A stretch of 64,000 nucleotides of DNA from Naegleria gruberi (Eukaryota), in the NCBI GenBank assembly GCA_000004985.1, contig GG738855.1; one strand, written 5' to 3'. Shown in pieces: positions 1 to 64,000 of this stretch. The notes under the pieces were generated by a model, which saw nothing but the letters and a program-made list of their open reading frames with translations, ran no database searches and was not told the DNA's origin. Numbering within the stretch: the stretch's first letter is position 1; each line of letters opens with the position of its first letter. The translations under genes and the position numbers were made by a program.

Positions 1-337
1 GCCACGACAAACAACTGATGAAGACAATTTTAATACGAAAAAATATTTTAAAAATAAAAAATGTCCTTCAGAATTGCCTTGAGAAGTTTGACTTCACCTT
101 TCGTTAAGACTTCAAAGACTACATCTTTGGTTGCTAATCAAACTAGTAAAATGTTCTATGTAGGTGTTCTCACTTATATATTTTTGTTTAGAATTATTTT
201 TAATCCGATAATTTATTCCGGAATATCATCTTGTGGATTTGTATGATTAAATGATGATAACATGATGACTATACAATGATGAACAAATTGTTATTATTAT
301 TAATTGTTTTTATTGTTGGAAATGTTAGCATCAATCA

Positions 338-1093
338 ATGATGATGAATAACCAAGCAGCCAAGAAGGAAGAAAAGAAAAAGACTGCAGCTGTTATTTTG
401 AGCGGATGTGGATTTATGGATGGAAGTGATGTTGTTGAATCTGTTAGTGTTATTGTTGAATTGACAAGAAAAGGAATTGTTCCAAGATTCTTCTCACCAC
501 ACGAAGAAATTGATGAATCATACAATTATATTACAAAACAAATTGATTCAAGCGAAGAAAGATATATGCATAAGGAAAGTGCTCGTATTGCACGTGAAAA
601 GATTTTGAGCATTGACCAACTTCGTGCTGATCAATTTGACATGTTAGTTATTCCAGGTGGTAATGGAGTTGTTCGTAATTTGTCTAATTTTGAACAAGAA
701 GAATATAATGTTAATGAAGTTGAAGTTAATTCACATGTTGAAAAGGCCATTGTTGACTTTTTCAAACAAAAGAAACCAATTGGCTTTATGTCAAACTCTG
801 TTATTTTAGGTGCTAAGGCTTTGGGTAAAGTTTCAGGAAAGACTGGAAATGGTATTGCTGTTGCTTTGGGTAAGACTTTGGATCGAGTTTTTGTTGAAAC
901 TCTCATGACAAAGTTTGGTAATGAACTCTCTCAAGAAAGTGGTGATGCTGAAGTTGTTTGTACTGATTCTTCACATCGTATTGCTAGCGTTGCCAGTGTT
1001 TCTGCTGCTGGTACTGTTCAACCAAATGAAATTCATGCTGCTGCTAAGAATTTAATTGAAGAATTGATTGATTTGACCAAGAGGGAAGAATAA
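338..1093 (+). CDS. ES1/GATD3-like protein (DJ-1/PfpI class I glutamine-amidotransferase-like superfamily), single exon
   Basis: ATG at 338 (atgatgatgaat...). Translation AVILSGCGFMDGSDVVE...ESARIAREKI...MLVIPGGNGVVRNLSNF...KKPIGFMSNSVILGAKALGKVSG matches, from memory, the ES1 (C21orf33/GATD3) family signature (VAVVLSGCGVYDGTE...ESARIARGKI...PGGFGAAKNLS...KPIGLCC). Stop TAA at 1091-1093. Confidence 0.6.
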   Translation: MMMNNQAAKKEEKKKTAAVILSGCGFMDGSDVVESVSVIVELTRKGIVPRFFSPHEEIDESYNYITKQIDSSEERYMHKESARIAREKILSIDQLRADQFDMLVIPGGNGVVRNLSNFEQEEYNVNEVEVNSHVEKAIVDFFKQKKPIGFMSNSVILGAKALGKVSGKTGNGIAVALGKTLDRVFVETLMTKFGNELSQESGDAEVVCTDSSHRIASVASVSAAGTVQPNEIHAAAKNLIEELIDLTKREE

Positions 1094-1295
1094 TCATTAA
1101 AAATCTTTTGTACAAATATATCAACAACCAAACATTTAACACATAACAATAAGGGCAAATAAAGTTCAATTTGAGGGTGTTCAACTTGAAGATGCCGATG
1201 ATATCATTTGAATTTGTTTCATTTTCAAAATTGATGTTCAACGCTCAGATCATTACAATTAATTGAAAAATAGCCTAAAAACACAAAAGAAAAAA

Positions 1296-2420
1296 ATGCT
1301 CTCAACCACCTCTCAGATTGACAAAGATAATGATAGTGGTGATGAATCGGAAGGCTCCTCCGAATTATTTAAAGGCTACATTAAAATTGATTCATCTAAC
1401 AAACATTGGGATATGGATCAAAAGCAAACTAAACTATTCAAGAAGGTCAAATGGGTCGCCACAGAAAAGGTTCATGGAGCTAATTTCTGCTTTTTTATGA
1501 ATGAAGATTTGGGTGGAAATATTCATATTGAATGTGCAAAGAGGAAATCAATTTTAAGTGAAAATGATCAATTCTTTTATTTTCAAAAATTGAAAGAGAG
1601 ATTAACAAGTAAATTGGAAAATATATTCAGAATGGTCAAGACAAATTATCCAGATCTGATTCATGTTTATTTATTTGGTGAAATATTTGGTGGATTTTAT
1701 CCAAATATGCCAAAACTAGAAGGAATTGAACAACCAGTTCAAACAGGTATATGGTATACAAATGATATTGAATTTTATGCATTTGATATTGCAATTCAAA
1801 AGAGTGATTTGATTCAAATTTATTTAGATTACGAAGTAACATTGGAAATATTCTCAAAAAGTCAACTTTTATATGCAGAACCTTTATTAATTGCAAGTTA
1901 TGAAGAATGTATGGATATGGATGTTAAATTTGACTCGAAACTTCCTAAAAAATTAGGAATGCCATCACTTAATGAATCAAATTATGCTGAAGGTGTTGTG
2001 ATAAAACCAATGAAAGAAATTAACATTTCTAAAAAAGGAAAATTAGAACGAGCAATAATCAAGAGGAAAATTCAAGAATTTTCAGAAAAGAAATATGAAC
2101 AAGCTGTTAAATGGTCAACTCCAACCTCCAATTCATCATCAAATTCCATTGATGAATTAGAAGTTATCAAATATGAAGCATTGGCTTGCATTACAGAAAA
2201 TCGATTGAATAATGCAATTTCTAAAATTGGAAATATCGACACCAAAAACAAAGTACAAATGAATCAACTACTCCAGGCCTATATTCAAGATGTATTTGAT
2301 GAATTGAATGAATCAGGATTTCAAATATCCTCTTCACAAAAATCACAACTTGAAGAAGTAATTACTTTGGAATCAAAAAAGATTATTTTCCAATATTTTA
2401 AAAAACTTCAATCCAAGTAA
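1296..2420 (+). CDS. Rnl2-family ATP-dependent RNA ligase (nucleotidyltransferase domain plus C-terminal domain)
   Basis: The ORF track starts at a TTG (1263); the first in-frame ATG is at 1296, in an aaaaaaATG context. Motif I is KWVATEKVHGANF (KxHGxN, as in T4 Rnl2 EKIHGTN), motif III is YLFGEIFGG, motif IV is AEGVVIKPMKE (EGxxxK) and motif V is ERAIIKRK (KxK). A roughly 150-aa C-terminal extension fits Rnl2 rather than DNA ligase or capping enzyme. Confidence 0.6.
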   Translation: MLSTTSQIDKDNDSGDESEGSSELFKGYIKIDSSNKHWDMDQKQTKLFKKVKWVATEKVHGANFCFFMNEDLGGNIHIECAKRKSILSENDQFFYFQKLKERLTSKLENIFRMVKTNYPDLIHVYLFGEIFGGFYPNMPKLEGIEQPVQTGIWYTNDIEFYAFDIAIQKSDLIQIYLDYEVTLEIFSKSQLLYAEPLLIASYEECMDMDVKFDSKLPKKLGMPSLNESNYAEGVVIKPMKEINISKKGKLERAIIKRKIQEFSEKKYEQAVKWSTPTSNSSSNSIDELEVIKYEALACITENRLNNAISKIGNIDTKNKVQMNQLLQAYIQDVFDELNESGFQISSSQKSQLEEVITLESKKIIFQYFKKLQSK

Positions 2421-2510
2421 ATGTACATTATTCAATTCGTTCAACAATACCCTGAATGAAAATTGATTAGAAATTTGGTTTACATTTTTTTTGTAAAATC
2501 TTTAAAAAAA

Positions 2511-3707
2511 ATGGAACAACACGATGATGAAGATGCAAAGATTCGTATTGGGGAAAATAATATGTTAAATCCCTTCTCAATTCTTCCACAAGATTTATTC
2601 TATGAAATTTTACCATTTTTATCTCCGATAGAGGTTTTGCTAACTTTTCGATTAATTTTTAAAAATCATCAATTTATTTCCAAACATTTATTCGAATATT
2701 ATAATGAAAAAACAAGATTATTGGATAGGCTGAAAATATCGGATCATATTAAACAGGAGAATAAGAATTTGTTGGAGTGTTTTGATGAATTTCTAAATTT
2801 GGAAAGCGATAAATATTTGAGGAGAAAATTTATTAAATTTGCATTTAGATATGAAATTTATGAATTTTCTAAAAGAGTTTACAATAGTAGAAAACAGAGC
2901 ACGGATTTAGACTTTTGTAATGAGATGGAATGGATTGAAAATGATATTAAATGTTACAATAATTTATTTCAATATGCGAGAAGAAAATGTAACCAAGAGG
3001 AAGAAGAAATTAACAAAGAAGACAATAATTATATTATTAATACCGAACAAAAGAAATCTGATGGATTATTTTCAAGTATTTTAAAGTTTTTTACTAATTT
3101 TGGAATTACACCTCCTGAAACCGAACCCACAAGTAGTACTCACAAACCTACTTGTGAATCGTCAAAATATGGAAATAACGATTACATAGTGAAAGTATTA
3201 CTAGAAGGATTTTCTGGCAGTTCAAAACACAAATTCCGTAATTATATTATTCAAAATTCTTCAAAGTTTGAAGATTATAGACATTTTGAGGATTTCTCTA
3301 CGAAAACTTATTATTTTGGAAATCTCCAGTCTAAGCTACAGTTGTGGAATATTTCAGTGTATAAATTTAATAGCCTCATTTCAGCATATTATAGAGGTAG
3401 TTTTCTAGTAGTGCTCATTGTTGATCCATTTGATGATCGGGAATTGGAGGGATTAAGTGAAAAGAAAAAATTAATTCTTGAAAATATTTCAAAAGAAGCA
3501 CAAATAGTTCTTGTAACAAAGAAAGAATGGGAAAATGGAAATAAGAGACTTCTTTCGAATGATAATGCTGATTTCATGGCATTTGATGAATTTAATAGTT
3601 TTCATATTGATATTTCAGACCCTTATGATATTGATAGCCCTCAATGTATTGTGCTTTATGCAATGTTATTGAAATATATCATTGCATACCAATTTGAAAC
3701 TAAATGA
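2511..3707 (+). CDS. hypothetical protein with N-terminal F-box-like motif
   Basis: The ORF track start (2463) is a TTG; the first ATG is at 2511 (aaaaaaaATGgaacaac). The N-terminus FSILPQDLFYEILPFLSPIEVLLTFRLIFKNHQFI fits the F-box consensus (LP.E.L..IL..L....L). The rest is not recognised. The 399-aa ORF is continuous. Confidence 0.4.
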   Translation: MEQHDDEDAKIRIGENNMLNPFSILPQDLFYEILPFLSPIEVLLTFRLIFKNHQFISKHLFEYYNEKTRLLDRLKISDHIKQENKNLLECFDEFLNLESDKYLRRKFIKFAFRYEIYEFSKRVYNSRKQSTDLDFCNEMEWIENDIKCYNNLFQYARRKCNQEEEEINKEDNNYIINTEQKKSDGLFSSILKFFTNFGITPPETEPTSSTHKPTCESSKYGNNDYIVKVLLEGFSGSSKHKFRNYIIQNSSKFEDYRHFEDFSTKTYYFGNLQSKLQLWNISVYKFNSLISAYYRGSFLVVLIVDPFDDRELEGLSEKKKLILENISKEAQIVLVTKKEWENGNKRLLSNDNADFMAFDEFNSFHIDISDPYDIDSPQCIVLYAMLLKYIIAYQFETK

Positions 3708-3752
3708 ATTAAAGATCGATTTATTTTTACAAATTATTTACATCGCCGATAA

Positions 3753-6474
3753 CTAATTGAGAGCAAAACCTCCTCCTAAATGTACCCTAGTTCCTTCTCC
3801 AGGAGTAACTTTGTAAGATGGTTCTCCGGCCATTTCCTCACCTCCTAAAGTTTGTGATTGAGATCGTTCCTTTTCCAAGTAGAAATCCTTCTTTGTTTGT
3901 AAGAATTTCTTCTTGGTATCTTTGAGTTCTCTGTTAAGTCTTTCCTTTTCATACTCTTGTTGTTTATCCTTGTATTGTAAAAAGTTAAGTTCAGAAGCAA
4001 GAGATTGAATTTGAGAATTCTTCTTTCTCAAAGTCTCTTGATAAATATTAAGCTGTTCTGCAACTTCTGGACCTGGTTGTCTTGAAAGGATAGCCTTGAG
4101 CTTTTTGTTCATTTCCTCCTTTTCTTGAACAATTAAATCCTTTTCCATAACTTCCTCAGTTTTGGCAATCAATCTCTTTTGGAGCGTTTGGGTTTTAAGA
4201 ACAAGTTCATATTGTGTAGGATCGCTTCCTTCTAACTTTCTCCATCTGTGAACGTTCATTGGATTTTGAAGTTCTTCTGAGAGAGCTTTGACCTTGTTTC
4301 TTTCTTCGAGTAATTGTTTCTTCAACTCATGATTCTCTCTTTGGAATTCCTTAATCTTGTAAATGTGCTTCTTCAAGACTTGTAATTGTCTTGTGAGATC
4401 TTTGATTTTCAGTTTGAGAATCTTGATGTCACCCAACCGTTCTCTATATTGAATAGCTCCCTTGTCTAGTGTACTGTTTTGAAGTTGAATCTTTTCATAG
4501 AGGAGTGCAATTTCGTCGTTTCTTCTAATCAACTGAGTACCTAGAACATCTCTTTCACTAACAACAGCATCATAGTCCTTTTGTTGTTTTCTTCTTTCAT
4601 TATCAGCTTGCTTAATGATTTGAGTGAGCCTATAGTTTTCAGACTCGTGAGATTTGATGATTCTTTCCTGTTCCTTTTGCTTTTCTTCCAACAATTTAAT
4701 TTCTTCCTTCATCTTTTCCTTCTTCTTCAGGATTTGTTTAGCATTGTATGTTTCATCAACGAGAGCCTTTTCTCTACTGGTAATTTCATCCTTAAGTTGA
4801 GTAATTTGTTGTTCCATAATCTTGAACTGTTTCTTCATTTCTTCTGCCTCTTCGTGAGCCGCAATAAGAGCCTTACTCTTAGTGTTTCTTTCGCTTCTCA
4901 CTGATTCATATAGAGATTGTTGAGTCTTCAATTTTTCTTGAAGTTCAATAATCTTCTTTTGAAGCTCATTCAATTCAACAGTCTTGATTCTTACTTCTTC
5001 CAGAGCTTGTCTGTATTTCAGGTCAGAATCTGAAGCCTCCGAAGCATATCTTTCTCTTTCCTTCTCCAGTGTGTAGGTAAGTTGTCTGTACTTTTCTGTT
5101 TGCTTCCTTTCAGCAACAATTTCAGCTTTCAATACCTTTGAATTTCCTTCCAGAATTTTAATGTTATCCTGTTTCTTAGTCTTTTCCTTTTTCATGAGAA
5201 CCAAACTCTTACTGAGGTAATTTCTTTCTGCTTTGATTTTTTCTCCAGCTTCCAATTGTTGATCTTTTTGATTATTTAATTCCTCTATGACCTTGTTCAA
5301 ATGGATAATTTCTTGATTGAGAGATTCTTTAGATCTTTCAATTTCTTCCTTTTCATTTTCAACAATCTTCTTCTTTTGTTGGAGAGTTTGATAGCTTTGA
5401 TGCCATTGATTCTTTTCATCAATAACTTCTTTAACTTTTGTTTCCAACAACTTCTTTTCGAAATTCAATGTTTGATCGTTAGCCTTCAACCTAGAAACTT
5501 CAGCAATTAGTCCAACTCTTTCCTTTTCATCTGTATCAATGGTAGACTTGTATTGCTCTATTCTCTTTTGGAGAGAATTAATAGTTTGTTCCATATCCTT
5601 GATAACCTTTTCCGAATCTGTCACTCTTGTTTGTTCCTTCTTAATATTCTCATCTTTCTTTAAGAGTTCTTGAGCTTTAGCTGTGAGAAGTTGTTTCGAT
5701 TCTTTAAGTTCCTTTTCTGATTTTTCCTTTTGCTTGATTGTTTGATCTAACTTGTTCTTTGTTTCGTTGAGCTGTTCATTGATACTTTCAATAACAGTTA
5801 GCAATTTCTTCTTTTCTTGATTTACATCATTGATCTGTAAGAATAGTAGGTTATTAGAATTAATACTAGTACAATTTTTTGAAACTAACCTGAATTTGCA
5901 TATTCGATAATTCATTGTTAAGGGAAATTACTTGAGCATTTTTCATTTCCTTTTCTCTGGCAAGCTCCTTTTTTACCTTTTCCAACTCTGGTGCAGAGGC
6001 ATCTTGAACTGTATTACCGGTTCCTTGATTTGCAATTTTTGTCAGCTCCGAAATTTCTTTGGTAAGTTTTTGAACAGTTTCCTTAGCTTTGGCTTCTTTT
6101 TCATGTGATGCGTTTACTAGTTTCCATGCTTTATCAATTTCCTTTTTTAAAATTGCGATGGTGTTTTGGTCTTCCTTAGATAAATTAATTGCTGTTTGTA
6201 CCTTGATGGCATTTGCTACTATTTGTTGAGTAAGTTCCTCACATCTCTTCATAAGTCTCTTCTCATTTTCGTGACATCTCAATAAATTACGATGTAATTT
6301 TTCATATTCAATCCTAAAATTTTCCAAATGATCTTTTCCAGCCAATTCCATCAAAACTTCTTGAAAATCTCTTTCAAGTGTTTCAAAGGCTGTTTTGGTC
6401 AAACTAAGGACCATCTTTTCTTGATCATTCTCCTTTCCATCTCCTTGTTGGTTGGTCGAACCATCTGATGACAT
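3753..6474 (-). CDS. CFAP58: CFAP58 (CCDC147) homologue, cilia/flagella-associated coiled-coil protein; 2 exons (6474..5890, 5834..3753), about 888 aa
   Basis: The minus-strand ORFs 5866-6474 and 3753-5915 are joined by a 55-nt intron (about 5835-5889; donor GTTAGT, acceptor TTACAG) and are frame-consistent (585 + 2082 nt). The N-terminus FETLERDFQEVLMELAGKDHLENFRIEYEKLH matches, from memory, the CFAP58 N-terminal signature (FEDLEKDFQEVLTELSG..LEKFRVEYERLH). The C-terminus RQPGPEVAEQLNIYQ...GGGFALN matches RQPGPEAAEQLKLY...GGGF. The whole protein is coiled-coil. Confidence 0.75.
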
Positions 6475-6791
6475 TTTTTAAAACTATTTTAAAGTAGTTT
6501 TTGGCGCGAAAAATTACAGTTTTATCTGTTGGAGCTTCTACAACACTCAAGAAGAAGAATAACAACCAACACGAATAATACCACGATATGTAATTTTAAT
6601 AAGTCAGCCATGACATAATTTCATCATCAGCAAACATTTAATAATAATCAAGCCTCCACAAGAAACTGAATATAAAACCGTAGTGATAAAGAACAATAAC
6701 TTGAGTTACAAAGATACATGTTATGAATCAATACACCCAAAACACCAAATACTATTAATAAATTAATTGTACATTGTTAGGCGGCAAAAAA

Positions 6792-9553
6792 ATGAGTAAA
6801 TCAGAAGGCTCTGACACAATCCAAGTCTATTGTCGTATTAGACCAGTGAGTGAGAGTCATTGCCAATATTCAATAGAACAAACATTTGATAATGCAGTAC
6901 TACATTTTAAAAAACCAAGATCGGATGAAGCAGGATATATTAATAATACAATTGAAAATTATGAATATAAATACACCGGAATATTTGATCAACAAGTGGA
7001 TCAAGATGAAATATTTGATAGATGTGCTAAGAAATGTGTTCTTAGTGCTTTAGAAGGATATAACTCAACAATTTTTGCTTATGGTCAGTCTGGAAGTGGT
7101 AAAACTTATACAATGACTGGTGGAGATGGAAGCTATGAAAAAAGAGGTATCATTCCTAGAGCTATTTCACTTCTTTTTGAGGAATCGTCGAATGAAGGAA
7201 AACGAGATCGAGAATATACATTTTCAGTTTCATATATGGAAATTTATAAAGGATTTGGATATGATTTATTGAATGATAAAAGAGATTTAATGGATATTAA
7301 GGAATTACCGTAAGTTTAAAATGATGAGGAAATATATTAAAGAAATAATTTAGGAAAGTATCGGCTAGAATTGATACAAACGGAGCTGTTGTTTTCAAAA
7401 ATATTCAAACCTTTCCAACTAAAACAGAAGAGGATGCTTTGGATAAATTATTTATTGGTGATAAAAACAGAGTGTTGAGGTAAGAGATTTAATTTTAGTT
7501 TTGAATTTATTCATTCATTTTCAGTGAAACTATGCTCAATGAGTCCTCTACTCGTTCTCACTGTATATTTACTGTTAATATTGAATCAAAGGAACCTGGA
7601 TCATCAGTTGTAAAATCCTCAAAACTTCACATGGTAGATTTGGCCGGTAGCGAACGGCCTAGTAAGACAAATTCAACAGGCAAAACTCTGGAAGAAGCCA
7701 AGAGTATCAACTTGTCTCTGTATTTTTTGGAACGTTTTATTATGAGTATCAGTGAAGGTAATGACCACATTCCTTGGAGAGATTCATTAATCACCACTGT
7801 CCTTAAAGATAGTATTGGTGGTAATTGTAAAACTATTATGATTTCGACGATTAATCCTTCATATAGACACTTGTCGGAATCTGTTTCAACATGTAAATTT
7901 TCAATGAGAGTAGCTAGCATTAAACAAAATGCTGTCATTAACGAGAAAGTCGATCCATATGTTCAAATTAGAAAACTGAAAAAGAAAGTTGAGGAATTGG
8001 AGGAAGAACTGAAATATTATAGAGGTGAAGGGCAGAAAAGAGAAGCACTGGATGGAAACGAAAAAGCAATTATTAAGGAGAGAGTGGATGAATTTTTGGA
8101 TGATTTGGATAGAGACAGTTCTCTGAATTTGGGAGGAGACCATTTGAGAATTAGGGAGGCCTTCTTGGTTTTAAAATCCTATGTTTTGGATCTCAGGAAA
8201 AGGCCAAAGGAAGCTACAGCGTCGAAAGAGAAACCAGTACCTCAAAAAACGAAACCTCAGCCAATTCAGCAAGCCCCTCCACAACAACAAGTTGCTCTCT
8301 CAGAAGATATCCAAGAGAAGCTCAAAAACTTATCGGTTGCCATTGAGCTCAGAGATATTGAAATTGATATCCTTGTCTCCATGTTAAATAAGAAACAAAA
8401 GAACATGTCTGAAGTATCGATACAGACAGAAATTAGCCCATCGAGTCAAATTGTTACAACCCTTCCACCACCATCACCCAAGAGATCAATGCTTCATACT
8501 TTCACAAACGGAAATACATCTTCTATGGAATCAATAGCAAGTATGCATAGAAGTGTAGAACGAAAACCTATTCAAGATATTGTGACAAAAGAAGTTATTA
8601 AGGAAAGAATTCGAGAGAAGGAAAAATCCATTCTTTCCCAAACAGGTGATAATGCACCAAAATTCTCCAATGAAAAGATTGCCATCCTAGCCGATGCAAC
8701 TGGAATGAGGAGAAGAGCAGAAGCGTTCGAGTTATTTAGACAAAAATATAGAAATTACAATGTCATTGAAAAGAACAAGGAAGCTTTGGGAGAAAAGATT
8801 GCCTTTGCAAAGGAGATGGCTAGAGATATCAATGATAAGAGATCTGTCATTGAAGTGTTAAAGAACAGACTCATTCAACTAAGAACTGAAAGAGCTGCTC
8901 AAAATCTTGTAAATAAGAATGCTGAAACAGATGAAGAATTCCCAGAAGAAATTGAACTTAAAAAAGAGTTGTTAGCTGAAAAGGATAGACATCAAGATCA
9001 ATGTAATCAACTCAAGGAATTAAAGAAGGAAATTGAACACTTGAAGAGAGTATTGGAAATGAGCAGAGTGAGACTTCAACAAGATTTTGAAAATTGGTAC
9101 AAGACAACTAATCCATACCCAGAAGAAGATTCACCAGAAGAATCCATATCCTCTCAAGTTTCTGCAACAATACGAAGTAATATTTCACAACAGTATAGTA
9201 ATAGCAGTATTCCTGTTTCTACACTCAGTTTTGATTCCTCCTCTTCTCCAATATCTTCAACTCTTTCCACAACTACCTCCTCCTCTTCTAGGCCAACTGT
9301 AAAACAAGCTTGGGGAGTTGATAGTATTTCACCTAAAAACAATGTCAGCTCTAATTTAATGACACTCCGAAACAATAATCAACTACCACCACAGCAACAG
9401 CAACAAGGATTTAGTGAAGACAATCCATTCTTTAAGAAACTGAAAGAACATGTTGAACAGTCCTCAACTCTCTCAAGTGCAGCTGTTAATTCATCTGCCA
9501 ATACTAATTCCTCAAAGAGAGTTTCACTTCTCCAACAAGCTTACAAACTTTAA
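6792..9553 (+). CDS. kinesin-9B (KIF6-like) N-terminal motor kinesin; 3 exons (6792..7309, 7354..7479, 7525..9553)
   Basis: Start ATG at 6792 (aaaaaaATGagtaaa); the ORF-track start at 6774 is a TTG. The introns are 7310-7353 (GTAAGT..TAG) and 7480-7524 (GTAAGA..TCAG); splicing restores the motif GDKNRVLRETMLNESSTRSHCIF. The P-loop is FAYGQSGSGKTYTMTGG..GIIPRAI and switch II is LHMVDLAGSERPSKT. The family signature INLSLYFLERFIMSI is the kinesin-9 LSL..LE pattern; HIPWRDSLIT and the C-terminal RVRLQQDFENWY match, from memory, KIF6 (INLSLHYLEQVIIAL; QKEFEVWW). The C-terminal half is coiled-coil and S/Q-rich. Confidence 0.75.
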
Positions 9554-9560
9554 ATAAAAA

Positions 9561-10226
9561 ATGGAAAACACTCTGCAACCCAATTCCACCAATTCATTGG
9601 ATTTTAAAGTATTAAATAATAATGTGAAAGAGAGGAATAATTTATCAATTATTATACAAAGAATTATTAATTGGATATTATCTGTTTTAAAGGGAATTTT
9701 TAAATCGAATACTAGTAATAATACAAATAATAACATGTTCAAATCTCCTATTAGTAATAGTGGTGATGATGATAGTAATAATACTGCATCATCATCATTT
9801 GAATGTTCACAATTATCTATCTATTCCGATTTATTTAACCAACAAGTAAATATCGATGATAATCATCAAATACAATCCATCAAACCTAATCATATCAATC
9901 ACGATGATAAACCACAATTAATGAATCAAATAGATATTCAATTTAATAAGTGTATTTCTGGTACTGCTCTTCCATCCATGAATTCATCTAAATATGAAGC
10001 AATGAGAATTAAAAAACACTTTACCACCTCTACTAATTTACTTATCAAGGAATTTGATAAACCACACTTTGTAGGAAGTTTTTCCAACTCGACTGAATTG
10101 AAAACTATTAGAAAATCACCACTCTCTTTTATACCATTCCTCTCTGATTTATTTACTAGAAATGAATACATGATTGTTAAATCGGCAATTCTTGTATTTA
10201 TCACTGCAAGTTTAAAGAATGATTAA
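9561..10226 (+). CDS. hypothetical N/S-rich protein (uncertain gene)
   Basis: A 221-aa ATG ORF in an aaaaaATG context, starting only 7 nt after the kinesin stop. It is low complexity (N, S, T rich) with no recognisable domain. It could be a genuine small gene in a compact genome or a spurious ORF. Confidence 0.25.
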   Translation: MENTLQPNSTNSLDFKVLNNNVKERNNLSIIIQRIINWILSVLKGIFKSNTSNNTNNNMFKSPISNSGDDDSNNTASSSFECSQLSIYSDLFNQQVNIDDNHQIQSIKPNHINHDDKPQLMNQIDIQFNKCISGTALPSMNSSKYEAMRIKKHFTTSTNLLIKEFDKPHFVGSFSNSTELKTIRKSPLSFIPFLSDLFTRNEYMIVKSAILVFITASLKND

Positions 10227-10816
10227 TTATATAATCTAATGAAATGTTGTAATATATTTGAATATTGTGATAATTGACCTTTTTAAAAGAATACAAGGCC
10301 TTAACGAATGAGTTCAATCATCCAAATTATCAGAAACTCTTCACTAAGGAGAATATTAAGAAATTAGCCCAAAAAGTTAGGATGATATAAAATTGAAAAT
10401 CTTACCTCACACTGGTGAGATGCATTTGTAGTTTGCAAATTTTTCACAGGCTGTGGCTAAACCAATGCACGATAAAACCAGCAGTTTCTTCCTCTTATGA
10501 TTACAAGTACAATATGAAATCCGTTATGGTGTGAATCCTTATATTGCTGCATTACTAGTTCAATAATTGGTGGGCGATTTTTAAACACAACAACAATAAA
10601 TTTGTTAGGTTTTTTGAATTTTTGCTTTGTCTTGAAATGAGCTTGTTGAAGTAAATTCATTAAATATTATTGTAAACTGTTGATAAGATCACTAGTCGTT
10701 GGTGAAATTAAAAAAGTCTAAAAACCATTCACTGAAAATGTTGCGCCAGATGTGATGGAGTTATTGATTACTAGACAAGTGACATTTTTAAAAAAAATCA
10801 TCATCATTATCTCTCA

Positions 10817-12253
10817 ATGCTAAATCCCAACCAAACGATTGGAAGAAGAACACCCTCCATCATCACACCCTCTGCATCATTTCAAGATATATCAGAGTTA
10901 CGGAATCAAGAAGAAGAACATGATTTTGAAATTTTGACAACTAGCAATGCAAATTCATCAAATCAAAAATTACATTTTAAAATTATTGTATTAGGAGATT
11001 GTGAATGCGGAAAAACGAATTTAATTAATCGATATATATCAAATTCATATGAAAGAAAGCATGTGCCAACTGTCATTGAATCTTATTCGACAAATGTCAG
11101 CAGTAATGGACAAGATTTTCATATAGAATTGTGGGAATTGAGTAGTTTAAAGAATTATGATGAACTGAGACCGCTTTCTTATTCAAATGTTGATTTATTT
11201 TTTCTATGTTTTGACATTTCAAAACCTTCAACTTTACAATCAATTAAAAAGAAATGGATTCCAGAAATTCAGAAATATTCACCAGATGCTTCATTTTTAA
11301 TTGTTGGATGTAAATCTGATCTAAGAAGAAAATATAGACTTTCCCTAAATGCAAATAGTTTAGAACAAATGAAAGAATTGGACGAATTGACTAGTAGCGA
11401 TGTAGGATCTGAATTTTCACCTTCTAGTTCTAGAACTAGTTCAAATGCTAATTCTAGAAGTAATTTTAGTTCACCAATGCAATCTCCTATTCGTGATTCA
11501 AGTCATTATCACCAACCGTTGGGATATTCAGCAAGTAGTGGTGGTGGATTTGCTCATCACGATCCACGTAGAGATTCTCATATTAGTATAAGTAGTAGTT
11601 TGAGTTCGACGAGTAGTAATAGTCAAACAAAATCTACTAGTAGTTCATCATTTAAATTTAAGAGAAATATTGGGAGTGTTCTATTGAGTGCTATTGGAAA
11701 GAGTGGTTCGAAACAACAACTCACCGACGCACAATCATCACCAATAAGTGATACTTTTGAATCTGCTTCACCACAACAACAGTCAACTATGAATACAAGT
11801 CAGAATAGTGGTGCTAGTAGTTCTACATCATTTGTTTTGGAAATTTCAGATATTGAACTAACAGTTCCACAAAATTCTCCAAAAACTGCTAGGTCTAGAG
11901 GTAAATCAACAACTGCACGATCCAGGTCAATGCCAACCAATGATTGGAAGGACTATATTGATTCTAGAAAATCAGTAGCAACTCCTAGCACTCCAATTGA
12001 TGAAAATTCATTTAAAACACCAAGAGAAACATTCATGGAACAAGATTGTGATAATTCACCACGAGATAATTCAATCGCTGAAAATTGTGTAACATTTGTA
12101 GAAGCTAGGAGATTTGCAACCAAGGTTGGTGCTTGTTGCTATATTGAATGCAGTGCCAAAACCACTCTAGATTTCAAGTCAGTTATCAATGATGGTTTTA
12201 CTCAATTCTTGGAAAATAGAACAAAACGAAAGAAATCTTGCTTAATAATGTAA
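10817..12253 (+). CDS. atypical Rho-family small GTPase-like protein with degenerate catalytic motifs, large Ser-rich insert and C-terminal CAAX (CLIM)
   Basis: ATG at 10817. KIIVLGDCECGKTNLI has the Rho P-loop GDGAxGKT replaced by GDCECGKT. The Rho-diagnostic YDELRPLSY is present but is preceded by LWELSSLKN where DTAGQE is expected, so the DxxG motif and the catalytic Gln are lost. The G4 motif is CKSD, and the G5 motif ECSAKT lies about 260 aa further on after a Ser/Thr-rich low-complexity insert. The protein ends KKSCLIM (CAAX). Confidence 0.6.
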   Translation: MLNPNQTIGRRTPSIITPSASFQDISELRNQEEEHDFEILTTSNANSSNQKLHFKIIVLGDCECGKTNLINRYISNSYERKHVPTVIESYSTNVSSNGQDFHIELWELSSLKNYDELRPLSYSNVDLFFLCFDISKPSTLQSIKKKWIPEIQKYSPDASFLIVGCKSDLRRKYRLSLNANSLEQMKELDELTSSDVGSEFSPSSSRTSSNANSRSNFSSPMQSPIRDSSHYHQPLGYSASSGGGFAHHDPRRDSHISISSSLSSTSSNSQTKSTSSSSFKFKRNIGSVLLSAIGKSGSKQQLTDAQSSPISDTFESASPQQQSTMNTSQNSGASSSTSFVLEISDIELTVPQNSPKTARSRGKSTTARSRSMPTNDWKDYIDSRKSVATPSTPIDENSFKTPRETFMEQDCDNSPRDNSIAENCVTFVEARRFATKVGACCYIECSAKTTLDFKSVINDGFTQFLENRTKRKKSCLIM

Positions 12254-12337
12254 ATATAATCTTGCTTATTATGTTCAAATATTGCTTAATAATGTAAATA
12301 TAAAATAATCTTAATAGATTTCTTAGATTTTTATAAA

Positions 12338-14459
12338 TTATTTCATACTTTTTAATAGTTCATGAATGGAAGGAAGAGCAGATACTTGATTAGTTGATGG
12401 TGATGATTGATTCAGTGGGGAAGGTGGTGGTTGCATTCGCATCATCATGTTTGCTGAAGAAGTTGTGTTGGTTGGTGATTGTCTATTATTGTGAGATAAA
12501 GGAGTTGAATCACTAGAACTACTTCTTGAATAATTCTCCAAAGATGAGAAGGAAGTTGTAGAATAAATATTATTACTACCTGAATGAGCTAGTTGCATAG
12601 ATTGGTCAGCTGCACGTGGAATTTGGAATTGACCATTATTAACAGTTTGAATGTATGGATTGGATTTAAGTGAGGCAGGTGAGGATGAATTGAGTAGTGG
12701 TTGAGCTGGTGGTGTTGAAACATAACTAGATTGTGGTGAAACTTCACTACAATTCTGAGAGGAATAAGATGAAGATAAAAGAGATGAATCAACTCTTTTA
12801 ACTCTTTTAGCATTGTCAATATTGCTTTCATGTTCTCGTTTTCTATTAATCTTAGTATCACCAGCACTGGCATCATCAGAATTAGATTCCTCCTCTTCAA
12901 TGTCACTTCCACTCGATTTTTGAAGTAAATTTCTATCCATTGATAAATTTGCTGAACCAGATGGTCGCTTGATATTTTCAATTTCCGTATCAACTTTTTC
13001 CAATTGAGTTGTAAACTTTTTCTGAGATAGTGGGTTTGATGAATTGTTTTTCATATTTTCCAGAATCTTATCCCTCTTCATGTACAAACTCTTTAATTTT
13101 CTGTACGGCCATCTGTTGATAATTTAATAAACAACAATATAGTGTGAATTAAATAATTGATAGAATTAATTATTGTCATTATTCGAAATTAATACTAACC
13201 TTGGAATATTGAAATGTCTACATAATTTCTTCATTGATGTACTACTAATTCCGATTGCTTCACATGCTTGTTCTAATTTCCAATCAAAGTAAATAGCCAA
13301 TTCTTTAAATTTAATTGTTGTCATGGTAATGTGAGCTTGATGACCATTTGTTCTTTTAGCATTCGATGATGTTGCTTCATTATTCGATGAAACTGGACTA
13401 GATTTTCCACTAGGTGTTGAAGAAGGCACATTAAATGTTGATGATTGTGGTCTTTCACTTGGAGAGCTATTTCCATGCAATGATTGTGATGCAACAACAT
13501 GTTGTTGTGGTTGTGAGAAAGAATTAGATGGACTGGTCAAATTGGATGTTGGTACAGGAGTTGGAAGTGTGGCAAAGGGTCTATTAGATGGGGGTGATGT
13601 TGGAGAGGAATTATACATGTGATTGTTATTCAATGCATGGTTTCTTGTTGAATGCATGTGATGATTGAATACTTGCTGTTGGGCACTAGGATGCACATCA
13701 TAGTTATTGTACTCGTGATGATAATGATATTCGTTATTTACATGTTGTTGCTGCTGTCTGTCCAATCTGTTGGATGATCCAGTCACGGAGGATGACTTTT
13801 CGAAAAATTGAGCTGGTTGTCTGTGGTCGAAGGACATGGAAGAATTATTGGCCATTGTGTGGTGGTGGTCATACTGTTGGCCATGTGGTGGAGATAAAGA
13901 ATACATGTGACCGTGGTCTGGAGCATGGTGATGATGTGAATTCATTCCATACCCAGATTGATGAGAATGATGATGAGGAGGTTGAATTCTCTGATACGAC
14001 ATCATATTGTTATTATCTGCACTACTAATACTTGTCAACTGTGAAGGTGATGGTAGTGAGTCGAAGGTTTCTCTAAGGGGAGGCAGACTTTCTCTGATAG
14101 AAGCTACTGCTACTGTTGGTATTGGCACTGGTAGTAGGTGGTGGTGGTTGTGATGTTGTTATATTGTCTTGGTGTGCTATAACAATTGATAAAGTTGATG
14201 ATCTTCTTAATGATTCCAAGTTATCATAAGCTTGTTCTTTTTTCTTCATAAAGTTTTCATGAGGTTGGTGTTCTGTGCTTTCTATTTGTTGGTTGTGCGT
14301 TGTGTTCGCCGACAATAATCCCTCTGCTGATGTTGTTATTAAGGCAGCGGCTTGTGTTGTTGTTGTTGGTGAATTTTGCTCACTCACAGTGTTAGGAGTT
14401 GTCTTATTAGGATCGGTTGAGGGAAAAGATTTACTTATTGTTGGTACCTCAACGCTCAT
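12338..14459 (-). CDS. RWP-RK domain transcription factor; at least 2 exons (..13200 and 13112..12338), 5' structure unresolved
   Basis: Minus-strand ORFs 13166-14128 and 12338-13087 are joined by an 87-nt intron (about 13113-13199; GTTAGT..CAACAG). Splicing creates the motif ELAIYFDWKLEQACEAIGISSTSMKKLCRHFNIPRWPYRKLKSL, the RWP-RK consensus (..KLCR..GI.RWPyRK). The upstream region carries poly-H, poly-Q and N-rich tracts. A further ORF (14073-14459, start MSVEVPT) abuts in another frame near 14100-14130, so there is either an additional small intron or a frameshift. The M at 14128 in the ORF track is a GTG artefact. Confidence 0.6.
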
Positions 14460-15704
14460 GTTGCAAATTTGGAACTATTAAGAGAACGTTACAGCTGAGA
14501 TATGAAGGGATCAAACTGAAGTCAAATGAAGTCAAAGGAAGCCAGTGAAGAATGAATAAGGAAACTTGTGAAGAAGAATGAAGAGAGTGGAAATCAAACA
14601 GTACAGTCTAACTATTTTGTAGAAATGGTATGCTTTGAATTGCGAACCAAGCGAAAGTGATGTAATACAATGATTTTTTACAAATACTTTTTCTAGTAGA
14701 AGAAGAATGACGAGATTTAACTCTCAAGATAGTTTGTGTGTTCTGTTGGTTGGTGGGGAATGGTGTGTTCCTTGTTGGAATTAATTTGCTGACAGAAACA
14801 CACTGTTATGGAAGTTTAGACAATTTCTTTGAACGAATCGTTTGAGTTACAACAAGTTATTGTTGCGAGTGCCAACAACATTCTCCTCAAGGAGAAACCA
14901 ACCTCTACTCCTCCAAACAATGCAAAGTTTGCATCTCTCAAGTTTGATTTTGTTGTGTTGGTTGGATATGAGAACAAGGCGAAAAACCTTCCATCTTGCG
15001 ATAGTGTGAAACATCGAAACCTTGAAAAATTCAAAATAAAGAAAGAGTAATCCTTATTGCAAGAATTGATTGTTCTCTTAAAAAGTGCCCTTATTCTATA
15101 AAGGCAGTGACTTGGATATAATAGATAATTGATCAGGTAACAATTTTATTCCTGTAGCGAAATTGACTTCGCTCATGTCCTCAAACCTGTCAAAATTTTG
15201 ACAAAACATTTTTTGGTGGAGTTATTGAAATCCAAGGACGTTTCAACAATGGTATGCAAGACAAGTTGCTTTCCAAGTGGTCTTGCTTTGTTTGTGCACT
15301 ATGTACGAGATCTCATCAACTTCAATTATAAGATATATTGAAAATTCGATTGATGTATTTGATGTTCACAACAAACGTTGATATCAAACGATGATGACGA
15401 ATTACTTGCCAAATTGAAAGAAAATTAAATTACCAGTCTGGATGCATATTGTCTATTGTTCAATGCAACTTAAATGATTTCAGTATGAGATTACAATAGC
15501 TATGAAGGTGAACTTGGACAAATTGGTTTCTATTTTCTAGATTTTAATTATGTAAATTGTCTTTTACAAAAATGATAGATATGAACATTTGCTGTAGTTG
15601 AGGTTCATGCAAAACATCTCTAGAACAGCAAATTGTATTACAAAATTAACTATTAAATAATTAACATTAAATAGTTAATATTAAAAGTGCAATAATTTAA
15701 AAAA

Positions 15705-16584
15705 ATGAGTAGTTCATCATCAACAACCACAGACAAGAAACTCTTGGAAAAACAATTGAGAAGTGCCTGCGAATATGATGAAAAAGAAAAGGCTTCAAAC
15801 CTAATTTCGGAACAAGGAGTGGATGTAAATACTTTTGATGAAAGAGTAGGTTTTTTATCATCACCAACAGCATCATCACGTTCTACGAATTTATTCATCC
15901 GATAAGAGTGGAGTAGGTTTTCGGAAGAATTGTGATGTTGAACATTTATAATACTGAATTAAAAATTGATTTTAAATTGAATTGATAAGATGGTGAGTGT
16001 TTGGATTTTTGGAAATTGAATTAATAATTGGAAAATTGTCAAAATTAATTGAATGAATATTAGACACCGTTGATTAATGCTGCTCAATGGGGTAATTTGG
16101 CTATTGTACAAATGTTAATTGAGGAATATCAAGCAAATATTAATCATCAATCAAAGGTATGTAATTGTTTACTGACATTGCATTTTCGAATAATAATTAT
16201 CATAATATTCATTAATAATATTATAATTTCGCAATGTAAAGATTGGAGTAAGTGTTACATTCACACACAATTGGAAAGTTAATTTACTATAAATTAGGAG
16301 GTTTGTAAATGATTTATTGTACAATAATTTGTTACCTCTTCAAAAACTTGTGAAAACCTTCAACAGACAGCTCTTCATTGGGCCAGTTACAATGGACATT
16401 TCGAAGTAGTCAAGTATTTGTTATCTAAGGGAGCTGACAAAAATATCAAGAATAATGTAAGTTTGTTTTTTGAATCGAGAAACATATTCACTTACCCAAA
16501 TAGGCAGGACAAACTCCAGAAGAAATGGCAAGAGATAGAGGTGTTAAAGTACATGTATGCGATTACTTGCGTGATTTTGAATAA
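15705..16584 (+). CDS. small ankyrin-repeat protein (about 134 aa), 4 exons
   Basis: The exons are 15705..15845, 16064..16156, 16367..16456 and 16504..16584, all in phase 0, with introns GTAGGT..TAG, GTATGT..CAG and GTAAGT..TAG. The exons encode TPLINAAQWGNLAIVQMLIEEYQANINHQSK, TALHWASYNGHFEVVKYLLSKGADKNIKNN and AGQTPEEMARDRG, which are canonical ANK repeats. Start is in an aaaaaaATG context; stop TAA at 16582-16584. Confidence 0.55.
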
Positions 16585-16925
16585 AGAAACTATTAGATTG
16601 AAATCGGATACGAACTTCTATCATAAGCCAAGAAGGATTTGACTTTTTCATAACTTTAGGATATGGCACCTGTCCATATCTTGTGAGTCGATCAATAGAA
16701 TCTACTCTATTGATTGACCTATTCAATATCACCAACTTCAGAGATTAAAATTGATTGTGCATTTGTTAGAAAGGACCCTCTTCGTTCTCTAGAGTTAAAT
16801 AGTTAAATCTGTACTACATTGTGCATTTCTTGCTTTATCTTCAAGAACATGTTCTTAATTTCTTGTCTAAATACTTTCTAACAAACTTATTTTACAATAC
16901 TTTGTACTTACCAAAACCTTAAAAA

Positions 16926-17504
16926 ATGAAGATACAAGTGGGAAGTGCATTAACAGCAGAAATTGTTTTGATGAAAAATTGTTCATTTATTGCCAAGTTG
17001 ATCGAATTACAAAAGAGTTCATGCTCTTTGTCGTGTATCAATCCAACAAGAATACCAAGCCTATTTGTTCTTGAATCTAGGCTTCATCATGTTTTACTCT
17101 CCAAATCCGAGAGCAAGGATAGTTGGGGTGAAGATGATCAATCTATTGTTGGATGGAAAACTCAAAATGTTCATACAGAATTAATTTACAAATTAAATCC
17201 AAAGAGAAATATTGGACAAGCTTATAGAAATTTTGGTGCAAGTGTGTCGGATGGAAATCATGTCTTGTGTGTTTGTTGTGATGGTGTGATGAGCATTGAA
17301 GAGTATGTGAAGAGTAATTTTAATCAGGATGAAATGAAGGATACGGAATTTATTTCAGATGAGAAACAGATTGAAGATTATTTGCAAAACAATCTTGACA
17401 CTCAGACAATTACCAAATTATTCAATTTTTCAAAGGAAGAAATTGCTAAATATTCTATAGAATTGAATATGGTTGCCTACTTGGCCATTAGAGATTTTAA
17501 CTAG
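16926..17504 (+). CDS. hypothetical protein
   Basis: A 192-aa ATG ORF (aaaaaATGaag) with no recognisable domain. It carries several Cys (CVCCDG). Confidence 0.3.
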   Translation: MKIQVGSALTAEIVLMKNCSFIAKLIELQKSSCSLSCINPTRIPSLFVLESRLHHVLLSKSESKDSWGEDDQSIVGWKTQNVHTELIYKLNPKRNIGQAYRNFGASVSDGNHVLCVCCDGVMSIEEYVKSNFNQDEMKDTEFISDEKQIEDYLQNNLDTQTITKLFNFSKEEIAKYSIELNMVAYLAIRDFN

Positions 17505-17520
17505 TGATTATGAGAAAGAT

Positions 17521-18418
17521 TTATCCAACATTATTCTCTGTGGGAAGTGGTACTGTTTGATTGGTCTTTTCACTCAACATTTCAATGTTCAAATCATCAA
17601 TATTAATCCCAAGATTGGGATGTCTTGGAATCAGAACTTTTTGTGACATGGCTTTCCCAGTTTTTGGATGATATGCTATTACCTCCACACTTTTCATAAA
17701 TTCGTCAACATCTGTAATTTTAACATCATACTCAAACTTAGTGCTTGGATAGGTTTCCTTATCATTCTCAATCATGAATGCAATGACTTCCTCATGACTC
17801 ATACTTTTTTCTTGAAAAAGTTCTGTACTGAACGGATTTGATGTTTCACATTCTTTTCTAATAATTGATTTTATAATACCAATCATTCTATTGAAAATTA
17901 TTAAATCCATTTCAATATCCTCAATTTGTAACATGATACTCTTTTTGAATTTACTATCTATTCAAATATTATTTGATGATACATCCAAAATAATACATAC
18001 AAACAACTGAAAATGAAGACATCATGGCTGTTGCAATTAATGGTTCAATTAAATATAGATAATGTCTCTTTTCCACATTCAATACTCGTTTTCCATTCTT
18101 TAATTGAGAAATAAATTTCATTAATTTATCAAAATTCAAAATTAAATTTTCCCTCCTCACTGATTTAATAATCATCAAGAATGATAATATGATAATTGAA
18201 ATCCAAATTGATCTGTAAAATTCCATTAAAATCTTCAATTTAAACATGTTATTATCCAATTCCGAAATTCTATCATGATTCGATTGCATCCTTTTCCTCC
18301 GAAATGATGATGGAACCAAATGTTGAATTAATCTTTCCAATCTATCCTTTCCTCGTTGTTGATGCTGTTCTTTTGTTTGCTGTTCTTCTTTATTTGTTGC
18401 AATTATTACTTCTTTCAT
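17521..18418 (-). CDS. hypothetical protein(s); two adjacent minus-strand ORF segments, possibly one spliced gene
   Basis: ORFs 17969-18418 (149 aa, with a hydrophobic segment IWISIIILSFLMII) and 17521-17934 (137 aa). No family is recognised. Relationship between the two segments is unresolved. Confidence 0.25.
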
Positions 18419-18863
18419 TTTTTAGTAATTTAATTTTAAATTACCTTATCAGATTTAATCTTCAAATAGGAATTAATTTCGAATAATTTTTCTGCAGAAT
18501 CACAAAGAATCTTTTTCATAAACCGACACTTTAACATTGAACGATTTCCATGCCTACCCTAAAAATCCCTCAAGAATAAATAAATGGGAGAAATTCGTCA
18601 TCCATTGAACCTACACAAACATCATCATTTGAAAATACACTCATCGTTACTCATCCTAATAATCAGCATCAGCATAGGCTTGGGTATCTTTTTGGTCTTT
18701 ATGAATCTAAAATGTATAAACATGAAAACCTCTAAAAAACAATCAAAAAAAAAATCACCACACCCACCATACAACGAGATCTTTACCTTGTTGTTTTTTG
18801 ATAAATTGTGATACATTTTCATTATAGAAAGATTGCGAGAGAGAACAATCATCGGAATTCAAC

Positions 18864-20670
18864 ATGTCTGCCTCCCACTCTGATACCACCTTATTGTCTG
18901 TTCATACTGAAGGAGAAATGAGAAGACCTTCTCAACACTGGCTTTCTCAAACTACTGAAGTTGAATTTCCAGACAAGTCTATTCATGTTTTCCCATGCCC
19001 TGTAAAGTGTTTTGATATTGCTGTATTGTTGAAGAAACATATGCATATTAAAACAGATATCTATGCTTTGGAAATTAATAATTTAATTACTTCATTGAAT
19101 GAAGTTATTTCCTTTGCCCAAGTAAAGGTTGCTCCAGTTCTTAAAGATAGTGTTGAAGGTCACGCTATCCTCAGACGTAGTTTAGTCTTTTTAGTCGGAT
19201 TGGCAACTCACTTGGAATTCCCAGAACTTTCTTTATCTGTTGAACATTCATTGAGAAGTGGTTATATGATGTAAGTTTTTAATTGTTTATTTATACTAAT
19301 CTCTGAGAAATAGTTGTGTTGATGGAAAAGATGAACTTACTAATGAACAAGTTTCTAAAGTTCAACATAGAATGGAATTATTAGTATCAAAGGATTTACC
19401 AATTTTGACACGTTATGTATCATACGAAATGGCCATGGATTTCTTCCAAAATGTTGTCAAGAGGCCATATACTGCTTCACTTATTTCTGCAAACAATGAT
19501 CCTGCTGTTCCAATTGATTATTGTGACGGAGTTGACCAACAATATTTCGATTTGCATCACAGAACTCTTGTTGCTAGGACAAGCTTTATGAAGAGTACTT
19601 TTACTTTGGAAAAATTCAAGCAAGGATTCAAGCTTTCATTCCCTAATGAACCATATGATTTCGGTCTTGAATTCAATGACGAAACACTTTCTAATGTCTA
19701 TTCCGAATATAATAACTGGGGTAGAATTACAAATACTAGATGTGTTGGTGATTTGAATCAACACGTCAATGATAATACTATCAAATGGTTCATGGCTTTG
19801 AATCATGCTTTGCATGACCAAAAGATTGTTAAAATTGCTTTGGATATTTTCTCTAGAAAGGATAAGGTTAAACTTATCTTGGCTGCTGGCCCAAGTTCAT
19901 CAGGTAAAACTACATTTGCTAAGAAATTGAGTATTCAATTGGAAATTTTGGGTATTAAGCCAGTTACTATCTCAGTTGATGACTATTATAAGCCAAACAA
20001 GGAATGTCCACTTGATGAAAACGGTAATTATGATTTTGAAACCATTGATGCTTTGAGAATTGACTTGTTGAATGACCATCTCGAATCATTGATCAAGGGT
20101 GAAGAAGTCATGTCACCAATTTTCGATTTTAGAAAGGGTGAACCAAAGGCTGTTGGTCGTAAAATTAAATGTTTACCTGGTCAAGTCTTATTGATGGAAG
20201 GTATTCACTGTCTCAATGATAAATTGACTCCAAAGATTCCATCTGAAAACAAGTTCAAGATTTTCCTTGCTCCACTTACTCAATTGAATCTTGACGAAAT
20301 GAACTTTATCAGTAATAATACTACTAGATTGTTGAGAAGAATGGTCAGAGATTTCAACTTTAGAGGTCACTCTGTTACATCAACACTTGATATGTGGCCT
20401 GCTGTTCGTAAGGCTGAACACAAGAATGTTTTCCCATTCATGAAGAATGCAGATGTTGTTTTTAATACTTCACTTGATTACGAATATTCTGTACTCAAAG
20501 TTTATGCCAAGCCTCTTTTGAGTGCTGTCAGTCCACAAAGTCCACATTACAACTCTGCAAGAGAATTGTTGGCATTCTTACGTTATTTCCATGCCATTCC
20601 AGCTGGATCCATTCCTTCTGATTCATTGCTTCGTGAATTCATTGGAGATTCCTTCTTTGATTATGAATAA
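18864..20670 (+). CDS. uridine kinase/phosphoribulokinase-family P-loop kinase-like protein with a roughly 300-aa N-terminal extension; 2 exons (18864..19270, 19314..20670)
   Basis: The ORFs 18864-19274 and 19372-20670 are joined by a 43-nt intron (GTAAGT at 19271; acceptor AATAG|T at 19313), frame-checked. The Walker A motif is ILAAGPSSSGKTTFAKKL, followed by VSVDDYYK and LLMEGIHCLND, a pattern typical of the UK/PRK family. The long N-terminal domain is of unknown function. Confidence 0.55.
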
Positions 20671-20684
20671 ATTGTAAATAATTT

Positions 20685-21182
20685 AAAATTCCTTCTCTTT
20701 CCACAAAAATATTCTGAGTAGTAATTGAATTTCCAAAAAGGCAGGAATAAGGCAACATCCCAAGAAAATCCACCACAAAGTAATTGGATGCCAAGTGTAA
20801 ATAATAAAAAAACAAAATAATAATCCTCCTAATAAATTACAAAAAATCTCAATAACAGAAATTAAATCTTCAAAAAATGTAATACCAGTAAATAATGTAA
20901 CTAATTGTAAAACAACTACAATTAGTGTTAAGGAGCAACATGCTATTATTCTTAATTTCCTTCAATAAAATTCCAAGTAACTAAAAAAACATACTGATCC
21001 GACATTGATGAAACATCATTGTTGAATTGTTCTTCTGTGAGGTAAGTTTTAGTTGATGAGTAGATGGCTTTTTCAATGTTCCTATATCGTTCATACAAAA
21101 GCACAATAACGATAATAAAGAAACCTAAGGTAATCAAAAAACGAGCGGGAACAAGAGTATTGGTGTAAATAGTTGTAGTCAT
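20685..21182 (-). CDS. small multi-pass membrane protein (hypothetical), probably 2 exons
   Basis: Minus ORF 20952-21182 (MTTTIYTNTLVPARFLITLGFFIIVIVLLYERY...) is followed after a probable intron (GTATGT near 20950) by an open frame encoding hydrophobic segments (LTLIVVVLQLVTLFTGITFF...LLGGLLFCFFIIYTWHPITLWWIFLGCCLIPAF). The stop lies about 15 nt from the convergent stop of the upstream + gene. Confidence 0.3.
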
Positions 21183-21563
21183 TTTTTTGTATTTATTAAT
21201 GACGCAAGTAATTCTAAAAAAGAAGTCAACTCTTCTTTTACATTACAAGTTGTCAAGATAGGTAATTTATTGACAAGAGAGTTAATAAAGTTGTCTAGCA
21301 AAACCTAGACAGTAGCTGAAGATACAGATTGAGTGTATCCTCAAAATAATGAAAAAAATCCAAAACTGTGAGGCAAACAAAAAGCTAAAATTAGAGAAAC
21401 CTAAGTTTGGTATTTCTCTATAACATCATAAGATGCTATAATAATTTCCAACACTGCTACCGATACTAATCTTTGAGTTGGTACATTGACTCGTAGCTAT
21501 TTGAATTTTTTAGCCTGATACCCTCTCACCAACAAATTAAGTGCTCCTCTTTTGAGTGTGAGC

Positions 21564-23453
21564 TTACTCTTCTTCATAATCTTCTTCAAAGCCAAGATCA
21601 GAGTGGTATGATCTTCTATTGTTATTGTTTGAATCAAAGAATGATCTACCACCTCTGGTTGAGCTTCCACCTCTACTACTACTGAATCCACCTCTACTAC
21701 CACCACCTCTACCATTGGCCATGCCAAATCCACCTCTACTACCACCTCCAAAGAAGTTTGAGGAACCTCCTCTACCTCCTCTGCTACCGCCTCCTCTGAA
21801 TCCCTTGGCATATCTGAGTTTATCTCTTCCTTCAACAATGAATGGTGGGACTTCTTGTTTGGCTTCTTCTAATACAGTAATAAGGTCATCAGCAATTTGA
21901 TTATTCTTATCAGTAAAGAAACTAGTACTAATACCAGTATTACCAGCACGACCAGTTCTACCAATTCTGTGAACATAATCTTCAATATTTTCTGGAAGAT
22001 CATAATTAATAACGTGACCTACATCGTTGATATCTAAACCTCTACTAGCAACATCAGTTGCGACCAAAATTGGTGTGATACCTCTTCTAAAGTTTTCAAG
22101 AGCTGTTTCTCTTTCTCTTTGTGTTTTATCTCCGTGAATGGATGATGATTTGAAACCATTCTTCATTAAGAAGTATTCCAAGATACTAGCTTCCTTCTTA
22201 GTCTTGACAAATACCAATGTAAGTGTTTCAACAGATGCAATAGCTTCAAGCATCAAGTCACGTTTCTCGTCGTCTTTGCAATAAACAAACTTTTGCAAAA
22301 TATTTTCGTGAGTACTACCGACTCTACCAACAGTCAAGTTCAAATTGTTGTGTAAAAAGTCACGGGCCAAAGTTTGAATATTCTTTGGGAAAGTAGCACT
22401 GAACATAAGTGTGATACGTTGGCCTGGAGCTGGCATACCAGTCTTTTCTACAATATAACGAATTTGTGGTTCGAAACCCATATCTAACATTCTATCGGCT
22501 TCGTCCAAAACCAAGTATTGAACATTGTGGAGGGAAATTGAACCTCTGTCAATGAGGTCAACCAATCTACCAGGTGTAGCAACCAAAATGTCACAACCTC
22601 TTTCTAATTGTTTAAGTTGATATTGAATAGCAGCACCACCATAAGCAACGACAGTTCTTCTACCAGTGTGATAAGTAAACTTTCTAGATTCATCATAAAT
22701 TTGAGTACTCAATTCACGAGTTGGAGCCATAATCAAAACAGATGGACAAGTAACAAGGGTATCCATCAATTCAGGATGAGGCATAACAGTTTCGTAACCA
22801 GGTTGAGTCATCAAATTAGAAATGATAGGGAACAAGAAAGCGCAAGTCTTACCAGAACCTGTTTGTGCACAAGACAATAAATCTCTACCAGCAAGGACGA
22901 TAGGAATACTGTGCTTTTGGACAGGTGTTGGTTTACCAAAACCAGCTCTTTCAATGTTTTGCATCAACTTTGGTGGAAGGTTGGCTTCCTTGAAAGCAGC
23001 AATTGGTGGAATAATATCTTTACCAGTGACTTTAACTGGAATGTCTTCATAGGCATCAAAGTTAATACCGGTACTCTTAGACTTGAAGAGTTCTTCAGTT
23101 TCAACATCTTCTCTGGTGTAAGCATCTCTACTACGGTCAGTGAAGGCTGGCTTTCTTTCTTCTCTATCATAACTTCTTCTGTTGTCATAGCTTCTTCTAT
23201 TGTTGTCAAAAGAGTCATTGTCATCCGATTTGCTCCAATCAACAGCTACTCTACTATTGGTTGGTTTGTTGTTGTTATTGTTGGAACTGAAGATATCACC
23301 AGTGAATTTTCTTTGTTGGGCAGAACCATTACCATTACTGCTGCTGTTTTGTCTTTGTGAGAATGGTTTATCGCTTGATGAAGATGATGATGGTGGAGAG
23401 TCAGCTTGTTCCAAAAGCTTTTGTCTCATATGAGGGGGAATGTATTTGGACAT
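21564..23453 (-). CDS. DEAD-box ATP-dependent RNA helicase, DDX3/Ded1/PL10 subfamily
   Basis: The true start is the ATG encoding MSKYIPPHMRQ, the DDX3 eIF4E-binding YIPPHLR motif; the upstream part of the ORF track is a non-ATG artefact. Motifs: Q-motif (GFGKPTPVQ), motif I AQTGSGKT, Ia PTRELS, DEAD (VLDEADRMLDMGF), SAT, HGD..QRER, HRIGRTGR. The C-terminal tail is RGG/FGG-rich. The 629-aa frame is continuous with no intron. Confidence 0.85.
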   Translation of the reverse strand: MSKYIPPHMRQKLLEQADSPPSSSSSSDKPFSQRQNSSSNGNGSAQQRKFTGDIFSSNNNNNKPTNSRVAVDWSKSDDNDSFDNNRRSYDNRRSYDREERKPAFTDRSRDAYTREDVETEELFKSKSTGINFDAYEDIPVKVTGKDIIPPIAAFKEANLPPKLMQNIERAGFGKPTPVQKHSIPIVLAGRDLLSCAQTGSGKTCAFLFPIISNLMTQPGYETVMPHPELMDTLVTCPSVLIMAPTRELSTQIYDESRKFTYHTGRRTVVAYGGAAIQYQLKQLERGCDILVATPGRLVDLIDRGSISLHNVQYLVLDEADRMLDMGFEPQIRYIVEKTGMPAPGQRITLMFSATFPKNIQTLARDFLHNNLNLTVGRVGSTHENILQKFVYCKDDEKRDLMLEAIASVETLTLVFVKTKKEASILEYFLMKNGFKSSSIHGDKTQRERETALENFRRGITPILVATDVASRGLDINDVGHVINYDLPENIEDYVHRIGRTGRAGNTGISTSFFTDKNNQIADDLITVLEEAKQEVPPFIVEGRDKLRYAKGFRGGGSRGGRGGSSNFFGGGSRGGFGMANGRGGGSRGGFSSSRGGSSTRGGRSFFDSNNNNRRSYHSDLGFEEDYEEE

Positions 23454-24338
23454 ATTCTTTTTATCGTTTCTATAAAATTGTTTGGATAAATGATTAGTTT
23501 TTATACTTTGTAAAACATAAACTCCTTCAAGTTGGCAATGAACATTCGATAACAACAAAAGTAAAAATAGTTTGTTATCAACATCAGGATAAACATTAGA
23601 TAAATTTTGGATAATATTTGTTTCAACCGCATAGTGTCGATAGATAGCAATGATAGAATATTAATTTCAAAAGGGTCAAAATGAATATTAATACGTTGTT
23701 TAAACATACCTTGTGATAGGGTAATTGATGGGATTGTTGTATTTTTTTTGACCAATTTTTGCAAAGTCAGCATTATTTCAATGTTGTTGGAGAATCTTTT
23801 GCGTCACGTGGATTGAATATTCTTTAATGTTGCTTGTGCAAAGTAACCTAGGTTTTAATAATTATCTAGCTATTAATAATAATTGAAGGTAATGTATTGT
23901 ATTAATCGATGATAATATCTGTTTAATACTTGATGTTATAGACAATTTTGCTTTTTGTTTTCCTATAGATTATCAAAAATCGGTTTAAAGTGTGGTAATG
24001 AGGAATATCGAGATGATGATTATGTTGATATAGAATCCGATTCAAAAAACTCATTAGAAAAACAAGGGTTTTATACACCAATACTCACCAGCTAAAATTG
24101 TTCAATTTTTTTGTTCAATTAATTTTTCATCTTTTAAATTGATTGCTTCACCATTCAGCAATGGACAACAGTGGGAGATTTAAAATTGACCTGAAATTGA
24201 ATTATTATATTATTTAAATGATTGTAATTCTTCAAGAATTGGAATGTGTATGATTAGCAGTTCCTTCAATGTTCTCAAAACCATTGAGTCACTTACAATT
24301 TCATTTTCTCAATAATTGTGGAAAATCAAGAAGAAAAA

Positions 24339-25295
24339 ATGTCATCATCATTGGATATGGAAAAGTTATTGAATGAATCTTGGAGAACAACCAATCTCCC
24401 TGAAATCATTAAAAAACAAAAAGATGCTGAAAAGTTTATTGGTACCACAAGAAGTAAAGATGTTATTCCTAAACTTGAAAATACCTTCAGAGCACTAAAT
24501 GATATGAAATCAGTCTCTGATTGCAAAGTTGTCATCTTCGGACAAGGTATGTTTGAATGTAGTTGTGTGATTATTTACTTTAATAATGATTATCATCACT
24601 AGATCCATATCCGAGAGAAGAAAGTGCAATTGGTGTTGCTTTTTATGATGGTCAAATTAAAAAGTGGTCAGATGCCATGTCTCCTTCATTTAGAAATATC
24701 ATTAAAAATGTTTTGATCAGTGCTGATGAATTGAAAACTTCTGATAAAGTGGAAGCATTGAGAAGTAAAATTGAAAAGTTGAAATTACTTCCTCCACCAC
24801 AATGGTTTGAAGATACCATGTCACAAAATGTACTGTGGCTCAATACTGCATTGACTTTTAGTGGAAAGGAGAAAACTGACTTGGATAAGCATACTAAATT
24901 CTGGAAACCAATTATTGAAGGAATTTTACAAGTAGTTTTGAAAGCAACTGAGAAGGGAATTGTATTTGTACTTTGGGGAGGAATTGCTAAAAAGTTAAAG
25001 ACCACGATCAATAATATTGCCAAGAAGGAGGGTAAAACTGTTAAATTTGTCGGTAAGTTTAGGTAGAATTAGTTCAATCTAATTGAAAATTAAAGAGGCT
25101 AACCATCCAGCTGTAGAATCATTCCACGATGTGAACTCATTTTCAGACATTAACAAACATCTCAAAGAGTTAGGTCATGAAGAAATTGATTGGCTTCCAA
25201 CTTCAAAGAAGAGAAAACAAGAAGAATCAAAGACAACTACCACAAGCTCGTCATCAGATAATGACGAATCATCTTTAAAAAAACAAAAGAAGTAA
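24339..25295 (+). CDS. uracil-DNA glycosylase, family 1 (UNG-like, divergent); 3 exons (24339..24546, 24603..25052, 25096..25295)
   Basis: ATG at 24339 (aaaaaATGtca); the ORF-track start is a GTG. Intron 1 is 24547-24602 (GTATGT..CTAG) and restores the motif VVIFGQ|DPYPREES (the UNG GQDPYH loop). Intron 2 is 25053-25095 (GTAAGT..AAAG). Conserved elements: ESW near the N-terminus, SFRNIIKNV (for SLENIYKEL), VLWLNTALT (VLLLNAVLT, uracil-specificity Asn), VFVLWGGIAKK (VFLLWGSYAQKK), ANHPAVESF (AHPSPLS, catalytic His) and EEIDW at the C-terminus. The tail is acidic and S-rich with a KKRK. Confidence 0.65.
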
Positions 25296-25390
25296 ACTAT
25301 TAATGGGAATATTTATTGCCATACGACAAGAAGTACCAACTTTGGAATCGTTAAACAATTCAAAAAAAATGACCAAAGAGTTAAGGAAAG

Positions 25391-25780
25391 TTGTTCACCT
25401 TGAAAAATTTCCACCCCTCACTGAATTCAAGCCTTCCTTTTCAGCTTCACATTGTGAGTATAACAACTCTTAAACATCGCTTCCTTCGTGAGGACCAACT
25501 TTTTTTTGATGGAATGGTAAAGGACCACTTTGTATGTGGGAAAGAAAGCCAAGAGTTCCAAGGTTATTCACAAACAGCAAAGGACAAACTAACAAGTATG
25601 GTCAACTGGCCAAATTGCAAAATTGTTGAATACAGTGCTGCAAAAGACTTACTATTTGACAGGTATTTTATTAGAGTGTTTGTAGATAAAGAATTTCATG
25701 ATTCTCTCGATTCTCTCGCCACGTACATTGATAATGGTTCAATTAGATTGATAAGATCAAGTGTGAAAGATCATTTCTGA
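25391..25780 (+). CDS. hypothetical protein (start uncertain)
   Basis: 129-aa ORF whose track start is a TTG. An overlapping ATG ORF from about 25369 (MTKELRKVVHLEKF...) in another frame ends at a GTGAGT site, so there may be a spliced 5' exon. No family is recognised. Confidence 0.2.
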   Translation: MFTLKNFHPSLNSSLPFQLHIVSITTLKHRFLREDQLFFDGMVKDHFVCGKESQEFQGYSQTAKDKLTSMVNWPNCKIVEYSAAKDLLFDRYFIRVFVDKEFHDSLDSLATYIDNGSIRLIRSSVKDHF

Positions 25781-26107
25781 ACCGATATACCAGAAGTTCA
25801 AAAATTAACTCTAGAAAATGTCAAGACGATAACTGTTGGATTGATATCATCGTTTACAGATTTAGAGCCCATTCTATTATTTATATGTACTCTTGATGTG
25901 TCAGGTAATGAAATTCTTGAATACTATGGGTCAACTCCTAACTGCAGTTGTTGTGTACAGGGTAAAAGAGTTTTAAAGATGGTGATAATGATCAAAATCA
26001 TCATTGTTCAAAATTATATTGGCAAAGCATTTTGAGGTTCGTCTTTATTAAATTAAGAATGACATTAATAATCCGTATCGATAATCTCACAACTTAACTT
26101 CCTTTGA

Positions 26108-28343
26108 ATGAATGGCGTCAAAAAAATGCTCGCATCAACCTCAACAGCTTTCCCTCAATCATCATCATTCGATGGTAACAATAATGAGGAAAATTCAAAG
26201 CAATCTTTTCGGAAGTTGAGAATTGAGGCACCACCAATAGTACAATATGAATTTGATAGAAGAGGAGGAGGAAGTACATCAAAACAACTTCCTCCACTAT
26301 TAGCAAATCAACCAAGAACCATTTCCAATGGTGATATTCTCTCCACTCCAACTAACAGGAGGTTATCTCCCGTGCTTAAGAGATCGATGAGTGCATCACC
26401 ATCAACAGAAATGGGACTTGAATCACCGGTCCTTCTAATTTCTAAACCTTTTGAAAGTGAAAATGATGGCTTTGAGCCGGGAGAGGCATCAGAAGCTGAA
26501 TTGTTGGAAAGAGGTGCACTCTTTTATTCACCACTTTTCATTTAGGAACAGATTAACAGTAGGACCTGAGATTAGGTCCCCAACACCTCCAAGGCTAAAG
26601 AGAGGGTATTCAAATAGATCTCTCAAAGAAATACCTACAGAATTACTCCCAACCATTGTCTCAGTATCATCACCAACATCATCTAATCTTTCACCCTCTC
26701 CACTATTAGAGGAAGTCAGAAGACAACAAGGTGACCTTTCCATTCCTATTTCTCCTTCTTCAAACTCATCACTTCCTCCAACACCACCATCAATTAAAGG
26801 AAGACTCTCGAAACAACCTTCATTTACAGATCCTAATGCTAGAAGAATGAAAAGTTCGGGAAGTTCAACTGGTACCTTTCTTACGGAAGTTTCCTTAAAG
26901 TCTATGGATAGTTTTTTCATTCCAAGCCCTCCTAAACAAGTTCATTTACTTCCAGATTTTCTCTTTTCCCCCCAAACAGAAAATATTGAAAATTGCAGAT
27001 TTCCTTCTGATTTTAATAATCCTCAATTTCCAAGAAATAGACCCCTAAATCCAAAATATGTGTTGAACAAGACTCTCATACTATATTTCCCTTCTCTCTT
27101 CTCAGATTACACTAATTCAGAACATAGAATTCAGTTTAATGACTTATTTTTGACAGAGCAAAATCAATCGATACTAATTGACTCTTTTTGGTGGTTTTTC
27201 TTGACTGTATTTTCAAAGGATTATCTTTTAAGAAAAGCAGTTCAATATTACGAGTACATGATAGAGAAGGAGTTGGAGAAGAGAAAAGAAAAGAATAACT
27301 TTTTCCTAAGAAAGGAACAACACAAAGTTTACAAAGAGAAAGGAGAGAATTGGGCAAACCAAGTTTATAAGAAACTTTTAGGAGAATTACCTGCCATTGA
27401 AAATAGAATTTCTAATAATTATGCAGAGCTTGTTGTTAAATTTATTACTCACAGATCTTACACCATCAAGACAAATATACAACTTGATTTGGATGATATA
27501 TTTATTGAGGTTATTTCGAAATCTGTTTTTCTTGCTTATGGGTTAAATTTTCCAGATTGTCATGAAATATTCGAAACAGAAGCGTTTCAAGCAAGAGTAG
27601 CGAGACAATTTCAATTGTGGTGTTTTGGTGTCTGTACCATTAATTTACCATTTCTTGACACCTTATGGATGTTTAAAATGGAGTTGAAATCACCTCCCTA
27701 TGTAAGGGATGAGCATTCTCTATCTCCAAAGCAAAGATTCAAGAGAGCTATCCAAGCTGTCAGAGTTGGTTACAATGAAAGTATTGTTAAAACAAAGGAA
27801 GTGAGAGAAGAATTAGAAAAGGCATTGGATAACCTTGAATATAATGATTATTCACCAGCCTACAATTTATTTGAGATGTTTTTTGAAGATGAATCTGAAT
27901 TTGCAGCAATTAGAAAACAAAACAAAAGGTTGCAAATTATGGAGGCGTTCACTTCTGGAGCTACTCTTAAAGAAGAAGAATTGAATGAAATTATTGAATG
28001 TGACGATAGGGATGAAGAGCTATTTATTGAACTTCAAATATTAAAAGAAAAGAAGGAAAAGAACATATTTGCCAAACCTCTTCCTTCTAAAGATATCAAG
28101 GAAATAGCTGCTGTCAGAGAGAAAGCTTGGTATGAAATGGGTGAAGGAACAACTAAAACGCTTGTTACAAATATTAAACAAGTGAAAACACTAGGAACCT
28201 TTAAAACCTATTCACACAGCAAAAAATCAAGCCCTCTAGTTTCTCAATATTTGACCTTACTTCGTCACAATAAGGCAACTCAAAGAAAGCAAGAACGATT
28301 TGAAAAGAGAATGGAATTAAGAAAAAATTACATGAAGGAATAG
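26108..28343 (+). CDS. hypothetical protein, S/P-rich N-terminal half and structured C-terminal half; internal frame transition unresolved
   Basis: ORFs 26108-26545 and 26451-28343 overlap in different frames around 26500-26560, so there is either a very small intron or a 1-nt assembly error. The N-terminal half is low complexity with many SP/TP sites; the C-terminal 400 aa is non-repetitive (e.g. QLWCFGVCTINLPFLDTLWMF) with no recognised family. Confidence 0.4.
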
Positions 28344-28426
28344 TATTTGTAAATTCTAGTGCAAATTTAGAATGGATTGCTTTGCGAGAGAAGAAATACC
28401 CATTGGTGCATTGGTGCCGAGAATAG

Positions 28427-28915
28427 ATGATACACTTTAAAAAAATGTTTTCATTCAATGATATCGATTGTATCCTTCCTGGAAAGCTCTATCTCGGAAA
28501 CGAACTAGGAGCTGATTGTCTAGAATCATTACAAGAACACTCAATCACACATGTAGTGCAGATAAGAAGTCCTTTCCTTTATTATTCATCAATTGTTCCT
28601 TTTCCTGATAATTTCAAATATCTTCAGTTAAATTTTGCTGATAACGACAAGACAGAAATTCAACAATACTTTTCCGAGACTTTTGAATTTATTTCCTCTG
28701 CTTTGGAAAATTCTGGAATTGTGTATGTGCACTGTGCAATGGGTGTTTCTAGAAGTTCATCAATTGTAATTGCTTTTCTAATGAAATATATGAAATTAGA
28801 TTTCAATAATGCACTTTCAATAGTTGAGAGATGTAGACCTATTGTTCAACCAAATCAAGGATTCATCAAACAATTACAAGAATATGAAAATAAATTAAAG
28901 GAACAATCTCTGTGA
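28427..28915 (+). CDS. dual-specificity protein phosphatase (DUSP family)
   Basis: ATG at 28427 (alternative ATG at 28445 in an aaaaaaATG context). The active-site signature is VHCAMGVSRSSSIVIAFLMKY (HCxxGxxRS) with the typical following helix. 162 aa. Confidence 0.7.
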   Translation: MIHFKKMFSFNDIDCILPGKLYLGNELGADCLESLQEHSITHVVQIRSPFLYYSSIVPFPDNFKYLQLNFADNDKTEIQQYFSETFEFISSALENSGIVYVHCAMGVSRSSSIVIAFLMKYMKLDFNNALSIVERCRPIVQPNQGFIKQLQEYENKLKEQSL

Positions 28916-28979
28916 TAGCAGATTCATTTCAGTATGCCGAAAATTAAATATTAATAATTTAAATTCTTAGAAATAAAAA

Positions 28980-30179
28980 ATGCTTCAACAATCAACAAGA
29001 TTTGCACTCAGAAAATTTAATCATCATCACACCCCTTCGGGTTTATTATTTTGGAATCCGTCATGTAATTCCTTCCACGCTAATAATTGTTTTAAACAAG
29101 CAAGCGAAGGAACACCATCAAAAAGCATGGATGTTATTTATCAGGAATTAGAAAATCAGAGACAATATTACTTGAATTACGTAAAGAAGAAGGAAGAAAC
29201 AGATGAAGAAGTTCTTCAAAATTATAATGCTCTTTTTAGACCATTTTTAAAAGCCTATATTAAAGATATTCGTTTTCTAGTTGATCGTTATGAACCTCTC
29301 CGAATTCAAAAAGAAATAGAAAAGGATATTAAAGATGGTAATATGCCAAAGAAATACAATGTTAGTTGGGTTACACCTAGTGCTGTTAGTCAATTTAGAA
29401 CTGAAAATCAACCTCTTGCATTAAGACTTCTTGGTTTCTTTGGACAAGAATCAATTATTAACAGATCCACTGACTTTGTCTGGAACATGATATTAAATCA
29501 TATCAATGCTATTAGAAAGAGTGGAATTTATGAAAAAGTTAATCTTGGTAATGTTAGTTGGACTGGTTCAGACTTTTTCGTTTGGACTTTACATTTGTGG
29601 GTAATTTTCAGAAGATTACGTTTTGAAGGAAGTGATGGCGATTTAATGTCAAAGAAATTGTGTGATAGATTTTGGAATTATGTTGAACATTACATTAATG
29701 ATACTTATAAGGTTAATGCATATACTCTTCCAAAGAATTTAAAGAGACTCCAACAAATTCACTACGGTATTTGTATTCAATTGGATGAAATTCTTGATTT
29801 GGAAAATTCTGCCAACACAACTGATTCTGCTCCTTCCTCATGGGATCCAAAAACTTTATCAGAACTTATTAAGGATTCTTCAGATCAAGATTCTTTGATT
29901 GCAGAAGTTGTTTGGAGAAATTTCTATTGTGGTGGTGTTGAATTTAAAAACTTGGATGTTGACGATACAGTTTCTGGTGAGGTTGAAGTGACAGCAGAGG
30001 ATGTATTATTCTGGACTAGATATATTCGTTACTTGTTGTGTTGGACTGATCACGTCGACTCTGTAATTTTGATGAGAGGATTATTCCATTATCACTTGCC
30101 TCAAGATGATTTTGTAACAAAATTCAAAGCAGGAGATGCTGCATTCGCTCCACCTTATCTTCCAACTACCAAAAAATAA
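28980..30179 (+). CDS. possible ubiquinol-cytochrome c reductase assembly factor (Cbp3/UQCC1-like), mitochondrial
   Basis: The N-terminus MLQQSTRFALRKFNHHH resembles a basic, hydroxylated mitochondrial presequence. The central block DFFVWTLHLWVIFRRLRFEG resembles the Cbp3/UQCC1 chaperone-domain signature (F.W..LH.WM...R). The family assignment is from memory and moderate. Confidence 0.45.
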   Translation: MLQQSTRFALRKFNHHHTPSGLLFWNPSCNSFHANNCFKQASEGTPSKSMDVIYQELENQRQYYLNYVKKKEETDEEVLQNYNALFRPFLKAYIKDIRFLVDRYEPLRIQKEIEKDIKDGNMPKKYNVSWVTPSAVSQFRTENQPLALRLLGFFGQESIINRSTDFVWNMILNHINAIRKSGIYEKVNLGNVSWTGSDFFVWTLHLWVIFRRLRFEGSDGDLMSKKLCDRFWNYVEHYINDTYKVNAYTLPKNLKRLQQIHYGICIQLDEILDLENSANTTDSAPSSWDPKTLSELIKDSSDQDSLIAEVVWRNFYCGGVEFKNLDVDDTVSGEVEVTAEDVLFWTRYIRYLLCWTDHVDSVILMRGLFHYHLPQDDFVTKFKAGDAAFAPPYLPTTKK

Positions 30180-30341
30180 ATACAGGGACAACTAATATAA
30201 AATTCAGTCAACTAAGGTTTTATTTGTTGGATTGGGATGGTTTCAATTTACAATATTTTCTCTCTGAAAGCAATTAAAATCATTGGTTGACTAAAAATAT
30301 TAGAAAATGCCAAAACTCGAATTATATTTTAAACTCCAAAT

Positions 30342-31491
30342 CTATTCGTTTGATGATGATGCTGTTGCTGCCTTTTCCTTTTGTTTTTCTTCGTACTTTT
30401 GTAAAAATCGCAAAGCAACAAGAGAGGCATTTTGTTCAGCCAGTTTACGACTAGGGAATAATTTTGACAACATGAATTCCTTCTTGATTGGTTTTTCAAT
30501 AACTACTGAGATTCTTTCACCATTTTCTTGTGGATTTTGTTTTGGAAGCTTTTCATATTTAGCATCTGGGTATTTTCTAGATTGTGTATAGTTCAATAAT
30601 TGTTCCTTTGGAGTTTGTTTTTCCTTCCAAGAAGATGGATCATATTCCTCATCAATTTCTTCACTAATTTCTTCCTCATCATCACCTTCCAAGAACAAAT
30701 CTTCATCGATAGCATCTTCTGGAATTTCATAGACGGTTTCATCAGCTTCTTCGTCATCTACGAAGAGAGCTTCATTCATCTTGAACAATTCACGACCAGA
30801 CAAACCTTGACCAGACTTTTCATAGAGAGCCATTTGTAATTTACGTTTTCTTTCTTCTTCCTTCTTTTGTTGTTCAACCTTGAATTGCTTCCATTTAGTG
30901 AAGGATTCATATGTAACAGGTGTACCATCCATAATCTTGGCTCTTTCCTTTTCAACAATTTCTTCAATAGAAAGTTCAGCTTCATCAGCCATTTCTTGTT
31001 CAAGGGAATCAAAGGTAACTTCTTCACCTTCTTGTCCTTCTTCTGTTGATGCTTCTTCAGCCTTTTCATCCTTCTTACCATCAATAGTTTTGAACAAATC
31101 CTTTAATTCTTGTTCTCTCTTCTTTTGAGCCAACTTTTCAAGACGTTTCTTTTCCTTTTCTGCCATTTCCTGCTTGACTTTCTTGTCATGGACTTGGTTA
31201 ACAGTGTTGGAAACACTCTTAACATAGGTTTGAACGGTCTTTGATTTGTTCTTATTCTTCAAACCAAAGGTCTTGTCTTCAATAATTTTGTTTTTTTGTT
31301 TCTACAAGAACAACAACATTCCGCATACAAGTATTCGTTAATGATACAAATTATCCAATAATTCAATACAATTATAACAACATAATAATAAGCGTCATCA
31401 CAAGAACGATTGAAGTACTCCATCAATAACAACATTCCGTTAAAAAACTTACTTGCTCAGTCTTCTTGCTCACTTTTGGTGGTCCAGCCAT
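30342..31491 (-). CDS. ZC3H15/DFRP1 (yeast Tma46)-like DRG-binding protein lacking CCCH zinc fingers; 2 exons (31491..31453, 31301..30342)
   Basis: Exon 1 encodes MAGPPKVSKKTEQ with a GTAAGT donor; the 151-nt intron (about 31302-31452) is followed by [30 protein letters not shown], which matches the ZC3H15 N-terminus (..[28 protein letters not shown]). The C-terminal region (TYESFTKWKQFK...LSGRELFKMNEALFVDDEEADE) matches the DFRP domain (ITLESFLAWKKRKR...ISGREVFEF...VNDDDEEADD). The region where the two C-x8-C-x5-C-x3-H fingers normally lie is continuous ORF with no Cys. Confidence 0.6.
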
Positions 31492-31686
31492 TTTTCAAAA
31501 ATATTTTTTTTTACAACGCGTTTTATGAAATTGAATTTTATTCCGAAGCCATGCTTATGGCCCTTTGTGTCTTCATGTTCATCACTTGAATAGACAAGAA
31601 CATGAAACAATATTATAATATTTCTAACAAAATGTCATCTAAGAATAAGCGATTTTTGAAAAATTACTCTGATTTAATATTTTTAT

Positions 31687-32709
31687 TTACATTAAATAAA
31701 TCAATGAAAGCAAAATTGAAAGAATGAGAGTGCCAAAACCTTGGAAAAGTGAAATGCCTAGAGAAACTCTGCCAATATTCCTTGTAGTGATGGTTCCAAA
31801 GAGGTATGGATCAGAGAAGAGTCTAACGGTGCAATTAGTGCAACCAGTTGTGTTGAGTTTAAGGAATTGCTTAAACTCAATGGTATCACCAACAATGGCA
31901 TGAACTGTGACATTTGTAGAAACAGCTGCATACAAGCTGGTATAGTCACCAAAAGGAACGAGTTGAGCTCCAGAAAATTGAGTTTGAACTGTATTTTGAT
32001 AAATGGTTCCTTTCAAAAATCCAATTTTAACATCAGTTCTATTCAATTGTGGAGCAGTTGGTGTTGAAATACTTGGGTCCAAATTAGATCTCATATACGC
32101 AGGAGAAGAGTATCCATAATTACATTGAAAGTGTGCTTTTTGCTCTCTTGCTTCGTTTTGAGCTGTTGTGAATAAAATTTACAAATGTGATGAATTACTT
32201 ATTTAACTATTTAACTTTCTAAAATTAAACTTACCAACATTTGATGTCACAACATCACACTCACCATTATTTACAGCTTTTGCCATAGTTTCAAAGAAGC
32301 CCAAAGCAGCCAAGTTATAGGTTCTATATGCATATGCAAGATTAGTCTTGTAATTTGTATTAATTAATGAAACAATTGACTTTCCAACCAAGTGAAAAAC
32401 TTCTGAATATGGATAGACAGCGTCATCTTCAAAACACATTGTTAAATTTGTTCTTCCAACGAAAGGGTTTTTAGTTGGGAAGGCAGTGAGACCAGACCCA
32501 CAGAGAGGATTAGCCAACCCCATCAATTCCTCATATTTTGATGTGAAAGAACTGTCTTTCAACATTAGCTTGACTGCATAATCGATGGCATCTGTGAAAT
32601 CTTGTGAAACAGTTATCTGAGCATTCAAAGTGGCTACAAGGGAAGCAAGTGCCACCAGTAAAACTATAATGAAATGGATGGTGTGTTTTTGTGATGTGGA
32701 GTGTCTCAT
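31687..32709 (-). CDS. secreted, probably GPI-anchored, hypothetical protein; 2 exons
   Basis: The N-terminus MRHSTSQKHTIHFIIVLLVALASLVATLNAQ is a signal peptide (ORF 32203-32709). After a roughly 108-nt intron, ORF 31687-32094 ends in the hydrophobic tail GISLFQGFGTLILSILLSLIYLM, consistent with a GPI signal. There are several N-x-T/S sites. Confidence 0.4.
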
Positions 32710-33210
32710 TGTTTTTTATTTTTTGAATGAATCGTTTCAACAACACTTGGTTGCGTCTTTATTCGATTCTTCCACCCAAACCTTGTTTGTGAAGCTTTGG
32801 CAATGAACTTGCACCACGAAAATGGCAATTTTTGCTGCAGTTAAGAGGTGAATTTCACAAGGTGTGAAATGTCCAAAAGCACTAGCTTGTTAAAGATGCA
32901 AAGTGTTCTGACCACAGAATTGAAACTAACAATATGTGGAATTGTTACCTCAAACCTCCAAGTGTTATTTCATGTTTTGACTGTTGTTGAAATGTGATAT
33001 CGAATTTGGTAGCCATTAACATTTTGGAACAACCAAAATAAAAACTGAGATAACAGTTCCCCATTAAAATTCATAAATGAATCATCGGCAGCCGTAGATA
33101 TTATCCATCTACAACTTTTAGCTTCGTTACTTGCCACATGGATTCGTTACCGAATCGAATGCATTCCTTATGTTTAACTCTCATTAAAGTCTCAAATCAT
33201 CACAACAGAT

Positions 33211-35060
33211 TTATTGGTGCCATGTTTTGGATTCATCATAAATATTAATCTTGTATCTGAAAGAAATAACCTTATTTCTTAAATTTGGTTGTTTTGGAAG
33301 GGGATCTTTGAATACAACCTTGAATTTGCCACTCTGGCCAAATGGTGAATCAATTATACCTGAAAATCTTGGTTGGTCATCAATGAGAATATCAATCTTC
33401 TTTCCAATGAAAAATTGCAGTGATTGAGTTTTGGAAGTGAGAAGATTTTTTCCAATAATTGTGTTGGCATCAACAACTCTATCAACTACAGCTTTCTTTT
33501 CCTTGTATTTAAAAACAGGAAGAGAGTTGACAAGCTGTTCTTTGGAAACATTGGATTTGTTCCACATCTTGATAACTTTACCATTGAATGCCAATCTACA
33601 CATATTCGCATCTATTTGTGTTAGAAAAGATGATCGTAAAAAACTTACTGATATCTGTATCCAGTTTGGAAGCAATATAATTAGAGTTTGGATAGCAACA
33701 CACTGGTTTTTCAAATTCAATTTTAACAAAAACATCTTTTTCTTGATAAGTTGTTTCGGTCAATTCCTCCAATAAAGAGTACTCTACCGTTGTATCGAAT
33801 ATGTTACTTGAAAGGCCTTCTTTCTTGGCTCTGGCGATAAGGGAAACATTTCCCATAACAGTTTCATGCCCAATAGATACTATTTCAATTAGTACAGAAA
33901 TGATTACTAGAATACATACTGTGATATTTTGCAGAGTTTTTGATTTCCTTCTTGAAAAATCTGATTCTAGAAGCATTTGCTAGAATTGTGTCAACAATTT
34001 CAATATAGCCTTTGTCACATGCAAAACCTCTCTCCAGCTTTTTGCTATCCAATTTTGTAACTGCAATACCAATTCGATCTCCTTTAATTGCCTTATCTAC
34101 AGGTGTTTTAAACATTTGGATGGATTTGACCTTCTTTTCCTCCCCAATAGAAGGAATTTGAATTGTTTTACCAATACTAACACTGCCTTGCAAAACAGTT
34201 CCTGTAATAATAGTTCCCTTTCCTTTGATTGTAAAACAGTGGTCAACCATATATAGGAATGGCTCATTTTCATCCTTTTCTGAAATTTTTACATGTTTTT
34301 GGAATTCAGCAATGAGATTTTTAAGTCCTTGTTCCTTTGTTATACTTTCACTTTCTTCTCTTGGATCAGCACAAACAGAAACAATTGGAGGGTTTTTAAA
34401 TTTAGTTTGGGAAAAGACATTCTTAATGAGACTTTTCTTAATCTGTAATGAAAATTAATTTCCTAAATATATTTTGAAATTACTGACCTTATCAACACGG
34501 TCCTCTCTTTGATCTGCTGGAATCATATCGACCTTATTGAGGGCAACAATTAAATTATTACATGAAATTTCTCCAATAACAATGCATTCAGCTGTTTGAG
34601 TTTGTACACCTTTCACAGCATCAATAACCAATACCATGAAATCAATAATTTGAGCTCCACCAATAATTGTTCTAATTAAACTGGCATGGCCAGGACAATC
34701 TACAAGAGTATATTGAATCCTATCATATTCAGATAATGGGGAATCAGAGTAAAATGCAGAGAAACCCAAATCTTGAGTAATACCTCTTTCTTTTGATTGA
34801 GGACTTTTATCAAAGGCTGCTGTTGAAGCGTGAGTTGACAGAGCTTTACATAAACTTGTTTTTCCTTTCAAATAAATCATTAGAATAAATTTCATTAAAA
34901 ACTCACCAGAATCAACATGTCCTATTATTATTGAAATAAGAATTGATATTAGAATTGAGAAACAAACCTAAAATTCCAACATTTACATTTAATATTCTAT
35001 GTGATGATCGGAGAGTTACATTCTCTTCTCCTCCTTGATTATTTGTTTCCGAATCTTGGT
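33211..35060 (-). CDS. selenocysteine-specific elongation factor (eEFSec/SelB-like), at least 6 exons with 37-46 nt introns
   Basis: Exons on the minus strand are about 35060..34968 (..RILNVNVGILG), 34907..34921 (HVDSG), 34864..34488, 34442..33920, 33879..33649 and 33611..33211; every junction was frame-checked against the ORF track. Signature residues are GILGHVDSGKTSLCKAL, ERGITQDLGFSAF (compare eEFSec GITLDLGFS), VDCPGHASLIRTIIGGAQIIDFMVLVIDAVKG and NKVD, followed by beta-barrel domains II-IV. The initiator codon is unresolved: the only upstream ATG (about 35085) is in a different frame. Confidence 0.75.
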
Positions 35061-35300
35061 TTTGATTTGTGAACTTGATGGCAAACTGGTTTCCTTCTCT
35101 GTAGACATTTTTTATTAATATCTAACTTTTTAATTTCGCCTCTTTACAGACTTGAATATGCTTCACTGGTAAATAAATGTTTTATCTAAATATTCTCTTA
35201 AGTTATAATTGCTGATTGACTTTGTGATAATCAATCGGATCAATCATTAAATTAATTTTTAAATATTCGTGATGACATCACACAATAATTATTAATAAAA

Positions 35301-36391
35301 ATGAGTGATTTGGATGCTGGAGAGGACATGTTTGATGATTTTTTAAATTCCCGTCTTGAGGATGATGAAACCATAGGCCATGATCAATCTGTTACTGATG
35401 CTATCAATGATGATGAATTTGAGAAATTATTGAATGAATCTGAGACAGAGACTGTACAAAATGAACCGGAAAAGGAATCAATCAATGTTGATTTATCATC
35501 AGCAACAACAATAACTGCATCCACTGAATCCGTCATTGAAAAGAAGGAAGAACAAGTTAAAGATGATGAGGAAGTCATTGAATTTTCGTGGAGCGATGAA
35601 GACTATAGCAAAGACGAAACCGATCAAGTTAATCAAAATAATGCAATTTCAGAAATTAAAATTCAACAAGAAAAACCAGTGACAATTGAAAAGTCAGAAA
35701 ATAGGGAACTCTAATTTAACAAATAATGCTAGTAATAGTACTACTACTGATCAGGGAACATCAGTTAAAAGTGAGGAAATAATTGAAACTAGAATTAGTG
35801 TAATGATTTCCGACGTTTTGAATAGATTTGGAAAAGTAATTGACATTGATAGTAGATCGGAAGCTATTGAGAATAGAATTAAACATTTGAAAGAAGAAGA
35901 GGTAGAGTCTGAGTATAGTTTTGGAAAATTAAAAGGTAGTATTCAGAGAAAATTGGTAGTTCTCGAATGTGCTGTAGAGAATTTGTGTGTTCTTGTGGAA
36001 AAGAATGTACAAAGAAAATTGAAATTGAGAGAATCTAAACAGGTTTTGAAAGAGCAATTGAGAGCAAACATTGAAAAATACTCTGAAAAGTGCACTCAAT
36101 TAGATGAACAGAAAGAGAAATACTCCAAGATGGAAAATTTATGGGAAAAGGATAGAAAGAACCTTGTAGATCTCATTGAAAAATTGAAGCAACAAGTAGA
36201 AAGCAAGGATCCTGAAAATGAATTCCTCAAAACAATGAAAATTCCAGAAGCTCCTAAAGCAACAGACTCTGAAGACAATACTCTTTCTAACCTTACTAAA
36301 TCTCTCCTATCACTTCCAGAAGCTTGGAAATCCTCTAATCCATCCGATTCTAATCCCCAATCTTCCAACACATCCTCTAGCTCTTCAGCCG
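35301..36391 (+). CDS. hypothetical acidic/coiled-coil protein, truncated by assembly gap (possibly the 5' part of the downstream acyltransferase gene)
   Basis: The ATG ORF 35301-35714 (acidic, D/E-rich) overlaps ORF 35686-36391 (a TTG artefact start, coiled-coil, Ser-rich end) in another frame at an A-rich stretch near 35690-35714. The frame is open into the N-run at 36392. Confidence 0.35.
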
Positions 36392-36903
36392 NNNNNNNNN
36401 NNNNNNNNNNNNNNNNNNNNNNNNNNNNNNNNNNNNNNNNNNNNNNNNNNNNNNNNNNNNNNNNNNNNNNNNNNNNNNNNNNNNNNNNNNNNNNNNNNNN
36501 NNNNNNNNNNNNNNNNNNNNNNNNNNNNNNNNNNNNNNNNNNNNNNNNNNNNNNNNNNNNNNNNNNNNNNNNNNNNNNNNNNNNNNNNNNNNNNNNNNNN
36601 NNNNNNNNNNNNNNNNNNNNNNNNNNNNNNNNNNNNNNNNNNNNNNNNNNNNNNNNNNNNNNNNNNNNNNNNNNNNNNNNNNNNNNNNNNNNNNNNNNNN
36701 NNNNNNNNNNNNNNNNNNNNNNNNNNNNNNNNNNNNNNNNNNNNNNNNNNNNNNNNNNNNNNNNNNNNNNNNNNNNNNNNNNNNNNNNNNNNNNNNNNNN
36801 NNNNNNNNNNNNNNNNNNNNNNNNNNNNNNNNNNNNNNNNNNNNNNNNNNNNNNNNNNNNNNNNNNNNNNNNNNNNNNNNNNNNNNNNNNNNNNNNNNNN
36901 NNN
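36392..36903. other. assembly gap (512 N)
   Basis: A run of n from 36392 to 36903. ORF-track proteins composed of X across this region are artefacts. Confidence 1.
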
Positions 36904-37614
36904 TTGCATAAATATTTGGGATTTGATTCCAAGAGGACATTGATGGGAAAGATTTTCCGTACAGCAACTGCAATTGTTGTTAAATCAAATCCATACTGGA
37001 AACTCTCTGTTAAACATGTCAACAAGAATAGTTTACCAACACAAGAGAAGAAAACTATTTTTGTTTGCAACCATCAAAGTAATATGGATCCATTTGCATT
37101 AATTTGTGGTGCTTTACCAATTGAAACTAAATGGGTTTCAAAGAGTGATTTGTTTGCAATTCCATTTGCTGGAAGAATGATGTCAAATGCCGGAGATGTT
37201 CCAATTGTTTTCAAGAGCAAGAAAATGGATGATATGAGTACTGACAGAGATTCTGTTAAATCTGCCATGAATAAGCTCAAAGAACATTTACGTAATGATA
37301 ATGCTGTATTTTTCTTCCCTGAAGGAAGAAGATCTTCCACACCTGACCAACTTTTGGAATGGAAGAAGGGTGCCTCAATTATGAGTTTAGAAACAGGAGC
37401 TGACATTGTTCCAATTGGTTTGTATGGTACATTCACTATGTGGGGTATTGAAGAAGCTCTTCCAACACCAGGTAAAGCAGCAATTGTTGTCGGAGAACCA
37501 ATTAGTGTTCAAGGAATGACTTTGGAAAAGGATGTTGAAACTCTCAATGAAAAAACAAGAGAAGCTGTTGCTGAATTGTTGCAAAAAGCTATGGCTGAAT
37601 ATGCTAAAATGTAA
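36904..37614 (+). CDS. 1-acylglycerol-3-phosphate O-acyltransferase (LPAAT/AGPAT family) catalytic domain, 3' part after gap
   Basis: Immediately after the gap the frame encodes the acyltransferase motif I IFVCNHQSNMDPF (NHxxxxD), motif III FFPEGRRSST (FPEG-R) and motif IV IVPIGLYGT. It ends at TAA 37612-37614. Length and frame across the gap are unknown. Confidence 0.6.
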   Translation: MHKYLGFDSKRTLMGKIFRTATAIVVKSNPYWKLSVKHVNKNSLPTQEKKTIFVCNHQSNMDPFALICGALPIETKWVSKSDLFAIPFAGRMMSNAGDVPIVFKSKKMDDMSTDRDSVKSAMNKLKEHLRNDNAVFFFPEGRRSSTPDQLLEWKKGASIMSLETGADIVPIGLYGTFTMWGIEEALPTPGKAAIVVGEPISVQGMTLEKDVETLNEKTREAVAELLQKAMAEYAKM

Positions 37615-37799
37615 AGAACCTTAATCAATTTACACAGTAAATTTCCATACAATAGAATGATATAATATCTCGTCACTCTTTATTTGTACCTCAACATGGT
37701 TACATTTTCTCAAAGAGAGTGGAAAACCGATTAGAACTGACCAGAAGATGTCGAGAAGTTTTCCCGCCAATTTAACAACAAAGCAAATAAAATACTAAA

Positions 37800-39648
37800 A
37801 TGCCATCCAGCACAACAACAACCGTGGAGAACATTATCAAAGTCAAAACCTTTGCTCATGCTTTGAATCAACAGGACACGGATTTTGCAATATTATTTAG
37901 ACATGTATATTGTTTATTTAATAGAACACTGTGTTACTCACATGATACTGTTTGTCCCAAAGGTTTCTTCATTACAGATGCTGTTGGCAAAAGTATTAAT
38001 TTGTTTTTCGTGTTGGATACACCAAGATTAGCTTCCGAAGCTAACTTACTCATTGAATCATCTAACCATCTCCTTCATGGATTTGTAAATATCATGGTTA
38101 GGATTACATCACAGAGTTTCACTTCTAATAGTATTAATAATAGTTGTAATATGAACATTCAACACAACAATACAAATAATAATAACTCATTACGGCCCAG
38201 CAACGACAGAGTTGCCATTGTTCCATTCATCGACGAAGATCATCAACAACAGGATCCTTCAATGAAACTTTTCGAAAACTCAATCTTTTCTACTGACATT
38301 AGTCTGAAAACGTTTTGTGAAGAGTATATTAGAGCTGTTAATAACAAGGCAGCTGTTCAACACATTCTGGGATTCTTCAGAGAAATTTCAGAATCTATTG
38401 GCTCTTCTGATCGATTCAAGATTGAAATCTTTAAGAATTGCACCTGCAGATCATTTGTTGGTGATTTTTATACAGTTTCTAGAGATATACTGAGGTATGG
38501 TTGAAATTAATTTCAATTTTATTATAATATTGCTTTCTATTAGCATTTGTAAGGTTGCATCTTTTGATAAATCTGCAAAGAAAGGATTATCTAAAGAACA
38601 AGTTGATTACGTAAATAGTATCAAACAAGATAGGCCATTCTATACCTTAATGTTAAAGATGGATCGTCTTATTAAAGATGTTGTAAATCCTCTATTCGAA
38701 TTTATGAAGTTTTGTCATAGAAAAGCAGATTGTTCTATATCACATCTCCTTTACAAGTATTGTATCAAGTTCAAAATAACCTCAGTTTCCCCTCAACAAA
38801 AGAATTCAAATTCTACATCTACAGGTCCTTACATGTCTGAATCTGAGGAGAGCGAATCTCCTACTGTTTACATACCAGATGTACAAACAGAAGTGAGAGA
38901 ATTAACCTTTCCAAAGAGCTCTCATCTCTACAAACAACTTCCTTCAGATCCAAACACAAGAAAATCACAAATAGAAAAAGATGTATTCAGGTTGGGAGCC
39001 CTCTTTTTAGCCTTTGTTACTGGATCTAAGGAAATTGGAGAAAATACAGTCGACTCTGTTTCTGAAATGTTAAAGCAGTTGAGAATGAGTGTAGATTATT
39101 TGAGACAAACACATGTTCAATTTGAAAATATGCTCATAACCAAAAAGTGTGGAGATGATACGAAAATCTACCTTATGAGTGAGAGGTTGGCTCATTTAAC
39201 AGCCCTTCATTATAGCCTTTCAACATTTGAAAAACTGGTTTCTGAAATGGTGGAGCAAAAAACATGTACCTTGAAACAAATGTTACTAATGGTTGAAAAG
39301 TCTGCCATGGACAAGATGATAGAGAATTTCCGTGACCAGTCATTTGAAGAGAAAATGACCAGTTGTGAACGAATCTCAAACTCAGTCCAGGCAGTATTGG
39401 GAAAGGATTCAGAAAAAAAGAAACAGATTAATGAAAGAAGTAGGATGATTTTGGGAGATTGTACAAACTCGAGCTTTATAACACCAGACTCACCCATGAC
39501 AATTTCTACAACTCCAACCCACAAGAGGAAATTTTCTGATACAACTGTTCAGTATTTCTGTTCACAGAGCAAGATACCTGCAAATAAGGTTGTAAAACGA
39601 GAAAACTTAGAGAATTATCCAAGAAGTGCAATAATAAATAGAAAATAA
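37800..39648 (+). CDS. hypothetical protein; 2 exons (37800..38494, 38544..39648), about 600 aa
   Basis: ATG at 37800 (ctaaaATGcca). A 49-nt intron (GTATGG at 38495; acceptor TATTAG at 38543) joins ORF 37800-38504 to ORF 38497-39648 in frame (..DILR|SICKVASFDKS..). No family is recognised. Confidence 0.35.
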
Positions 39649-39663
39649 TTTTAGTTTTATTAT

Positions 39664-42441
39664 TTATTTTTGTTCAACAGCGGCTGGTTCAGTCTTTTCC
39701 TTCTTCTGGTTGTGCTTTCTTTGATTATTGTGCTTGTTGTTGTTATTATTGTTGTTTGTTCTGTTTCCTTTTTGATTTTGATTTTGCTTTGAGTTCTTTT
39801 GCTTTGATCTCTTTGCTTGTTTGTGATCAGTCATCACAACGTAAGCAGTATTACTTTGCTTGGCTTCATAAAGCTTTTCGTTATATTCAACAAGGGAGGA
39901 AATTTTGTCTGACAATTGGAGGGCAAGATATTGGAGTGGAGTTGGGGCAGAGTGATAAACGACAATAGTATTGTTGGTTTGGTCAAAAGCAGCATAGAAT
40001 TCTTCAGAAATGATCATCTTGTTGACAATTGAATGCACAGATGGAGATGGGAGATCAAACATCTTAGCCATTAAATCAACAGAGAATGTTTCATAATGTC
40101 TGCTATACTTGAAAATGTAGGCCTTCAATGCAGCAACCTTAACCTTCTTCTTCAACATTTCCTTAACAGGTTCATTGTCAGGAATCAAGCTCCATATATC
40201 TTCCAAAGCAAGGAGGGTCTTGTAAGCTTCTTCCCAAGCACCTGATGAAAGTAAATGGAAAGCAGAGTTAATACGTTCCTTAGTATTTTCTGGTTGACCA
40301 ACATAGTGTTGACGGCTAAAGTTTTCCAAAACACGTCTGAAAGCCTTGTTAATAACCTTAGGCTTAACGTTGGAGAATGAATGCATAGCCATATTTGGAA
40401 CTTCCAAAAGCAATGCACAGATCAAGTGAATTCCTTCAATCAAGTCAACACTGATATGTTGATGGTATGGAATCAATCTACTTCTTTCAATCTTTTCATT
40501 TTGTTCCTTCTTTTGAACAGTACCAGTTTGTGGTTGGAATCTGTTGCTTGACAAACCTTGAGCAAGCAATTCTTTTTGCTTTTGAGAACTGTAAAGTTCA
40601 AGCAAAGCACTATGAGATTCTTGGATCAAACCATTCTTGAAAGCACAGATACCAATTTGAGCAATAACTCTGTTGAAAAGAATTTGGGTTGGAATATCAA
40701 AATGATTAATAGTATCTTGCAATTTGCTGGTGACAAGGAGATTTCTAGCTTCAAAGAATTTACCATAAACAGCTCTGTGATAAATGTGCATCAAGAGTGT
40801 TCGTATCTTGGAATGTTCTGTTCCATTTTCATATATGATAGTAGAGAGATGGGACAAAACCTTCGTCAGATTTGGTTCAATGACATCCGGCGAGTCAATA
40901 ACGAATGGGTCAACGGTTGGAGTAACTTCTGTTGAAACCATGAGCTTTTCTTCAGCAATCCAATTTTCCTTAGCTTCTTCAAGTGATTTAAGAGCATTGG
41001 TTCTTTGGGCAGAGAGAAGGTTATCGTGATCTTCTTGCTTTCTATAATATAAATGTTCAAATAATTTGAAGGCAACACGAGCAAGATTTCTCTTATTGTT
41101 TCTCTTAGAGTAGAATGTATAGACTCTTTCTCCAGCTTCAATGAGCAAGTATTCATCCTTCAATCTCTTTGCATAATCTTGTGTATGTGGATCAGTATAT
41201 TGCAAGCTAGTAATAAATTCATCGTACAATCTTTCCAAAATTGATGCAATATTACCCTTGATGACAACTTGACCAGCTTTGTTAGGTTCAGAGGTTTCAC
41301 CTTCAGGAAGTGATTCACCCAATGTTTGATCAACAGATTCAACAATAACTAATTCAGGATGATCCTCAATAAGTTTAACAAGTCTAATAAGACCGAAACA
41401 AGCATTTTTCCAAGTATCAATTGAAAGGTAGTTATTTGTTCCCTTTGGTAAATCAAAGTTAGTAAGAACAATCAAAAGCAATAATTGAATTCTAGTCTTT
41501 GGTTCATGGGAGTGAGCCAAAAGAATCTTCAATTGAAGAAGTGATTCCTTTGGATTAGTTCCCTTGTATCCTTTAACTCTTCCGATTTCAGCAATCTTTT
41601 CTTCAATAGTGCCTGATGTTAAATCAGCCATAAGCCTTTGGATATCATTGAGTGGAACTGATGATGTCTTTGGTTGTTTAACTTTAACAACAGGTTCGGC
41701 TTCATCTTCAGTATCTTGGTAAGTTTCTGGTTCAGTTTTACATGCCTTCATCAATTCCTCGTATGGCTTGTTGGCCTTTTTAATTTTGCTGTAAAGTGTT
41801 GTGAGAAGTTTGGCATCATTAGTTTTTAAATCGGCTTTCTTATCCTTGGCTTCTTCCAATCTATCTTCCAAATAAACCAAGAATCTAACATAAAGATTAG
41901 GAACCTTCTTCTTTCCTTTGTATTCATCTAATTTTTGAATCTTTTCAAGAACCTTGCCGACTTCAACAATATCGTCAGAAACAACCTTCCAGTTGTTGTC
42001 CATAATACTATCTTGAACCTTTTCAGTTATTTCACGCAATTCATCTAAATACTTTTCTCTGTGAGACTTGACTTCAGCTCTTTCTTCTTCTTCTTCTTCT
42101 TCCTCTGATACCCATTCATCATCAGAGTAATCACTTTCCTCTTCTTCGTCCGAATTTTCAAGGAACCATTTTTTCCTCTTATCGTCAAGCTCGGATTGTG
42201 CTGATTTAGGTTCTTCTTTGGCTGGTTTTTTTGTTTCTTTATCTTCCTCATCAGATTCTTCATCAGAACCTTCCTCATCATCAGAATCTACCATTTTAGC
42301 TTTATTAAAGAAGCCTTTTTTCTTGGTGGATTCTTCCTCTTCTTCAGAATCAGTGATTTCTTCTTCAGAAACTTCCTCTTCTGAACGATCTTCCTCTTCG
42401 TCACTGTCGACAAAGTTTGCAGCACGAAAATATGAGCTCAT
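39664..42441 (-). CDS. eukaryotic translation initiation factor 3 subunit C (eIF3c/Nip1)
   Basis: Continuous 925-aa minus ORF. Acidic/Ser N-terminus. Blocks conserved against eIF3c, from memory: YTDPHTQDYAKRLKDE (NTDPHSQEYVEHLKDE), RTLLMHIYHRAVYGKFFEARNLL..LQDTINHFDIPTQILFNRVIAQIGICAFKNGLI ([57 protein letters not shown]), and the PCI-domain region SVHSIVNKMIISEE. The C-terminal K/N-rich tail is low complexity. Confidence 0.8.
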   Translation of the reverse strand: MSSYFRAANFVDSDEEEDRSEEEVSEEEITDSEEEEESTKKKGFFNKAKMVDSDDEEGSDEESDEEDKETKKPAKEEPKSAQSELDDKRKKWFLENSDEEEESDYSDDEWVSEEEEEEEERAEVKSHREKYLDELREITEKVQDSIMDNNWKVVSDDIVEVGKVLEKIQKLDEYKGKKKVPNLYVRFLVYLEDRLEEAKDKKADLKTNDAKLLTTLYSKIKKANKPYEELMKACKTEPETYQDTEDEAEPVVKVKQPKTSSVPLNDIQRLMADLTSGTIEEKIAEIGRVKGYKGTNPKESLLQLKILLAHSHEPKTRIQLLLLIVLTNFDLPKGTNNYLSIDTWKNACFGLIRLVKLIEDHPELVIVESVDQTLGESLPEGETSEPNKAGQVVIKGNIASILERLYDEFITSLQYTDPHTQDYAKRLKDEYLLIEAGERVYTFYSKRNNKRNLARVAFKLFEHLYYRKQEDHDNLLSAQRTNALKSLEEAKENWIAEEKLMVSTEVTPTVDPFVIDSPDVIEPNLTKVLSHLSTIIYENGTEHSKIRTLLMHIYHRAVYGKFFEARNLLVTSKLQDTINHFDIPTQILFNRVIAQIGICAFKNGLIQESHSALLELYSSQKQKELLAQGLSSNRFQPQTGTVQKKEQNEKIERSRLIPYHQHISVDLIEGIHLICALLLEVPNMAMHSFSNVKPKVINKAFRRVLENFSRQHYVGQPENTKERINSAFHLLSSGAWEEAYKTLLALEDIWSLIPDNEPVKEMLKKKVKVAALKAYIFKYSRHYETFSVDLMAKMFDLPSPSVHSIVNKMIISEEFYAAFDQTNNTIVVYHSAPTPLQYLALQLSDKISSLVEYNEKLYEAKQSNTAYVVMTDHKQAKRSKQKNSKQNQNQKGNRTNNNNNNNKHNNQRKHNQKKEKTEPAAVEQK

Positions 42442-42791
42442 GTTGTTGGTATTTTTTAAAAAAATTCAATGTGTTTACAACATGAAGAATAAAAACCAAA
42501 TCATCAGGATTGAATCTTTTAAATAGAATTGGTAATAAACTAATTTATTCTTGTTAGATGATTAATACTTCAATTTTATGGTGGACATTGTTGGGTGCTG
42601 TACAGCCATCTGACACCAGCAGAGCTTGCTTCAACAAAAGCCGTGAAGAGAGAAGCAGCACAAATATCCCTGTCTTTTTAAAAATATTGTTGTGATGACC
42701 CAAAAATACTTCATTTGCCGCTTGTATTTGGCGCCTTTCGAAAACAACTACAAAAAAAAGAGTTTGAAAAGAGCAAGCCTTTGTATTCAAG

Positions 42792-45002
42792 ATGAGCATG
42801 CTTAGAAAAAGTTTTACTCTATCGGCAAGTTTTAAGAGGGATCAAACAAGTGAGACCTCTATTAGCCAACTTAATAGATGGATTTTAGAGTATGTGTTGT
42901 TTTTTAACGATTTATAGAGTTGATCGGAAGTTAGATATTTGAATTTTCATGGATTTGTGGAGACTTCATCAATGTTTGAGCAAGAAATTAATAATAGGCT
43001 TCTTAACGAGAGACCAACATCAGCAAGAATTGTGGATAACAAAACAAAAATCATGCCAGAATCTCAGAGAAATCAAATTAAAGATGAAATGATGGGTGCT
43101 TTGGATTCTTACCTCTCAAAGGACTTCTTTTATCTGTGGGAAAAACATGTTTCTCCAATGTTAAGATCTAGTGATCCAGAGACCATCAAATTGGAATTCT
43201 TTATTAGACTTTATTTTGCCACAGTTCCATTTAGACACAATGATAAACAAGAACAACGCAAATATGCAGTGGAATTTAAACAATATTTGGATATGAAAGG
43301 AGCTATCTTGTCAACATTTTTTGATTTACTCCCATATTATGCCTTTCCTTACATGCCAGATCCATCTAGCCATCCTTCTTTTGCTTCAATGTACCAAGAC
43401 AAATGGAAGCAAGATTTATTTGATAAGGTTAAGAGCTATCTCGATGTCACCTTTTCAAGAAGTATTGAACAACCATATCTCCATTCAATTGTTAATAATA
43501 TTAACACAACAAGTTCTATTAATGTTGCAAACTCCATTGGTAAGTGTCTAACAATACCTATAATACAAACATTAACAGCTGGGTTAGGTAATAACGACAA
43601 ACAAGGTTTGGAACAATATAAAAAAGAAATGGGAAGCTACATGGACATCGTTCAAGAAAAATATAGAGAATTATATGGATTGAGTGGAGATTTATTGAAA
43701 GCAATTTCAGGAGTTATGAAAGGGAAGAAGCTCAATAAGCAATTTTTGGCTGTAGTCCAAGACAATCTGAGCTCTCTTCATATTGATGAAATTCTTCCTT
43801 CAATGATTGTAAGTGGGTAATTTGTATTATTTTTTAACTTCGATAGCCACGTAATGATCATATTGAGGATCATTCAGCAACATTCGTTTCTCTAGATTAC
43901 CAAAAATTAAAGTTATTCTTACTCAAAGAAACAAACAACCCAATGATACCATATGTATTACAGGCTCTTAGATGGAGAATTTCAAAATCACAAAATACTA
44001 GAACAAAGATTAACACCTTAAAGACAATGATTTACTATGATTTGTTTGGAATTGTAAACAATGAGAAGGTAAGTTGAAATGGAAAACCTTTAAATTGGCT
44101 AAACATCGGTTTTCCATAGAAAATCTTACAAGCTTTGCTTTTTTCAAAGGATGAAATGGTTGTGGAATATACATTGAGGTTAATTAATATTTTCTCTACT
44201 GAGAATGTTGGTGTGGTTTATTTGACAAAAGATTTAACTCAAAATACCATCATTATGGATTTAATTCAAATTTTGGAATTGGAGCGCTCTGACTCAATTA
44301 TCAGACAAAATGTTGTCTCCATTCTTCAAAAACTAAGCGTGAAATCAAAGCCTCAACAGTAAGTTTCAAATCAATACAAATTGTTTATTAACCCCTCAAT
44401 TTAGACAAATGGTCAATAATGATTTAATTGATATAGTGTGCAAAATTTTATCCAATCCTGAAAATTGTGGAGATTTCACAACTGAGTATGGTGTTTCACT
44501 ATTGATGAATTTATGTCTAGGAAAGGTGTCAATTAGAGCCTGTGAACGATCAGATATTATACCTGTGTTGATGGATTTAATTCAACACGAAAGTCCACAA
44601 GTAAGAACTTACGTCCATGGAACACTTTACAGTGTGCTTAGTTTTTCAAATGTCCTTAAACAACAGGCAAGAGATCATGGTTTGGAGGATAAACTTAAAA
44701 TTATCAGAAAAATGTCAGAAGATGAGCTTTCCAAACAAATTGCATATATTCAAGATGTGCTGTCAAAGGAAGAGACAAGTGATGAGGATAGTAATTTTGA
44801 TGAGGATGACGAGGAAGATCTCAATGCTCTCCTTATGCAGGATGTAGAAACAGACGAAATGGTGGATGGAGAACTAGAGGAAGAAAGCTTGAGTTGGACT
44901 GAAGATCAACAGATAGGAGAAGAGTTATTGTGCAACTTCTTAGCATCAAACGAGCAAGCAGTTGAAGAAAGAGAATTATTGAGATCAGCAAAAATTGAAT
45001 AA
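42792..45002 (+). CDS. ARMC9: ARMC9 homologue (LisH plus armadillo-repeat ciliary/basal-body protein); 5 exons
   Basis: The exons are 42792..42889, 42935..43808, 43847..44068, 44120..44358 and 44405..45002; the introns are 45, 38, 51 and 46 nt (GTATGT, GTAAGT x3) and were frame-checked. LisH-like N-terminus ETSISQLNRWILEEYLNFHGFVETSSMFEQE. Matches to ARMC9 from memory: KLEFFIRLYFATVPF (KLEFYLHIHFAIYLL), KQYLDMKGAILSTFFDLLPYYAFPYMPDPSSHPSFASMYQDKW ([43 protein letters not shown]), KLFLL..VLQALRWRIS (KAFLLQALRWRLT), EYGVSLLMNLCLGK (EYSVALLMNLCL) and TYVHGTLYSVLS (PYVNGALYSILS). The C-terminus is acidic. Confidence 0.7.
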
Positions 45003-45090
45003 TTTATTAAGGTTTCTTTTGTTTTAATGATGAAATCTCCTGATTTAGTCTTGAACTGTTATTTGTAAATAATATGTGTGGTAATTAAAC

Positions 45091-45486
45091 TTACATTTCT
45101 TTTTTGAACTCTTCGGTCACCAACTTGAACTCGTGTGTTAATTTCGTTATTGTTTCTGTATGTACTTTTATCAACTTGTCATATTCTTCTTTTTTTACGT
45201 ATTCTTCCTTAGGTTCGTGTTCTTCCACTGATGGTAAAGTTGGAGTTGTTGATGGTGTTGTTGGGAGATCTAGTGAAGGCTCTAAATTATTACCATTCTC
45301 GTTGGTTGTATCTACATTTAAATGATCAATCTTCCGTTTTTTCTTTTCGGGATTTGTGCTATCGGATTCGGAATTTGTGTTATCCTCTGATGATGATTGT
45401 TCCATTGTATTGTTGTTTTCATTTGTTGTTGCTGGTGAATCCCATTCCGCCATGATGTCTCGTTCAAGTTCTGTCAAGTCAGCCAT
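45091..45486 (-). CDS. hypothetical acidic/T-rich small protein
   Basis: A 131-aa ATG ORF with a KKKRK basic cluster and a C-terminal coiled-coil-like segment. No family is recognised. Confidence 0.3.
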   Translation of the reverse strand: MADLTELERDIMAEWDSPATTNENNNTMEQSSSEDNTNSESDSTNPEKKKRKIDHLNVDTTNENGNNLEPSLDLPTTPSTTPTLPSVEEHEPKEEYVKKEEYDKLIKVHTETITKLTHEFKLVTEEFKKEM

Positions 45487-46508
45487 TTTTTTTGAATTTA
45501 TTTGATGGCTCTGTTATTATTAAATTAATCGAATTATGCACGAATACTAGTATTAAAAATAATTTAAATTAATATATTTATTGTACATGTTTCTACTTCT
45601 TCATAGAAGCTGATGAAGCAGGTTTTGGTCCCTTTTTCAAATCTTTTTCCTCTTTTTCTAATTGGAATTCAAAAAATTGGAGACAAAACACACAAACATG
45701 CACTTTCTGATACAGTAAGGCTGGAGAAACAGGTTTAATTTTCATTCCCCAACTATTTCCGATTATTTGTCATCTATAAAGTACTAAAAACAAACCTTGA
45801 TCGAAGTTTCAAAACTGAATTGTATGAAATTGCTCCGGGCAGTGATTCTACATAAAATTCTTGTTCGCAAAGTTTGCATCTCCATTTCTTTTGTAACCCT
45901 TGAAAGACCTTATAGTCATTAGGGGATAATTCTGTCTGCAGATCCTTCTTTCCTGACATGTTTTTTCAAATTCCGATGCTAAATTCCTTAATCCTCTCGT
46001 TGTTGATGAAGAACAAATTGTGTTACTAGTGAAATACAACTGGTTGATTTTTTTTGAAAACTTGATGATTGAACAGCCTCGTAAATATTGAGGCGGTAAA
46101 CGGTTTTAAATAAAACCTCTCATGACGTAAATTATTTAAATAAGAAGTGAATGTGTGTTTGATGTTTAATAACAACCTTGTATCAAGAGTTGAAGATTTG
46201 GATTCAATTGGATAGCACAAATAAACTTTCAAGGTTTTTTAAGGGAAGAGGCAGACAAAACCGCCCAAAGACTATCTATTGCCGTTATGTTTGCCGCCAA
46301 AATTTGAATGCAAGAACGTTAGGAATTGTTTTCAATTTCACAAAACAATAGCAAAAAAAATTACATCAACTCCCCACACCACAGAGGATCTGCTGTAGTT
46401 TTCTGTACACAACTAATTACTAACAAACAAACTAATATACAAGGAGTCTGGGGTTATTAATTTAATCACACACATTCTTTATCTTTATACATAGAATACA
46501 ATACGAAA

Positions 46509-49500
46509 ATGAGCAGCGATACCATATCAACTACAACAACATCTTCATCATCATCATCTAACTTTACAACACAATCCGGAGTGAATGTGCAAGTGCTTTT
46601 AAGATGTAGACCACCTAATGATAAAGAAAAGGGACAATCCATCTCTGTTGAAACCTTACCATATATGAGAAAGGAATTAAAGATTCATCAAAAACTTGTT
46701 CATGGAAAGGAAATAACAAAAACATTTACTTTTGATAGAGTGTATGGTCCACAAACAACACAAAAAGAATTCTTTGAAGAATCCATCAAATCCATTGTTG
46801 ATGAAGCCTTGGATGGTTTTAATTGTACAATTTTTGCTTATGGTCAAACCAGTTCTGGTAAAACATACACGTAAGTTTATATCAATTAATCTTAATTATT
46901 AATTACAAATAATTACAGTATGGAAGGAAGAAGAGATTCTAATGATGTGACTGACACACACTCTGGTGTCATTCCAAGAAGTATCTACCACATTTTCAGA
47001 ACATTGGAATCTAATTCAACTGAATACACTGTTAAAGTTAGTTGCATGGAATTATATAATGAAGAATTACAAGATTTACTCACAGATAGACAGAATAAGC
47101 TCAAAATATTCGATGATAGTACTGGTAGAAAGGGTACTGTTGTAGCTGGTTTGGAAGAAATCAATGTTAGGGATGCCTCTCAAATCATTTCCATTGTTGA
47201 GGATGCCCAAAAGAGAAGACAAATGGCTGAAACTAATTTGAACAAATCCTCAAGTCGTTCTCACTGTATTACTACAATTACTATTCATATGAGAGAAGTT
47301 AACGATGAAGGTGAGGAATTTATCAAGACTGGTAAACTCAATCTTGTAGATTTGGCTGGTAGTGAAAATATTGGTAGATCAGGAGCTGTTAAACAAAGAG
47401 CTAAGGAAGCTGGTATGATCAATCAAAGTTTGCTCACCTTGGGAAGAGTTATTACAGCTCTCACTGAACACAGCCCACACATTCCATACAGAGAATCAAA
47501 GTTAACTAGAATTTTACAAGACAGTTTGGGTGGTAAGACAAAGACTTGTTTGATCGCCACTATCTCTCCATCAATTTTGTGTATTGAAGAAACTTTAAGC
47601 ACAGTCGATTATGCTCACAAAGCTAAGAGTATTAAGAACAAACCTGAAGTCAATATGAAGGTTTCTAAGGCCCAATTGATCAAGGAAATGTCTTCTGATA
47701 TGGAAAAACTCAAAGCTGAACTTAATGCCCAAAGACTCAAGAACGGTATTTACATGGCACCTGAAATTTATGAAGAAACTAATAGAAAATTGAAAGAACA
47801 AGAAGCCACCATCAGGGATATGGAAGATCAACTTCAACTCAGAGTCAAAGAATATGAAGAATTATCCATCCTCTTTAAAGAAAAAGAGAGAGACCTCCAG
47901 AGAGAAATAGCTGAACATGGTGAAACTAGACAAACACTTTCTTCTACAAGAGATACACTGAAGAGAACAGAAATCGATCTCAAGAATACCAAGGTTGAAT
48001 TGGGAGCCACTAATTTTGTTCTTGGAAAGACTCAAGAAACCGAGGAACAACTTTTATCTCAAGCTCATTACCTTTTGAATAATCTTAAAGAAAGCATTTC
48101 TGATGTTGATGGATTCATTTCAAAAGTTGACAGAAAGGCTAAAGTTGAAAATGAAAATCAAACATTGATTTCACAATTCAAAAATACGATGGATGAAAAG
48201 TTTGGTAGATCAGTTGATGAGGTTCATCTACTCCAAGCCACTTTTGAAGCACTTAACAGCTCTGCCAAGACATCTGTTTCTGAATTCATTATTGAAAAGG
48301 ATGCTCATACAAAGAATGTTAGAGATCAACTTGTATCCATGTCTGACCTCTTTTCTACATCACAAAATGAAATCATCCAAATGATTGCCAACAAATCTGA
48401 TAGCCAATCCAAGACTTTGGACGATTTGTCTTCCACCAATCAATCATTTGAAGCTACTCTCATCAATAACATGATGACTATGAAGAATGCCTTTGAAACA
48501 TCAATTGGTATCATTAACGAACAAATTGTTGCCCAGAGAAGTGAAATGCTCAATATTCACACTTTCTTTGTTGAAACTCTTACTAGAAACACAAAGTTTT
48601 TGGAAAATTTTGCTGGTAAACACTCTGAAGTGATGAAGGGTTTGAAACAAGAGATTGAACAAACTGTTACTGACCATATCAATCAATCTAATAACAATAG
48701 TCAAAAATTGAATGAAATGCTCAAACAACAAAAGCTTCAAAATGCATCCCTTAAGCAAGAATTGTTGAAGAATTTTGAAAGCCTTATTGACAATACTTTT
48801 ACTTCACAAGAAGTAGAGTTAACCGAGAATGTACAAACAATCCAAAAGTTCTTTGACTATTCTGTCAACTCTGTCCAACAAATGGATGGATCTGTCAAGA
48901 AGAACACTGATGAATCATTGTTCAATTTGGAAAAGATCAAGACCAATCTAGGATCTAATCAACAAGATGCAATTCAATCCATGACCAAGTCAAGAATTAA
49001 CATTGAAAATTTGATGGATAATATTTCAGAAGAAAATACCAACCTTACCACCAACATTAATTCTTTCTATAACAATACTAAGAAAGCTATTGGTTCTAAT
49101 ACTTCATCTCTCGATTTGTTTGTTAATACCTCAAAGCAATCCCAAAAGGTCTTTATGGATGAATGTTCTGCCTCATCATGCAAGAGCATTTCTACCTTCC
49201 AAGAATACCACAATCAATTGCAACATCGTTCTGACAACTACCAAAATCGTCTATCAATGTTTGCTAACACTCATCTTGAACTTCACAATTCTCAACATGA
49301 AAAGGTTAATGAATATAAGAATCAATTTGTTTCTGAAAGAATGAATGATATGAAGCGTAGCTTGGATACATTTAGTTTGAATACTGATCAACCAACAGGA
49401 ACAACTCCACAAAAGAAGAAGAGAAAGCTTCCTGAATCTCTTCCAAAAACTCAACCAAGACAAGAATTGGTTGAATTGTACAAATTAACTTTACCAGAAT

Positions 49501-49781
49501 CATTTGAAGCTGAAGAAGTTTGTTCTGTCTCCACACCAGACTCTGATAATATGGAAGATGTTGAAGCTGATTCCATTAGTGTGTCTAGTAACAAGGAAAA
49601 TGTTGATGACAATAACTTATCACCAATAGCAATCGTACCAACTGTAAAATCTATCAACATTCCAATGAAGAAAGTGAGCTCTGAACCTACTATTGTAAAG
49701 AAGCCAATTGTTAAAAAACCAACTATTACTAAGGTCTTGAAAAATAGTGCTCCAAATTTTGGGGTTTCTTCTTTCAGATAA
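46509..49781 (+). CDS. kinesin-5 (BimC/Eg5 family) bipolar mitotic kinesin; 2 exons (46509..46870, 46919..49781), about 1074 aa
   Basis: A 48-nt intron (GTAAGT at 46871; acceptor TTACAG at 46918) splits the P-loop IFAYGQTSSGKTYT|MEG. Motor motifs: VQVLLRCRPPNDKE, SSRSHCI, LNLVDLAGSENIGRSG, HIPYRESKLTRILQDSLGG. The stalk is a long coiled-coil, and the tail has a BimC-box-like TGTTPQKKKRK Cdk site. Kinesin-5 assignment is based on motor similarity to Eg5 ([20 protein letters not shown]..GIIPR) and the overall architecture. Confidence 0.8.
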
Positions 49782-49891
49782 ATTTTTAAATGTAAATAAC
49801 CCATACTCTTCTTTTAACTTGTTGCTTCTGACGTGTTCCAGGATTCAAGAAAAACAAATATTCAATAAGCTTAATTGTATTAAGCATGCAT

Positions 49892-52256
49892 TTATTGTCT
49901 CCTATTTACACTCTTCTTCACCTTGGAAGCTTTCTTATAGGCAAGATAATAGTTAAGACTCTCTGGGTCTTCTTGTTGAAGTCTTTCAATTTGGAGCTTT
50001 TCGAATTTTTCACCCTCATCCAACACATCTTCTTTTCCTTCCTGATCTAATCCTCTGTATCTGGAACTTCTAGATGATTGAGTTGGTCTATTGTCTTCTT
50101 CTTCCATGTACCTTTCGTCGTAATAGGCTTGGAAATCAGCTACAAGAGATTGTCTCAAAGTTTCTAAGGCCTTCTCAAGATAATCAATTTCGGATTTCAA
50201 CATCTTTCTTTCCTCAAAGGATTGCTTGTATGTTTCCTTTCTTTCCTTAATGCTTTGGAAGAATAGCATTTCTTCTTCATCCACAATATCATCTCCCACT
50301 TTATAATAATTATAGCGAACTTTAAAACAATTTCAACAACTTACAATGTGCATTTTCAACTTGTTTCTTATCAATCTTGGTCTTTAAATTATCAATATCT
50401 GCCTTGATATCATTAAGCCTTTGGGTTACATTCTTGAAGAGAGATTTCTTTTCCTTCAAGGAAGCAGAATTTTCCTTAATACTTTCACTTAATTGTTTTC
50501 CAACTGTGTGTTTAAACTCCTCAAAGGCATCGTTTCTGGGCATGATAATCTTGCTGGCAGTTTTTGACCTTTCAGTATCAGGAACAACAGCTGAGGTAGA
50601 TCTTTCTTCCCTTGCTGATAAAACTGTAGCTTTCTTTGTTTTCTTTTGGAAATCAACATTTGGTTTTGCCTCTCCAAATCCAAAACCAGTCTTACTTTCA
50701 ACTTCACCAACTCCATTTTCCTCATGAATTTTCTCTTCATGGATTTTTCCTGCAAAATTGGAAGCTGGAGCTGTTTGCTGTTTTTCTCTGTTAGAAGCTG
50801 AATGAATAGACTCTGGTTCTGTGAAAGAAGAGGCCTCTTTCAACAAGGTTTTGAATTGTACGAATATTTCCTTAATTCTTCTGATGTTTTTAATTTCCAA
50901 CTCTTCCACTTCTCCATTTACATAGCTTCTAATTTCCTTTCTCAATTCAACCTTTTGTTCCTCGGTGTATGGGTCATAATTTGCTTGATTGATTCCTCTC
51001 AATTGATCGTGCATGGATAGTTCTTGTTTCAGCTCTTTAATTTCCTTTTCATACTTTTTAATGAGAGCATCTGGGTTCATATGAACATTAATCATTGCTT
51101 CGTTGGAAACTCTCATCATTCTAGTGGCGAATTTAAGCGTACCAATTGTTTCTTCAATATGTTGTTCTTCTCCCCATACGTTCGCAATCATCAAAGTTTT
51201 GCAATTACCTCCTAAAGAATCCTTTAAGAAATAGGTAAGCTTGGATTGTCTGTAAGGGATGTGTTCTCTTGTTGGATTTCCCAATGCAATAACAACCTGT
51301 TCCAAAAACGAAAGTGACTTGTTGATGTATTTTGCTTCAGTGAGAACAAGTCCACTAGAGTGAGTTTTAGAAACTCTTTCACTACCAGCCAAGTCAACCA
51401 AATTCAACTTGGATTGAACGGTTTGACCTTCTGATTCAACTCTACTTCTACTTTCCAAATACATTGTAAAAACACAGTGAGATCTTGTTGAGGCCTTGTT
51501 CAATTGATGTTCACAGATAGCTCTGTTTGTTTCACCTTCAAAAAGCATTGATAAGGCTTCTTCCTCACTATTAACAATGTGACATGACAATCCTCTAACC
51601 ATGATAGTTCCCTTATTATCCTCCATAATAACCATATTGTCATCGTATGCATCATTTTTAGCTTTTGCCAATTGAGTGTCACTAATATCAGATAATAAAT
51701 CAAATAATTGTTCATTATAGATTTCCATATAAGAAACTCGTAATGTAAATGATTTTTCAGGATAATTTGACATTTCGGCAAACACTTGTTGAATTGCTCT
51801 TGGTATTAAACCTCTATTCTTATAATTGTTGGCAGCTCCAATCATGGTGTAGGTCTTACCTTTTTGATTGTTTCAATAATTAGAAATTATAAACTCAAAA
51901 TACAAACCTGAACCAGTTTGACCATAGGCCATCACAGTTCCATTATAACCTTCAAGGAATGATTTTGTAATATCATAACAACATTCATTAAATACTGTAT
52001 CTTGTGATACATTATGAAGTGTTTTATCAAATTTGAATGAATAATCTTCCTTCTTTGTTTCCAAATAATTTACATTTCCCGATTGTTTTCCAGATCTTCC
52101 CTTATTCTTAATCTCAATGCTCTTTTTTGATTCATCAAGAACAATCACATCCTGAGCAAAGAAAGCAGTCGGTCTAAATTATCATTGTATTAATAAATTT
52201 ATAAAATTCTTCACGTACCTCGTTCTGACACAAACTTGTACTGGGGTGTTGACCAT
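49892..52256 (-). CDS. kinesin-9A (KIF9/KLP1-like, flagellar central-pair kinesin); 4 exons (52256..52219, 52173..51908, 51859..50345, 50298..49892), about 741 aa
   Basis: Exon 1 encodes MVNTPVQVCVRTR; the introns are 45, 48 and 46 nt (GTACGT, GTTTGT, GTAAGT donors), frame-checked against ORFs 51873-52148, 50322-51845 and 49892-50299. Matches to KIF9 from memory: DYSFKFDKTLHNVSQDTVFNECCYDITKSFLEGYNGTVMAYGQTGSG|KTYTMIGAANNYKNRGLIPRAIQQVF (DWSFKLDGVLHDASQDLVYETVAKDVVSQALDGYNGTIMCYGQTGAGKTYTMMGATENYKHRGILPRALQQVF), RVSYMEIYNEQLFDLLS, NLVDLAGSERVSKT, INKSLSFLEQVVIALG (identical to the KIF9 INKSLSFLEQ signature) and HIPYRQSKLTYFLKDSLGGNC. Confidence 0.75.
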
Positions 52257-52389
52257 TTTGTTTTTTTAAAATTTAATTTACAGTTTTAAAATTTGGCGCC
52301 ATTTCAAATTGTTTCAAAAAAAGCAAATAAGTATTATTACATCGAAGAACAAATAGAAAGGTGCTTTGACAGATACAACATTGGTTTTA

Positions 52390-55155
52390 TTAGTTAAAGA
52401 AGAATGTAATGTCAGAGAATGTTTTTGGAGTTTGTGGAACTTTTTCAATTAGAGCATTTTCGATTGGAGAGTCAATGATGACCTTAAAGTCAGTATTAGT
52501 GAGATGCTTGGCAAAATATTTGAGAGATGGAATGGAGAGTGGAACATATCGTCTATCAGGGCAGTAGAGTACAAAATTAATGGAGGAGGAAGGTGAGGTA
52601 GCATCCTGTTCACTGTTTCCTGGTGCAGTTTGTTCTTCATTGTTGGTTGATGCTGGTGGTTCTTTCAAGTCCTTAAAGTCATCTTTAGAATCTTTGGTTT
52701 CCTTGGTTGGTTTTTGAGATGGTGAATCATTATTATTGGAAAGTGATTGATTTGGTGGAGATGAGAGAATATATCTCAAATTTTGTCTAATATTTGTCAA
52801 GACCTTTTTCATTTCGTCGTCTACACTCGAATTGAAGAACATGATTTTAGCCAAATTGAGGAAATCACCAATCTTGACGAAAATTGAAGGATCTGCTTTG
52901 TGTATCACATCTGAATCAGAAGGAATGTCATAGTACTTTTCCAAGAATGCTTGTTGCTTTGATCTATTTTGCTTGGTTATTTTAATTTCCAAAATCCAAT
53001 TAAGAATTGTCTTTTTGATTTGACTAGCTTTTTCTGATACTCCTTTGTATTCCTTAGTTTGTAAACATGAATCATGACCAGACATGATATCCAAAAATTG
53101 AGAAATGTGGCTTTCCTTTGATCTGACGTTATTGTTGATGAGAACCTGTTGTAACTTTTTTCTAATCTTGTTAATTCTCAAGTAGGAACTGACAATATAG
53201 GCACTGGCAAGCTCTGTAGAACTAATCTTGTTTCCTGAGGCATTAACATTGGCACTGCTCTTGGAAGCATAATCGAAAATTTGTGTCAAGAAGAAGTGAA
53301 TATAGGCAAGTTTGTACTGATGTTCGAATGGAGCTTCTTTCAAGTGCAAAATCAACTTTTCATGAATCTTGTCAAGAATATTTTCCCATATTTGAATCTT
53401 CTTTTCCAAACTGTATTCTTTAGTTCTGATAGGAATATCCAAGTTTGGATTCTTTCTTGGAGTGGTTGGTGATGAACCAGAACCGTTGCCATTGATTACT
53501 ACAAGACCAGCTCCTTGTGAAAGACTAGCTTGACGCATTTCTTCAAAGTTTTTCATGTCTTGTTGTAATTTGGCACGTTGTTTCATTTTGTTAATGGAAT
53601 CAGAGAAAATCTTCTTCATTCCAACAGTTGGAAATTCAGAAATTGATTGTTCTGAAACATCTGAAGTAGTGTCAAAACTCTTTCTGAACATGGAGGTTCC
53701 ACCAGTTGGAGTTTGAGGGGAAGGAGAAAGATAAGAACTCGTTGATGGACTTCCATACAAATTATTTCCAATACCATTTCCCATAGGAAGACCATTTTCA
53801 TAACTTGAAGGAGCAGAAGAGGAAAGTATGTCATTTGAACGACCAGCTGAATCATAGAGGATACTGTTTTGTTGTGAATTTTCGTCACTAACGCTTGAAC
53901 GTAATGAATCCATACTACCCATTCTTAAATGAGAACCAGCAACAGGTGACATGGTTGTGTGCACTCTTAATTCAAGTCTGTCATCATTGACTGGTGAGCT
54001 AGAGTAAGGAGAAGAACCCAAATAGGAATATCTGGTTGATGGTGAGGAGGAAATCATTTGCTTTCCCAATTCATGAATGGTTGGTGAAGAAGACAGCGCA
54101 GGAGAAGAACCAACACCCAAATAAACAGGTGGTGATTGAGAACTTGAACCAGCTCTAGAACGTCCACTTCCAGTAATCAACACGCTTTGACTACTAGGTC
54201 TGGTTTGAATTGCTATAGCAGTTGTAAGTTGTTGGACAGATGAATTCTCATTTTCTTCATCATCTGATGAAGAGGATTCTCTATTTTCCTTTGATTCATT
54301 ATTTGTATTATGAGCGAGTATTGCACTACTGATATCAGAAATATTATTTGAGAGTGCTTGAGTCGAGTGATCGTTAGCATTTGGTTCGGAAGAGGTACTA
54401 TTCATTGATGCATTATTACCACTACCATTGTTATCATTGCTAGAATCTGTCGATCCCTCAATTCTACCACTACTAGCACTATTATCACCAGAAGAAGGAG
54501 AAGTGGAAGAGTTTGCAGTATTAGTATTGACACCTTTCAATGCACCTCCTCCATATTTACCAAATTCCTGTTGCTCTTGATGATATTGTGAAACCTTACC
54601 ATAATAGACAACAGTTGCACTTCTTCTTTTCATCTTATCCAAATTGACAATTGATAAATCCACACCATGATAATGAGAAAGAACAGTTTCAACAACCTTA
54701 TCCAAATAATTATTTCTTTGAGTGACTGGATCTTCTACTGTCAAAATACTCAACAAATTATCCAATGATTTGTTTCCCTTCAATCTAATCATATAAAGTA
54801 ATTGAATGATGGATCTCAAATAGAGAAACTTTAATCTTTTTGTCTTCATGTGATTAAAAATCATATAAGTTAACTTGATGTATTCCATTTCATCACCATC
54901 ATTATAAGATCCATCATCACCATTCATCTTATCTAGTGCATGTTTAACTAACATGGATAAATATTGTGGTTGTGTCTGTAGTAAGTAGAATACAAATCCT
55001 ATATGTTGTAGTAAACGTTCTCGCTTTTCCCTTCTTAGGTTTTTAACAGTATCATCTTGTATTGAATTGGAATTAGAAACTTCCATAATGTTGGAACTTT
55101 CACTCTCCGAGAAACTCTCAAAGAGAGGATAAGAATTACTATTATTTTGTCCCAT
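52390..55155 (-). CDS. large hypothetical protein (921 aa) with predicted N-myristoylation site and long S/N-rich disordered middle
   Basis: Continuous minus ORF starting MGQNNSNS (Gly2, Ser6). The N-terminal region is structured (LLQHIGFVFYLLQTQPQYLSMLV). The central 300 aa is S/N/G-rich and low complexity. The C-terminal roughly 350 aa is structured (FEHQYKLAYIHFFLTQIFDY...). No family is assigned. Confidence 0.45.
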   Translation of the reverse strand: MGQNNSNSYPLFESFSESESSNIMEVSNSNSIQDDTVKNLRREKRERLLQHIGFVFYLLQTQPQYLSMLVKHALDKMNGDDGSYNDGDEMEYIKLTYMIFNHMKTKRLKFLYLRSIIQLLYMIRLKGNKSLDNLLSILTVEDPVTQRNNYLDKVVETVLSHYHGVDLSIVNLDKMKRRSATVVYYGKVSQYHQEQQEFGKYGGGALKGVNTNTANSSTSPSSGDNSASSGRIEGSTDSSNDNNGSGNNASMNSTSSEPNANDHSTQALSNNISDISSAILAHNTNNESKENRESSSSDDEENENSSVQQLTTAIAIQTRPSSQSVLITGSGRSRAGSSSQSPPVYLGVGSSPALSSSPTIHELGKQMISSSPSTRYSYLGSSPYSSSPVNDDRLELRVHTTMSPVAGSHLRMGSMDSLRSSVSDENSQQNSILYDSAGRSNDILSSSAPSSYENGLPMGNGIGNNLYGSPSTSSYLSPSPQTPTGGTSMFRKSFDTTSDVSEQSISEFPTVGMKKIFSDSINKMKQRAKLQQDMKNFEEMRQASLSQGAGLVVINGNGSGSSPTTPRKNPNLDIPIRTKEYSLEKKIQIWENILDKIHEKLILHLKEAPFEHQYKLAYIHFFLTQIFDYASKSSANVNASGNKISSTELASAYIVSSYLRINKIRKKLQQVLINNNVRSKESHISQFLDIMSGHDSCLQTKEYKGVSEKASQIKKTILNWILEIKITKQNRSKQQAFLEKYYDIPSDSDVIHKADPSIFVKIGDFLNLAKIMFFNSSVDDEMKKVLTNIRQNLRYILSSPPNQSLSNNNDSPSQKPTKETKDSKDDFKDLKEPPASTNNEEQTAPGNSEQDATSPSSSINFVLYCPDRRYVPLSIPSLKYFAKHLTNTDFKVIIDSPIENALIEKVPQTPKTFSDITFFFN

Positions 55156-55525
55156 CGATTATCTATTTTAGTTGAAATTAAAGATTTCTTCTACCAATTA
55201 AATTTCTCTAATTGTTTTTGTATGAAAGTATTGTATTATTACTTTCTAATAAATTAATTTCTTCTTGTTGTAGAACGGAAGGATGATCGTACGGAAAGTT
55301 GTGCTGCTGGCGAGTGAAACCAACTGATGATGGCAAAATTGTTGGTTTTTTTCTAATAGTGAAGTAAAGTAGTTGAAAGGTGACACAAATGAAAATGAGC
55401 CCAACAAAAAGGAACAGAACATTTACAATATTGTGTAGTCAACCAGTACGATTCTTAAAACCATTCATTTATGGAAAAACAAAGTCTTACAAAAGGTTAG
55501 AATCCTTAATTAAATTGAATTAAAT

Positions 55526-57147
55526 TTATTGGTGAGTGATGATATTCAAATCACTCAAAATATATGAACTGTTATCTGTCATTGAATGCCTAAAATGTTT
55601 GCTGACCTCTTCTTTGCTTTCTTCAACTACAATAACAAAGAAAGTAGTGGTCATACTGAGAATATTTCTAATCTCAAGAGAGCCACAAGCTTCCCATAAA
55701 TTGTAAACAGGTTCAACTTCTGAGGGTAACTTTGGTGCAATATCTTGAACAGATGAGCTAGCTTGACCAACATTAATTTTTCTCCATTTGGTTGGGCGAA
55801 CAACAGGGACTGGTTTCAAATCTCTTGGAAGTTCGATAGCCTTTAATTTTGGAATAGCAGCAGAGGGATACAGTGAATAAATATTATTCCATTTCGAAAC
55901 AATAAAGAATTCATCAGTGGAATTAACTATTCTTCTTACATGACTTATTTCTAAATCAATAAAGTTGGACTTCTTTGAAACAAATAATCTTTTGTCCTCA
56001 TCCCTTACCACAAGCATACTGTTGTCTATTGACCTTATTTCACATATTGGAAAAGGTAAATCTAACAAAAAGCATTCTCTTTGTACTGTATCGATATTAT
56101 CTGTACTTTCATTATTAAAGATCAAATTATTAACTCTCAATGTATGAGAGGAATTATCATTCAACAAATCTGTAATTATATTCAATCTTTCTCTGAATGT
56201 TGAGTATACTTTACCAGATTTGGTAACTAGAAAATTGCCAACAAATAATTGTTGTACGGAAACTATTGTTTCATTAGGTATTTCTATTGAGCAAATATAT
56301 GGAGAATCCATCTCATCTGCCTCAATAAAATCAACTTGTACATCATCAAAATCAATCATTCTCTTTCGTAAAAAGTAGGTATCTTTTCCACAAATGTACC
56401 ACTTTCCATTTTGTGTTCCAAACACAGAACTGTGAGAATTGGTTTTAATGGTTGTTATATACTCATTCTTTGCTATGAAATCAACTTGATTCCAATCCTC
56501 AACGAAATCGCATCTATTGAGTAATCCCAATTCATTAAATGTATTGGTACCTCTAAATACTGTGAGTATAAGTCAATTAAATTTTTAACATACCTTGCAT
56601 ATACCTTACCATTCCTCAATTGAATAAAGTACACTCTTCTATTGGTGTCACAACTAAAGTTGATAAACACCACATCTTCTTTCGTCAAATTTCTTGTTCC
56701 ACTTTGTTGATTTGCATAAAATACTGGAATAACTGGCAATGATATCTCAGTTATCTTTGTGGTATACTCACTAATGTTATTGACATTTGAGAATTTACCG
56801 ACATGGTATAAAACAAGAACTTTCGTTTCTTCCTCTTCGAAAAGAACCACCAACTCACCAAACACACTATTGATGTATACTATCTGACTCAAATCCGTCA
56901 ATTTCTTAATACCAAACAATGACCGTTTCTCTTTTAATTCAGGAGCAGTTGTTAGGAATAATTTTGCCTGATTTACATCTTCACAACTTCCAAACTTTGA
57001 TGGATTCATAGGAGTATAAGGAGAGAAGGATAGAAAATGTCTATTTCCACTCCCTTGAAATATTGGGAAATTGGAATGTTCCTTAAGGATTCTATTAGAT
57101 TCTTCCTTAGAGTTACGATCCATTTCGTCAATAATGATTGGCTCCAT
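55526..57147 (-). CDS. hypothetical protein, 2 exons (57147..56610, 56559..55526), about 524 aa
   Basis: The ORF-track start at 57171 is a TTG; the first ATG encodes MEPIIIDEMDR at 57147. A 50-nt intron (donor G|GTAAGG at about 56609; acceptor CTCACAG at about 56560) joins the ORFs in frame (..FIQLRN|VFRGTNTFNELGLLNRCDF..). No recognisable domain. Confidence 0.4.
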
Positions 57148-57624
57148 TATAATGGAATGATTATTATTCAATGATGATAAGGGATTTTGTATGAAGCTAG
57201 ATAGGCTTTTTTTTGTGTTTCTTTCTTTGAAAACACAATTTATGCTTCAATACATAATAATAACTCTCTTTTGTATTACGGTACTGTTCTCTTTTCCTGA
57301 ATAAATGTCATCAATGTATGATATATTGTGCTCGTCATATACGGATTGCTTCGCTGACAATCATCAAATTAAATAATTAATAAACTCCATCAAAATATTA
57401 TTGAATAAATAAATTTAAATATGAATATGAAGAATTATGAAATAAATTATTCCTTCTCAATTCTTATCCTGTAATCCAAACATTCTTCATCAAAATAATA
57501 AATTAATTGCTTATCACCAAAAACAATATTCTTCTTCATCTTCTTCACCTACAAACTTTCATCATCCGATTTTCAAAAAATAAATAGTGGTGCTATTTTT
57601 ATTTTTAATGCATTAAACAAAAAA

Positions 57625-58708
57625 ATGACTGGAGAAGACCCACAATATGAAGACATCTTGAATAACTTAACGAGCGCCATGACCCCACATAGTCTTGCGA
57701 CTGGAGGTGGAGGTTTTTTAGGAGGATATGGAATGGTTAGTACACCACTTCCTACAAGTGTTTCTACACCTTTACCACCATCGACACCAGTGCCAGGTAC
57801 ACCAATGATGGCACATTCATCCTATTCTTCTCCTTATACACCAATTCCTGTACAAACACCAATGCCGACATCAACACCTCTTCCCTACGGAACACCTTTA
57901 CCTTATGGTATGAATACATCAAGAGAAATGGGACCTCCAACAACATCAACACCAATGCCTAATCAATATGCCTCTACACCTAGTAATCAAGTCCCTGAAT
58001 TGGACAGTGGAGGTATTATTCCAGTTATTCAGTAAGTAATAGTATTAATTTTAATGTGGTGCTAACAAATTTTGTGATGATCAATATGTTATCCTAATTT
58101 ATTGTTATTAGAAATGTTGTTTCTACGGTAAATCTTGCTTGCGAATTGAAATTAAAGATGATTGCTTTGCACGCAAGAAATGCTGAATATAATCCTAAAC
58201 GTTTTGCTGCTGTGATTATGCGTATTCGTGAACCAAAAACTACAGCTCTGATTTTCCAAAGTGGTAAAATGGTTGTGACCGTAAGTAATAATTTATTTCT
58301 AATTTATATAATTGTCACATTATTTAGGGTGCTAAATCTGAGGAAGAATCTAGATTAGCTGCTAGAAAGTATGCTCGTATTATTCAAAAATTGGGTTTTA
58401 ATGCTAAATTTACAGAATTTAAAATTCAAAATATTGTCGGAAGTTGTGATGTTGGATTTCCAGTTCGTCTTGAAGGTTTGAACTGTCAACATCACAGTTA
58501 TGCAAGTTACGAACCTGAAATTTTCCCTGGTCTCATTTACAGAATGGTTGACCCAAAGGTTGTCTTGTTGATCTTCGTTTCAGGAAAGATTGTTCTTACT
58601 GGTGCCAAACATAGAGATACTATTTATCAAGCTTTCCAAAATATTTATCCTGTTTTGAGAGATTTCAAGAAGGAAGATAATGTACAACCAATAGCAGAGG
58701 AACAATAA
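57625..58708 (+). CDS. TBP: TATA-box-binding protein (TBP); 3 exons (57625..58031, 58112..58271, 58328..58708)
   Basis: The introns are 58032-58111 (GTAAGT..TTAG) and 58272-58327 (GTAAGT..TTAG), frame-checked. The conserved core [56 protein letters not shown]|[51 protein letters not shown]...[34 protein letters not shown] is nearly identical to the canonical TBP repeat domain. The N-terminal 135 aa is a P/T/S-rich low-complexity region. aaaaaaATG start context. Confidence 0.85.
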
Positions 58709-58771
58709 ATGTTGCTGCTCTGATTGGCGCACAAATCAATACTAACTTGTTGAATATCAATTTAATACTGT

Positions 58772-61132
58772 TTATTCTTCTCTTGAATTGAGTATTACAT
58801 TATCAAAATTGATATCATATTCCATTAGCTTCTTATTATGAAGATAGTTTCTTCGTTTTTTAACAATGATAACCAAAACTATTAAGGAAACAACAAAAGC
58901 CAACACAAATAATCCTACCACAACAAGGACTACCTGTACATTAAATAAGGTTTCTTTCAAACTTGATGTCAACACAATTGGGACCACAGGGATGATATTG
59001 TTCGACTTGACAATCTTTACACTCACTGAGAATGAATACTCACTACTTGGCAAATGATGAAGTTTTGTAAAATTCATGTAAACTGTGCAGTTAGTTTCCA
59101 ATACGAGAGTGAAAGGAGTTAGCTTGGTACTTGTTGTCTCCGTTCCATCCATTCGGTTGACTATTCGGATAGCACTGGCAACTGCCTCCAAATTCTCAAA
59201 ATCAACGACTATCACTGCCGAGTTGATAAATAGTTTACTTTCTAAGGTTTCTCCTTTTTCCAATGAAGGAGAAACACTAATTATTGGATTTTCAATAATA
59301 CCAATAATGAAATCTAGAAAAGCTTAAAGCATATCGTTACAACTTTGAAACTTACATTGTTCTTCAACTTGTGGAGAAACTAATCCACTTTTAGAATCAA
59401 ATGCAACAACCTTCAAATTGTTAAGTCCTTGATTTTTCAACATAATTGTGGCAAAATCTTGAATAATCAATGTCGTATTGTCATGTGTAATAGTTGAATT
59501 ATTATCGCTTTCACTCAATGCCCTTAGTAATACTGTTGTAGTTCCCAACATATTTGGTTTAGTTATGGAAGAGATGCTACTTTCGGTTGTGTAGATGAAT
59601 CCATCACATGAATGATCTTTGGAATAGATTTGAGCACATTTGAGAGAAATTTCTAATGGACCAACATTTGTTGTGGAAGAAACAGATAGAATTGGTTTCG
59701 GAATGTAGTATAATGAGGAATAAACTTGAGAGGACCATTCACTAGTTATATTCTTTTCGTGATCATAGCATGTACATGTTAAATTTAAAGGATGAGTAAT
59801 TGTTTGGTTAAGGGATGAATGCCGTGTTGAGGTATAGTTGACCGAGTTCAGAAAACACTCAACAATTGAGTTTAGGTTTGGGCAAGTTACAGAAATTTGA
59901 GATCCGAATAAATTTCCAATAATAGCATCATTCAAAGGTTCAAAAATTGGTTTCTCCACCACTTGTTTCATTTGATCTTTTTAAAATTGTTAAAATTCTT
60001 TCACTTGACAATCAACTTACAACTTAATTCAATGATAGGACTTGGATAACAAGTTGAGGAAATAGAATAAACCTCAACATTATGTTTCCTTCCATCATTT
60101 ACAATCATAATAGAACCATTCAACAAGATAAAATCTCCGTCATCGATCGAATAAAAAACTTGAACATTTGATGGAGTGAAACTAATAGAAATAGAATCAT
60201 CTGTGTATGTACCACTGGTTTTTGATGGAACAGGAAGAGAACATTGGGGAGGTATTTCATAAATTCTAGAAGCCACTTCACTCTCTAAAACAATACCATT
60301 TGGATAGATTTTTTGAGTTTTGGCTACAACATGTACAAGTAAATTCTCAGAACTTGCCATGATCGTGAATGGTATTTCATAATTATTGTAAGAAACACCA
60401 TCTAGTGAGGATATTTCATGGGTACTGACATGATACATGATTTCCTCAGTTGACCTACATGCATGTGTTTAAGCATGTGTTAAGGTCACACATGTGTCAG
60501 TATTAATATCAATGATGTGGGACAAATGGAAAAGTGATAAAACCAAAAAGATGAGAAAAAAATCTAAATATGAATAACTTACCAAATATCCAGATCACCA
60601 ACCAGTTGTCCAAACATGTTAATGTAAATAGTTAGAGGTATAGCATCCGCAGCTGAATAATGTTCTGGTAAAATAATAGGTGGTTTGGGATTACTAGTTT
60701 AAAAGGAAATTTCTTATTTAAGAAAATAATTTTCGCTTACCTTAATACAATATGATAATTAAGGAATTTGAATGCTTGGACTCCTCCACTAGTACAAGTT
60801 ACATTGAGAGTAAAGTTTGAATAAAAAGGGGATGAATAATTGTATGTTGTACTTTGGTTTTTGTTGTACAAATTAAGAAGTGGTGATTGCTCATTCTCAT
60901 AAAATGTTGAAATGGTTAAATTAGTTTCCACTCCTGTTGAAAATTCAGTACAAGACACCGATGGAGAGATTGGAAAATAATAAATCACATTATCTGGATG
61001 TGATATGAAGATGAGATCTTTAGAGAGTGCAATCCGATTCAAGAGTAACAGAAGCATGAGTACGAGAATGAAGAAGTGAGGTGTTAAAGTTTGCTGCATT
61101 TTGTTTTGATTGATTAAATAGGAAACTAACAT
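58772..61132 (-). CDS. type I transmembrane glycoprotein (hypothetical), multi-exon (at least 4 exon segments)
   Basis: The N-terminal exon (60737-61132) has a signal-peptide-like hydrophobic core (FFILVLMLLLLLNRIALS) and many N-x-S/T sites. Internal exons (60001-60438, 59324-59971) are Cys-rich extracellular segments. The last exon (58772-59263) carries one TM helix (VVLVVVGLFVLAFVVSLIVLVIIV) followed by a KKRR stop-transfer and a short cytoplasmic tail. Exact junctions were not resolved. Confidence 0.4.
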
Positions 61133-61150
61133 TTATAGAACTTGGTTTGT

Positions 61151-63331
61151 CTACTCTTGAATCAGCCGTAAAAACTTCTTTTTCAATTCTACCTTGTCTA
61201 TCATTGGTTTCTTCTCTGATTGAACTGATTCTTGGTTTGTGTTTTGTTGAGTATGTTGAGAACCAGTGGTGGTTCCTATTTCGGATGCAGTATCACTTGA
61301 CTTTTCAGATAATTGTTGAATTTTCTTTTCTTCTCCTTCTTTTTCTCTGATTTTCCATCTTTCTTTAAAGTACAGAACCTTTTCATGTTCGCGATTGAAG
61401 AGGTTTCTAACAAGTTTTTCTTCATCTGGAAGAGGTCTTATTAAATTCTTAGGCACCTCAACAACAGATAGAGATCCATTCTGAGTACCAACTGCAATAA
61501 ATTGGAATGAGAGTTTTCCTACTCCCGTTCCAGATCTAAACTTGAGCTCTGTAAGAGGTACATTTTGTTGGGAAATTGAAAAGTGGGAAACCATACTACA
61601 ATCATGAGACTTATCCAAGAAGTCCCAAACTTCAATGAAACCATCACTTCGACCCAGTAGCAAAACACCTGGACGAGTAGGACTCCAACTTCCACATGAG
61701 TACGAAACATTGAACTTGAAACAACTAGTCCAAATTGGATCAGGGCAGCCAACTTTCCAAATTTTGCAAGTGGCTTTGCCAATAGTTAGCAAAATATCGT
61801 CAAAGAATGGACTTCTTGAAATTGAATGGGTCAATCCCAAATGGCCATTCGATCTTCCATAAATTCCGTTAGCAATATTCACAGAATTGAATGTTGTTTC
61901 TGCGTTAGCTCCCTCACCTTCAACCGGTGACCAATCTGCTGTGATAAATTCTCCTTCGGTTGTTGTACAGCACAATTGATATGGATTCTTCATGCTTACA
62001 GATAAGGCAAATGTTGGGAGTTCAGAAGTAAGATCCAACTGAAGAATTGGCATGACAGCAAATGGTATCCAAGCATCTTTCATTCTTTCACTCTTCTTGA
62101 CTGATAATCTTTTCTTTTCCTTTCTAATATCCCAAAGTATTATTTGAGAATCCATTCCTAGTGTTAAAAATTGATAACATTCTTCTTCATTGATTGCAGC
62201 CATTGTTCCATTATTTCTAACCTCTTTTCCTTTTGTAATCCATTGTATTCCTGTAACTGCACTCTTGTGACTCATTTCAGTCAATGAAATCTGAGAGTAC
62301 TCAAGAGTTGGTATCTGAGGCTTTTCAATTTCATCGCCCTTCATATCAATTATAATTTTTTCAAATTCCTTTTCTTCCTTTTCAATGTTCCAAATGAGTA
62401 TTTGGCCATTTATCATACCTCCTGCTAAAATATAGGGCATTGCAGGGTTGAATTGAATCGCACTAACATCATTGGGGGCATTAAGGATATAACTTGGATA
62501 GGTTGGATCTTGGAATGACCATATATACACTTGAGAAGATGTGGGTTTACCCAAATCCAATACCCTAGAGCTAAAATCTCTAATATCTATTGTACTTAAT
62601 GCAATAACGGCTCTATTATTTGGTTGCCAATCAAGGGAAGCAATTTTTCTGTATTTTGACATTGCGTGAGGGAATGATTGTATTTCTATGAATTGTGATT
62701 CCGATTTTGTTCCAATGAAAGAATCATCAATAACCAAATCAACAAAATCATCCTTGAAAATATCTATTGTTGTATTTTGATCTAATGCTTCAAAAAGCAA
62801 TTCGGAAACATTTTTCAAGAATTCTTCCACTGCAGGACTATCCATACTTTCCTGAATATCTGTTTGAGAGACTGATTCAGAAATGTTTACCTGAGAAAAA
62901 TGGTTAACCTTTCTGAACCACTCTGTTTGTGCTGTTGATTCAACTAGAGATTCTCCACATTGTACTCCATAATCCCTTTCCAATCGTTGATCTGCTGGTT
63001 GATATCTTGGGTCCTTAACAGGAGGGAAAAACCTGTATGAATCATTAGTATCCTCTTCAATATTTTGTATTTCCCTTCCGAAATGTTTAAATTTTCTAGT
63101 AAATCTCATCTTAGTCAGAGGTCTCAAAAGCTGGACTTTTTCTGCCATTATTTCCGCAGCAGTGTCTCTTTCCTCTTTTTGCTTTCCCGAATAAACTGAT
63201 GTAACTGTTGGTGGACGAGAGCCATTTTCCTCATTCTTTCCTTCGTTCCAATCTTCATTGTTTTCCTCCACTGGTTCAACGTCCATGTCATCATCGACAT
63301 GCATTGGCTCAATTAGATTATTGCTGCTCAT
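61151..63331 (-). CDS. WD40-repeat protein of the dynein intermediate chain family (axonemal-type IC-like)
   Basis: Continuous 726-aa minus ORF with ATG at 63329-63331. The roughly 180-aa N-terminal region is non-coiled; WD repeats follow, including the dynein-IC-typical pattern SQVYIWSFQDPTYPSYILNAPNDVSAIQFNPAMPYILAGGMINGQILIWNI (compare DNAI2 [51 protein letters not shown]). Other blocks are LTLGMDSQIILWDI and DGFIEVWDF. Which subtype (IC78/IC140/IC138/IFT-dynein) it belongs to cannot be decided by eye. Confidence 0.55.
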   Translation of the reverse strand: MSSNNLIEPMHVDDDMDVEPVEENNEDWNEGKNEENGSRPPTVTSVYSGKQKEERDTAAEIMAEKVQLLRPLTKMRFTRKFKHFGREIQNIEEDTNDSYRFFPPVKDPRYQPADQRLERDYGVQCGESLVESTAQTEWFRKVNHFSQVNISESVSQTDIQESMDSPAVEEFLKNVSELLFEALDQNTTIDIFKDDFVDLVIDDSFIGTKSESQFIEIQSFPHAMSKYRKIASLDWQPNNRAVIALSTIDIRDFSSRVLDLGKPTSSQVYIWSFQDPTYPSYILNAPNDVSAIQFNPAMPYILAGGMINGQILIWNIEKEEKEFEKIIIDMKGDEIEKPQIPTLEYSQISLTEMSHKSAVTGIQWITKGKEVRNNGTMAAINEEECYQFLTLGMDSQIILWDIRKEKKRLSVKKSERMKDAWIPFAVMPILQLDLTSELPTFALSVSMKNPYQLCCTTTEGEFITADWSPVEGEGANAETTFNSVNIANGIYGRSNGHLGLTHSISRSPFFDDILLTIGKATCKIWKVGCPDPIWTSCFKFNVSYSCGSWSPTRPGVLLLGRSDGFIEVWDFLDKSHDCSMVSHFSISQQNVPLTELKFRSGTGVGKLSFQFIAVGTQNGSLSVVEVPKNLIRPLPDEEKLVRNLFNREHEKVLYFKERWKIREKEGEEKKIQQLSEKSSDTASEIGTTTGSQHTQQNTNQESVQSEKKPMIDKVELKKKFLRLIQE

Positions 63332-64000
63332 TTTTTTTAAAGAGTGTCTACAAAGTTGGCGGGAAATATTGTATCATCGAAATTTGATCCATTTTGTATG
63401 ATCAACCAGGCTATTGATTCTGTGTTTCCGAAAGTTTATAAGATGGTGGTCCATTTGTGAAAATTATTGTCAAGGCTAAGTCCAAAATTTTTGAATTACA
63501 CGCTCAGTAATACTAACCCAAAAACCATTGGACTCACAAGCCAACTGCACTACAACACAGTTAAGCACTGACGAAACAATAAAAACAGAAGTACAAAAAC
63601 GAGACAACCAACCAACACAAGAAAAGAACAACACGCAGTCTAAGTGGGTCAAAGGAGGAGATAAATCACAGTTAATGTCCTGTCTAAGCAAACCAAACAA
63701 AATTTTGGAAGATTAGATTGAAGAATTCAATTGATAACCTATTATCAAGTAGTATTAAGAAGCATTTCTTAGGAGGACATATTCACCACTCTCAATAACG
63801 CCAGAGCAAAATTCAAAATGTTGGCTCTCGCTCAGCTTTCTTTTAAGCATTTTTGAGGACAAGAATTTTGTTTTTATCAAGTTTACAATAATATTGAAAA
63901 AGATATTGAAAGTGAAGGAAATCTCATTTGATCAAAATTGATTGAAGACGCACTAACTTTTACTCAACATGTACGAGTTTGTGCGTGCTCACAAACCCCA

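What the first reader, a model, noticed from the sequence alone, without database searches (positions are those of the whole stretch)
1296..2420. Intact Rnl2-family RNA ligase encoded in a eukaryotic nuclear locus
The ORF carries all the covalent nucleotidyltransferase motifs in the right order and spacing: KVHGAN (motif I Lys), FGEIFGG (III), EGVVIKP (IV) and IIKRK (V). It also has a C-terminal domain of the size seen in T4 Rnl2 and kinetoplastid editing ligases. Outside kinetoplastid mitochondrial RNA editing, Rnl2-like ligases are sporadic in eukaryotes; canonical tRNA splicing uses RtcB or Trl1-type enzymes. The N-terminal 30 aa is Ser/Asp-rich with no obvious organellar presequence, so a nuclear/cytoplasmic nick-sealing RNA repair role is plausible. 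The gene is flanked by ordinary nuclear, intron-containing genes, which argues against contamination.
Basis: partly seen in the sequence, partly recalled or inferred. Interest (0 to 1): 0.7.

Follow-up and report, generated by a model that had tools for sequence, protein, structure and literature searches.

The report
Known Naegleria gruberi Rnl2-type RNA ligase
The ORF is a genuine, intact, host-resident RNA-joining enzyme gene of the amoeba Naegleria gruberi, but a 2015 paper already listed this exact protein as one of five Rnl2-family ligases in that organism, so it is a correct but not new observation.

Summary
Observation confirmed. Window 1296-2420(+) is an uninterrupted 374-aa ORF. It matches Pfam RNA_ligase (E 6.5e-21) plus T4_Rnl2_C (E 1.5e-10). 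All nucleotidyltransferase motifs are present in order, and 19 of the 23 T4 Rnl2 functional residues I recalled and checked are retained, including Lys58 (= T4 Lys35) and the C-domain Arg303/Asp332. The AlphaFold model (pLDDT 88) best matches T. brucei REL1 and full-length T4 Rnl2.

The window is Naegleria gruberi nuclear DNA. The protein is 100% identical to XP_002679917.1 (NAEGRDRAFT_64622). Orthologues exist in N. lovaniensis, N. fowleri and Willaertia, and the two Naegleria species share its neighbourhood. Codon usage is host-like, and the next identifiable gene downstream (CFAP58) has a canonical intron, so it is not contamination.

It belongs to a compact clade of cellular Rnl2 ligases found patchily in eukaryotes (Heterolobosea, bdelloid rotifers, Anaeramoeba, Acanthamoeba) and bacteria. 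This clade is distinct from both the phage and the kinetoplastid editing enzymes.

Unciuleac & Shuman (RNA 2015) already name this accession among five N. gruberi Rnl2-family members; none has been characterised. Most likely function: ATP-dependent sealing of 3'-OH/5'-PO4 nicks with an RNA 3'-OH strand, outside the mitochondrion. The physiological substrate is unknown. Novelty: already known. Interest: low.

The parts
1296..2420 (+). Complete intronless CDS (374 aa plus TAA stop) of N. gruberi Rnl2-family RNA ligase XP_002679917.1 / NAEGRDRAFT_64622
   Evidence: ORF. 100% identity to P0001, with accessions. Collinear over the whole length with orthologues and bacterial homologues and with TIGR02307 positions 1-323 of 326.
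1296..1367 (+). Acidic, Ser/Thr-rich, disordered N-terminal tail (aa 1-24); not presequence-like
   Evidence: pLDDT below 50 for aa 1-20. 7 D/E against 3 K/R in the first 30 aa. Three of the four heterolobosean orthologues also have acidic N-termini; the N. lovaniensis model is longer and was not assessed.
1368..2105 (+). Nucleotidyltransferase (adenylyltransferase) domain, aa 25-270; the Pfam PF09414 match covers aa 52-256 (nt 1449-2063)
   Evidence: Foldseek best hit is TbREL1 1xdn, E 1.3e-18, TM 0.74 normalised to the target.
1464..1487 (+). Motif I, EKVHGANF; Lys58 (nt 1467-1469) is the predicted AMP-accepting nucleophile and aligns with T4 Rnl2 Lys35
   Evidence: E57, K58, H60, G61 and N63 are invariant in 32 homologues.
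1533..1550 (+). Motif Ia, CAKRKS (K82/R83 = T4 K54/R55)
   Evidence: R83 is invariant.
1671..1694 (+). Motif III, LFGEIFGG (E129 = T4 E99)
   Evidence: G128 and E129 are invariant.
1773..1790 (+). Motif IIIa, FYAFDI (F163/D164 = T4 F119/D120)
   Evidence: Both residues are invariant.
1986..2009 (+). Motif IV, AEGVVIKP (E232 = T4 E204; K237 = T4 K209)
2052..2072 (+). Motif V, AIIKRKI (K256/K258 = T4 K225/K227)
   Evidence: Both lysines are invariant.
2106..2153 (+). Flexible Ser/Asn-rich interdomain linker (aa 271-286)
   Evidence: pLDDT below 50 at aa 278-284. This stretch varies in length among orthologues.
2154..2417 (+). All-helical C-terminal domain of the T4 Rnl2 type (aa 287-374); the Pfam PF18043 match covers aa 297-359 (nt 2184-2372); R303 and D332 align with T4 R266 and D292
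   Evidence: Four helices are predicted at aa 287-373. Foldseek aligns 358-364 columns to full-length T4 Rnl2 2hvr/2hvq.

Best explanation
The ORF encodes a catalytically competent ATP-dependent polynucleotide ligase of the Rnl2 family, resident in the Naegleria gruberi nuclear genome.

Inferred mechanism, by homology with T4 Rnl2:
1. Lys58 attacks the alpha-phosphate of ATP to form ligase-(lysyl-N)-AMP plus PPi.
2. With help from the C-terminal helical domain, AMP is transferred to the 5'-PO4 at a nick in a duplex.
3. The 3'-OH of an RNA strand attacks the adenylylated 5' end, closing the phosphodiester and releasing AMP.

The protein has no organellar presequence, so it most likely acts in the cytosol or nucleus as a stand-alone nick sealer. 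Candidate substrates are broken duplex RNA or RNA-tipped nicks in DNA.

Shown here: family membership, intact catalytic residues, the fold, host residency and conservation across Heterolobosea. Inferred only: enzymatic activity, substrate preference, location and physiological role.
For: - Domain architecture is PF09414 plus PF18043. TIGR02307 'RNA ligase, Rnl2 family' aligns end to end, and PHROG 548 gives E 1.7e-44.
- 19 of the 23 T4 Rnl2 functional residues I recalled and checked are retained: Y5, E34, K35, H37, N40, K54, R55, F65, F66, E99, Q106, F119, D120, S170, E204, K209, K225, K227, R266, D292, with D135 conservatively replaced by Glu. Most of them are invariant in 32 homologues.
- The AF2 model has pLDDT 88.2. 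Its best PDB matches are TbREL1 and full-length T4 Rnl2, at E about 1e-18. Rnl3, Rnl5, Trl1, DNA ligases and capping enzyme score 1e-7 or worse.
- Orthologues are found in N. lovaniensis, N. fowleri, a further Naegleria assembly and Willaertia, forming a clade with 99% bootstrap support. The DJ-1-like and CFAP58 genes lie nearby in both other Naegleria species.
- GC3 and codon usage fall within the range of neighbouring genes.
- The N-terminus is acidic and disordered here and in three of the four heterolobosean orthologues.
- The accession is listed as an Rnl2-family member in PMC4408790.
Against: - No biochemical, expression or localisation data exist for this protein. The only paper in the library that cites the accession merely lists it.
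- The TIGR02307 score (173.6 bits) is below that model's equivalog cut-off of 197.15.
- Four T4 positions differ: R33 to T56, T39 to A62, R155 to I199, K189 to Y230. From my own recollection, Thr39 contacts a ribose 2'-OH on the 3'-OH strand in T4 Rnl2, so sugar specificity could differ.
- Localisation was judged from composition only; no targeting predictor was available.
- Bacterial members of the clade have no conserved neighbour that would point to a pathway.
Confidence: 0.85

Rival explanations
1. It is a mitochondrial RNA-processing ligase related to the kinetoplastid editing ligases REL1/REL2, inherited from a common ancestor of Discoba (the group that holds both Heterolobosea and Euglenozoa).
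For: By sequence, the best solved-structure match of the catalytic domain is TbREL1 (E 1.5e-19; Foldseek E 1.3e-18). Heterolobosea and Euglenozoa are both Discoba (established taxonomy). The Acanthamoeba homologue is annotated 'RNA editing ligase' by its source.
Against: TbREL1 falls outside the whole Naegleria/rotifer/bacterial clade and is about equally distant (26-33% identity) from its eukaryotic and bacterial members. The N-terminus is acidic, not presequence-like, in this protein and in three of its four heterolobosean orthologues. The C-terminal domain is of the T4 Rnl2 type. From my own knowledge, heterolobosean mitochondrial editing is C-to-U substitution, which needs no ligase. The Diplonema study also found no supported link between a Naegleria Rnl2 and the RELs (PMC4599027).
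Confidence: 0.05
2. It is mainly a DNA-repair enzyme. It would seal nicks where a repair polymerase or primase has left a short ribonucleotide tract (RNA 3'-OH joined to DNA 5'-PO4), for example after damage from desiccation, encystment or radiation, rather than repairing RNA as such.
For: T4 Rnl2 and the Rnl5 enzymes need RNA only on the 3'-OH side and accept a DNA 5'-PO4 strand and a DNA template. Shuman's group explicitly raises this role for both the Rnl2 and Rnl5 nick sealers (PMC4408790). Deleting the Rnl5 ligase sensitises D. radiodurans to ionising radiation (PMC5397189, title and abstract). Many hosts in the clade tolerate dormancy or desiccation: bdelloid rotifers, Naegleria, Willaertia, Acanthamoeba, Scytonema/Tolypothrix/Coleofasciculus and myxobacteria (plus my own knowledge of their biology).
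Against: The evidence is purely correlative. The host list was not tested against a background distribution. There are no expression data. Thr39 is replaced by Ala, so sugar discrimination is unknown.
Confidence: 0.25
3. The ORF is not a functioning host gene. It would be a bacterial or viral contaminant, a very recent horizontal insertion, or a decaying pseudo-enzyme.
For: The family is mostly bacterial and phage-borne. The gene has no intron. Its distribution in eukaryotes is patchy.
Against: It sits about 200 bp downstream of a Naegleria DJ-1-like gene, and the next identifiable gene downstream is an intron-containing CFAP58 gene. Both of these neighbours lie in the same region in independently assembled N. 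lovaniensis and N. fowleri genomes. GC3 is 0.216 and the codon-usage cosine is 0.91, both within the range of neighbouring genes. Catalytic residues are conserved across the Naegleria-Willaertia divergence. The nearest bacterial homologues are only about 41% identical.
Confidence: 0.02

Closest known systems
Bacteriophage T4 RNA ligase 2 (gp24.1, RnlB; PDB 1s68, 2hvq, 2hvr)
   Same: Both have the same two-domain architecture: an NTase domain plus the signature helical C-domain (PF18043). All six motifs are present, and the C-domain Arg/Asp pair (T4 R266/D292) is retained. Foldseek aligns the full length at E 2.4e-18.
   Different: Identity is only about 27%. The Naegleria protein has an acidic N-terminal tail. 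It also has an insert of about 16 aa after motif III (PNMPKLEGIEQPVQTG) that T4 lacks, and a longer interdomain linker. It lacks the T4 insert before motif IV. It carries the substitutions R33T, T39A, R155I and K189Y. It is a cellular rather than a phage gene.
Trypanosoma brucei RNA editing ligase 1 (REL1/KREL1, PDB 1xdn)
   Same: This is the best sequence and structure match for the catalytic domain: about 30% identity, E 1.5e-19, TM 0.74 normalised to the target. It also has an insert after motif III.
   Different: REL1 is mitochondrial and part of the editosome. The solved chain lacks the C-terminal region, so that part was not compared. REL1 branches outside the clade that contains the Naegleria protein. 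The Naegleria protein shows no presequence.
Uncharacterised cellular Rnl2 clade (bdelloid rotifers, Anaeramoeba, Acanthamoeba 'RNA editing ligase', cyanobacteria, Chloroflexota, Myxococcota, Planctomycetota)
   Same: Members are 37-48% identical over more than 90% of the length, have the same architecture and share the EKVHGANF form of motif I. The protein is a member of this clade.
   Different: To my knowledge no member has been characterised, and my searches found no paper reporting one. The Naegleria/Willaertia proteins form their own subclade with 99% bootstrap support and carry the acidic N-terminal tail.
NgrRnl, the characterised N. gruberi Rnl5 nick-sealing RNA ligase (XP_002669268.1; PDB 5cot)
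   Same: It comes from the same organism and has the same expected chemistry (classic three-step ATP-dependent nick sealing that requires an RNA 3'-OH strand). The NTase folds are related (E about 3e-7).
   Different: It belongs to a different family. Rnl5 has a defining N-terminal domain and no C-terminal domain. Structural alignments show only about 16-18% identity.

Membership tests
Rnl2 family of ATP-dependent RNA ligases | Covalent nucleotidyltransferase domain with motifs I, Ia, III, IIIa, IV and V in order | tested here: met
   PF09414 E 6.5e-21. Motifs located at aa 57-64, 80-85, 126-133, 160-165, 231-238 and 253-259.
Rnl2 family of ATP-dependent RNA ligases | Motif I lysine nucleophile and the other catalytic side chains defined by mutagenesis of T4 Rnl2 (residue list recalled from the Shuman-laboratory papers, not re-read here) | tested here: met
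   K58 = T4 K35. E57, H60, N63, K82, R83, F93, F94, E129, Q149, F163, D164, S214, E232, K237, K256 and K258 are all retained. Four other positions differ: R33T, T39A, R155I, K189Y.
Rnl2 family of ATP-dependent RNA ligases | Signature all-helical C-terminal domain (T4_Rnl2_C), with equivalents of T4 R266 and D292 | tested here: met
   PF18043 E 1.5e-10, above the gathering score. Helices predicted at aa 287-373. R303 and D332 retained. Foldseek aligns 358-364 columns to full-length T4 Rnl2.
Rnl2 family of ATP-dependent RNA ligases | Score above the curated cut-off of the NCBIfam equivalog model TIGR02307 | tested here: not met
   173.6 bits against a cut-off of 197.15. The alignment is nevertheless end to end (positions 1-323 of 326), E 7.3e-51. 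I read this as a divergent subclade, not as exclusion from the family.
Rnl2 family of ATP-dependent RNA ligases | Three-dimensional fold closest to solved Rnl2 enzymes | tested here: met
   The five best Foldseek hits are TbREL1 and T4 Rnl2 (E 1e-18 to 4e-14). The next families score 1e-7 or worse.
Rnl2 family of ATP-dependent RNA ligases | ATP-dependent self-adenylylation and sealing of 3'-OH/5'-PO4 nicks in duplexes with an RNA 3'-OH strand | not testable with these tools
   This needs recombinant enzyme assays. No paper in the library reports them for this accession.
Kinetoplastid RNA editing ligases (REL1/REL2) | Specific phylogenetic grouping with REL1/REL2 | tested here: not met
   TbREL1 branches outside the whole clade and is 26-33% identical to all its members alike. 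Caveats: neighbour-joining tree, a single REL sequence, catalytic domain only.
Kinetoplastid RNA editing ligases (REL1/REL2) | Mitochondrial targeting | tested here: not met
   The N-terminal 30 aa hold 7 D/E against 3 K/R and are predicted disordered. Three of the four heterolobosean orthologues also have acidic N-termini; the N. lovaniensis model was not assessed. This rests on composition only; no dedicated predictor was run.
Rnl5 family (DraRnl/NgrRnl) | Defining N-terminal domain fused to a C-terminal NTase domain, with no C-terminal appendage (PMC4408790) | tested here: not met
   The architecture is the reverse: a short disordered N-tail, then the NTase domain, then the helical C-domain. 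NgrRnl structures match only at E about 3e-7 over about 245 columns.
ATP-dependent DNA ligases / mRNA capping enzymes | NTase domain followed by an OB-fold domain carrying motif VI | tested here: not met
   No Pfam hit to DNA-ligase or capping-enzyme families at E 0.01 or better. The C-terminal domain is helical, not an OB fold. Foldseek hits to DNA ligases and capping enzyme score 4e-5 or worse and cover the NTase domain only.

The most novel reading that the evidence does not exclude
The heterolobosean gene represents an uncharacterised subfamily of cellular Rnl2 ligases. The subfamily would have been exchanged repeatedly between bacteria and free-living eukaryotes capable of dormancy (Naegleria/Willaertia, Acanthamoeba, bdelloid rotifers, Anaeramoeba, anaerobic ciliates). 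Its conserved Thr-to-Ala change at the 2'-OH-contacting position of motif I would go with a substrate preference different from T4 Rnl2. One possibility is sealing ribonucleotide-tipped DNA nicks during recovery from desiccation, encystment or radiation.
Probability: 0.1. Interest if true: 0.5.

Novelty: already known. Interest (0 to 1): 0.2.

Why it matters
As a discovery it matters little, because the gene is annotated and was catalogued as an Rnl2-family ligase in 2015. Its value is as context. N. gruberi carries an unusually large set of RNA ligases: the 2015 paper counts five Rnl2, seven Rnl1, one Rnl5 and two RtcB, and only the Rnl5 enzyme has been characterised. This protein belongs to a clade of cellular Rnl2 enzymes for which I know of no characterised member. 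A simple biochemical study would therefore fill a real gap. It would also test whether nick-sealing RNA ligases serve RNA repair or RNA-patched DNA repair in free-living eukaryotes. The N. fowleri orthologue might have minor interest as a parasite-specific enzyme, since I know of no close human counterpart; I did not test that.

Tried and rejected
- Contamination or recent HGT: rejected on shared neighbourhood, codon usage and intron-containing neighbours.
- DNA ligase or capping enzyme: rejected by Pfam and fold search.
- Specific kinship with kinetoplastid REL1: not supported in a neighbour-joining tree of the catalytic domain.
- Guilt by association in bacteria: the neighbourhoods in Tolypothrix, Polyangium and a Chloroflexaceae genome share nothing. 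The small upstream genes in two of them are unrelated to each other (BLASTP E 22) and have no convincing Pfam hit. A fourth look-up (P0048) found no record.
- Anti-phage defence models (PADLOC): no hit.
- RNA genes near the locus: no tRNA and no Rfam hit in the whole window.
- A literature search for the T4 Rnl2 residue list and a broad multi-organism search returned nothing useful. The T4 residue roles therefore rest on my recollection of Yin et al. 2003, Nandakumar et al. 2004 and Nandakumar et al. 2006.
- I could not retrieve the other N. gruberi Rnl2 paralogues with the available tools, so their relationship to this gene is untested.

Full report
**What is in the sequence.** Window 1296-2420 on the + strand is an uninterrupted ORF of 374 codons ending in TAA. 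An in-frame TAA at 1260-1262 makes the ATG at 1296 the first possible ATG. Motifs Ia (CAKRKS, aa 80-85) and IIIa (FYAFDI, aa 160-165) are also present.

**Family assignment.**
- Pfam gives two hits above the gathering score: RNA_ligase PF09414 (aa 52-256, E 6.5e-21) and T4_Rnl2_C PF18043 (aa 297-359, E 1.5e-10).
- NCBIfam TIGR02307 'RNA ligase, Rnl2 family' aligns end to end (model positions 1-323 of 326, E 7.3e-51). Its score of 173.6 bits is below the strict equivalog cut-off of 197.15.
- PHROG 548 'RNA ligase' gives E 1.7e-44.
- Among solved structures, the best sequence matches are T. brucei REL1 (1xdn, E 1.5e-19) and T4 Rnl2 (2hvq, E 1.6e-11, with both domains aligned).

**Catalytic residues.** I fetched T4 rnlB from NC_000866 and aligned it with the ORF and eight homologues. 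I then mapped the T4 residues that, to my recollection of the Shuman-laboratory mutagenesis and structures, matter for function.
- Retained: E34, K35, H37, N40, K54, R55, F65, F66, E99, Q106, F119, D120, S170, E204, K209, K225, K227 and the C-domain pair R266/D292. Their Naegleria equivalents are E57, K58, H60, N63, K82, R83, F93, F94, E129, Q149, F163, D164, S214, E232, K237, K256, K258, R303 and D332.
- Different: R33 to T56, T39 to A62, R155 to I199 and K189 to Y230.
- The Thr39-to-Ala change is shared by the whole clade, except Willaertia, which has Ser.
- In a 32-sequence alignment the catalytic positions are invariant.

**Structure.** An AlphaFold2 model built on that alignment has a mean pLDDT of 88.2. 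The only disordered stretches are aa 1-20 and the linker at aa 278-284. The C-terminal domain is predicted as four helices at aa 287-373. Foldseek against the PDB ranks TbREL1 first (E 1.3e-18, TM 0.74 normalised to the target). Full-length T4 Rnl2 comes next (2hvr/2hvq, E 2.4e-18 to 1.4e-16, 358-364 aligned columns). The high rmsd for those full-length hits probably reflects a different orientation of the two domains; I did not check this. Rnl3, the Naegleria Rnl5 enzyme, Trl1, DNA ligases and capping enzyme follow at E 1e-7 or worse.

**Whose gene it is.** The protein is 100% identical to a 'predicted protein' of Naegleria gruberi on a 613-kb contig. Its accessions are EFC47173.1, XP_002679917.1, NAEGRDRAFT_64622 and UniProt D2V706. 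Evidence that the window is ordinary Naegleria nuclear DNA:
- It encodes CFAP58, two KIF9-like kinesins, a kinesin-5, eIF3c, a DEAD-box helicase, a Ras/Roc GTPase, Armc9, an RWP-RK protein and others.
- CFAP58, the next identifiable gene downstream, has a canonical 55-nt GT-AG intron at 5835-5889 on the minus strand.
- The ligase gene's GC (0.292), GC3 (0.216) and codon usage (cosine 0.91 to the pooled neighbours) lie within the range of the surrounding genes.

**Conservation in related species.** Orthologues exist in N. lovaniensis (62% identity), N. fowleri (53%), another Naegleria assembly (62%) and Willaertia magna (48%). In N. lovaniensis and N. fowleri the DJ-1-like and CFAP58 genes lie within a few kilobases of the ligase gene. 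Their orientation is inverted there, and three extra genes are intercalated. Willaertia shows no shared neighbourhood. The gene was therefore present before Naegleria and Willaertia diverged and has been kept under purifying selection. Contamination is excluded.

**Wider relationships.** A full HMMER scan of 1.84 billion cluster representatives finds 2,499 relatives at E 1e-3 or better and 293 at E 1e-30 or better. The nearest non-heterolobosean relatives (43-48% identity) are bdelloid rotifer proteins, plus metagenomic sequences, two of which lie on contigs that look eukaryotic. Next, at 37-42%, come Anaeramoeba, Acanthamoeba and cyanobacteria. Chloroflexota, Planctomycetota and Myxococcota homologues are 33-38% identical.

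A neighbour-joining tree with 200 bootstraps recovers the Naegleria+Willaertia clade at 99% and the rotifer group at 96%. The deeper nodes are unresolved, at no more than 55% support. When TbREL1 is added (catalytic domain only) it branches outside the whole clade and is 26-33% identical to all members alike. T4-like phage Rnl2 proteins are about 25-31% identical.

The protein thus belongs to a compact clade of cellular Rnl2 ligases, distinct from both the characterised phage and kinetoplastid enzymes. Whether the eukaryotic members reflect ancient inheritance with losses or several transfers cannot be decided from these data. A 2026 study independently scores Rnl2 as laterally acquired in anaerobic ciliates (PMC13198582).

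[quoted passage not shown] They list XP_002679917.1 first among five Rnl2-family members, alongside seven Rnl1 members, the Rnl5 enzyme NgrRnl (the one they characterise) and two RtcB. A search of the library for all accessions of this protein and its N. fowleri orthologue returned only that paper. The Diplonema RNA ligase study used a different Naegleria PF09414 protein, XP_002674912.1. The identification is therefore already published; the biochemistry and biology are not.

**How it most likely works.** By homology, Lys58 is adenylylated by ATP. AMP is then passed to the 5'-PO4 at a duplex nick, a step for which T4 Rnl2 needs its C-domain (my recollection). Finally the RNA 3'-OH attacks to seal the nick. 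I did not find a mitochondrial-type presequence: the N-terminus is acidic in this protein and in three of its four heterolobosean orthologues, so a cytosolic or nuclear location is the better guess. Physiological substrates are unknown. Shuman's group suggests two possibilities for Rnl2 and Rnl5 nick sealers: repair of breaks in duplex RNA, or sealing of RNA-patched DNA nicks. The second idea gains some weight from the radiation sensitivity of a D. radiodurans Rnl5 knockout (PMC5397189). Bacterial gene neighbourhoods gave no further hint, and no defence-system model matched.

**Verdict.** Interest is low (0.2). The most novel reading not excluded is an uncharacterised, horizontally mobile subfamily of cellular Rnl2 ligases with altered sugar specificity, tied to damage recovery in dormancy-capable organisms. 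I give that about 10% probability.

Noticed in passing
window 3753-6474 (-): A CFAP58 orthologue lies in two ORFs joined by a canonical 55-nt GT-AG intron (5835-5889). It is 84-89% identical to its N. lovaniensis and N. fowleri orthologues. In those species it also lies near the ligase gene, but in the opposite orientation.
   Followed up: partly
window 3753-6474, 7532-9553, 26451-28343, 42939-43820, 50322-51845: Several cilium-associated genes share this one 64-kb window: CFAP58, two KIF9-like kinesins, an FWWh-domain protein and Armc9. This may be a loose cluster of flagellar genes in an organism that builds flagella on demand. I did not test it against chance.
   Followed up: no
window 2511-3707 (+): The gene directly downstream of the ligase has an N-terminus that looks F-box-like by eye and only a weak Ras-family hit (E 0.005). 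It has no tblastn match in the corresponding loci of N. lovaniensis or N. fowleri, where a 577-619 aa gene with no Pfam hit occupies that position. It is either fast-evolving or lineage-specific.
   Followed up: partly
window 338-1093 (+): The upstream gene is a DJ-1/PfpI-like protein that scores below the Pfam gathering cut-off. It has orthologues that are 73-74% identical in the other Naegleria species, about 6 kb from the ligase gene and inverted.
   Followed up: partly
L002 8001-9338 (N. fowleri orthologue P0004): The N. fowleri ligase is 445 aa long because of Thr-rich and Asn/Ser-rich low-complexity inserts inside the NTase domain (between motifs I and Ia, and before motif III). N. gruberi lacks these inserts.
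   Followed up: no
window 1476-1478 (Ala62): Where T4 Rnl2 and TbREL1 have Thr in motif I (EKIHGTNF / EKVHGTNF), the cellular clade has Ala; 90% or more of the 32 aligned homologues do, and Willaertia has Ser. From memory, this Thr contacts a 2'-OH on the 3'-OH strand in T4 Rnl2, so sugar specificity may differ.
   Followed up: partly
window 35686-37614: This is the lowest-GC stretch of the window (0.262 at 36001-38000). Long ORFs overlap on both strands here, and the + strand ORF carries an acyltransferase domain only at its C-terminal end.
   Followed up: no
window 12234-12303: A 24-nt tandem repeat of about 3 copies and 70% matches overlaps the 3' end of the Ras/Roc gene (10817-12253) and extends past its stop codon.
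   Followed up: no

Follow-up and report, generated by a model that had tools for sequence, protein, structure and literature searches.

In vertebrate multiciliated cells, E2F4/5 act together with Multicilin (MCIDAS) or GEMC1 to govern the amplification of centrioles as well as cilia genes, the reviewed targets being regulators such as FOXJ1 and RFX and basal-body duplication genes, and E2F-type sites are thereby used outside the cell cycle for a basal-body and cilium programme (PMC12183034). Naegleria is reported to lack RFX, FOXJ1 and XAP5, and no cilia-gene transcription factor is known for it (PMC12183034). N. gruberi encodes E2F, DEL and RB homologues (NgruE2F, NgruDEL and NgruRB in the supplement of PMC4862756). 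We have analyzed a 64-kb stretch of N. gruberi DNA (the window) in which the genes for CFAP58 and kinesin-9B lie head-to-head. The results make it reasonably probable that these two flagellar genes are neighbors by chance, that each has its own compact promoter with an E2F-type box, and that they belong to a dispersed regulon rather than being served by one promoter.

The CFAP58 and kinesin-9B genes

The head-to-head layout of the first-pass annotation, with CFAP58 on the minus strand and kinesin-9B on the plus strand, was confirmed (Table 1). The 888-aa product of the two-exon CFAP58 model matched Pfam PF21771 (CFAP58_CC; E 1.3e-58) over residues 388-682 (model positions 10-304 of 306), and aligned collinearly along its full length with PDB 8glv_LP from an axoneme structure (residues 24-868 against 13-858; E 8.5e-191), with PDB 9fqr and 8j07 matching at 1e-158 or better. 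The domain match and the full-length alignment to axonemal CFAP58 chains bear out the assigned identity, and on its sequence the protein belongs to the FAP58/FAP189/MBO2 type and is presumably an axonemal coiled-coil protein.

The three-exon model of the KIF6-like gene encodes 890 aa, with an N-terminal motor (PF00225, 6.7e-92) and a KIF9-type C-terminal domain (PF23735, 2.8e-33), and is 100% identical to the NCBI entry "kinesin-9 [Naegleria gruberi]" except for an exon missing from the public model, which bears out the N. gruberi origin of the window. In an NJ tree built on 405 columns, the protein fell in the KIF6/9B clade (96% bootstrap), apart from the second kinesin-9 of the window (KIF9), which was placed in the 9A clade (100% bootstrap). 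All its named animal matches were KIF6, and the score against PDB KIF9 was 261 bits, compared with 526 bits for the 9A paralogue. The gene is thus a kinesin-9B, as had been proposed, and from the literature on this family its function is presumably flagellar. The CFAP58 N terminus is conserved from codon 2 on in W. magna and the Naegleria-like L003, and the conservation of the N termini in relatives supports both ATG assignments. All box distances given below are counted to the ATG rather than to the transcription start.

Table 1. Coordinates of the gene models and promoter boxes in the window
Feature	Position	Strand	Details
CFAP58 exon 2	3753-5834	minus	stop codon included; ORF and splice junction from sequence
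CFAP58 intron	5835-5889	minus	55 nt, GT..AG; frame restored, junction collinear with orthologues
CFAP58 exon 1	5890-6474	minus	ATG at 6474
Inter-ATG spacer	6475-6791		317 bp, 29% GC
Box 1	6498-6513		TTTTTGGCGCGAAAAA; 24-39 bp upstream of CFAP58 ATG
Second motif	6514-6523	plus	TTACAGTTTT; adjoins box 1 directly
Box 2	6780-6791	plus	GGCGGCAAAAAA; immediately 5' of kinesin-9B ATG; minus strand reads TTGCCGC
Kinesin-9B (KIF6-like) exon 1	6792-7309	plus	start ATG 6792
Kinesin-9B exon 2	7354-7479	plus	42 aa of motor domain; absent from public model
Kinesin-9B exon 3	7525-9553	plus	stop codon included; encodes KIF9-type C-terminal domain
Orphan-gene box	37761-37770	gene plus	TTCCCGCCAA, -30 to -39; gene 37800-39648
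ARMC9 box	42714-42735	plus	TTTGCCGC plus TTTGGCGCC, -78 to -57; ATG 42792
Mitotic kinesin-5 box	46291-46300		TTGCCGCCAA, ~210 bp upstream of ATG 46509
Kinesin-9A/KIF9 box	52278-52300	gene minus	TTACAGTTTT then TTTGGCGCC; box at -36 to -44; ATG 52256
Inner-arm dynein IC140/DNAI3 box	63356-63365	gene minus	TTGGCGGGAA, -25 to -34; ATG 63331

An E2F-type box upstream of flagellar genes

The spacer between the two ATGs had been suggested to carry short direct repeats that might act as a cis element. The string quoted as a repeat, CAACACGAATAATACCACGATATG, occurs once in the spacer (at 6567), with no further copy at up to 9 mismatches. The longest exact direct repeat is of 8 nt, a length reached by 91% of dinucleotide-preserving shuffles, and shuffled sequence holds slightly more repeated 6- to 8-mers than the spacer does. 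Direct repeats are therefore no more frequent than expected. The comparison that the first-pass annotation had proposed, between the spacer and the sequences upstream of the ARMC9, KIF9 and dynein intermediate chain genes, did yield a shared motif; it is an E2F-type GC box and not the suggested repeats.

In box 1, two E2F-type sites overlap in inverted orientation, with TTTGGCGC on the plus strand and TTTCGCGC on the minus strand. The sites of CFAP58 (6500-6511) and of the kinesin (6780-6787) are ~270 bp apart. Box 2 is a weaker variant (GGCGGC) that stands 7-12 bp before the kinesin-9B ATG, and because it directly precedes the ATG it is probably part of the 5' UTR.

The consensus TTTSGCGC has four matches at three loci in the 64 kb, against 0.49 expected, and none of 100 shuffles reached four; each of the three loci precedes a flagellar gene (CFAP58, ARMC9 or KIF9). 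Relaxed forms of the box precede kinesin-9B and dynein IC140. For the relaxed pattern TTSSCGS there were 14 matches against 6.5 expected, a number that no shuffle attained; none of them falls inside a long ORF, and six of the ten loci are no farther than 80 bp from one of the five flagellar ATGs. An unbiased k-mer scan of five 120-bp upstream regions ranked TTGGCG first (four of the five regions, p ~1e-7) and TTTGGCGC second. The motif was first spotted by eye at CFAP58, and the other genes constitute an independent test; all five certain flagellar genes of the window carry the box, 7-78 bp before their ATGs. The FWWh-domain gene at 26108 lacks one. The motif that adjoins box 1, TTACAGTTTT, has two exact copies in the window, both next to a GGCGC box, and of 17 promoter boxes, 4 have TTACAG no more than 25 bp away, each of them belonging to a flagellar gene (p ~5e-4).

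Conservation of the boxes and of the gene layout

In Willaertia, N. fowleri and two Naegleria-like metagenome contigs, the promoters of orthologues have the box at the corresponding position. The CFAP58 box is found at -33 to -36 in N. gruberi, W. magna and L003, where it is the sole contiguous invariant block of the alignment; the kinesin-9B box at -11 to -14 in N. gruberi and L002, the orthologous position of the latter reading TTGGCGCCAAAAAAATG; and the KIF9 box at -44 to -49 in N. gruberi and N. fowleri, which has TTTTGGCGGAAAAA at -38 to -51. The kinesin-5 box is present in three taxa, with paired boxes conserved upstream in N. fowleri and L007, and a box also precedes the W. magna DNA-polymerase B-subunit gene. 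No box was found in the 64-bp spacer of W. magna kinesin-9B, within 150 bp of the ATG of W. magna Rad51, or at either CFAP58 paralogue of Acrasis. When the window and ~100 kb of related loci were pooled, with orthologues that are not independent and gene classes assigned by ourselves, a box within 150 bp of the ATG was present at 10 of 13 flagellar genes, at 3 of 5 genes of mitosis or replication and at 1 of the 47 remaining genes (Fisher p = 4e-8); the one boxed gene of the last class has an 83-bp spacer in common with the DNA-polymerase subunit gene. Its presence at kinesin-5 and at a DNA-polymerase subunit gene shows that the box is not confined to flagellar genes.

A reading in which both the adjacency and the motif are accidental, with no common regulation, could appeal to the high gene density, under which about a quarter of neighboring pairs are expected to be divergent, and to the small sample. 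The shuffle controls for TTTSGCGC and TTSSCGS, the first rank of TTGGCG among k-mers, the positional conservation across species in three gene families and the pooled Fisher test leave it highly improbable.

The first-pass annotation had proposed a bidirectional promoter shared by CFAP58 and kinesin-9B. In its developed form, the spacer would be one nucleosome-free regulatory unit, both genes would be driven by the palindromic box 1 and the adjacent TTACAG, and the layout itself would give co-induction. Only 317 bp separate the ATGs, box 1, with its two inverted sites, is symmetrical by nature, and the kinesin's own box is the weaker one, immediately before the ATG. Moreover, the AATTACAG(TTTT)ATCTGT beside box 1 recurs ~20 bp upstream of the kinesin box of L002, and because it keeps its orientation relative to the kinesin there, it hints at kinesin regulatory sequence reaching box 1. 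CFAP58 and kinesin-9B are neighbors in W. magna too, though the two loci have no flanking gene in common. Nevertheless, the divergent layout is lost in relatives: the genes are in tandem in W. magna and unlinked in L003, where CFAP58 has a different upstream neighbor 78 bp away, and in Acrasis kona, where neither CFAP58 paralogue adjoins a kinesin. The upstream spacers of these orthologues measure 66 bp (W. magna CFAP58), 78 bp (L003 CFAP58) and 64 bp (W. magna kinesin-9B), and promoters of such compact size appear to be enough for them. In the relatives each gene retains its own box at its own distance, and in the divergent eIF3c/ARMC9 pair of the window the boxes stand beside the flagellar gene only. 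The spacing is ordinary in itself, being the norm for the compact N. gruberi genome: at least four other head-to-head pairs in the window, including eIF3c/ARMC9, have 300-450 bp between their ATGs. The two separate gene-proximal boxes argue against one element needed by both genes. Since each gene has its own box and orthologues work from spacers of 64-78 bp outside the divergent layout, a shared promoter is not needed and is probably wrong; we consider its developed form unlikely.

A candidate regulon and its relation to known systems

The dispersed regulon that we favor would work as follows. Each promoter would be marked by a TTTSGCGC-like box beside its own start codon, and one trans-acting factor would read this promoter-proximal box at many dispersed genes and so bring about their co-induction in the change from amoeba to flagellate. 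Flagellar genes are not expected to be needed by interphase amoebae, and the box may control their induction in differentiation by activation or by release of repression. That co-induction would come about through such a regulon is suggested by the presence of the same box at the other three flagellar genes of the window, 25-78 bp before their ATGs, and its maintenance at gene-specific distances in other heteroloboseans. We infer that the box functions as a cis element, that it is bound by an E2F-family protein and that it controls induction during differentiation. As the factor, an E2F/DP or DEL-type protein seems most likely, and RB might restrain it. The fuller proposal, in which such a factor, possibly gated by RB or by a complex like DREAM, has direct control over a regulon of flagellar and basal-body genes during the transformation, through a TTTGGCGC box 10-80 bp before the ATGs of structural axoneme genes, with sites of this type on mitotic genes as well, is put forward tentatively.

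The GC box could also be real and have a reader other than E2F, either a lineage-specific or another GC-box protein, or it could be a plain cell-cycle E2F site with no part in induction during differentiation. The flagellar boxes lean to GGCGCC (5 of the 10 sites listed) and the mitotic and replication boxes to GGCGGG, and the restriction of neighboring TTACAG to flagellar boxes suggests a different or additional reader; the boxes of kinesin-5 and the DNA-polymerase subunit gene would suit a cell-cycle site. However, the sites match the E2F consensus base for base, including the overlapping inverted form TTTCGCGCCAAA, which is known from the DHFR promoter. The presence of E2F, DEL and RB in N. 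gruberi also speaks against another reader, and a box at every certain flagellar gene of the window is hard to explain by cell-cycle marking only. We therefore regard both variants together as rather improbable.

Compared with the bidirectional promoters of divergent gene pairs, the locus is alike in having two co-functional genes head-to-head and <1 kb apart, and differs in its non-conserved layout, in the proximal box of each gene and in a spacing that is usual in the genome. The X-box/RFX system (with FOXJ1; animals and choanoflagellates) and XAP5 (Chlamydomonas) likewise involve a short promoter-proximal motif common to dispersed cilia genes, the logic of a regulon, but both motif and factor family are different from those proposed for the N. 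gruberi box; the 64-kb window holds no exact X-box (GTHNYYATRRNAAC), and its 11 one-mismatch matches, against 15.4 expected, include none at a flagellar promoter. The sites resemble those of canonical E2F/DP-RB (G1/S) and CDE/CHR DREAM (G2/M) control in their consensus (TTTSGCGC, TTGGCGGGAA), in their position, which is probably promoter-proximal as judged from the ATG, and in their presence on kinesin-5 and the DNA-polymerase B-subunit gene. The N. gruberi kinesin-5 sequence GCCGCC-AAAA-TTTGAA even resembles a CDE followed, after a 4-nt spacer, by a CHR. In contrast to the canonical targets, most genes boxed here are flagellar, and the CHR partner is not consistently present.

The boxes are a candidate for the switch of cilia genes in Naegleria, where none is known. 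If the proposal is true, an organism without RFX, FOXJ1 and XAP5 would gain its first transcription factor and motif for such genes. As in the E2F4/5-Multicilin system, the Naegleria boxes precede flagellar genes in cells that build basal bodies de novo, and mitotic and replication genes are boxed too. Unlike that system, Naegleria is not known to have a Multicilin/GEMC1, RFX or FOXJ1 layer, and the candidate boxes stand directly on genes for axoneme structure and motors (CFAP58, KIF6, KIF9, IC140 and ARMC9). If the proposal holds, the link between the E2F machinery of the cell cycle and ciliogenesis, known to date from vertebrate multiciliated cells, would be either ancient or independently arisen in a distant eukaryote.

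Structure and identity of the gene pair

The window is nuclear DNA of N. gruberi with a GC content of about 33%, and the exon models of CFAP58 and kinesin-9B were rebuilt by hand (see table). The start codons of both genes are backed by N-termini conserved in relatives, and the divergent layout and the distance between the ATGs are exactly as the first-pass annotation described them. The CFAP58 protein matched the Pfam family CFAP58_CC (1.3e-58) and was collinear end to end with the CFAP58 chains of the Chlamydomonas, bovine and human axoneme structures (E values from 8.5e-191 to 2e-158). The kinesin at 6792 contains a kinesin motor and a KIF9-type C-terminal domain, all of its named animal matches were KIF6, and it is identical to the NCBI entry 'kinesin-9 [Naegleria gruberi]' save for one exon skipped by the public model. 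This 126-nt exon (7354-7479), missing from the 848-aa public product, encodes 42 motor-domain residues that are conserved in Willaertia magna and in the Naegleria-like contig L002. All named matches of the second kinesin-9 of the window were KIF9, and its score against PDB KIF9 was 526 bits vs 261 bits for the 6792 kinesin. In a neighbour-joining tree, the 6792 kinesin was placed in the KIF6/9B clade (96% bootstrap) and the second kinesin in the KIF9/9A clade (100%). These data uphold the calls of CFAP58 and a KIF6-like kinesin-9B, and with such a placement the reservation that the kinesin might prove by phylogeny to be non-flagellar does not apply. Neither CFAP58 nor kinesin-9B/KIF6 of N. fowleri was among the top protein-database matches, which could be due to absent annotation or gene loss; the N. 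fowleri KIF9 was present, with 80% identity.

The two kinesin-9 paralogues lie in the same 64 kb, and KIF9 is arranged tail-to-tail with the mitotic kinesin-5 gene, a pairing conserved in N. fowleri and in the Naegleria sp. contig L007. Five certain flagellar genes (CFAP58, KIF6, ARMC9, KIF9 and IC140/DNAI3) are found among about 32 genes between 3753 and 63331, a density far above the prediction from the few percent of such genes genome-wide. Genes for the TATA-binding protein (TBP) and an RWP-RK transcription factor are also present. A stretch of very low GC content (17%) lies inside an ORF with an acyltransferase domain in its C-terminal part; it contained no tandem repeats and probably represents an insert of low complexity or an intron that was not recognised.

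Coordinates of genes, box sites and other features in the window (TTTSGCGC, strict E2F-type pattern; TTSSCGS, relaxed pattern)
Feature	Position	Strand	Remarks
CFAP58	exons 6474..5890, 5834..3753	minus	888 aa
Kinesin-9B (KIF6)	exons 6792..7309, 7354..7479, 7525..9553	plus	890 aa
Spacer between start codons	6475..6791		317 bp
Kinesin-9A (KIF9)	49892..52256	minus	741 aa
Kinesin-5	46509-49781		mitotic
Kinesin-5 upstream elements	46261-46312
RWP-RK factor gene	13166-14128	minus
TBP gene	57625-58708	plus	core domain 58146-58708
FWWh-domain gene	26108/26451..28343
Orphan gene with its box	37761-39648		ATG 37800; 599 aa, two exons
Low-GC stretch	36001-37000		inside ORF 35686-37614
Box 1	6498-6513		TTTTTGGCGCGAAAAA
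TTACAGTTTT element	6514-6523, 52278-52287
TTTSGCGC locus	CFAP58/kinesin spacer
TTTSGCGC locus	57-65 bp before ARMC9 ATG
TTTSGCGC locus	36-44 bp before KIF9 ATG
TTSSCGS site	25-34 bp before ATG of IC140/DNAI3		TTGGCGGGAA; inner-arm dynein intermediate chain
TTSSCGS site	directly 5' of kinesin-9B ATG		GGCGGCAAAAAA
TTSSCGS site	upstream of ARMC9		second one there
TTSSCGS site	5' of kinesin-5
TTSSCGS site	-30 to -39 of orphan gene		palindromic TTTTCCCGCCAATTT
TTSSCGS site	16 bp past TBP stop codon		no clear meaning
TTSSCGS site	within small 76-codon ORF		no clear meaning

E2F-type boxes at flagellar and mitotic promoters

The box was first noticed by comparing the upstream region of CFAP58 with that of its W. 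magna orthologue (locus L001), a comparison in which it stands out as GC-rich from AT-rich surroundings. Box 1, beside the CFAP58 ATG, is a double site in N. gruberi, in which two inverted sequences matching the E2F consensus TTTSGCGC overlap. A scan of the whole window with this strict pattern gave 4 matches, spread over 3 loci, where 0.49 were expected; 0 of 100 shuffles reached 4, and the relaxed pattern TTSSCGS gave 14 matches vs 6.5 expected, none of them within the long ORFs. When the upstream regions of the five flagellar genes (120 bp each) were scanned for k-mers against tiles of the whole window as background, TTGGCG ranked first (4 of 5 regions, p ~1e-7) and TTTGGCGC second. Because this unbiased scan ranks TTGGCG first, and with the pattern scans alongside it, the comparison of the spacer with the other flagellar upstream regions was positive, the common motif being the E2F-type box and not the short direct repeats that had been proposed as a cis element. 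The string quoted for those repeats occurs once, without an approximate copy; the longest exact repeat in the spacer is 8 nt, a length reached by 91% of dinucleotide-preserving shuffles, and repeated 6- to 8-mers are no commoner than in shuffles, so that the repeats were discarded. An X-box/RFX motif was likewise set aside as the cilia control element here, since none is found in the window.

At orthologous promoters the distance from box to ATG is kept gene by gene. The CFAP58 box is located at -33 to -36 in N. gruberi, W. magna (TTTTATGGCGCCATCA) and the Naegleria-like metagenome contig L003 (TTTTTTGGCGCCATTA), and no other contiguous block is invariant in the alignment of the three upstream regions. 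For kinesin-9B, the N. gruberi box is GGCGGCAAAAAAATG and its counterpart in contig L002 is TTGGCGCCAAAAAAATG; for KIF9, N. gruberi has TTTGGCGCC (at about -44) where N. fowleri has TTTTGGCGGAAAAA (at about -49). At kinesin-5 the boxes come in pairs, with a spacing of about 29 bp in N. fowleri and contig L007 and of 32 bp in N. gruberi; further boxes precede the W. magna DNA-polymerase B-subunit gene (CCCGCCAAAA at about -40) and the Acrasis kona FBF1 gene (TTTGGCGG at -65 to -71). When the loci were pooled and a limit of 150 bp from the ATG was set, 10 of 13 flagellar genes had a box, as did 3 of 5 genes for mitosis or replication and 1 of the 47 remaining genes (Fisher p = 4e-8, in a test whose orthologues are not independent and whose gene classes were assigned by the analyst). 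That single gene is divergent from the polymerase gene, with a spacer of 83 bp common to the two.

Some genes stand outside this pattern. The W. magna kinesin-9B gene, which starts 64 bp past the CFAP58 stop codon (L001 9937-10000), has no box in that spacer; its expression may rely on transcription reading through from the CFAP58 promoter, or else on elements within the coding sequence of CFAP58. In Acrasis, a strict match is missing from both CFAP58 paralogues, and for KIF9 there is a weak ATCCCGC only. No E2F-type box was found anywhere in the 2.5 kb upstream of the FWWh-domain gene at 26108, which may be flagellar and yet lack the motif, given that an FWWh protein of Giardia localises to basal bodies and axonemes (PMC4931700). 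A PDB search gave no match for this gene or for the gene at 52390. Metagenome scans for further heterolobosean loci found none with IC140 and only relatives of 41% identity with the CFAP58 alignment. The orphan gene at 37800 had no Pfam or PDB match, and a set of 1.8 billion representative proteins included only 4 relatives; its palindromic box makes it a candidate for addition to the regulon of the flagellar genes.

The flagellar boxes lean to GGCGCC and the mitotic ones to GGCGGG, and TTACAG occurs within 25 bp of four flagellar boxes (p ~5e-4). GGCGCC with TTACAG vs GGCGGG may be how the two sets are told apart, on numbers too small for a conclusion. The element TTACAGTTTT was observed 4-6 bp from a GGCGC box at three flagellar promoters, two in the window and one in W. 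magna (L001 7273-7282), with an order and orientation relative to the box that vary between promoters, and it does not accompany the boxes of mitotic and replication genes; a partner factor may bind it. No simple inversion fits the differing order of box and TTACAG in N. gruberi and W. magna. In contig L002 (12-25), a palindrome, TTACAGATCTGTAA, precedes the box by about 10 bp.

Upstream of kinesin-5, CCGCCC is followed after about 25 bp by TTTGCCGCC-AAAA-TTTGAA, which resembles the CDE, 4-nt spacer and CHR of the DREAM-type site of animal G2/M genes. This site is about 210 bp from the ATG in N. gruberi vs 56-88 bp in N. fowleri and contig L007.

Head-to-head layout of CFAP58 and kinesin-9B

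The first-pass annotation proposed that the spacer could be a shared bidirectional promoter, and an integrated unit would be in agreement with the symmetry of box 1 and with the recurrence of AATTACAG(TTTT)ATCTGT, found beside box 1, about 20 bp upstream of the kinesin box in contig L002. However, the layout is not kept among relatives. In W. magna the two genes are still neighbours but stand in tandem, CFAP58 first, with 64 bp between them; in L003, a relative about as distant from N. gruberi as N. fowleri is, the gene 78 bp upstream of CFAP58 is a different one, and no kinesin flanks CFAP58; and neither of the two Acrasis CFAP58 paralogues adjoins a kinesin. Evidently, these genes can do with spacers of 64-78 bp. 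Moreover, in the divergent pair eIF3c/ARMC9 (350 bp between ATGs) both boxes lie beside the flagellar gene. The spacer is probably not a shared bidirectional promoter. Divergent pairs whose ATGs are 300-450 bp apart are common in the window, the arrangement of CFAP58 and kinesin-9B is an ordinary one, and the head-to-head layout is probably not functional in itself. Synteny was rejected as proof of a functional pair, given that the window and the W. magna locus have no flanking gene in common besides these two, in a differing orientation, and that the two genes are separated in L003 and Acrasis.

Taken together, the gene identities and the existence of a common motif stand from the original reading, whereas the motif is another one and the shared promoter is improbable.

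Putative control of dispersed flagellar genes

Sequence statistics and conservation point to the E2F-type box as a candidate control element of the flagellar genes. The spacer would then consist of two compact promoters placed back to back, with one box each, and co-induction would result from a single factor that recognises this type of box at many dispersed flagellar genes, the box acting either by activating transcription or by releasing a repressor. Naegleria makes basal bodies and flagella from nothing in about 1 hour, and with such fast de novo building a defined promoter box would make the cilia-gene switch directly testable. The box bears on how cilia genes are jointly switched on in eukaryotes without RFX and FOXJ1. 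According to a 2025 review (PMC12183034), Naegleria lacks RFX, FOXJ1 and XAP5, and its cilia genes must be under the control of other factors that are as yet unknown. The literature searched contained no report of an E2F-type box or other cis element for Naegleria flagellar genes; the two main expression papers, which lie outside that literature, may mention one.

The N. gruberi genome encodes few E2F-family proteins, and candidate factors exist: Medina et al. 2016 list an E2F, a DEL (E2F7/8-like) and an RB protein of N. gruberi in their sequence supplement (PMC4862756). If the link to E2F were true, it would suggest that the transcription machinery of the cell cycle has an old tie to the building of centrioles and cilia, and it would parallel the E2F4/5-Multicilin programme of vertebrate multiciliated cells. 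The occurrence of the box at flagellar as well as mitotic and replication genes in Naegleria resembles the way in which E2F4/5 are reused with Multicilin in those cells (PMC12183034).

Follow-up and report, generated by a model that had tools for sequence, protein, structure and literature searches.

The stretch of DNA analysed here (the window, 64 kb) is an ordinary gene-dense part of a 613-kb scaffold of Naegleria gruberi, a heterolobosean amoeboflagellate; the 'amoebozoan-like' character assigned to it in the original prediction is taxonomically wrong. The window holds about 34 genes, in keeping with the earlier total of about 35. Five are cilium genes, namely CFAP58, two kinesin-9 genes, ARMC9 and IC140/DNAI3, and about 29 are unrelated. 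All five had been called from the letters alone, and Pfam, PDB or relative matches bear out each call at its place, as set out gene by gene below. The window's third kinesin is a kinesin-5, and housekeeping genes such as those for eIF3c, TBP, a DEAD-box helicase and eEFSec lie between the cilium genes. The earlier deduction of a cilium with a central pair is correct, but the 9+2 flagella of Naegleria were already known. Inventories of the flagellar and microtubule proteins of N. gruberi have been published (Fritz-Laylin et al. 2010; Fritz-Laylin & Cande 2010; Kennard et al. 2024/2025); in their accessible parts the kinesin-9 and kinesin-5 genes of the window are listed too, and neither chromosomal clustering nor a promoter motif is reported.

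CFAP58 (3753–6474, minus strand) is made up of two open reading frame pieces, 3753–5915 and 5866–6474, with a short intron between them. The product matches the Pfam family CFAP58_CC (8.6e-59) and CFAP58 chains in the PDB (8glv_LP, 1.3e-132; 9fqr_It; 8j07_j1), and many of its 291 relatives at E ≤ 1e-30 bear the name CFAP58, a coiled-coil protein of the surface of the axonemal doublet. Head-to-head with it, with start codons 318 bp apart, lies a kinesin-9 gene (6793–9553, plus strand) that encodes a kinesin motor and a Pfam KIF9 domain (1.8e-33). Its best PDB matches, KIF9 and KLP1, extend over the motor region only, and we infer that it belongs to the 9B (KIF6-like) subfamily. By elimination this gene is jgi_47171, as jgi_64648 is the one that adjoins kinesin-5. 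The accessible part of the published record gives N. gruberi two kinesin-9 genes and no more; the window holds both, about 40 kb apart (45 kb from start codon to start codon).

ARMC9, a protein of the ciliary tip and basal body, is encoded by the multi-exon gene NAEGRDRAFT_64644 (42793–45002, plus strand) with LisH, CTLH and ARM regions (Pfam CTLH_Armc9, 3.2e-34; ARMC9_ARM, 1.3e-34); the 569 relatives at E ≤ 1e-40 are named ARMC9. Downstream, kinesin-5 (jgi_64647; 46509–49781, plus strand; kinesin motor and Microtub_bind, PF13931) is not a further cilium gene: in the accessible part of published work it is the sole kinesin-5 of N. gruberi, mitosis-specific and non-ciliary. It converges on kinesin-9A (jgi_64648; 49892–52256, minus strand), the stop codons lying 110 bp apart. 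Kinesin-9A has at least four exons and a Pfam KIF9 domain, and is the KIF9/KLP1 orthologue; it matches KIF9 (9ijj_c, 1.7e-113 over 418 residues) and the Chlamydomonas central-apparatus kinesin (7n61_0X, 3e-87). The gene first described as a dynein-intermediate-chain-like WD40 protein (61151–63331, minus strand) proves to be the orthologue of IC140/DNAI3 (WDR63), the intermediate chain of inner-arm dynein I1/f: it matches IC140 (8glv_AG, 7.2e-72), DNAI3 (8j07_k1, 2.6e-69) and WDR63 (9fqr_Hw) in the PDB, and its product and the N. gruberi protein NAEGRDRAFT_57343 share 100% identity. One more gene enters the argument below, the orphan NAEGRDRAFT_64642 (37800–39648, plus strand; ~599 aa; one intron near 38495–38551). 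No Pfam family reaches the curated threshold; the piece 37800–38504 has no match and the piece 38497–39648 only a sub-threshold one to DUF6279. Among 1.84 billion representatives it has only five relatives, one of them the N. lovaniensis orthologue found by tblastn, and its AlphaFold model is unusable (pLDDT 32).

The original prediction held that this density of cilium genes is well above the 2–4% expected. Nominally it is: the binomial probability of at least five in 34 is 5.5e-4 at a 2% ciliary baseline and 1.1e-2 at 4%. Genome-wide the excess disappears. When random order of 15,798 genes was simulated, a run of 34 genes with at least five ciliary ones occurred somewhere in the genome with probability 0.61 at 2%, 0.99 at 3% and 1.0 at 4%, and about 0.10 at a strict 1.2%, all of these figures being built on an assumed ciliary fraction. 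Chance, rather than a functional cluster, is most likely the source of the five-gene grouping.

Relatives do not keep the neighbourhood intact. N. lovaniensis keeps the block eIF3c–ARMC9–unk45091, with no kinesin-5 or kinesin-9A downstream. Its IC140 lies on the same contig, ~50 kb and 23 locus tags from ARMC9, with TBP, then UQCC and DFRP as neighbours and an orthologue of gene 52390 nearby; the order around it is rearranged relative to the N. gruberi window. This comparison, which leaves out the positions of CFAP58, kinesin-9B and kinesin-9A, shows small shared synteny blocks of two to four genes with breakpoints between them, one beside a DDE transposase. In N. fowleri, as far as the published gene numbering is accessible, the kinesin-9 genes g2002 and g2093 are 91 gene numbers apart, more spread out than in the window, and kinesin-5 adjoins kinesin-9A as in N. 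gruberi. Willaertia IC140 is surrounded by unrelated genes and has none of its window neighbours, nor do CFAP58 and ARMC9 of Acrasis. The Willaertia orthologue of kinesin-9B (59% identity) sits directly 3' of CFAP58, in tandem with a 65 bp gap. Among the Willaertia, Acrasis and N. fowleri genes compared, this adjacency and that of kinesin-5 and kinesin-9A in N. fowleri are the only ones retained. The CFAP58/kinesin-9B pair, kept despite all flanking genes differing, may be a real local exception.

What the five genes do share is a promoter element. The E2F consensus TTTSSCGC is long established, and as a pre-defined pattern it occurs nine times in the window against 0.83 expected (0 of 100 shuffles reached nine); the extended form SSCGCCAA occurs six times against 0.5, once per promoter. 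No TTTSSCGC match is more than 220 bp upstream of a start codon, most being at 5–80 bp, and the promoters concerned are exactly those of the five cilium genes, kinesin-5 and the orphan. The other start regions (23 tabulated, with no further match window-wide) lack it, except that of eIF3c, which shares its intergenic region with ARMC9. In a composition-matched control the four E2F-type octamers account for nine of 15 matches to TTT followed by five S, and the top word of an unbiased k-mer screen is CGCCAA. The association with microtubule genes (Fisher P = 1.5e-5) is partly post hoc, the motif having been noticed in promoters before testing, and the motif analysis draws on few genes, seven promoters in all.

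The palindromic element TTTGGCGCGAAA (6500–6511) stands between CFAP58 and kinesin-9B, 26–37 bp upstream of the CFAP58 ATG, and kinesin-9B has a minus-strand site of its own (6781–6788, GCGGCAAA on the plus strand) 5–12 bp upstream of its ATG at 6793. Two elements, TTTGCCGC and TTTGGCGCC, the latter reading GGCGCCAA on the minus strand, lie 58–79 bp upstream of the ARMC9 ATG (42714–42735), in the region common to the divergent eIF3c gene. Kinesin-5 carries TTTGCCGCCAA followed by AA TTTGAA (46290–46300, plus strand) ~210–220 bp upstream of its ATG, and kinesin-9A carries GGCGCCAAA in gene orientation (52292–52300, minus strand), 36–44 bp upstream and flanked by TTTGAA repeats and AAAACTGTAA. 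One sequence, TTTCCCGCCAA, is found both 25–35 bp upstream of the IC140 ATG (63356–63366, minus strand) and ~30–40 bp upstream of the orphan (37760–37770, plus strand); because it has the same promoter element upstream, we predict that the orphan is co-regulated with the cilium genes.

Three other Naegleria/Willaertia genomes have the element too at orthologous promoters: at IC140 in three further species, at CFAP58 in two, and at ARMC9 and the orphan in one each. TCCCGCC(C)AA precedes IC140 in N. lovaniensis (-22), the L008 species (-27) and Willaertia (-12); the related GGCGCC precedes CFAP58 by 32–36 bp in L004 and in Willaertia (L003); in N. lovaniensis, TTCGCGCCAA lies ~145 bp upstream of ARMC9 and CCCGCCAAAA 55 bp upstream of the ATG of the orphan orthologue (L006). 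By inspection the surrounding sequence has no obvious similarity. The orthologous promoters of N. lovaniensis and Willaertia contain the relaxed core only, with no exact TTTSSCGC. Kinesin-9B of Willaertia lacks a site of its own, and the element was not found at the Acrasis loci or at a more distant CFAP58 locus. Two further Willaertia loci carry it: the interval between the gene for DNA polymerase epsilon subunit B and the adjacent gene, and the region upstream of a gene with a cyclin domain; genes of both types are typical E2F targets.

Taken together, we think it probable that the 64-kb grouping arose by chance or history while the five genes are co-expressed in trans through their own E2F-type elements. 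Chance or historical juxtaposition is favoured over a functional chromosomal domain; the original prediction had left the choice between chance and a co-regulated neighbourhood open. Co-regulation appears, from the promoter sequences, to be encoded gene by gene and not through position. Each cilium gene carries its proximal TTTSSCGC site (extended form SSCGCCAA); a sequence-specific factor, for which the E2F/DP family is the most plausible source, would recognise it and drive transcription, so that the five genes would most likely be switched on jointly. In the accessible literature, E2F/DP is covered by a group-level statement for Excavata only. Because mitotic kinesin-5 and the orphan carry it as well, the element would mark genes for building microtubule structures, not flagellar genes alone. 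This candidate E2F-type regulon is an interesting by-product of the analysis: the shared element may be how the cell switches on the five cilium genes together.

The GC-rich element might instead be a generic core-promoter or start element, or another factor's site, with a coincidental link to the cilium genes of the window. The sample of seven promoters, the closeness to the likely transcription start, the occurrences at genes other than ciliary ones (kinesin-5, the orphan and the two Willaertia loci) and the lack of the element in Acrasis and at the distant CFAP58 are all in its favour. We nonetheless find it doubtful: a consensus defined beforehand was matched, once as a palindrome, the other gene starts scanned in the window lack it apart from the shared eIF3c region, it is kept amid dissimilar surroundings, and the non-ciliary carriers are classic cell-cycle targets. 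That the grouping is what erosion has left of an older linkage group of the Naegleria lineage, functionally neutral and dispersed by frequent rearrangement with tight pairs surviving, would fit the small blocks and transposase-side breakpoint in N. lovaniensis, the 52390 orthologue near IC140 there, the kinesin pair in N. fowleri and the Willaertia pair with one gene inverted; we rate it unlikely as a separate account, and it overlaps with our favoured reading without contradicting it. A neighbourhood selected for co-regulation, its shared chromatin domain opening at the amoeba-to-flagellate switch, could claim the nominal five in 34, the genome's only two kinesin-9 genes, the 318 bp divergent promoter of a pair adjacent in Willaertia too and the single N. 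lovaniensis contig with ARMC9 and IC140, but it is very improbable and such a domain is not supported, because the density fits random order, the order of the genes holds neither within the genus nor across the heterolobosean genomes compared (the N. fowleri kinesin-9 genes included), housekeeping genes and a mitosis-specific kinesin lie in between, and position is unneeded to explain co-regulation when each ciliary gene has its own proximal element.

The favoured promoter-borne reading has parallels in known systems. In the E2F4/5–DP and Multicilin/GEMC1 programme of vertebrate multiciliated cells E2F-type sites, acting outside the cell cycle, turn on genes for many basal bodies and cilia (PMC12183034). 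The Naegleria element similarly stands at axonemal and ciliary promoters in a cell that assembles basal bodies de novo, and it is found at a mitotic gene as well. Vertebrate E2F4/5 acts mainly on centriole-amplification genes and on the upstream regulators FOXJ1 and RFX, which activate axonemal genes, whereas the Naegleria element lies at the structural axoneme genes themselves. RFX, FOXJ1 and XAP5 are absent from Naegleria. The RFX/X-box (and FOXJ1) regulon of animals and choanoflagellates is alike in its dispersed cilium genes, short proximal element and lack of clustering, but the motif (the X-box is a 14-bp inverted repeat) and the factor family differ. Cell-cycle promoters of the E2F and CDE/CHR (DREAM) types likewise have TTTSSCGC close to the transcription start, and a CDE followed by a CHR is the DREAM pattern; GCCGCC AAAA TTTGAA at kinesin-5 resembles it, with CHR-like spacing at this one gene only, while the Naegleria targets include post-mitotic flagellar structural genes. 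Finally, the divergent CFAP58/kinesin-9B pair, with a palindromic element between the genes, is similar to co-expressed pairs with bidirectional promoters, but its orientation differs between N. gruberi and Willaertia, and sharing is not required because N. gruberi kinesin-9B carries its own proximal site.

The window is gene-dense, with a G+C content of 31-35% and about 34 genes as counted from ORFs and Pfam. The ORF at 61151-63331 (minus strand) is 100% identical to NAEGRDRAFT_57343, which lies on a 613,270-bp scaffold, and exact N. gruberi counterparts were likewise found for the ORFs of NAEGRDRAFT_64636, 64642 and 64644, eIF3c and a Ras-family GTPase. The organism is the heterolobosean amoeboflagellate N. 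gruberi and not an amoebozoan; the "amoebozoan-like" of the original prediction is taxonomically wrong. The five ciliary genes named there are all correctly called, as judged by Pfam, PDB and relatives. The accompanying claim of a cilium with a central pair agrees with what was already established: the 9+2 flagella of N. gruberi, and the induction of flagellar genes during differentiation, have long been known.

CFAP58 (FAP58/FAP189, CCDC147) is encoded at 3753-6474 (minus strand). Its central coiled-coil, CFAP58_CC (PF21771), is recognized at 8.6e-59 with 199.5 bits against a curated cut-off of 27, and a near full-length PDB match covers residues 34-700 (8glv_LP, 1.3e-132), with further hits to 9fqr_It and 8j07_j1, likewise from axoneme cryo-EM. 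ARMC9 (42793-45002, plus strand) has the CTLH_Armc9 and ARMC9_ARM domains (118.6 and 119.2 bits), a LisH-like N-terminal exon read from the sequence, and hundreds of relatives named ARMC9. The predicted "dynein-IC-like WD40" protein at 61151-63331 (minus strand) can be named more specifically: it is the WD40-propeller intermediate chain IC140/DNAI3 (WDR63) of inner-arm dynein I1/f, matching IC140, DNAI3 and WDR63 in the PDB at 7.2e-72, 2.6e-69 and 1.3e-67, and other intermediate chains more weakly (outer-arm IC2 at about 1e-28, IC138/DNAI4 at about 1e-5).

The window's kinesins are already in the published catalogue. Kinesin-9A (49892-52256, minus strand), with a motor and a Pfam KIF9 domain, is orthologous to KIF9/KLP1. 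Residues 1-418 of the query, a stretch reaching past the motor, align with KIF9 (9ijj_c) at 1.7e-113, and the match to 7n61_0X, a kinesin of the Chlamydomonas central apparatus, is at 3e-87. The same domain combination (KIF9 domain at 1.8e-33) is found in a second gene at 6793-9553 (plus strand). Since the published phylogeny gives jgi_47171 and jgi_64648 as the only kinesin-9 genes of N. gruberi, both lie within the window, and the second gene is jgi_47171 by elimination; its putative label 9B (KIF6-like) is what remains once the other paralogue is recognized as clearly KIF9/KLP1-like. Tandem duplication as the source of the two nearby genes was rejected, the motors being only about 42% identical and the genes lying on opposite strands, about 40 kb apart, with separate orthologues in other species. 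The sole kinesin-5 of N. gruberi, jgi_64647 (46509-49781, plus strand; Pfam and published list), is reported to be mitosis-specific and is not counted as ciliary.

Several other genes were observed in passing. An FWWh domain protein (PF14922, FAM227 family) is encoded at 26108-28343 (plus strand); its promoter has no E2F-type element, and it was not counted as ciliary. In animals, FAM227 is loosely co-expressed with cilia modules. The gene at 52390-55155 (minus strand) encodes a 921-aa protein with no Pfam match, and PDB searches for further ciliary genes with it, with 26451-28343 of the FWWh/FAM227-like gene and with 55526-56530 gave no match; none of the three was counted. The gene for the selenocysteine-specific elongation factor eEFSec (33211-34895, minus strand) is split by introns across at least three ORFs and implies selenoprotein synthesis in Naegleria. 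A T4 Rnl2-type RNA ligase with its C-terminal domain is found at 1263-2420 (plus strand), and 13166-14128 (minus strand) encodes a transcription factor with an RWP-RK domain and long stretches of low complexity. An assembly gap (a run of N) at 36392-36903 interrupts a gene with an acyltransferase encoded in its C-terminal half; the halves on either side may be one gene or two.

Does the density of ciliary genes call for an explanation? The original prediction set it well above a baseline of 2-4%, and nominally this stands: for 34 genes the binomial P(≥5) is 5.5e-4 to 1.1e-2 over that range. At the scale of the genome, in 2,000 simulated random orders of a 15,798-gene genome with assumed ciliary fractions, a 34-gene run with at least five ciliary genes occurred with a probability of 0.61 at 2%, 0.99 at 3% and 1.0 at 4%, falling to 0.10 at a strict fraction of 1.2%. 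The window is thus nominally enriched, yet unexceptional at genome scale under the assumed 2-4%, and this is so even before one counts the many gene categories that a reader could have picked up. Of the two readings offered in the original prediction, chance is the one supported, as such a run is expected under random gene order at 2-4%. In the literature searched, chromosomal clustering of flagellar genes in Naegleria is nowhere reported; the clustering as such carries little weight, being probably due to chance, and the genes and the 9+2 flagellum are known already.

The other reading, a neighbourhood of co-regulated flagellar genes, is unsupported: about 29 unrelated genes separate the five, CFAP58 and kinesin-9B are the only two with a common intergenic region, and the order is broken in relatives. 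In N. lovaniensis, ARMC9 retains its head-to-head eIF3c, the upstream orphan gene and the small downstream gene; past this block, unrelated genes stand in place of kinesin-5 and kinesin-9A. IC140 lies about 50 kb from ARMC9 on the same contig. As in the window, the membrane protein and TBP come next; the two genes after these are a cytochrome-c chaperone gene and DFRP, which in N. gruberi are 27 kb from TBP. The orthologue of the 52390-55155 gene is on the other side of IC140; over its N-terminal 200 residues the protein is 86% identical between the two species, and IC140 is 74% identical. The rearranged order leaves synteny blocks of merely 2-4 genes, even within the genus. A DDE_3 transposase gene sits at the synteny breakpoint after DFRP (19192-20298 of the N. 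lovaniensis locus L001).

Farther away, the neighbours of IC140 in Willaertia magna are entirely different from those in the window, and in Acrasis kona neither of the two CFAP58 paralogues nor ARMC9 has any of the window's neighbours. Two adjacencies survive. Kinesin-5 and a kinesin-9 are adjacent in N. fowleri (g2001 and g2002, the other kinesin-9 being g2093), which preserves the kinesin-5/kinesin-9A pair in an arrangement that is otherwise more spread out, and in Willaertia the kinesin-9B orthologue (59% identical) lies 65 bp 3' of CFAP58 on the same strand, all genes flanking the pair being unlike those of N. gruberi. A Naegleria-like metagenomic contig whose CFAP58 is 76% identical has no kinesin upstream. 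Conservation of one of the four testable adjacencies in Willaertia is suggestive only. The identifiers of kinesin-9 paralogues are close in N. fowleri (g2002/g2093), T. brucei (Tb927.7.6290/Tb927.7.7260) and Giardia (KAE8304137/KAE8304215; supplement to bioRxiv 10.1101/2024.01.08.573270). Taken from identifiers alone, this hints at a loose 9A/9B linkage, repeated or retained, in several excavate genomes. One of the Acrasis CFAP58 paralogues lies tail-to-tail with FBF1 (10001-14408 of locus L009), another adjoining pair of cilium genes in a heterolobosean, FBF1 being a ciliary transition-fibre protein.

What the five genes have in common is found in their promoters. TTTSSCGC is the textbook E2F consensus. 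The upstream regions were read first, E2F-like GC-rich boxes being seen there, and the window was then scanned with this pre-defined motif: it occurs nine times against 0.83 expected (maximum of three in 100 dinucleotide-preserving shuffles), and all nine matches lie within 220 bp upstream of ATGs. Among the 32 possible octamers of TTT followed by S5, the four of E2F type take nine of the 15 occurrences in the window. Counted in bp upstream of the ATG, the elements are at -26 to -37 for CFAP58 (the palindrome TTTGGCGCGAAA), -5 to -12 for kinesin-9B, -59 to -79 for ARMC9 (two sites), -36 to -43 for kinesin-9A and -28 to -35 for IC140; kinesin-5 has one at about -215 and the orphan gene at 37800-39648 one at -33 to -40. 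The extended form SSCGCCAA is present exactly six times against 0.5 expected, once per motif-bearing promoter region and in five cases in the orientation of its own gene. An unbiased k-mer screen of the six microtubule-gene promoters against 23 others returned CGCCAA as its top word (6/6 versus 2/23), the counts not being fully independent as the upstream regions of CFAP58 and kinesin-9B overlap. That the motif goes with microtubule-structure genes (Fisher P = 1.5e-5) is a partly post hoc result, the motif having first been seen at these genes.

Other words accompany the element at some promoters. A second word, AAAACTGTAA / TTACAGTTTT, containing a Myb-like AACTG core, accompanies the E2F-type site at a distance of 5-9 bp in three promoters: at 6512-6523 (CFAP58/kinesin-9B), at 52276-52287 (kinesin-9A) and at about 9975-9990 of the Willaertia CFAP58 locus (L003). 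It occurs at chance frequency in the window (six matches), and only its pairing with the E2F-type site stands out. The kinesin-5 promoter reads TTTGCCGCC AAAA TTTGAA at 46290-46311, which resembles CDE/CHR, the tandem element of animal G2/M genes, and two copies of TTTGAA lie just 5' of the GGCGCC box of the kinesin-9A promoter.

The relaxed core SSCGCC(A) is kept at the orthologous promoters of IC140 in three further species, of CFAP58 in two, and of ARMC9 and the orphan gene in one each. For IC140, all four genomes including N. gruberi have TCCCGCC(C)AA no more than 35 bp from the ATG, at -22 in N. lovaniensis, -27 in a Naegleria-like metagenomic species, where it is the sole relaxed-motif match on a 5.5-kb contig, and -12 in Willaertia. 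For CFAP58, the metagenomic species carries TTTGGCGCC at -34 and Willaertia ATGGCGCC at -36; among N. lovaniensis promoters, that of ARMC9 has TTCGCGCCAA at about -145 and that of the orphan-gene orthologue CCCGCCAAAA at -55. The exact TTTSSCGC is missing from the orthologous promoters of N. lovaniensis and Willaertia, which keep only the relaxed core; kinesin-9B of Willaertia lacks a separate site, and the element was not found at the Acrasis genes or at a more distant CFAP58 locus (L010). In Willaertia the element is also present in the region dividing DNA polymerase epsilon subunit B from its divergent neighbour, and 5' of a cyclin-domain gene, both genes being of a kind that E2F typically targets.

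The orphan gene, NAEGRDRAFT_64642 (37800-39648, plus strand), encodes a mostly helical protein of about 599 aa with only five lineage-restricted relatives, including one in N. lovaniensis. No Pfam family scores above its threshold, the AlphaFold model (pLDDT 32) is unusable for a fold search, and the gene is not mentioned in the Naegleria kinetochore preprint. Its promoter element spans 37760-37770 and is kept in N. lovaniensis. Judged by this promoter, NAEGRDRAFT_64642 is a candidate for a new flagellar or mitotic gene.

The data show what the genes are, and that the motif is in excess, sits upstream of start codons and is conserved; we infer that the element acts in transcription and that these genes are induced together. 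The five cilium genes would then be dispersed members of a regulon and not a positional cluster, with a sequence-specific factor binding the proximal element at each promoter. Because the element matches TTTSSCGC, a protein of the E2F/DP family is predicted as the most plausible binder; E2F, DP and Rb families are on record for Excavata as a group. As the mitotic kinesin-5 carries the same element, it may mark genes that build microtubule structures, in a cell without interphase microtubules, which fits the published finding that some central-pair genes go up both in mitosis and in differentiation. Common regulatory DNA may benefit the CFAP58/kinesin-9B pair, since the Willaertia tandem pair has a single site; in N. 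gruberi each of the two genes has its own.

We tentatively propose, while leaning somewhat against it ourselves, that Naegleria and Willaertia activate cilium structural genes via E2F/DP-type elements common to mitotic and S-phase genes, so that the one-hour transformation from amoeba to flagellate would re-use the cell-cycle transcription machinery. If this is true, the promoter of NAEGRDRAFT_64642 would mark it as a new gene for microtubule structures, and a candidate cilium regulator would be at hand for a lineage without RFX, FOXJ1 and XAP5. According to a 2025 review, none of these three occurs in Naegleria, whose cilium genes must be under the control of other factors yet to be found. 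If confirmed, the element would matter to the question of how cilium genes are transcribed coordinately outside animals. The presence of a conserved short E2F-type site at all five cilium genes examined makes the hypothesis directly testable. In the literature searched, no promoter motif is reported for Naegleria flagellar genes and no E2F sites are reported at cilium genes of any unicellular organism; the conserved E2F-type element is a new, testable lead from a handful of genes. That the site is common to a mitotic kinesin hints at an old link of cell-cycle control to the de novo assembly of basal body and flagellum.

Among known systems, the E2F4/5-Multicilin/GEMC1 programme of multiciliated cells in vertebrates comes closest, and the proposed activation of cilium genes through E2F/DP-type elements would, if true, parallel this E2F4/5-Multicilin programme of animals. 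The two differ in where E2F is placed: in vertebrates it acts mainly on centriole-amplification genes and upstream regulators, whereas in Naegleria the E2F-type sites lie directly at structural axoneme genes.

Follow-up and report, generated by a model that had tools for sequence, protein, structure and literature searches.

An eEFSec gene of Naegleria gruberi with short introns, a 15-nt P-loop micro-exon and a frame break near its start

Introduction

The biology to which this locus belongs is already known, in that eEFSec is well characterised and the use of selenocysteine by Naegleria has been published. For N. gruberi, SPS2 and other parts of the selenocysteine machinery are attributed to da Silva et al. 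(2013) in the passages of PMC4561486 and PMC8038987 that cite this work, and a passage of the latter also discusses the selenoprotein thioredoxin reductase of N. fowleri.

The closest match of known structure is human/mammalian eEFSec (PDB entries 5izk and 7zjw), and the Naegleria protein is like it in its four domains, its G1-G4 motifs and a conserved FGQSGKFK stretch in domain IV. It differs in having a longer N-terminal extension (about 27-38 aa under the different solutions of the frame break described below) and a shorter insert between the G2 and G3 regions, and the structure of its gene, with short introns and a micro-exon, is unrelated to that of the human gene. For this micro-exon, a parallel comes from another kingdom, namely the plant microexons of 15 nt or less, which are misannotated constitutive exons (PMC8831610). 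These are likewise very short and constitutive, encode conserved motifs and are often missed or mis-modelled by pipelines; however, the Naegleria exon is flanked by introns of about 45 nt in a compact architecture, and not by long introns.

Here we have analysed this locus in a 64-kb stretch of N. gruberi DNA, which is called the window at its full length. We conclude with considerable confidence that the locus is an ordinary single-copy eEFSec gene with short introns, a 15-nt exon that is in all likelihood constitutive and a most probable start at 35108.

Results

Identity and domain architecture

From the reading of open reading frames and from profile searches, it is clear that the minus strand between 35108 and 33211 carries a complete eEFSec gene encoding four domains, two of them eukaryote-specific. 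Pfam matches above the cut-off were obtained in the translated model for GTP_EFTU (PF00009, E=1.3e-31), for the beta-barrel domain II (GTP_EFTU_D2, PF03144, E=5e-11), for euk_SelB_III (PF21208, E=1.1e-29, covering profile positions 3-120 of 120) and for domain IV (eEFSec_4th, PF21131, E=2.2e-15); the last two score 103.9 and 57.3 bits, each with a cut-off of 27. The human eEFSec structures 7zjw and 5izk are the top PDB matches (E about 1e-130 to 3e-130, 438 bits), followed by archaeal SelB with 181 bits and EF-Tu with 131 bits or less (E about 1e-37). The second stretch of the human alignment comprises residues 428-556, in the domain IV region, and the motifs G1 to G4 (GHVDSGKT, RGIT, DCPGH and NKVD) all align with human eEFSec. 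Sequence identity amounts to 79% with N. lovaniensis, 69% with Willaertia and 45-50% with annotated eEFSec proteins of animals, where about 90% of the length is aligned; many of the best 120 database matches are annotated as eEFSec, and all 120 contain both eEFSec-specific Pfam domains. Judged by these similarities, the product is predicted to be a GTPase bringing Sec-tRNA(Sec) to UGA codons.

The four Pfam domains, together with human eEFSec as by far the best PDB match, bear out the identification as eEFSec made in a preliminary description of this DNA. The alternative named there, an eEF1A- or eIF2-gamma-like paralogue that would share the G domain and domain II common to all EF-Tu-like GTPases, has practically no probability left and is effectively refuted by the Pfam, PDB, NCBIfam and database comparisons, since domains III and IV match families specific to eukaryotic SelB, the PDB E values are far apart for human eEFSec and EF-Tu, and the NCBIfam EF-1-alpha and aIF2-gamma models score far under their cut-offs.

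No tRNA gene, and hence no tRNA-Sec, was found in the 64-kb window, nor was any Rfam match, either at the gathering threshold or at E<=1. Judged by these searches, the 64 kb contain no SECIS element, selenoprotein gene or other selenocysteine machinery besides eEFSec.

Exon-intron structure

The gene appears to be made up of six coding blocks, between which lie five introns of 37-46 nt, all canonical GT-AG (Table 1), in agreement with the at least five very small introns proposed earlier. Of the gene limits given then, 33211 is exact, since the terminal TAA occupies 33213-33211; the other, 35060, is too short, since the upstream ATG carries the gene at least to 35108.

Table 1. Coordinates of the eEFSec gene and of neighbouring features considered for its start.
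Feature	Position	Strand	Remarks
TAG stop closing the NVNVG frame upstream	35122..35124	-	frame 0 translation
First coding exon	34968..35108	-	ATG 35108-35106, N-terminal extension, NVNVGILG; +1 frame discrepancy between the ATG and about 35040
Frame-restoring GT..AG candidates	35025..35086	-	donor GTTTGC at 35086; acceptors AAG/GAG at 35055, 35034, 35031 and 35025, giving 32, 53, 56 and 62 nt
Candidate 23-nt intron GTAACT...CATAG	34997..35019	-	frame-restoring; judged unlikely
Intron, 46 nt, GTTTGT...ATAG, phase 1	34922..34967	-	within the Gly codon of ILG/H
Micro-exon, 15 nt, GACATGTTGATTCTG	34907..34921	-	encodes (G)HVDS(G) of the G1/P-loop motif GHVDSGKT
Intron, 42 nt, GTGAGT...AAAG, phase 1	34865..34906	-	holds ATG 34880-34878, where XP_002680038.1 wrongly starts
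Exon, 377 nt	34488..34864	-	KTSL... through G2 (RGIT), G3 (DCPGH) and G4 (NKVD)
Intron, 45 nt, phase 0 (VDK/IKK)	34443..34487	-	position and phase as in N. lovaniensis
Exon, 523 nt	33920..34442	-	end of G domain, domain II, start of domain III
Intron, 40 nt, phase 1 (KYH/IS)	33880..33919	-	shared in position and phase with N. lovaniensis and Willaertia magna
Exon, 231 nt	33649..33879	-	domain III (euk_SelB_III)
Intron, 37 nt, phase 1 (TDI/NAN)	33612..33648	-	CTAAC lies 8 nt ahead of the 3' end; shared in position and phase with N. lovaniensis
Last exon, 401 nt	33211..33611	-	domain IV (eEFSec_4th), terminal TAA 33213-33211

This map is not a chance reading, as three of the introns match N. lovaniensis in position and phase and one of the three matches Willaertia as well. 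ORF-level gene calls on other Naegleria contigs (P0243 and P0244) also depart from the protein directly after KYH.

As a reference set we have used 23 introns in the 64-kb window (37-123 nt, median 45), in which G at +5 is invariant, T stands at +6 in all 23, a YTAAY motif is present in 17, the T content has a median of 42% and a minimum of 31%, and the weakest splice score is 7.7 bits. The donors of all five eEFSec introns read GTNNGT, and their splice scores, 12-20 bits, fall inside the range of this set. The lengths of 37-46 nt had thus been read correctly in the preliminary description, but the introns are not special in this respect, such lengths being the norm in this genome.

Further support comes from an independent strain represented by two contigs of an ENA metagenome assembly (L012 and L013), of which L013 is 99.3% identical to the window. 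In that strain, 1 nt is deleted at 34901, inside the intron 34906-34865; such a deletion is tolerated only if the stretch is non-coding, and it therefore supports this intron.

The micro-exon and the P-loop introns

The micro-exon lies between canonical splice sites (aataatag/GACATGTTGATTCTG/gtgagt), and both bordering introns score 17-20 bits, that is, 17.0 bits for 34865..34906 and, in a leave-one-out calculation, 20.2 bits for 34922..34967, which is above the median of the window introns. L013 has the micro-exon and both of its splice sites unchanged. Inclusion of the 15 nt is required to restore the P-loop motif that is present in every homologue, and skipping would strip HVDSG from it. 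Since the micro-exon supplies these residues of the P-loop, its inclusion would be necessary for GTP binding, and on the sequence evidence it is a real and in all likelihood constitutive exon that the protein would need for this function. The earlier reading of a 15-nt HVDSG exon between 46- and 42-nt introns was hence accurate.

It had also been called a demanding substrate for splicing. Pairing of splice sites presumably takes place across each of the short introns (intron definition), and a 15-nt exon would then be workable; with introns this short, and given such pairing, the exon would probably make lower demands than in a vertebrate gene.

N. lovaniensis (XP_044543647.1) and N. fowleri also have a micro-exon in the P-loop, but one of only 5 nt (ACAAG, between GK/ and /(S)LCK), with introns of 91 and 98 nt on its two sides in N. 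lovaniensis. Both of their P-loop introns lie at other positions than the two N. gruberi introns, and the intron 34922..34967 is absent at its position from N. lovaniensis, N. fowleri and Willaertia. The phases differ as well: the P-loop introns are in phases 1 and 1, 15 nt apart, in N. gruberi and in phases 0 and 2, 5 nt apart, in N. fowleri and N. lovaniensis, whereas the outgroup Willaertia has none. As the P-loop introns differ with the lineage, up to four independent gains, or intron sliding, within about 25 nt would have to be assumed.

The start codon and the break in frame

The frame encoding NVNVG is closed upstream by the TAG at 35124-35122, and its translation contains no ATG between this stop and NVNVG. 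Relative to the NVNVGILG frame, the upstream ATG is shifted to frame +1; it had rightly been described as out of frame, but it lies at 35108-35106 and not at about 35085. A further ATG at 35022 shares this wrong frame, and the codon next to it is TAA. The A-rich context of ATG 35108 matches the starts of the N. lovaniensis, N. fowleri and Willaertia orthologues, and with this context and a distance to the P-loop similar to that of the orthologue starts, it would be the likeliest start codon. By manual reading, an exon with an ATG further upstream could be joined through a 53-nt GTCTGT...ACAG intron (about 35144-35092), which would delete ATG 35108; this reading fails because both upstream ATGs meet stops within 9-15 codons.

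Similarity to N. fowleri and N. lovaniensis speaks for coding in frame 0 as far back as about 35040 at least; in these two species, E(G/A)VKSRASQR-ILNVNVG corresponds to EENVTLRSSHR-ILNVNVG of N. gruberi (BLOSUM62 score 18 over 12 aa, shuffle p about 0.001). The three orthologues show no intron from the ATG to the P-loop. The sequence nearby has flaws of its own. The neighbouring gene, 600 nt off, has its ORF broken by an extra C at 35709 and a SNP at 35703, whereas the ENA strain and the orthologues of N. fowleri and N. lovaniensis have it intact; the extra C need not be an error, as the strains could truly differ at this base. An assembly gap of 512 N lies at 36392-36903, 1.3 kb from the start region.

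Since there is no intron-like candidate, the residues that the 23-nt candidate would delete are conserved, the neighbouring gene is frameshifted and a gap is close by, a 1-nt indel is the likeliest explanation of the frame offset, and we regard such an indel, in the reference assembly or in the strain, as somewhat better than an even prospect when set against an extra intron. A micro-intron and a sequence error had been named beforehand as the options, which was the right pair, and the intron scores and the conservation now favour the error. The N. gruberi reference is, we presume, a Sanger assembly, and single-base errors there would be rare in absolute terms. The contigs L012 and L013 end at 35097 and 34955, bracketing 35096-34956 (141 nt), and as both end around this stretch, the indel in the start region is inferred and not seen. 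In a scan of JGI metagenomes, only relatives of 49% identity or less were found. The protein collection held none of ten N-terminal peptides guessed by homopolymer correction, the 30-aa out-of-frame ORF among them, a result that is uninformative rather than negative. On inspection for programmed -1 frameshifting, no X XXY YYZ slippery heptamer was present.

An atypical short intron, the sixth of the gene, might lie within the first 100 nt; with the reference correct, the protein would then begin MSTEKET and continue with NSETNN.. or RGEEN..., which we consider unlikely. All four lengths available from the donor at 35086 restore the frame and keep all or most of EENVTLRSSHR, those of 53-62 nt are normal (the 53-nt pair being 35086-35034), GTTTGT donors and AAG acceptors are in use elsewhere in the window, and weak introns do occur. 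However, the combined splice and composition scores are only -1.5 to -10.8 bits, or the 15th-72nd percentile of random GT..AG pairs from coding ORFs, against 7.7 bits for the weakest window intron. These candidates also have C at +6 in place of T, a T content of 18-22%, below the minimum of the window introns, and no YTAAY motif, and none of the three orthologues has an intron at this place.

Instead of an error, the copy in this strain could be truly frameshifted, either as an inactive or decaying allele or as one haplotype of a heterozygous polyploid genome. Compared with another strain, the gene next to it is broken too, and the metagenome assembly of the near-identical strain breaks on both sides of the 141-nt stretch, which could reflect allelic variation. 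Nevertheless, everything downstream is intact, including every G motif and splice site, and exon differences from the ENA strain comprise six synonymous changes against a single non-synonymous one. With the selenocysteine machinery of N. gruberi also reported, according to the citing passage of PMC4561486, a genuinely frameshifted copy is improbable.

The poorest prospect among the ways of joining ATG 35108 to the P-loop is the 23-nt micro-intron, with the protein start MSTEKETSLPSSSQIKTKIRKQIIKEEKRI-ILNVNVG, which we hold to be very improbable indeed. Its length is 2 mod 3 and thus restores the frame, and its splice score of 7.0 bits falls at the 98th percentile of random GT..AG pairs; yet it falls 14 nt short of the smallest window intron, lacks the G at +5 and would delete VTLRSSH, which is aligned with VKSRASQ in N. 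fowleri and N. lovaniensis, so that the spliced version scores -8 versus 18. Its GTAA is simply a Val codon plus A, comparable to the GTA AAA of N. fowleri.

Public gene models

The public record XP_002680038.1 / D2V719 (NAEGRDRAFT_31689, 'predicted protein', 515 aa) is from the same locus and has the same three downstream introns, its residues 6-515 being residues 45-554 of our derived model (510 aa identical). A ciliate or metazoan origin, considered in view of the AT-richness and the short introns, was rejected on this exact match and on the best database matches, which come from Naegleria and Willaertia. In exact look-ups of ORFs from the window, two large and two exon-level ORFs had no record, and a further look-up recovered two exon-level ORFs together with the N. 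gruberi cluster. It begins with MIYLK at an intronic ATG, whereas the derived model adds exon 1 with NVNVGILG and the 15-nt micro-exon. Because its start is within the intron 34906-34865, exon 1 and the micro-exon are absent, and the first half of the P-loop is lost. This N-terminal truncation probably arose because the predictor could not span the micro-exon and the frame break. Our literature search found no mention of the locus tag NAEGRDRAFT_31689 or of the accession numbers.

Both public N. fowleri models mis-handle the equivalent region, KAF0973923.1 by keeping intron sequence and CAG4709028.1 by omitting TSLCK; compared with these two, the P-loop micro-exon is annotated correctly only in N. 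lovaniensis. The expectation that such a gene is easily missed by gene predictors is therefore well founded.

Discussion

The locus is a compact case in which a single genus has non-homologous micro-exons, one of 15 nt and one of 5 nt, in one and the same motif. From the comparison of gene structures, it is conceivable, though we put it forward only tentatively, that the segment encoding the eEFSec P-loop may be a hotspot of intron turnover inside the genus Naegleria.

The main value of the present analysis is the correction of annotation. The N. gruberi reference protein is without the true N-terminus and half of the GTP-binding loop, and there are two probable single-base flaws in the genome reference within 700 nt of each other, beside an assembly gap. 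N. fowleri is a human pathogen, and both of its public eEFSec models are faulty in the same region. Any expression, modelling or alignment from the public records would rest on defective sequences.

If the P-loop segment is such a hotspot, the splicing of exons as small as 5 nt would be routine for Naegleria spliceosomes, and the annotations of this genus may systematically lack micro-exons.

Structure and identity of the gene

From the minus strand of 32900-35400, with open frames joined over GT...AG boundaries, we obtained an eEFSec reading of 554 codons that ends at a TAA (33213-33211, minus strand). The 15-nt exon GACATGTTGATTCTG fills in NVNVGILG-HVDSG-KTSL, that is, the G1/P-loop motif GHVDSGKT. 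All intron and 15-nt exon coordinates and lengths in the preliminary description were found to be correct on this re-reading; its observation is confirmed and its interpretation supported. The ATG that it placed at about 35085 lies at 35108, and the gene therefore reaches past the end of 35060 assigned to it.

Coordinates of eEFSec introns, micro-exons and candidate frame-restoring introns
Feature	Position	Strand	Details
eEFSec intron 1	34967-34922	minus	46 nt, phase 1
15-nt exon GACATGTTGATTCTG	34921-34907	minus	between introns 1 and 2
eEFSec intron 2	34906-34865	minus	42 nt, phase 1
eEFSec intron 3	34487-34443	minus	45 nt, phase 0
eEFSec intron 4	33919-33880	minus	40 nt, phase 1
eEFSec intron 5	33648-33612	minus	37 nt, phase 1
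5-nt exon ACAAG, N. lovaniensis	6248-6252 of contig L001		consensus splice sites both sides
5-nt exon ACAAG, N. fowleri	about 6240-6244 of contig L003		consensus splice sites both sides
Candidate introns, donor GTTTGC	35086-35055/35034/35031/35025	minus	32/53/56/62 nt; -1.5 to -10.8 bits; 15th-72nd percentile
Candidate introns, donor GTTCAC	35074-35055/35034/35031/35025	minus	20/41/44/50 nt; -7.9 to -17.1 bits; 21st percentile (41-nt candidate only)
Candidate intron, donor GTAACT	35019-34997	minus	23 nt; 7.0 bits; 98th percentile

The model contains the Pfam domains GTP_EFTU, GTP_EFTU_D2, euk_SelB_III and the eEFSec C-terminal domain; the last two score 104 and 57 bits, respectively, each against a cut-off of 27. 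Its top structure matches are human eEFSec (7zjw and 5izk, E about 3e-130), followed by archaeal SelB (2e-52) and then EF-Tu (about 1e-37). In the protein database search, N. lovaniensis (79% identity) and Willaertia magna (69%) came ahead of animal eEFSec proteins, which showed 45-50% identity with about 90% of the length covered. These domain, structure and database matches rule out the fallback reading, an eEF1A- or eIF2-gamma-like paralogue, with eEFSec-specific domains present and human eEFSec as the best structure match.

Exact look-up of the exon-level ORFs led to a cluster with N. gruberi XP_002680038.1 / EFC47294.1 / D2V719. XP_002680038.1 (NAEGRDRAFT_31689) is a 'predicted protein' of 515 aa, residues 6-515 of which are identical to residues 45-554 of our model, and this identifies the window as N. 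gruberi reference sequence. It starts with MIYLK at an ATG at 34880, within intron 2, so that exon 1, NVNVGILG and the micro-exon are missing and half a P-loop is all that remains. The earlier expectation that predictors would easily miss this structure thus holds for the public model.

Introns of ordinary build

We curated 23 window introns as frame-joining GTNNGT...AG pairs between long ORFs. They measure 37-123 nt (median 45) with a median T content of 42%, all 23 carry G at +5 and T at +6, and a YTAAY branch-like motif is found in 17. The eEFSec introns fit within these values, and leave-one-out scoring of their splice sites gives 12-20 bits; such 'micro-introns' are not unusual, being the ordinary build of the N. 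gruberi genome. When introns are very short, the splicing machinery probably pairs the two ends of an intron, not those of an exon, and from general splicing knowledge a 15-nt exon would probably be less problematic here than under exon definition.

Three eEFSec introns are common to N. lovaniensis in position and phase (VDK/IKK, phase 0; KYH/IS and TDI/NAN, both phase 1), and the KYH/IS intron also matches Willaertia in both respects. An ENA metagenome contig of an independent strain (L013, ERZ929261), 99.3% identical and spanning window 34955-31584, has an identical micro-exon with its four splice dinucleotides. The same strain has a 1-nt deletion within intron 2, a change that a coding stretch would not tolerate; of the seven exon differences from the window, six are synonymous and one is non-synonymous.

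A 5-nt micro-exon in the sister species

The P-loop coding sequence of N. lovaniensis and N. fowleri is unbroken through GHVDSGK, after which the junctions GGAAAG/gtgagt...ttttag/ACAAG/gtaaat...aaag/TCTCTG give an exon of 5 nt. None of their P-loop intron positions coincides with the two in N. gruberi, and Willaertia lacks introns here altogether. The 5-nt exon is modelled correctly only in the N. lovaniensis annotation; the N. fowleri model KAF0973923.1 continues into the intron at this point and CAG4709028.1 leaves out TSLCK. Two non-homologous micro-exons thus appear, from the sequences compared, to occupy the same motif within one genus, which is the most interesting by-product of the analysis.

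Start codon and frame break

In the NVNVG frame (frame 0) there is a TAG upstream at 35124-35122 and no ATG between it and NVNVG. Reading from the ATG at 35108, in frame +1, meets a TAA (35019-35017) after 30 codons. This ATG is the likely eEFSec start, because it is similar to the N. lovaniensis, N. fowleri and Willaertia starts both in context (aataaaaaATG) and in how far it lies from the P-loop; all three orthologues are free of introns between the ATG and the P-loop. The frame-0 peptide EENVTLRSSHR, immediately upstream of ILNVNVG, can be aligned to its N. fowleri and N. lovaniensis counterpart E(G/A)VKSRASQR (BLOSUM62 score 18 over 12 residues, shuffle p about 0.001), and the switch between the two frames must therefore fall in the interval from 35105 to about 35040. 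Every GT..AG pair able to restore the frame was listed and scored, with percentiles taken against random coding GT..AG pairs.

A 1-nt indel would be the likeliest cause of the break, at slightly better than an even chance, by analogy with the frameshifting indel in the neighbouring gene; we infer the ranking of the causes. That divergently transcribed neighbour (+ strand, ATG 35301) is broken into two frames in the window, whereas in L012, a second ENA contig, it is a single 384-aa ORF (P0245), as it is in N. fowleri and N. lovaniensis, whose orthologues (P0247, P0250) are unbroken. Relative to L012, the window has one C more at 35709 and reads T>A at 35703; compared with the intact ORFs, the extra C is an indel that shifts the frame, 600 nt away from where eEFSec starts, and is probably an assembly or reference error, or else a strain-specific lesion. 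An assembly gap of 512 N (36392-36903) lies 1.3 kb from the eEFSec ATG; gap and indel together speak for an unreliable reference at this locus. Contigs L012 and L013 end at 35097 and 34955, either side of the critical 141 nt.

Second after the indel we rank an atypical intron with GTTTGC as its donor, which is unlikely: these candidates would restore the frame, but they have C at +6 and a T content of about 20%, and they lack a branch-like motif. A genuine strain lesion follows and seems quite improbable. The 23-nt intron at 35019-34997 ranks last and is very improbable, since despite its 7.0 bits and 98th percentile it is 14 nt below the shortest window intron, lacks G at +5 and would remove the conserved VTLRSSH, leaving a peptide alignment score of -8.

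Other features of the window

The 512-N gap interrupts the neighbour gene upstream of the part that encodes its acyltransferase (PF01553) region, and is spanned in L012 by 454 nt (L012 1282-1735). The 192-nt promoter region shared by the two genes differs from the ENA strain by 10-nt and 3-nt indels (35177-35187, 35288-35290), and the flanking coding sequences are >99% identical. At 38669, in the ORF 38494-39645 (+), L012 has two more bases (TA), which break one 384-codon window ORF into two ORF calls; the cause could be an intron, variation between strains or a mistake in one of the two assemblies. Long same-strand ORF pairs at 26108-28340 (+), 14474-13169 (-) and 63373-61023 (-) lie in different frames with 83-139 nt of overlap; GT..AG joins sought for these three pairs gave nothing intron-like (best scores <2 bits), and additional frameshifts, introns of an unusual kind or ORFs arising by chance could account for them. 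A kinesin-5 (KIF11-like) gene at 46920-49781 (+) has no introns and encodes 953 aa (best match N. fowleri, 63% identity). In another Naegleria-like organism (ENA contig L004), a kinesin is found no more than about 4 kb from eEFSec, so this linkage may be partly conserved.

Selenocysteine context and significance

Within the 64-kb window, a tRNA search found none and an Rfam search including the SECIS and tRNA-Sec models gave no match at either threshold. The selenocysteine machinery of N. gruberi is credited to da Silva et al. 2013, as cited in PMC4561486 and PMC8038987; SPS2 fusions are described in N. gruberi (PMC4561486) and a selenoprotein thioredoxin reductase is predicted in Naegleria (PMC8038987). 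The biology of N. gruberi eEFSec is already known, and the novelty is at the annotation level: a corrected model that takes in the 15-nt micro-exon, a 5′ end that probably carries a single-base flaw, N. fowleri orthologues that are wrongly modelled and, as a comparative oddity, two different micro-exons in one P-loop.
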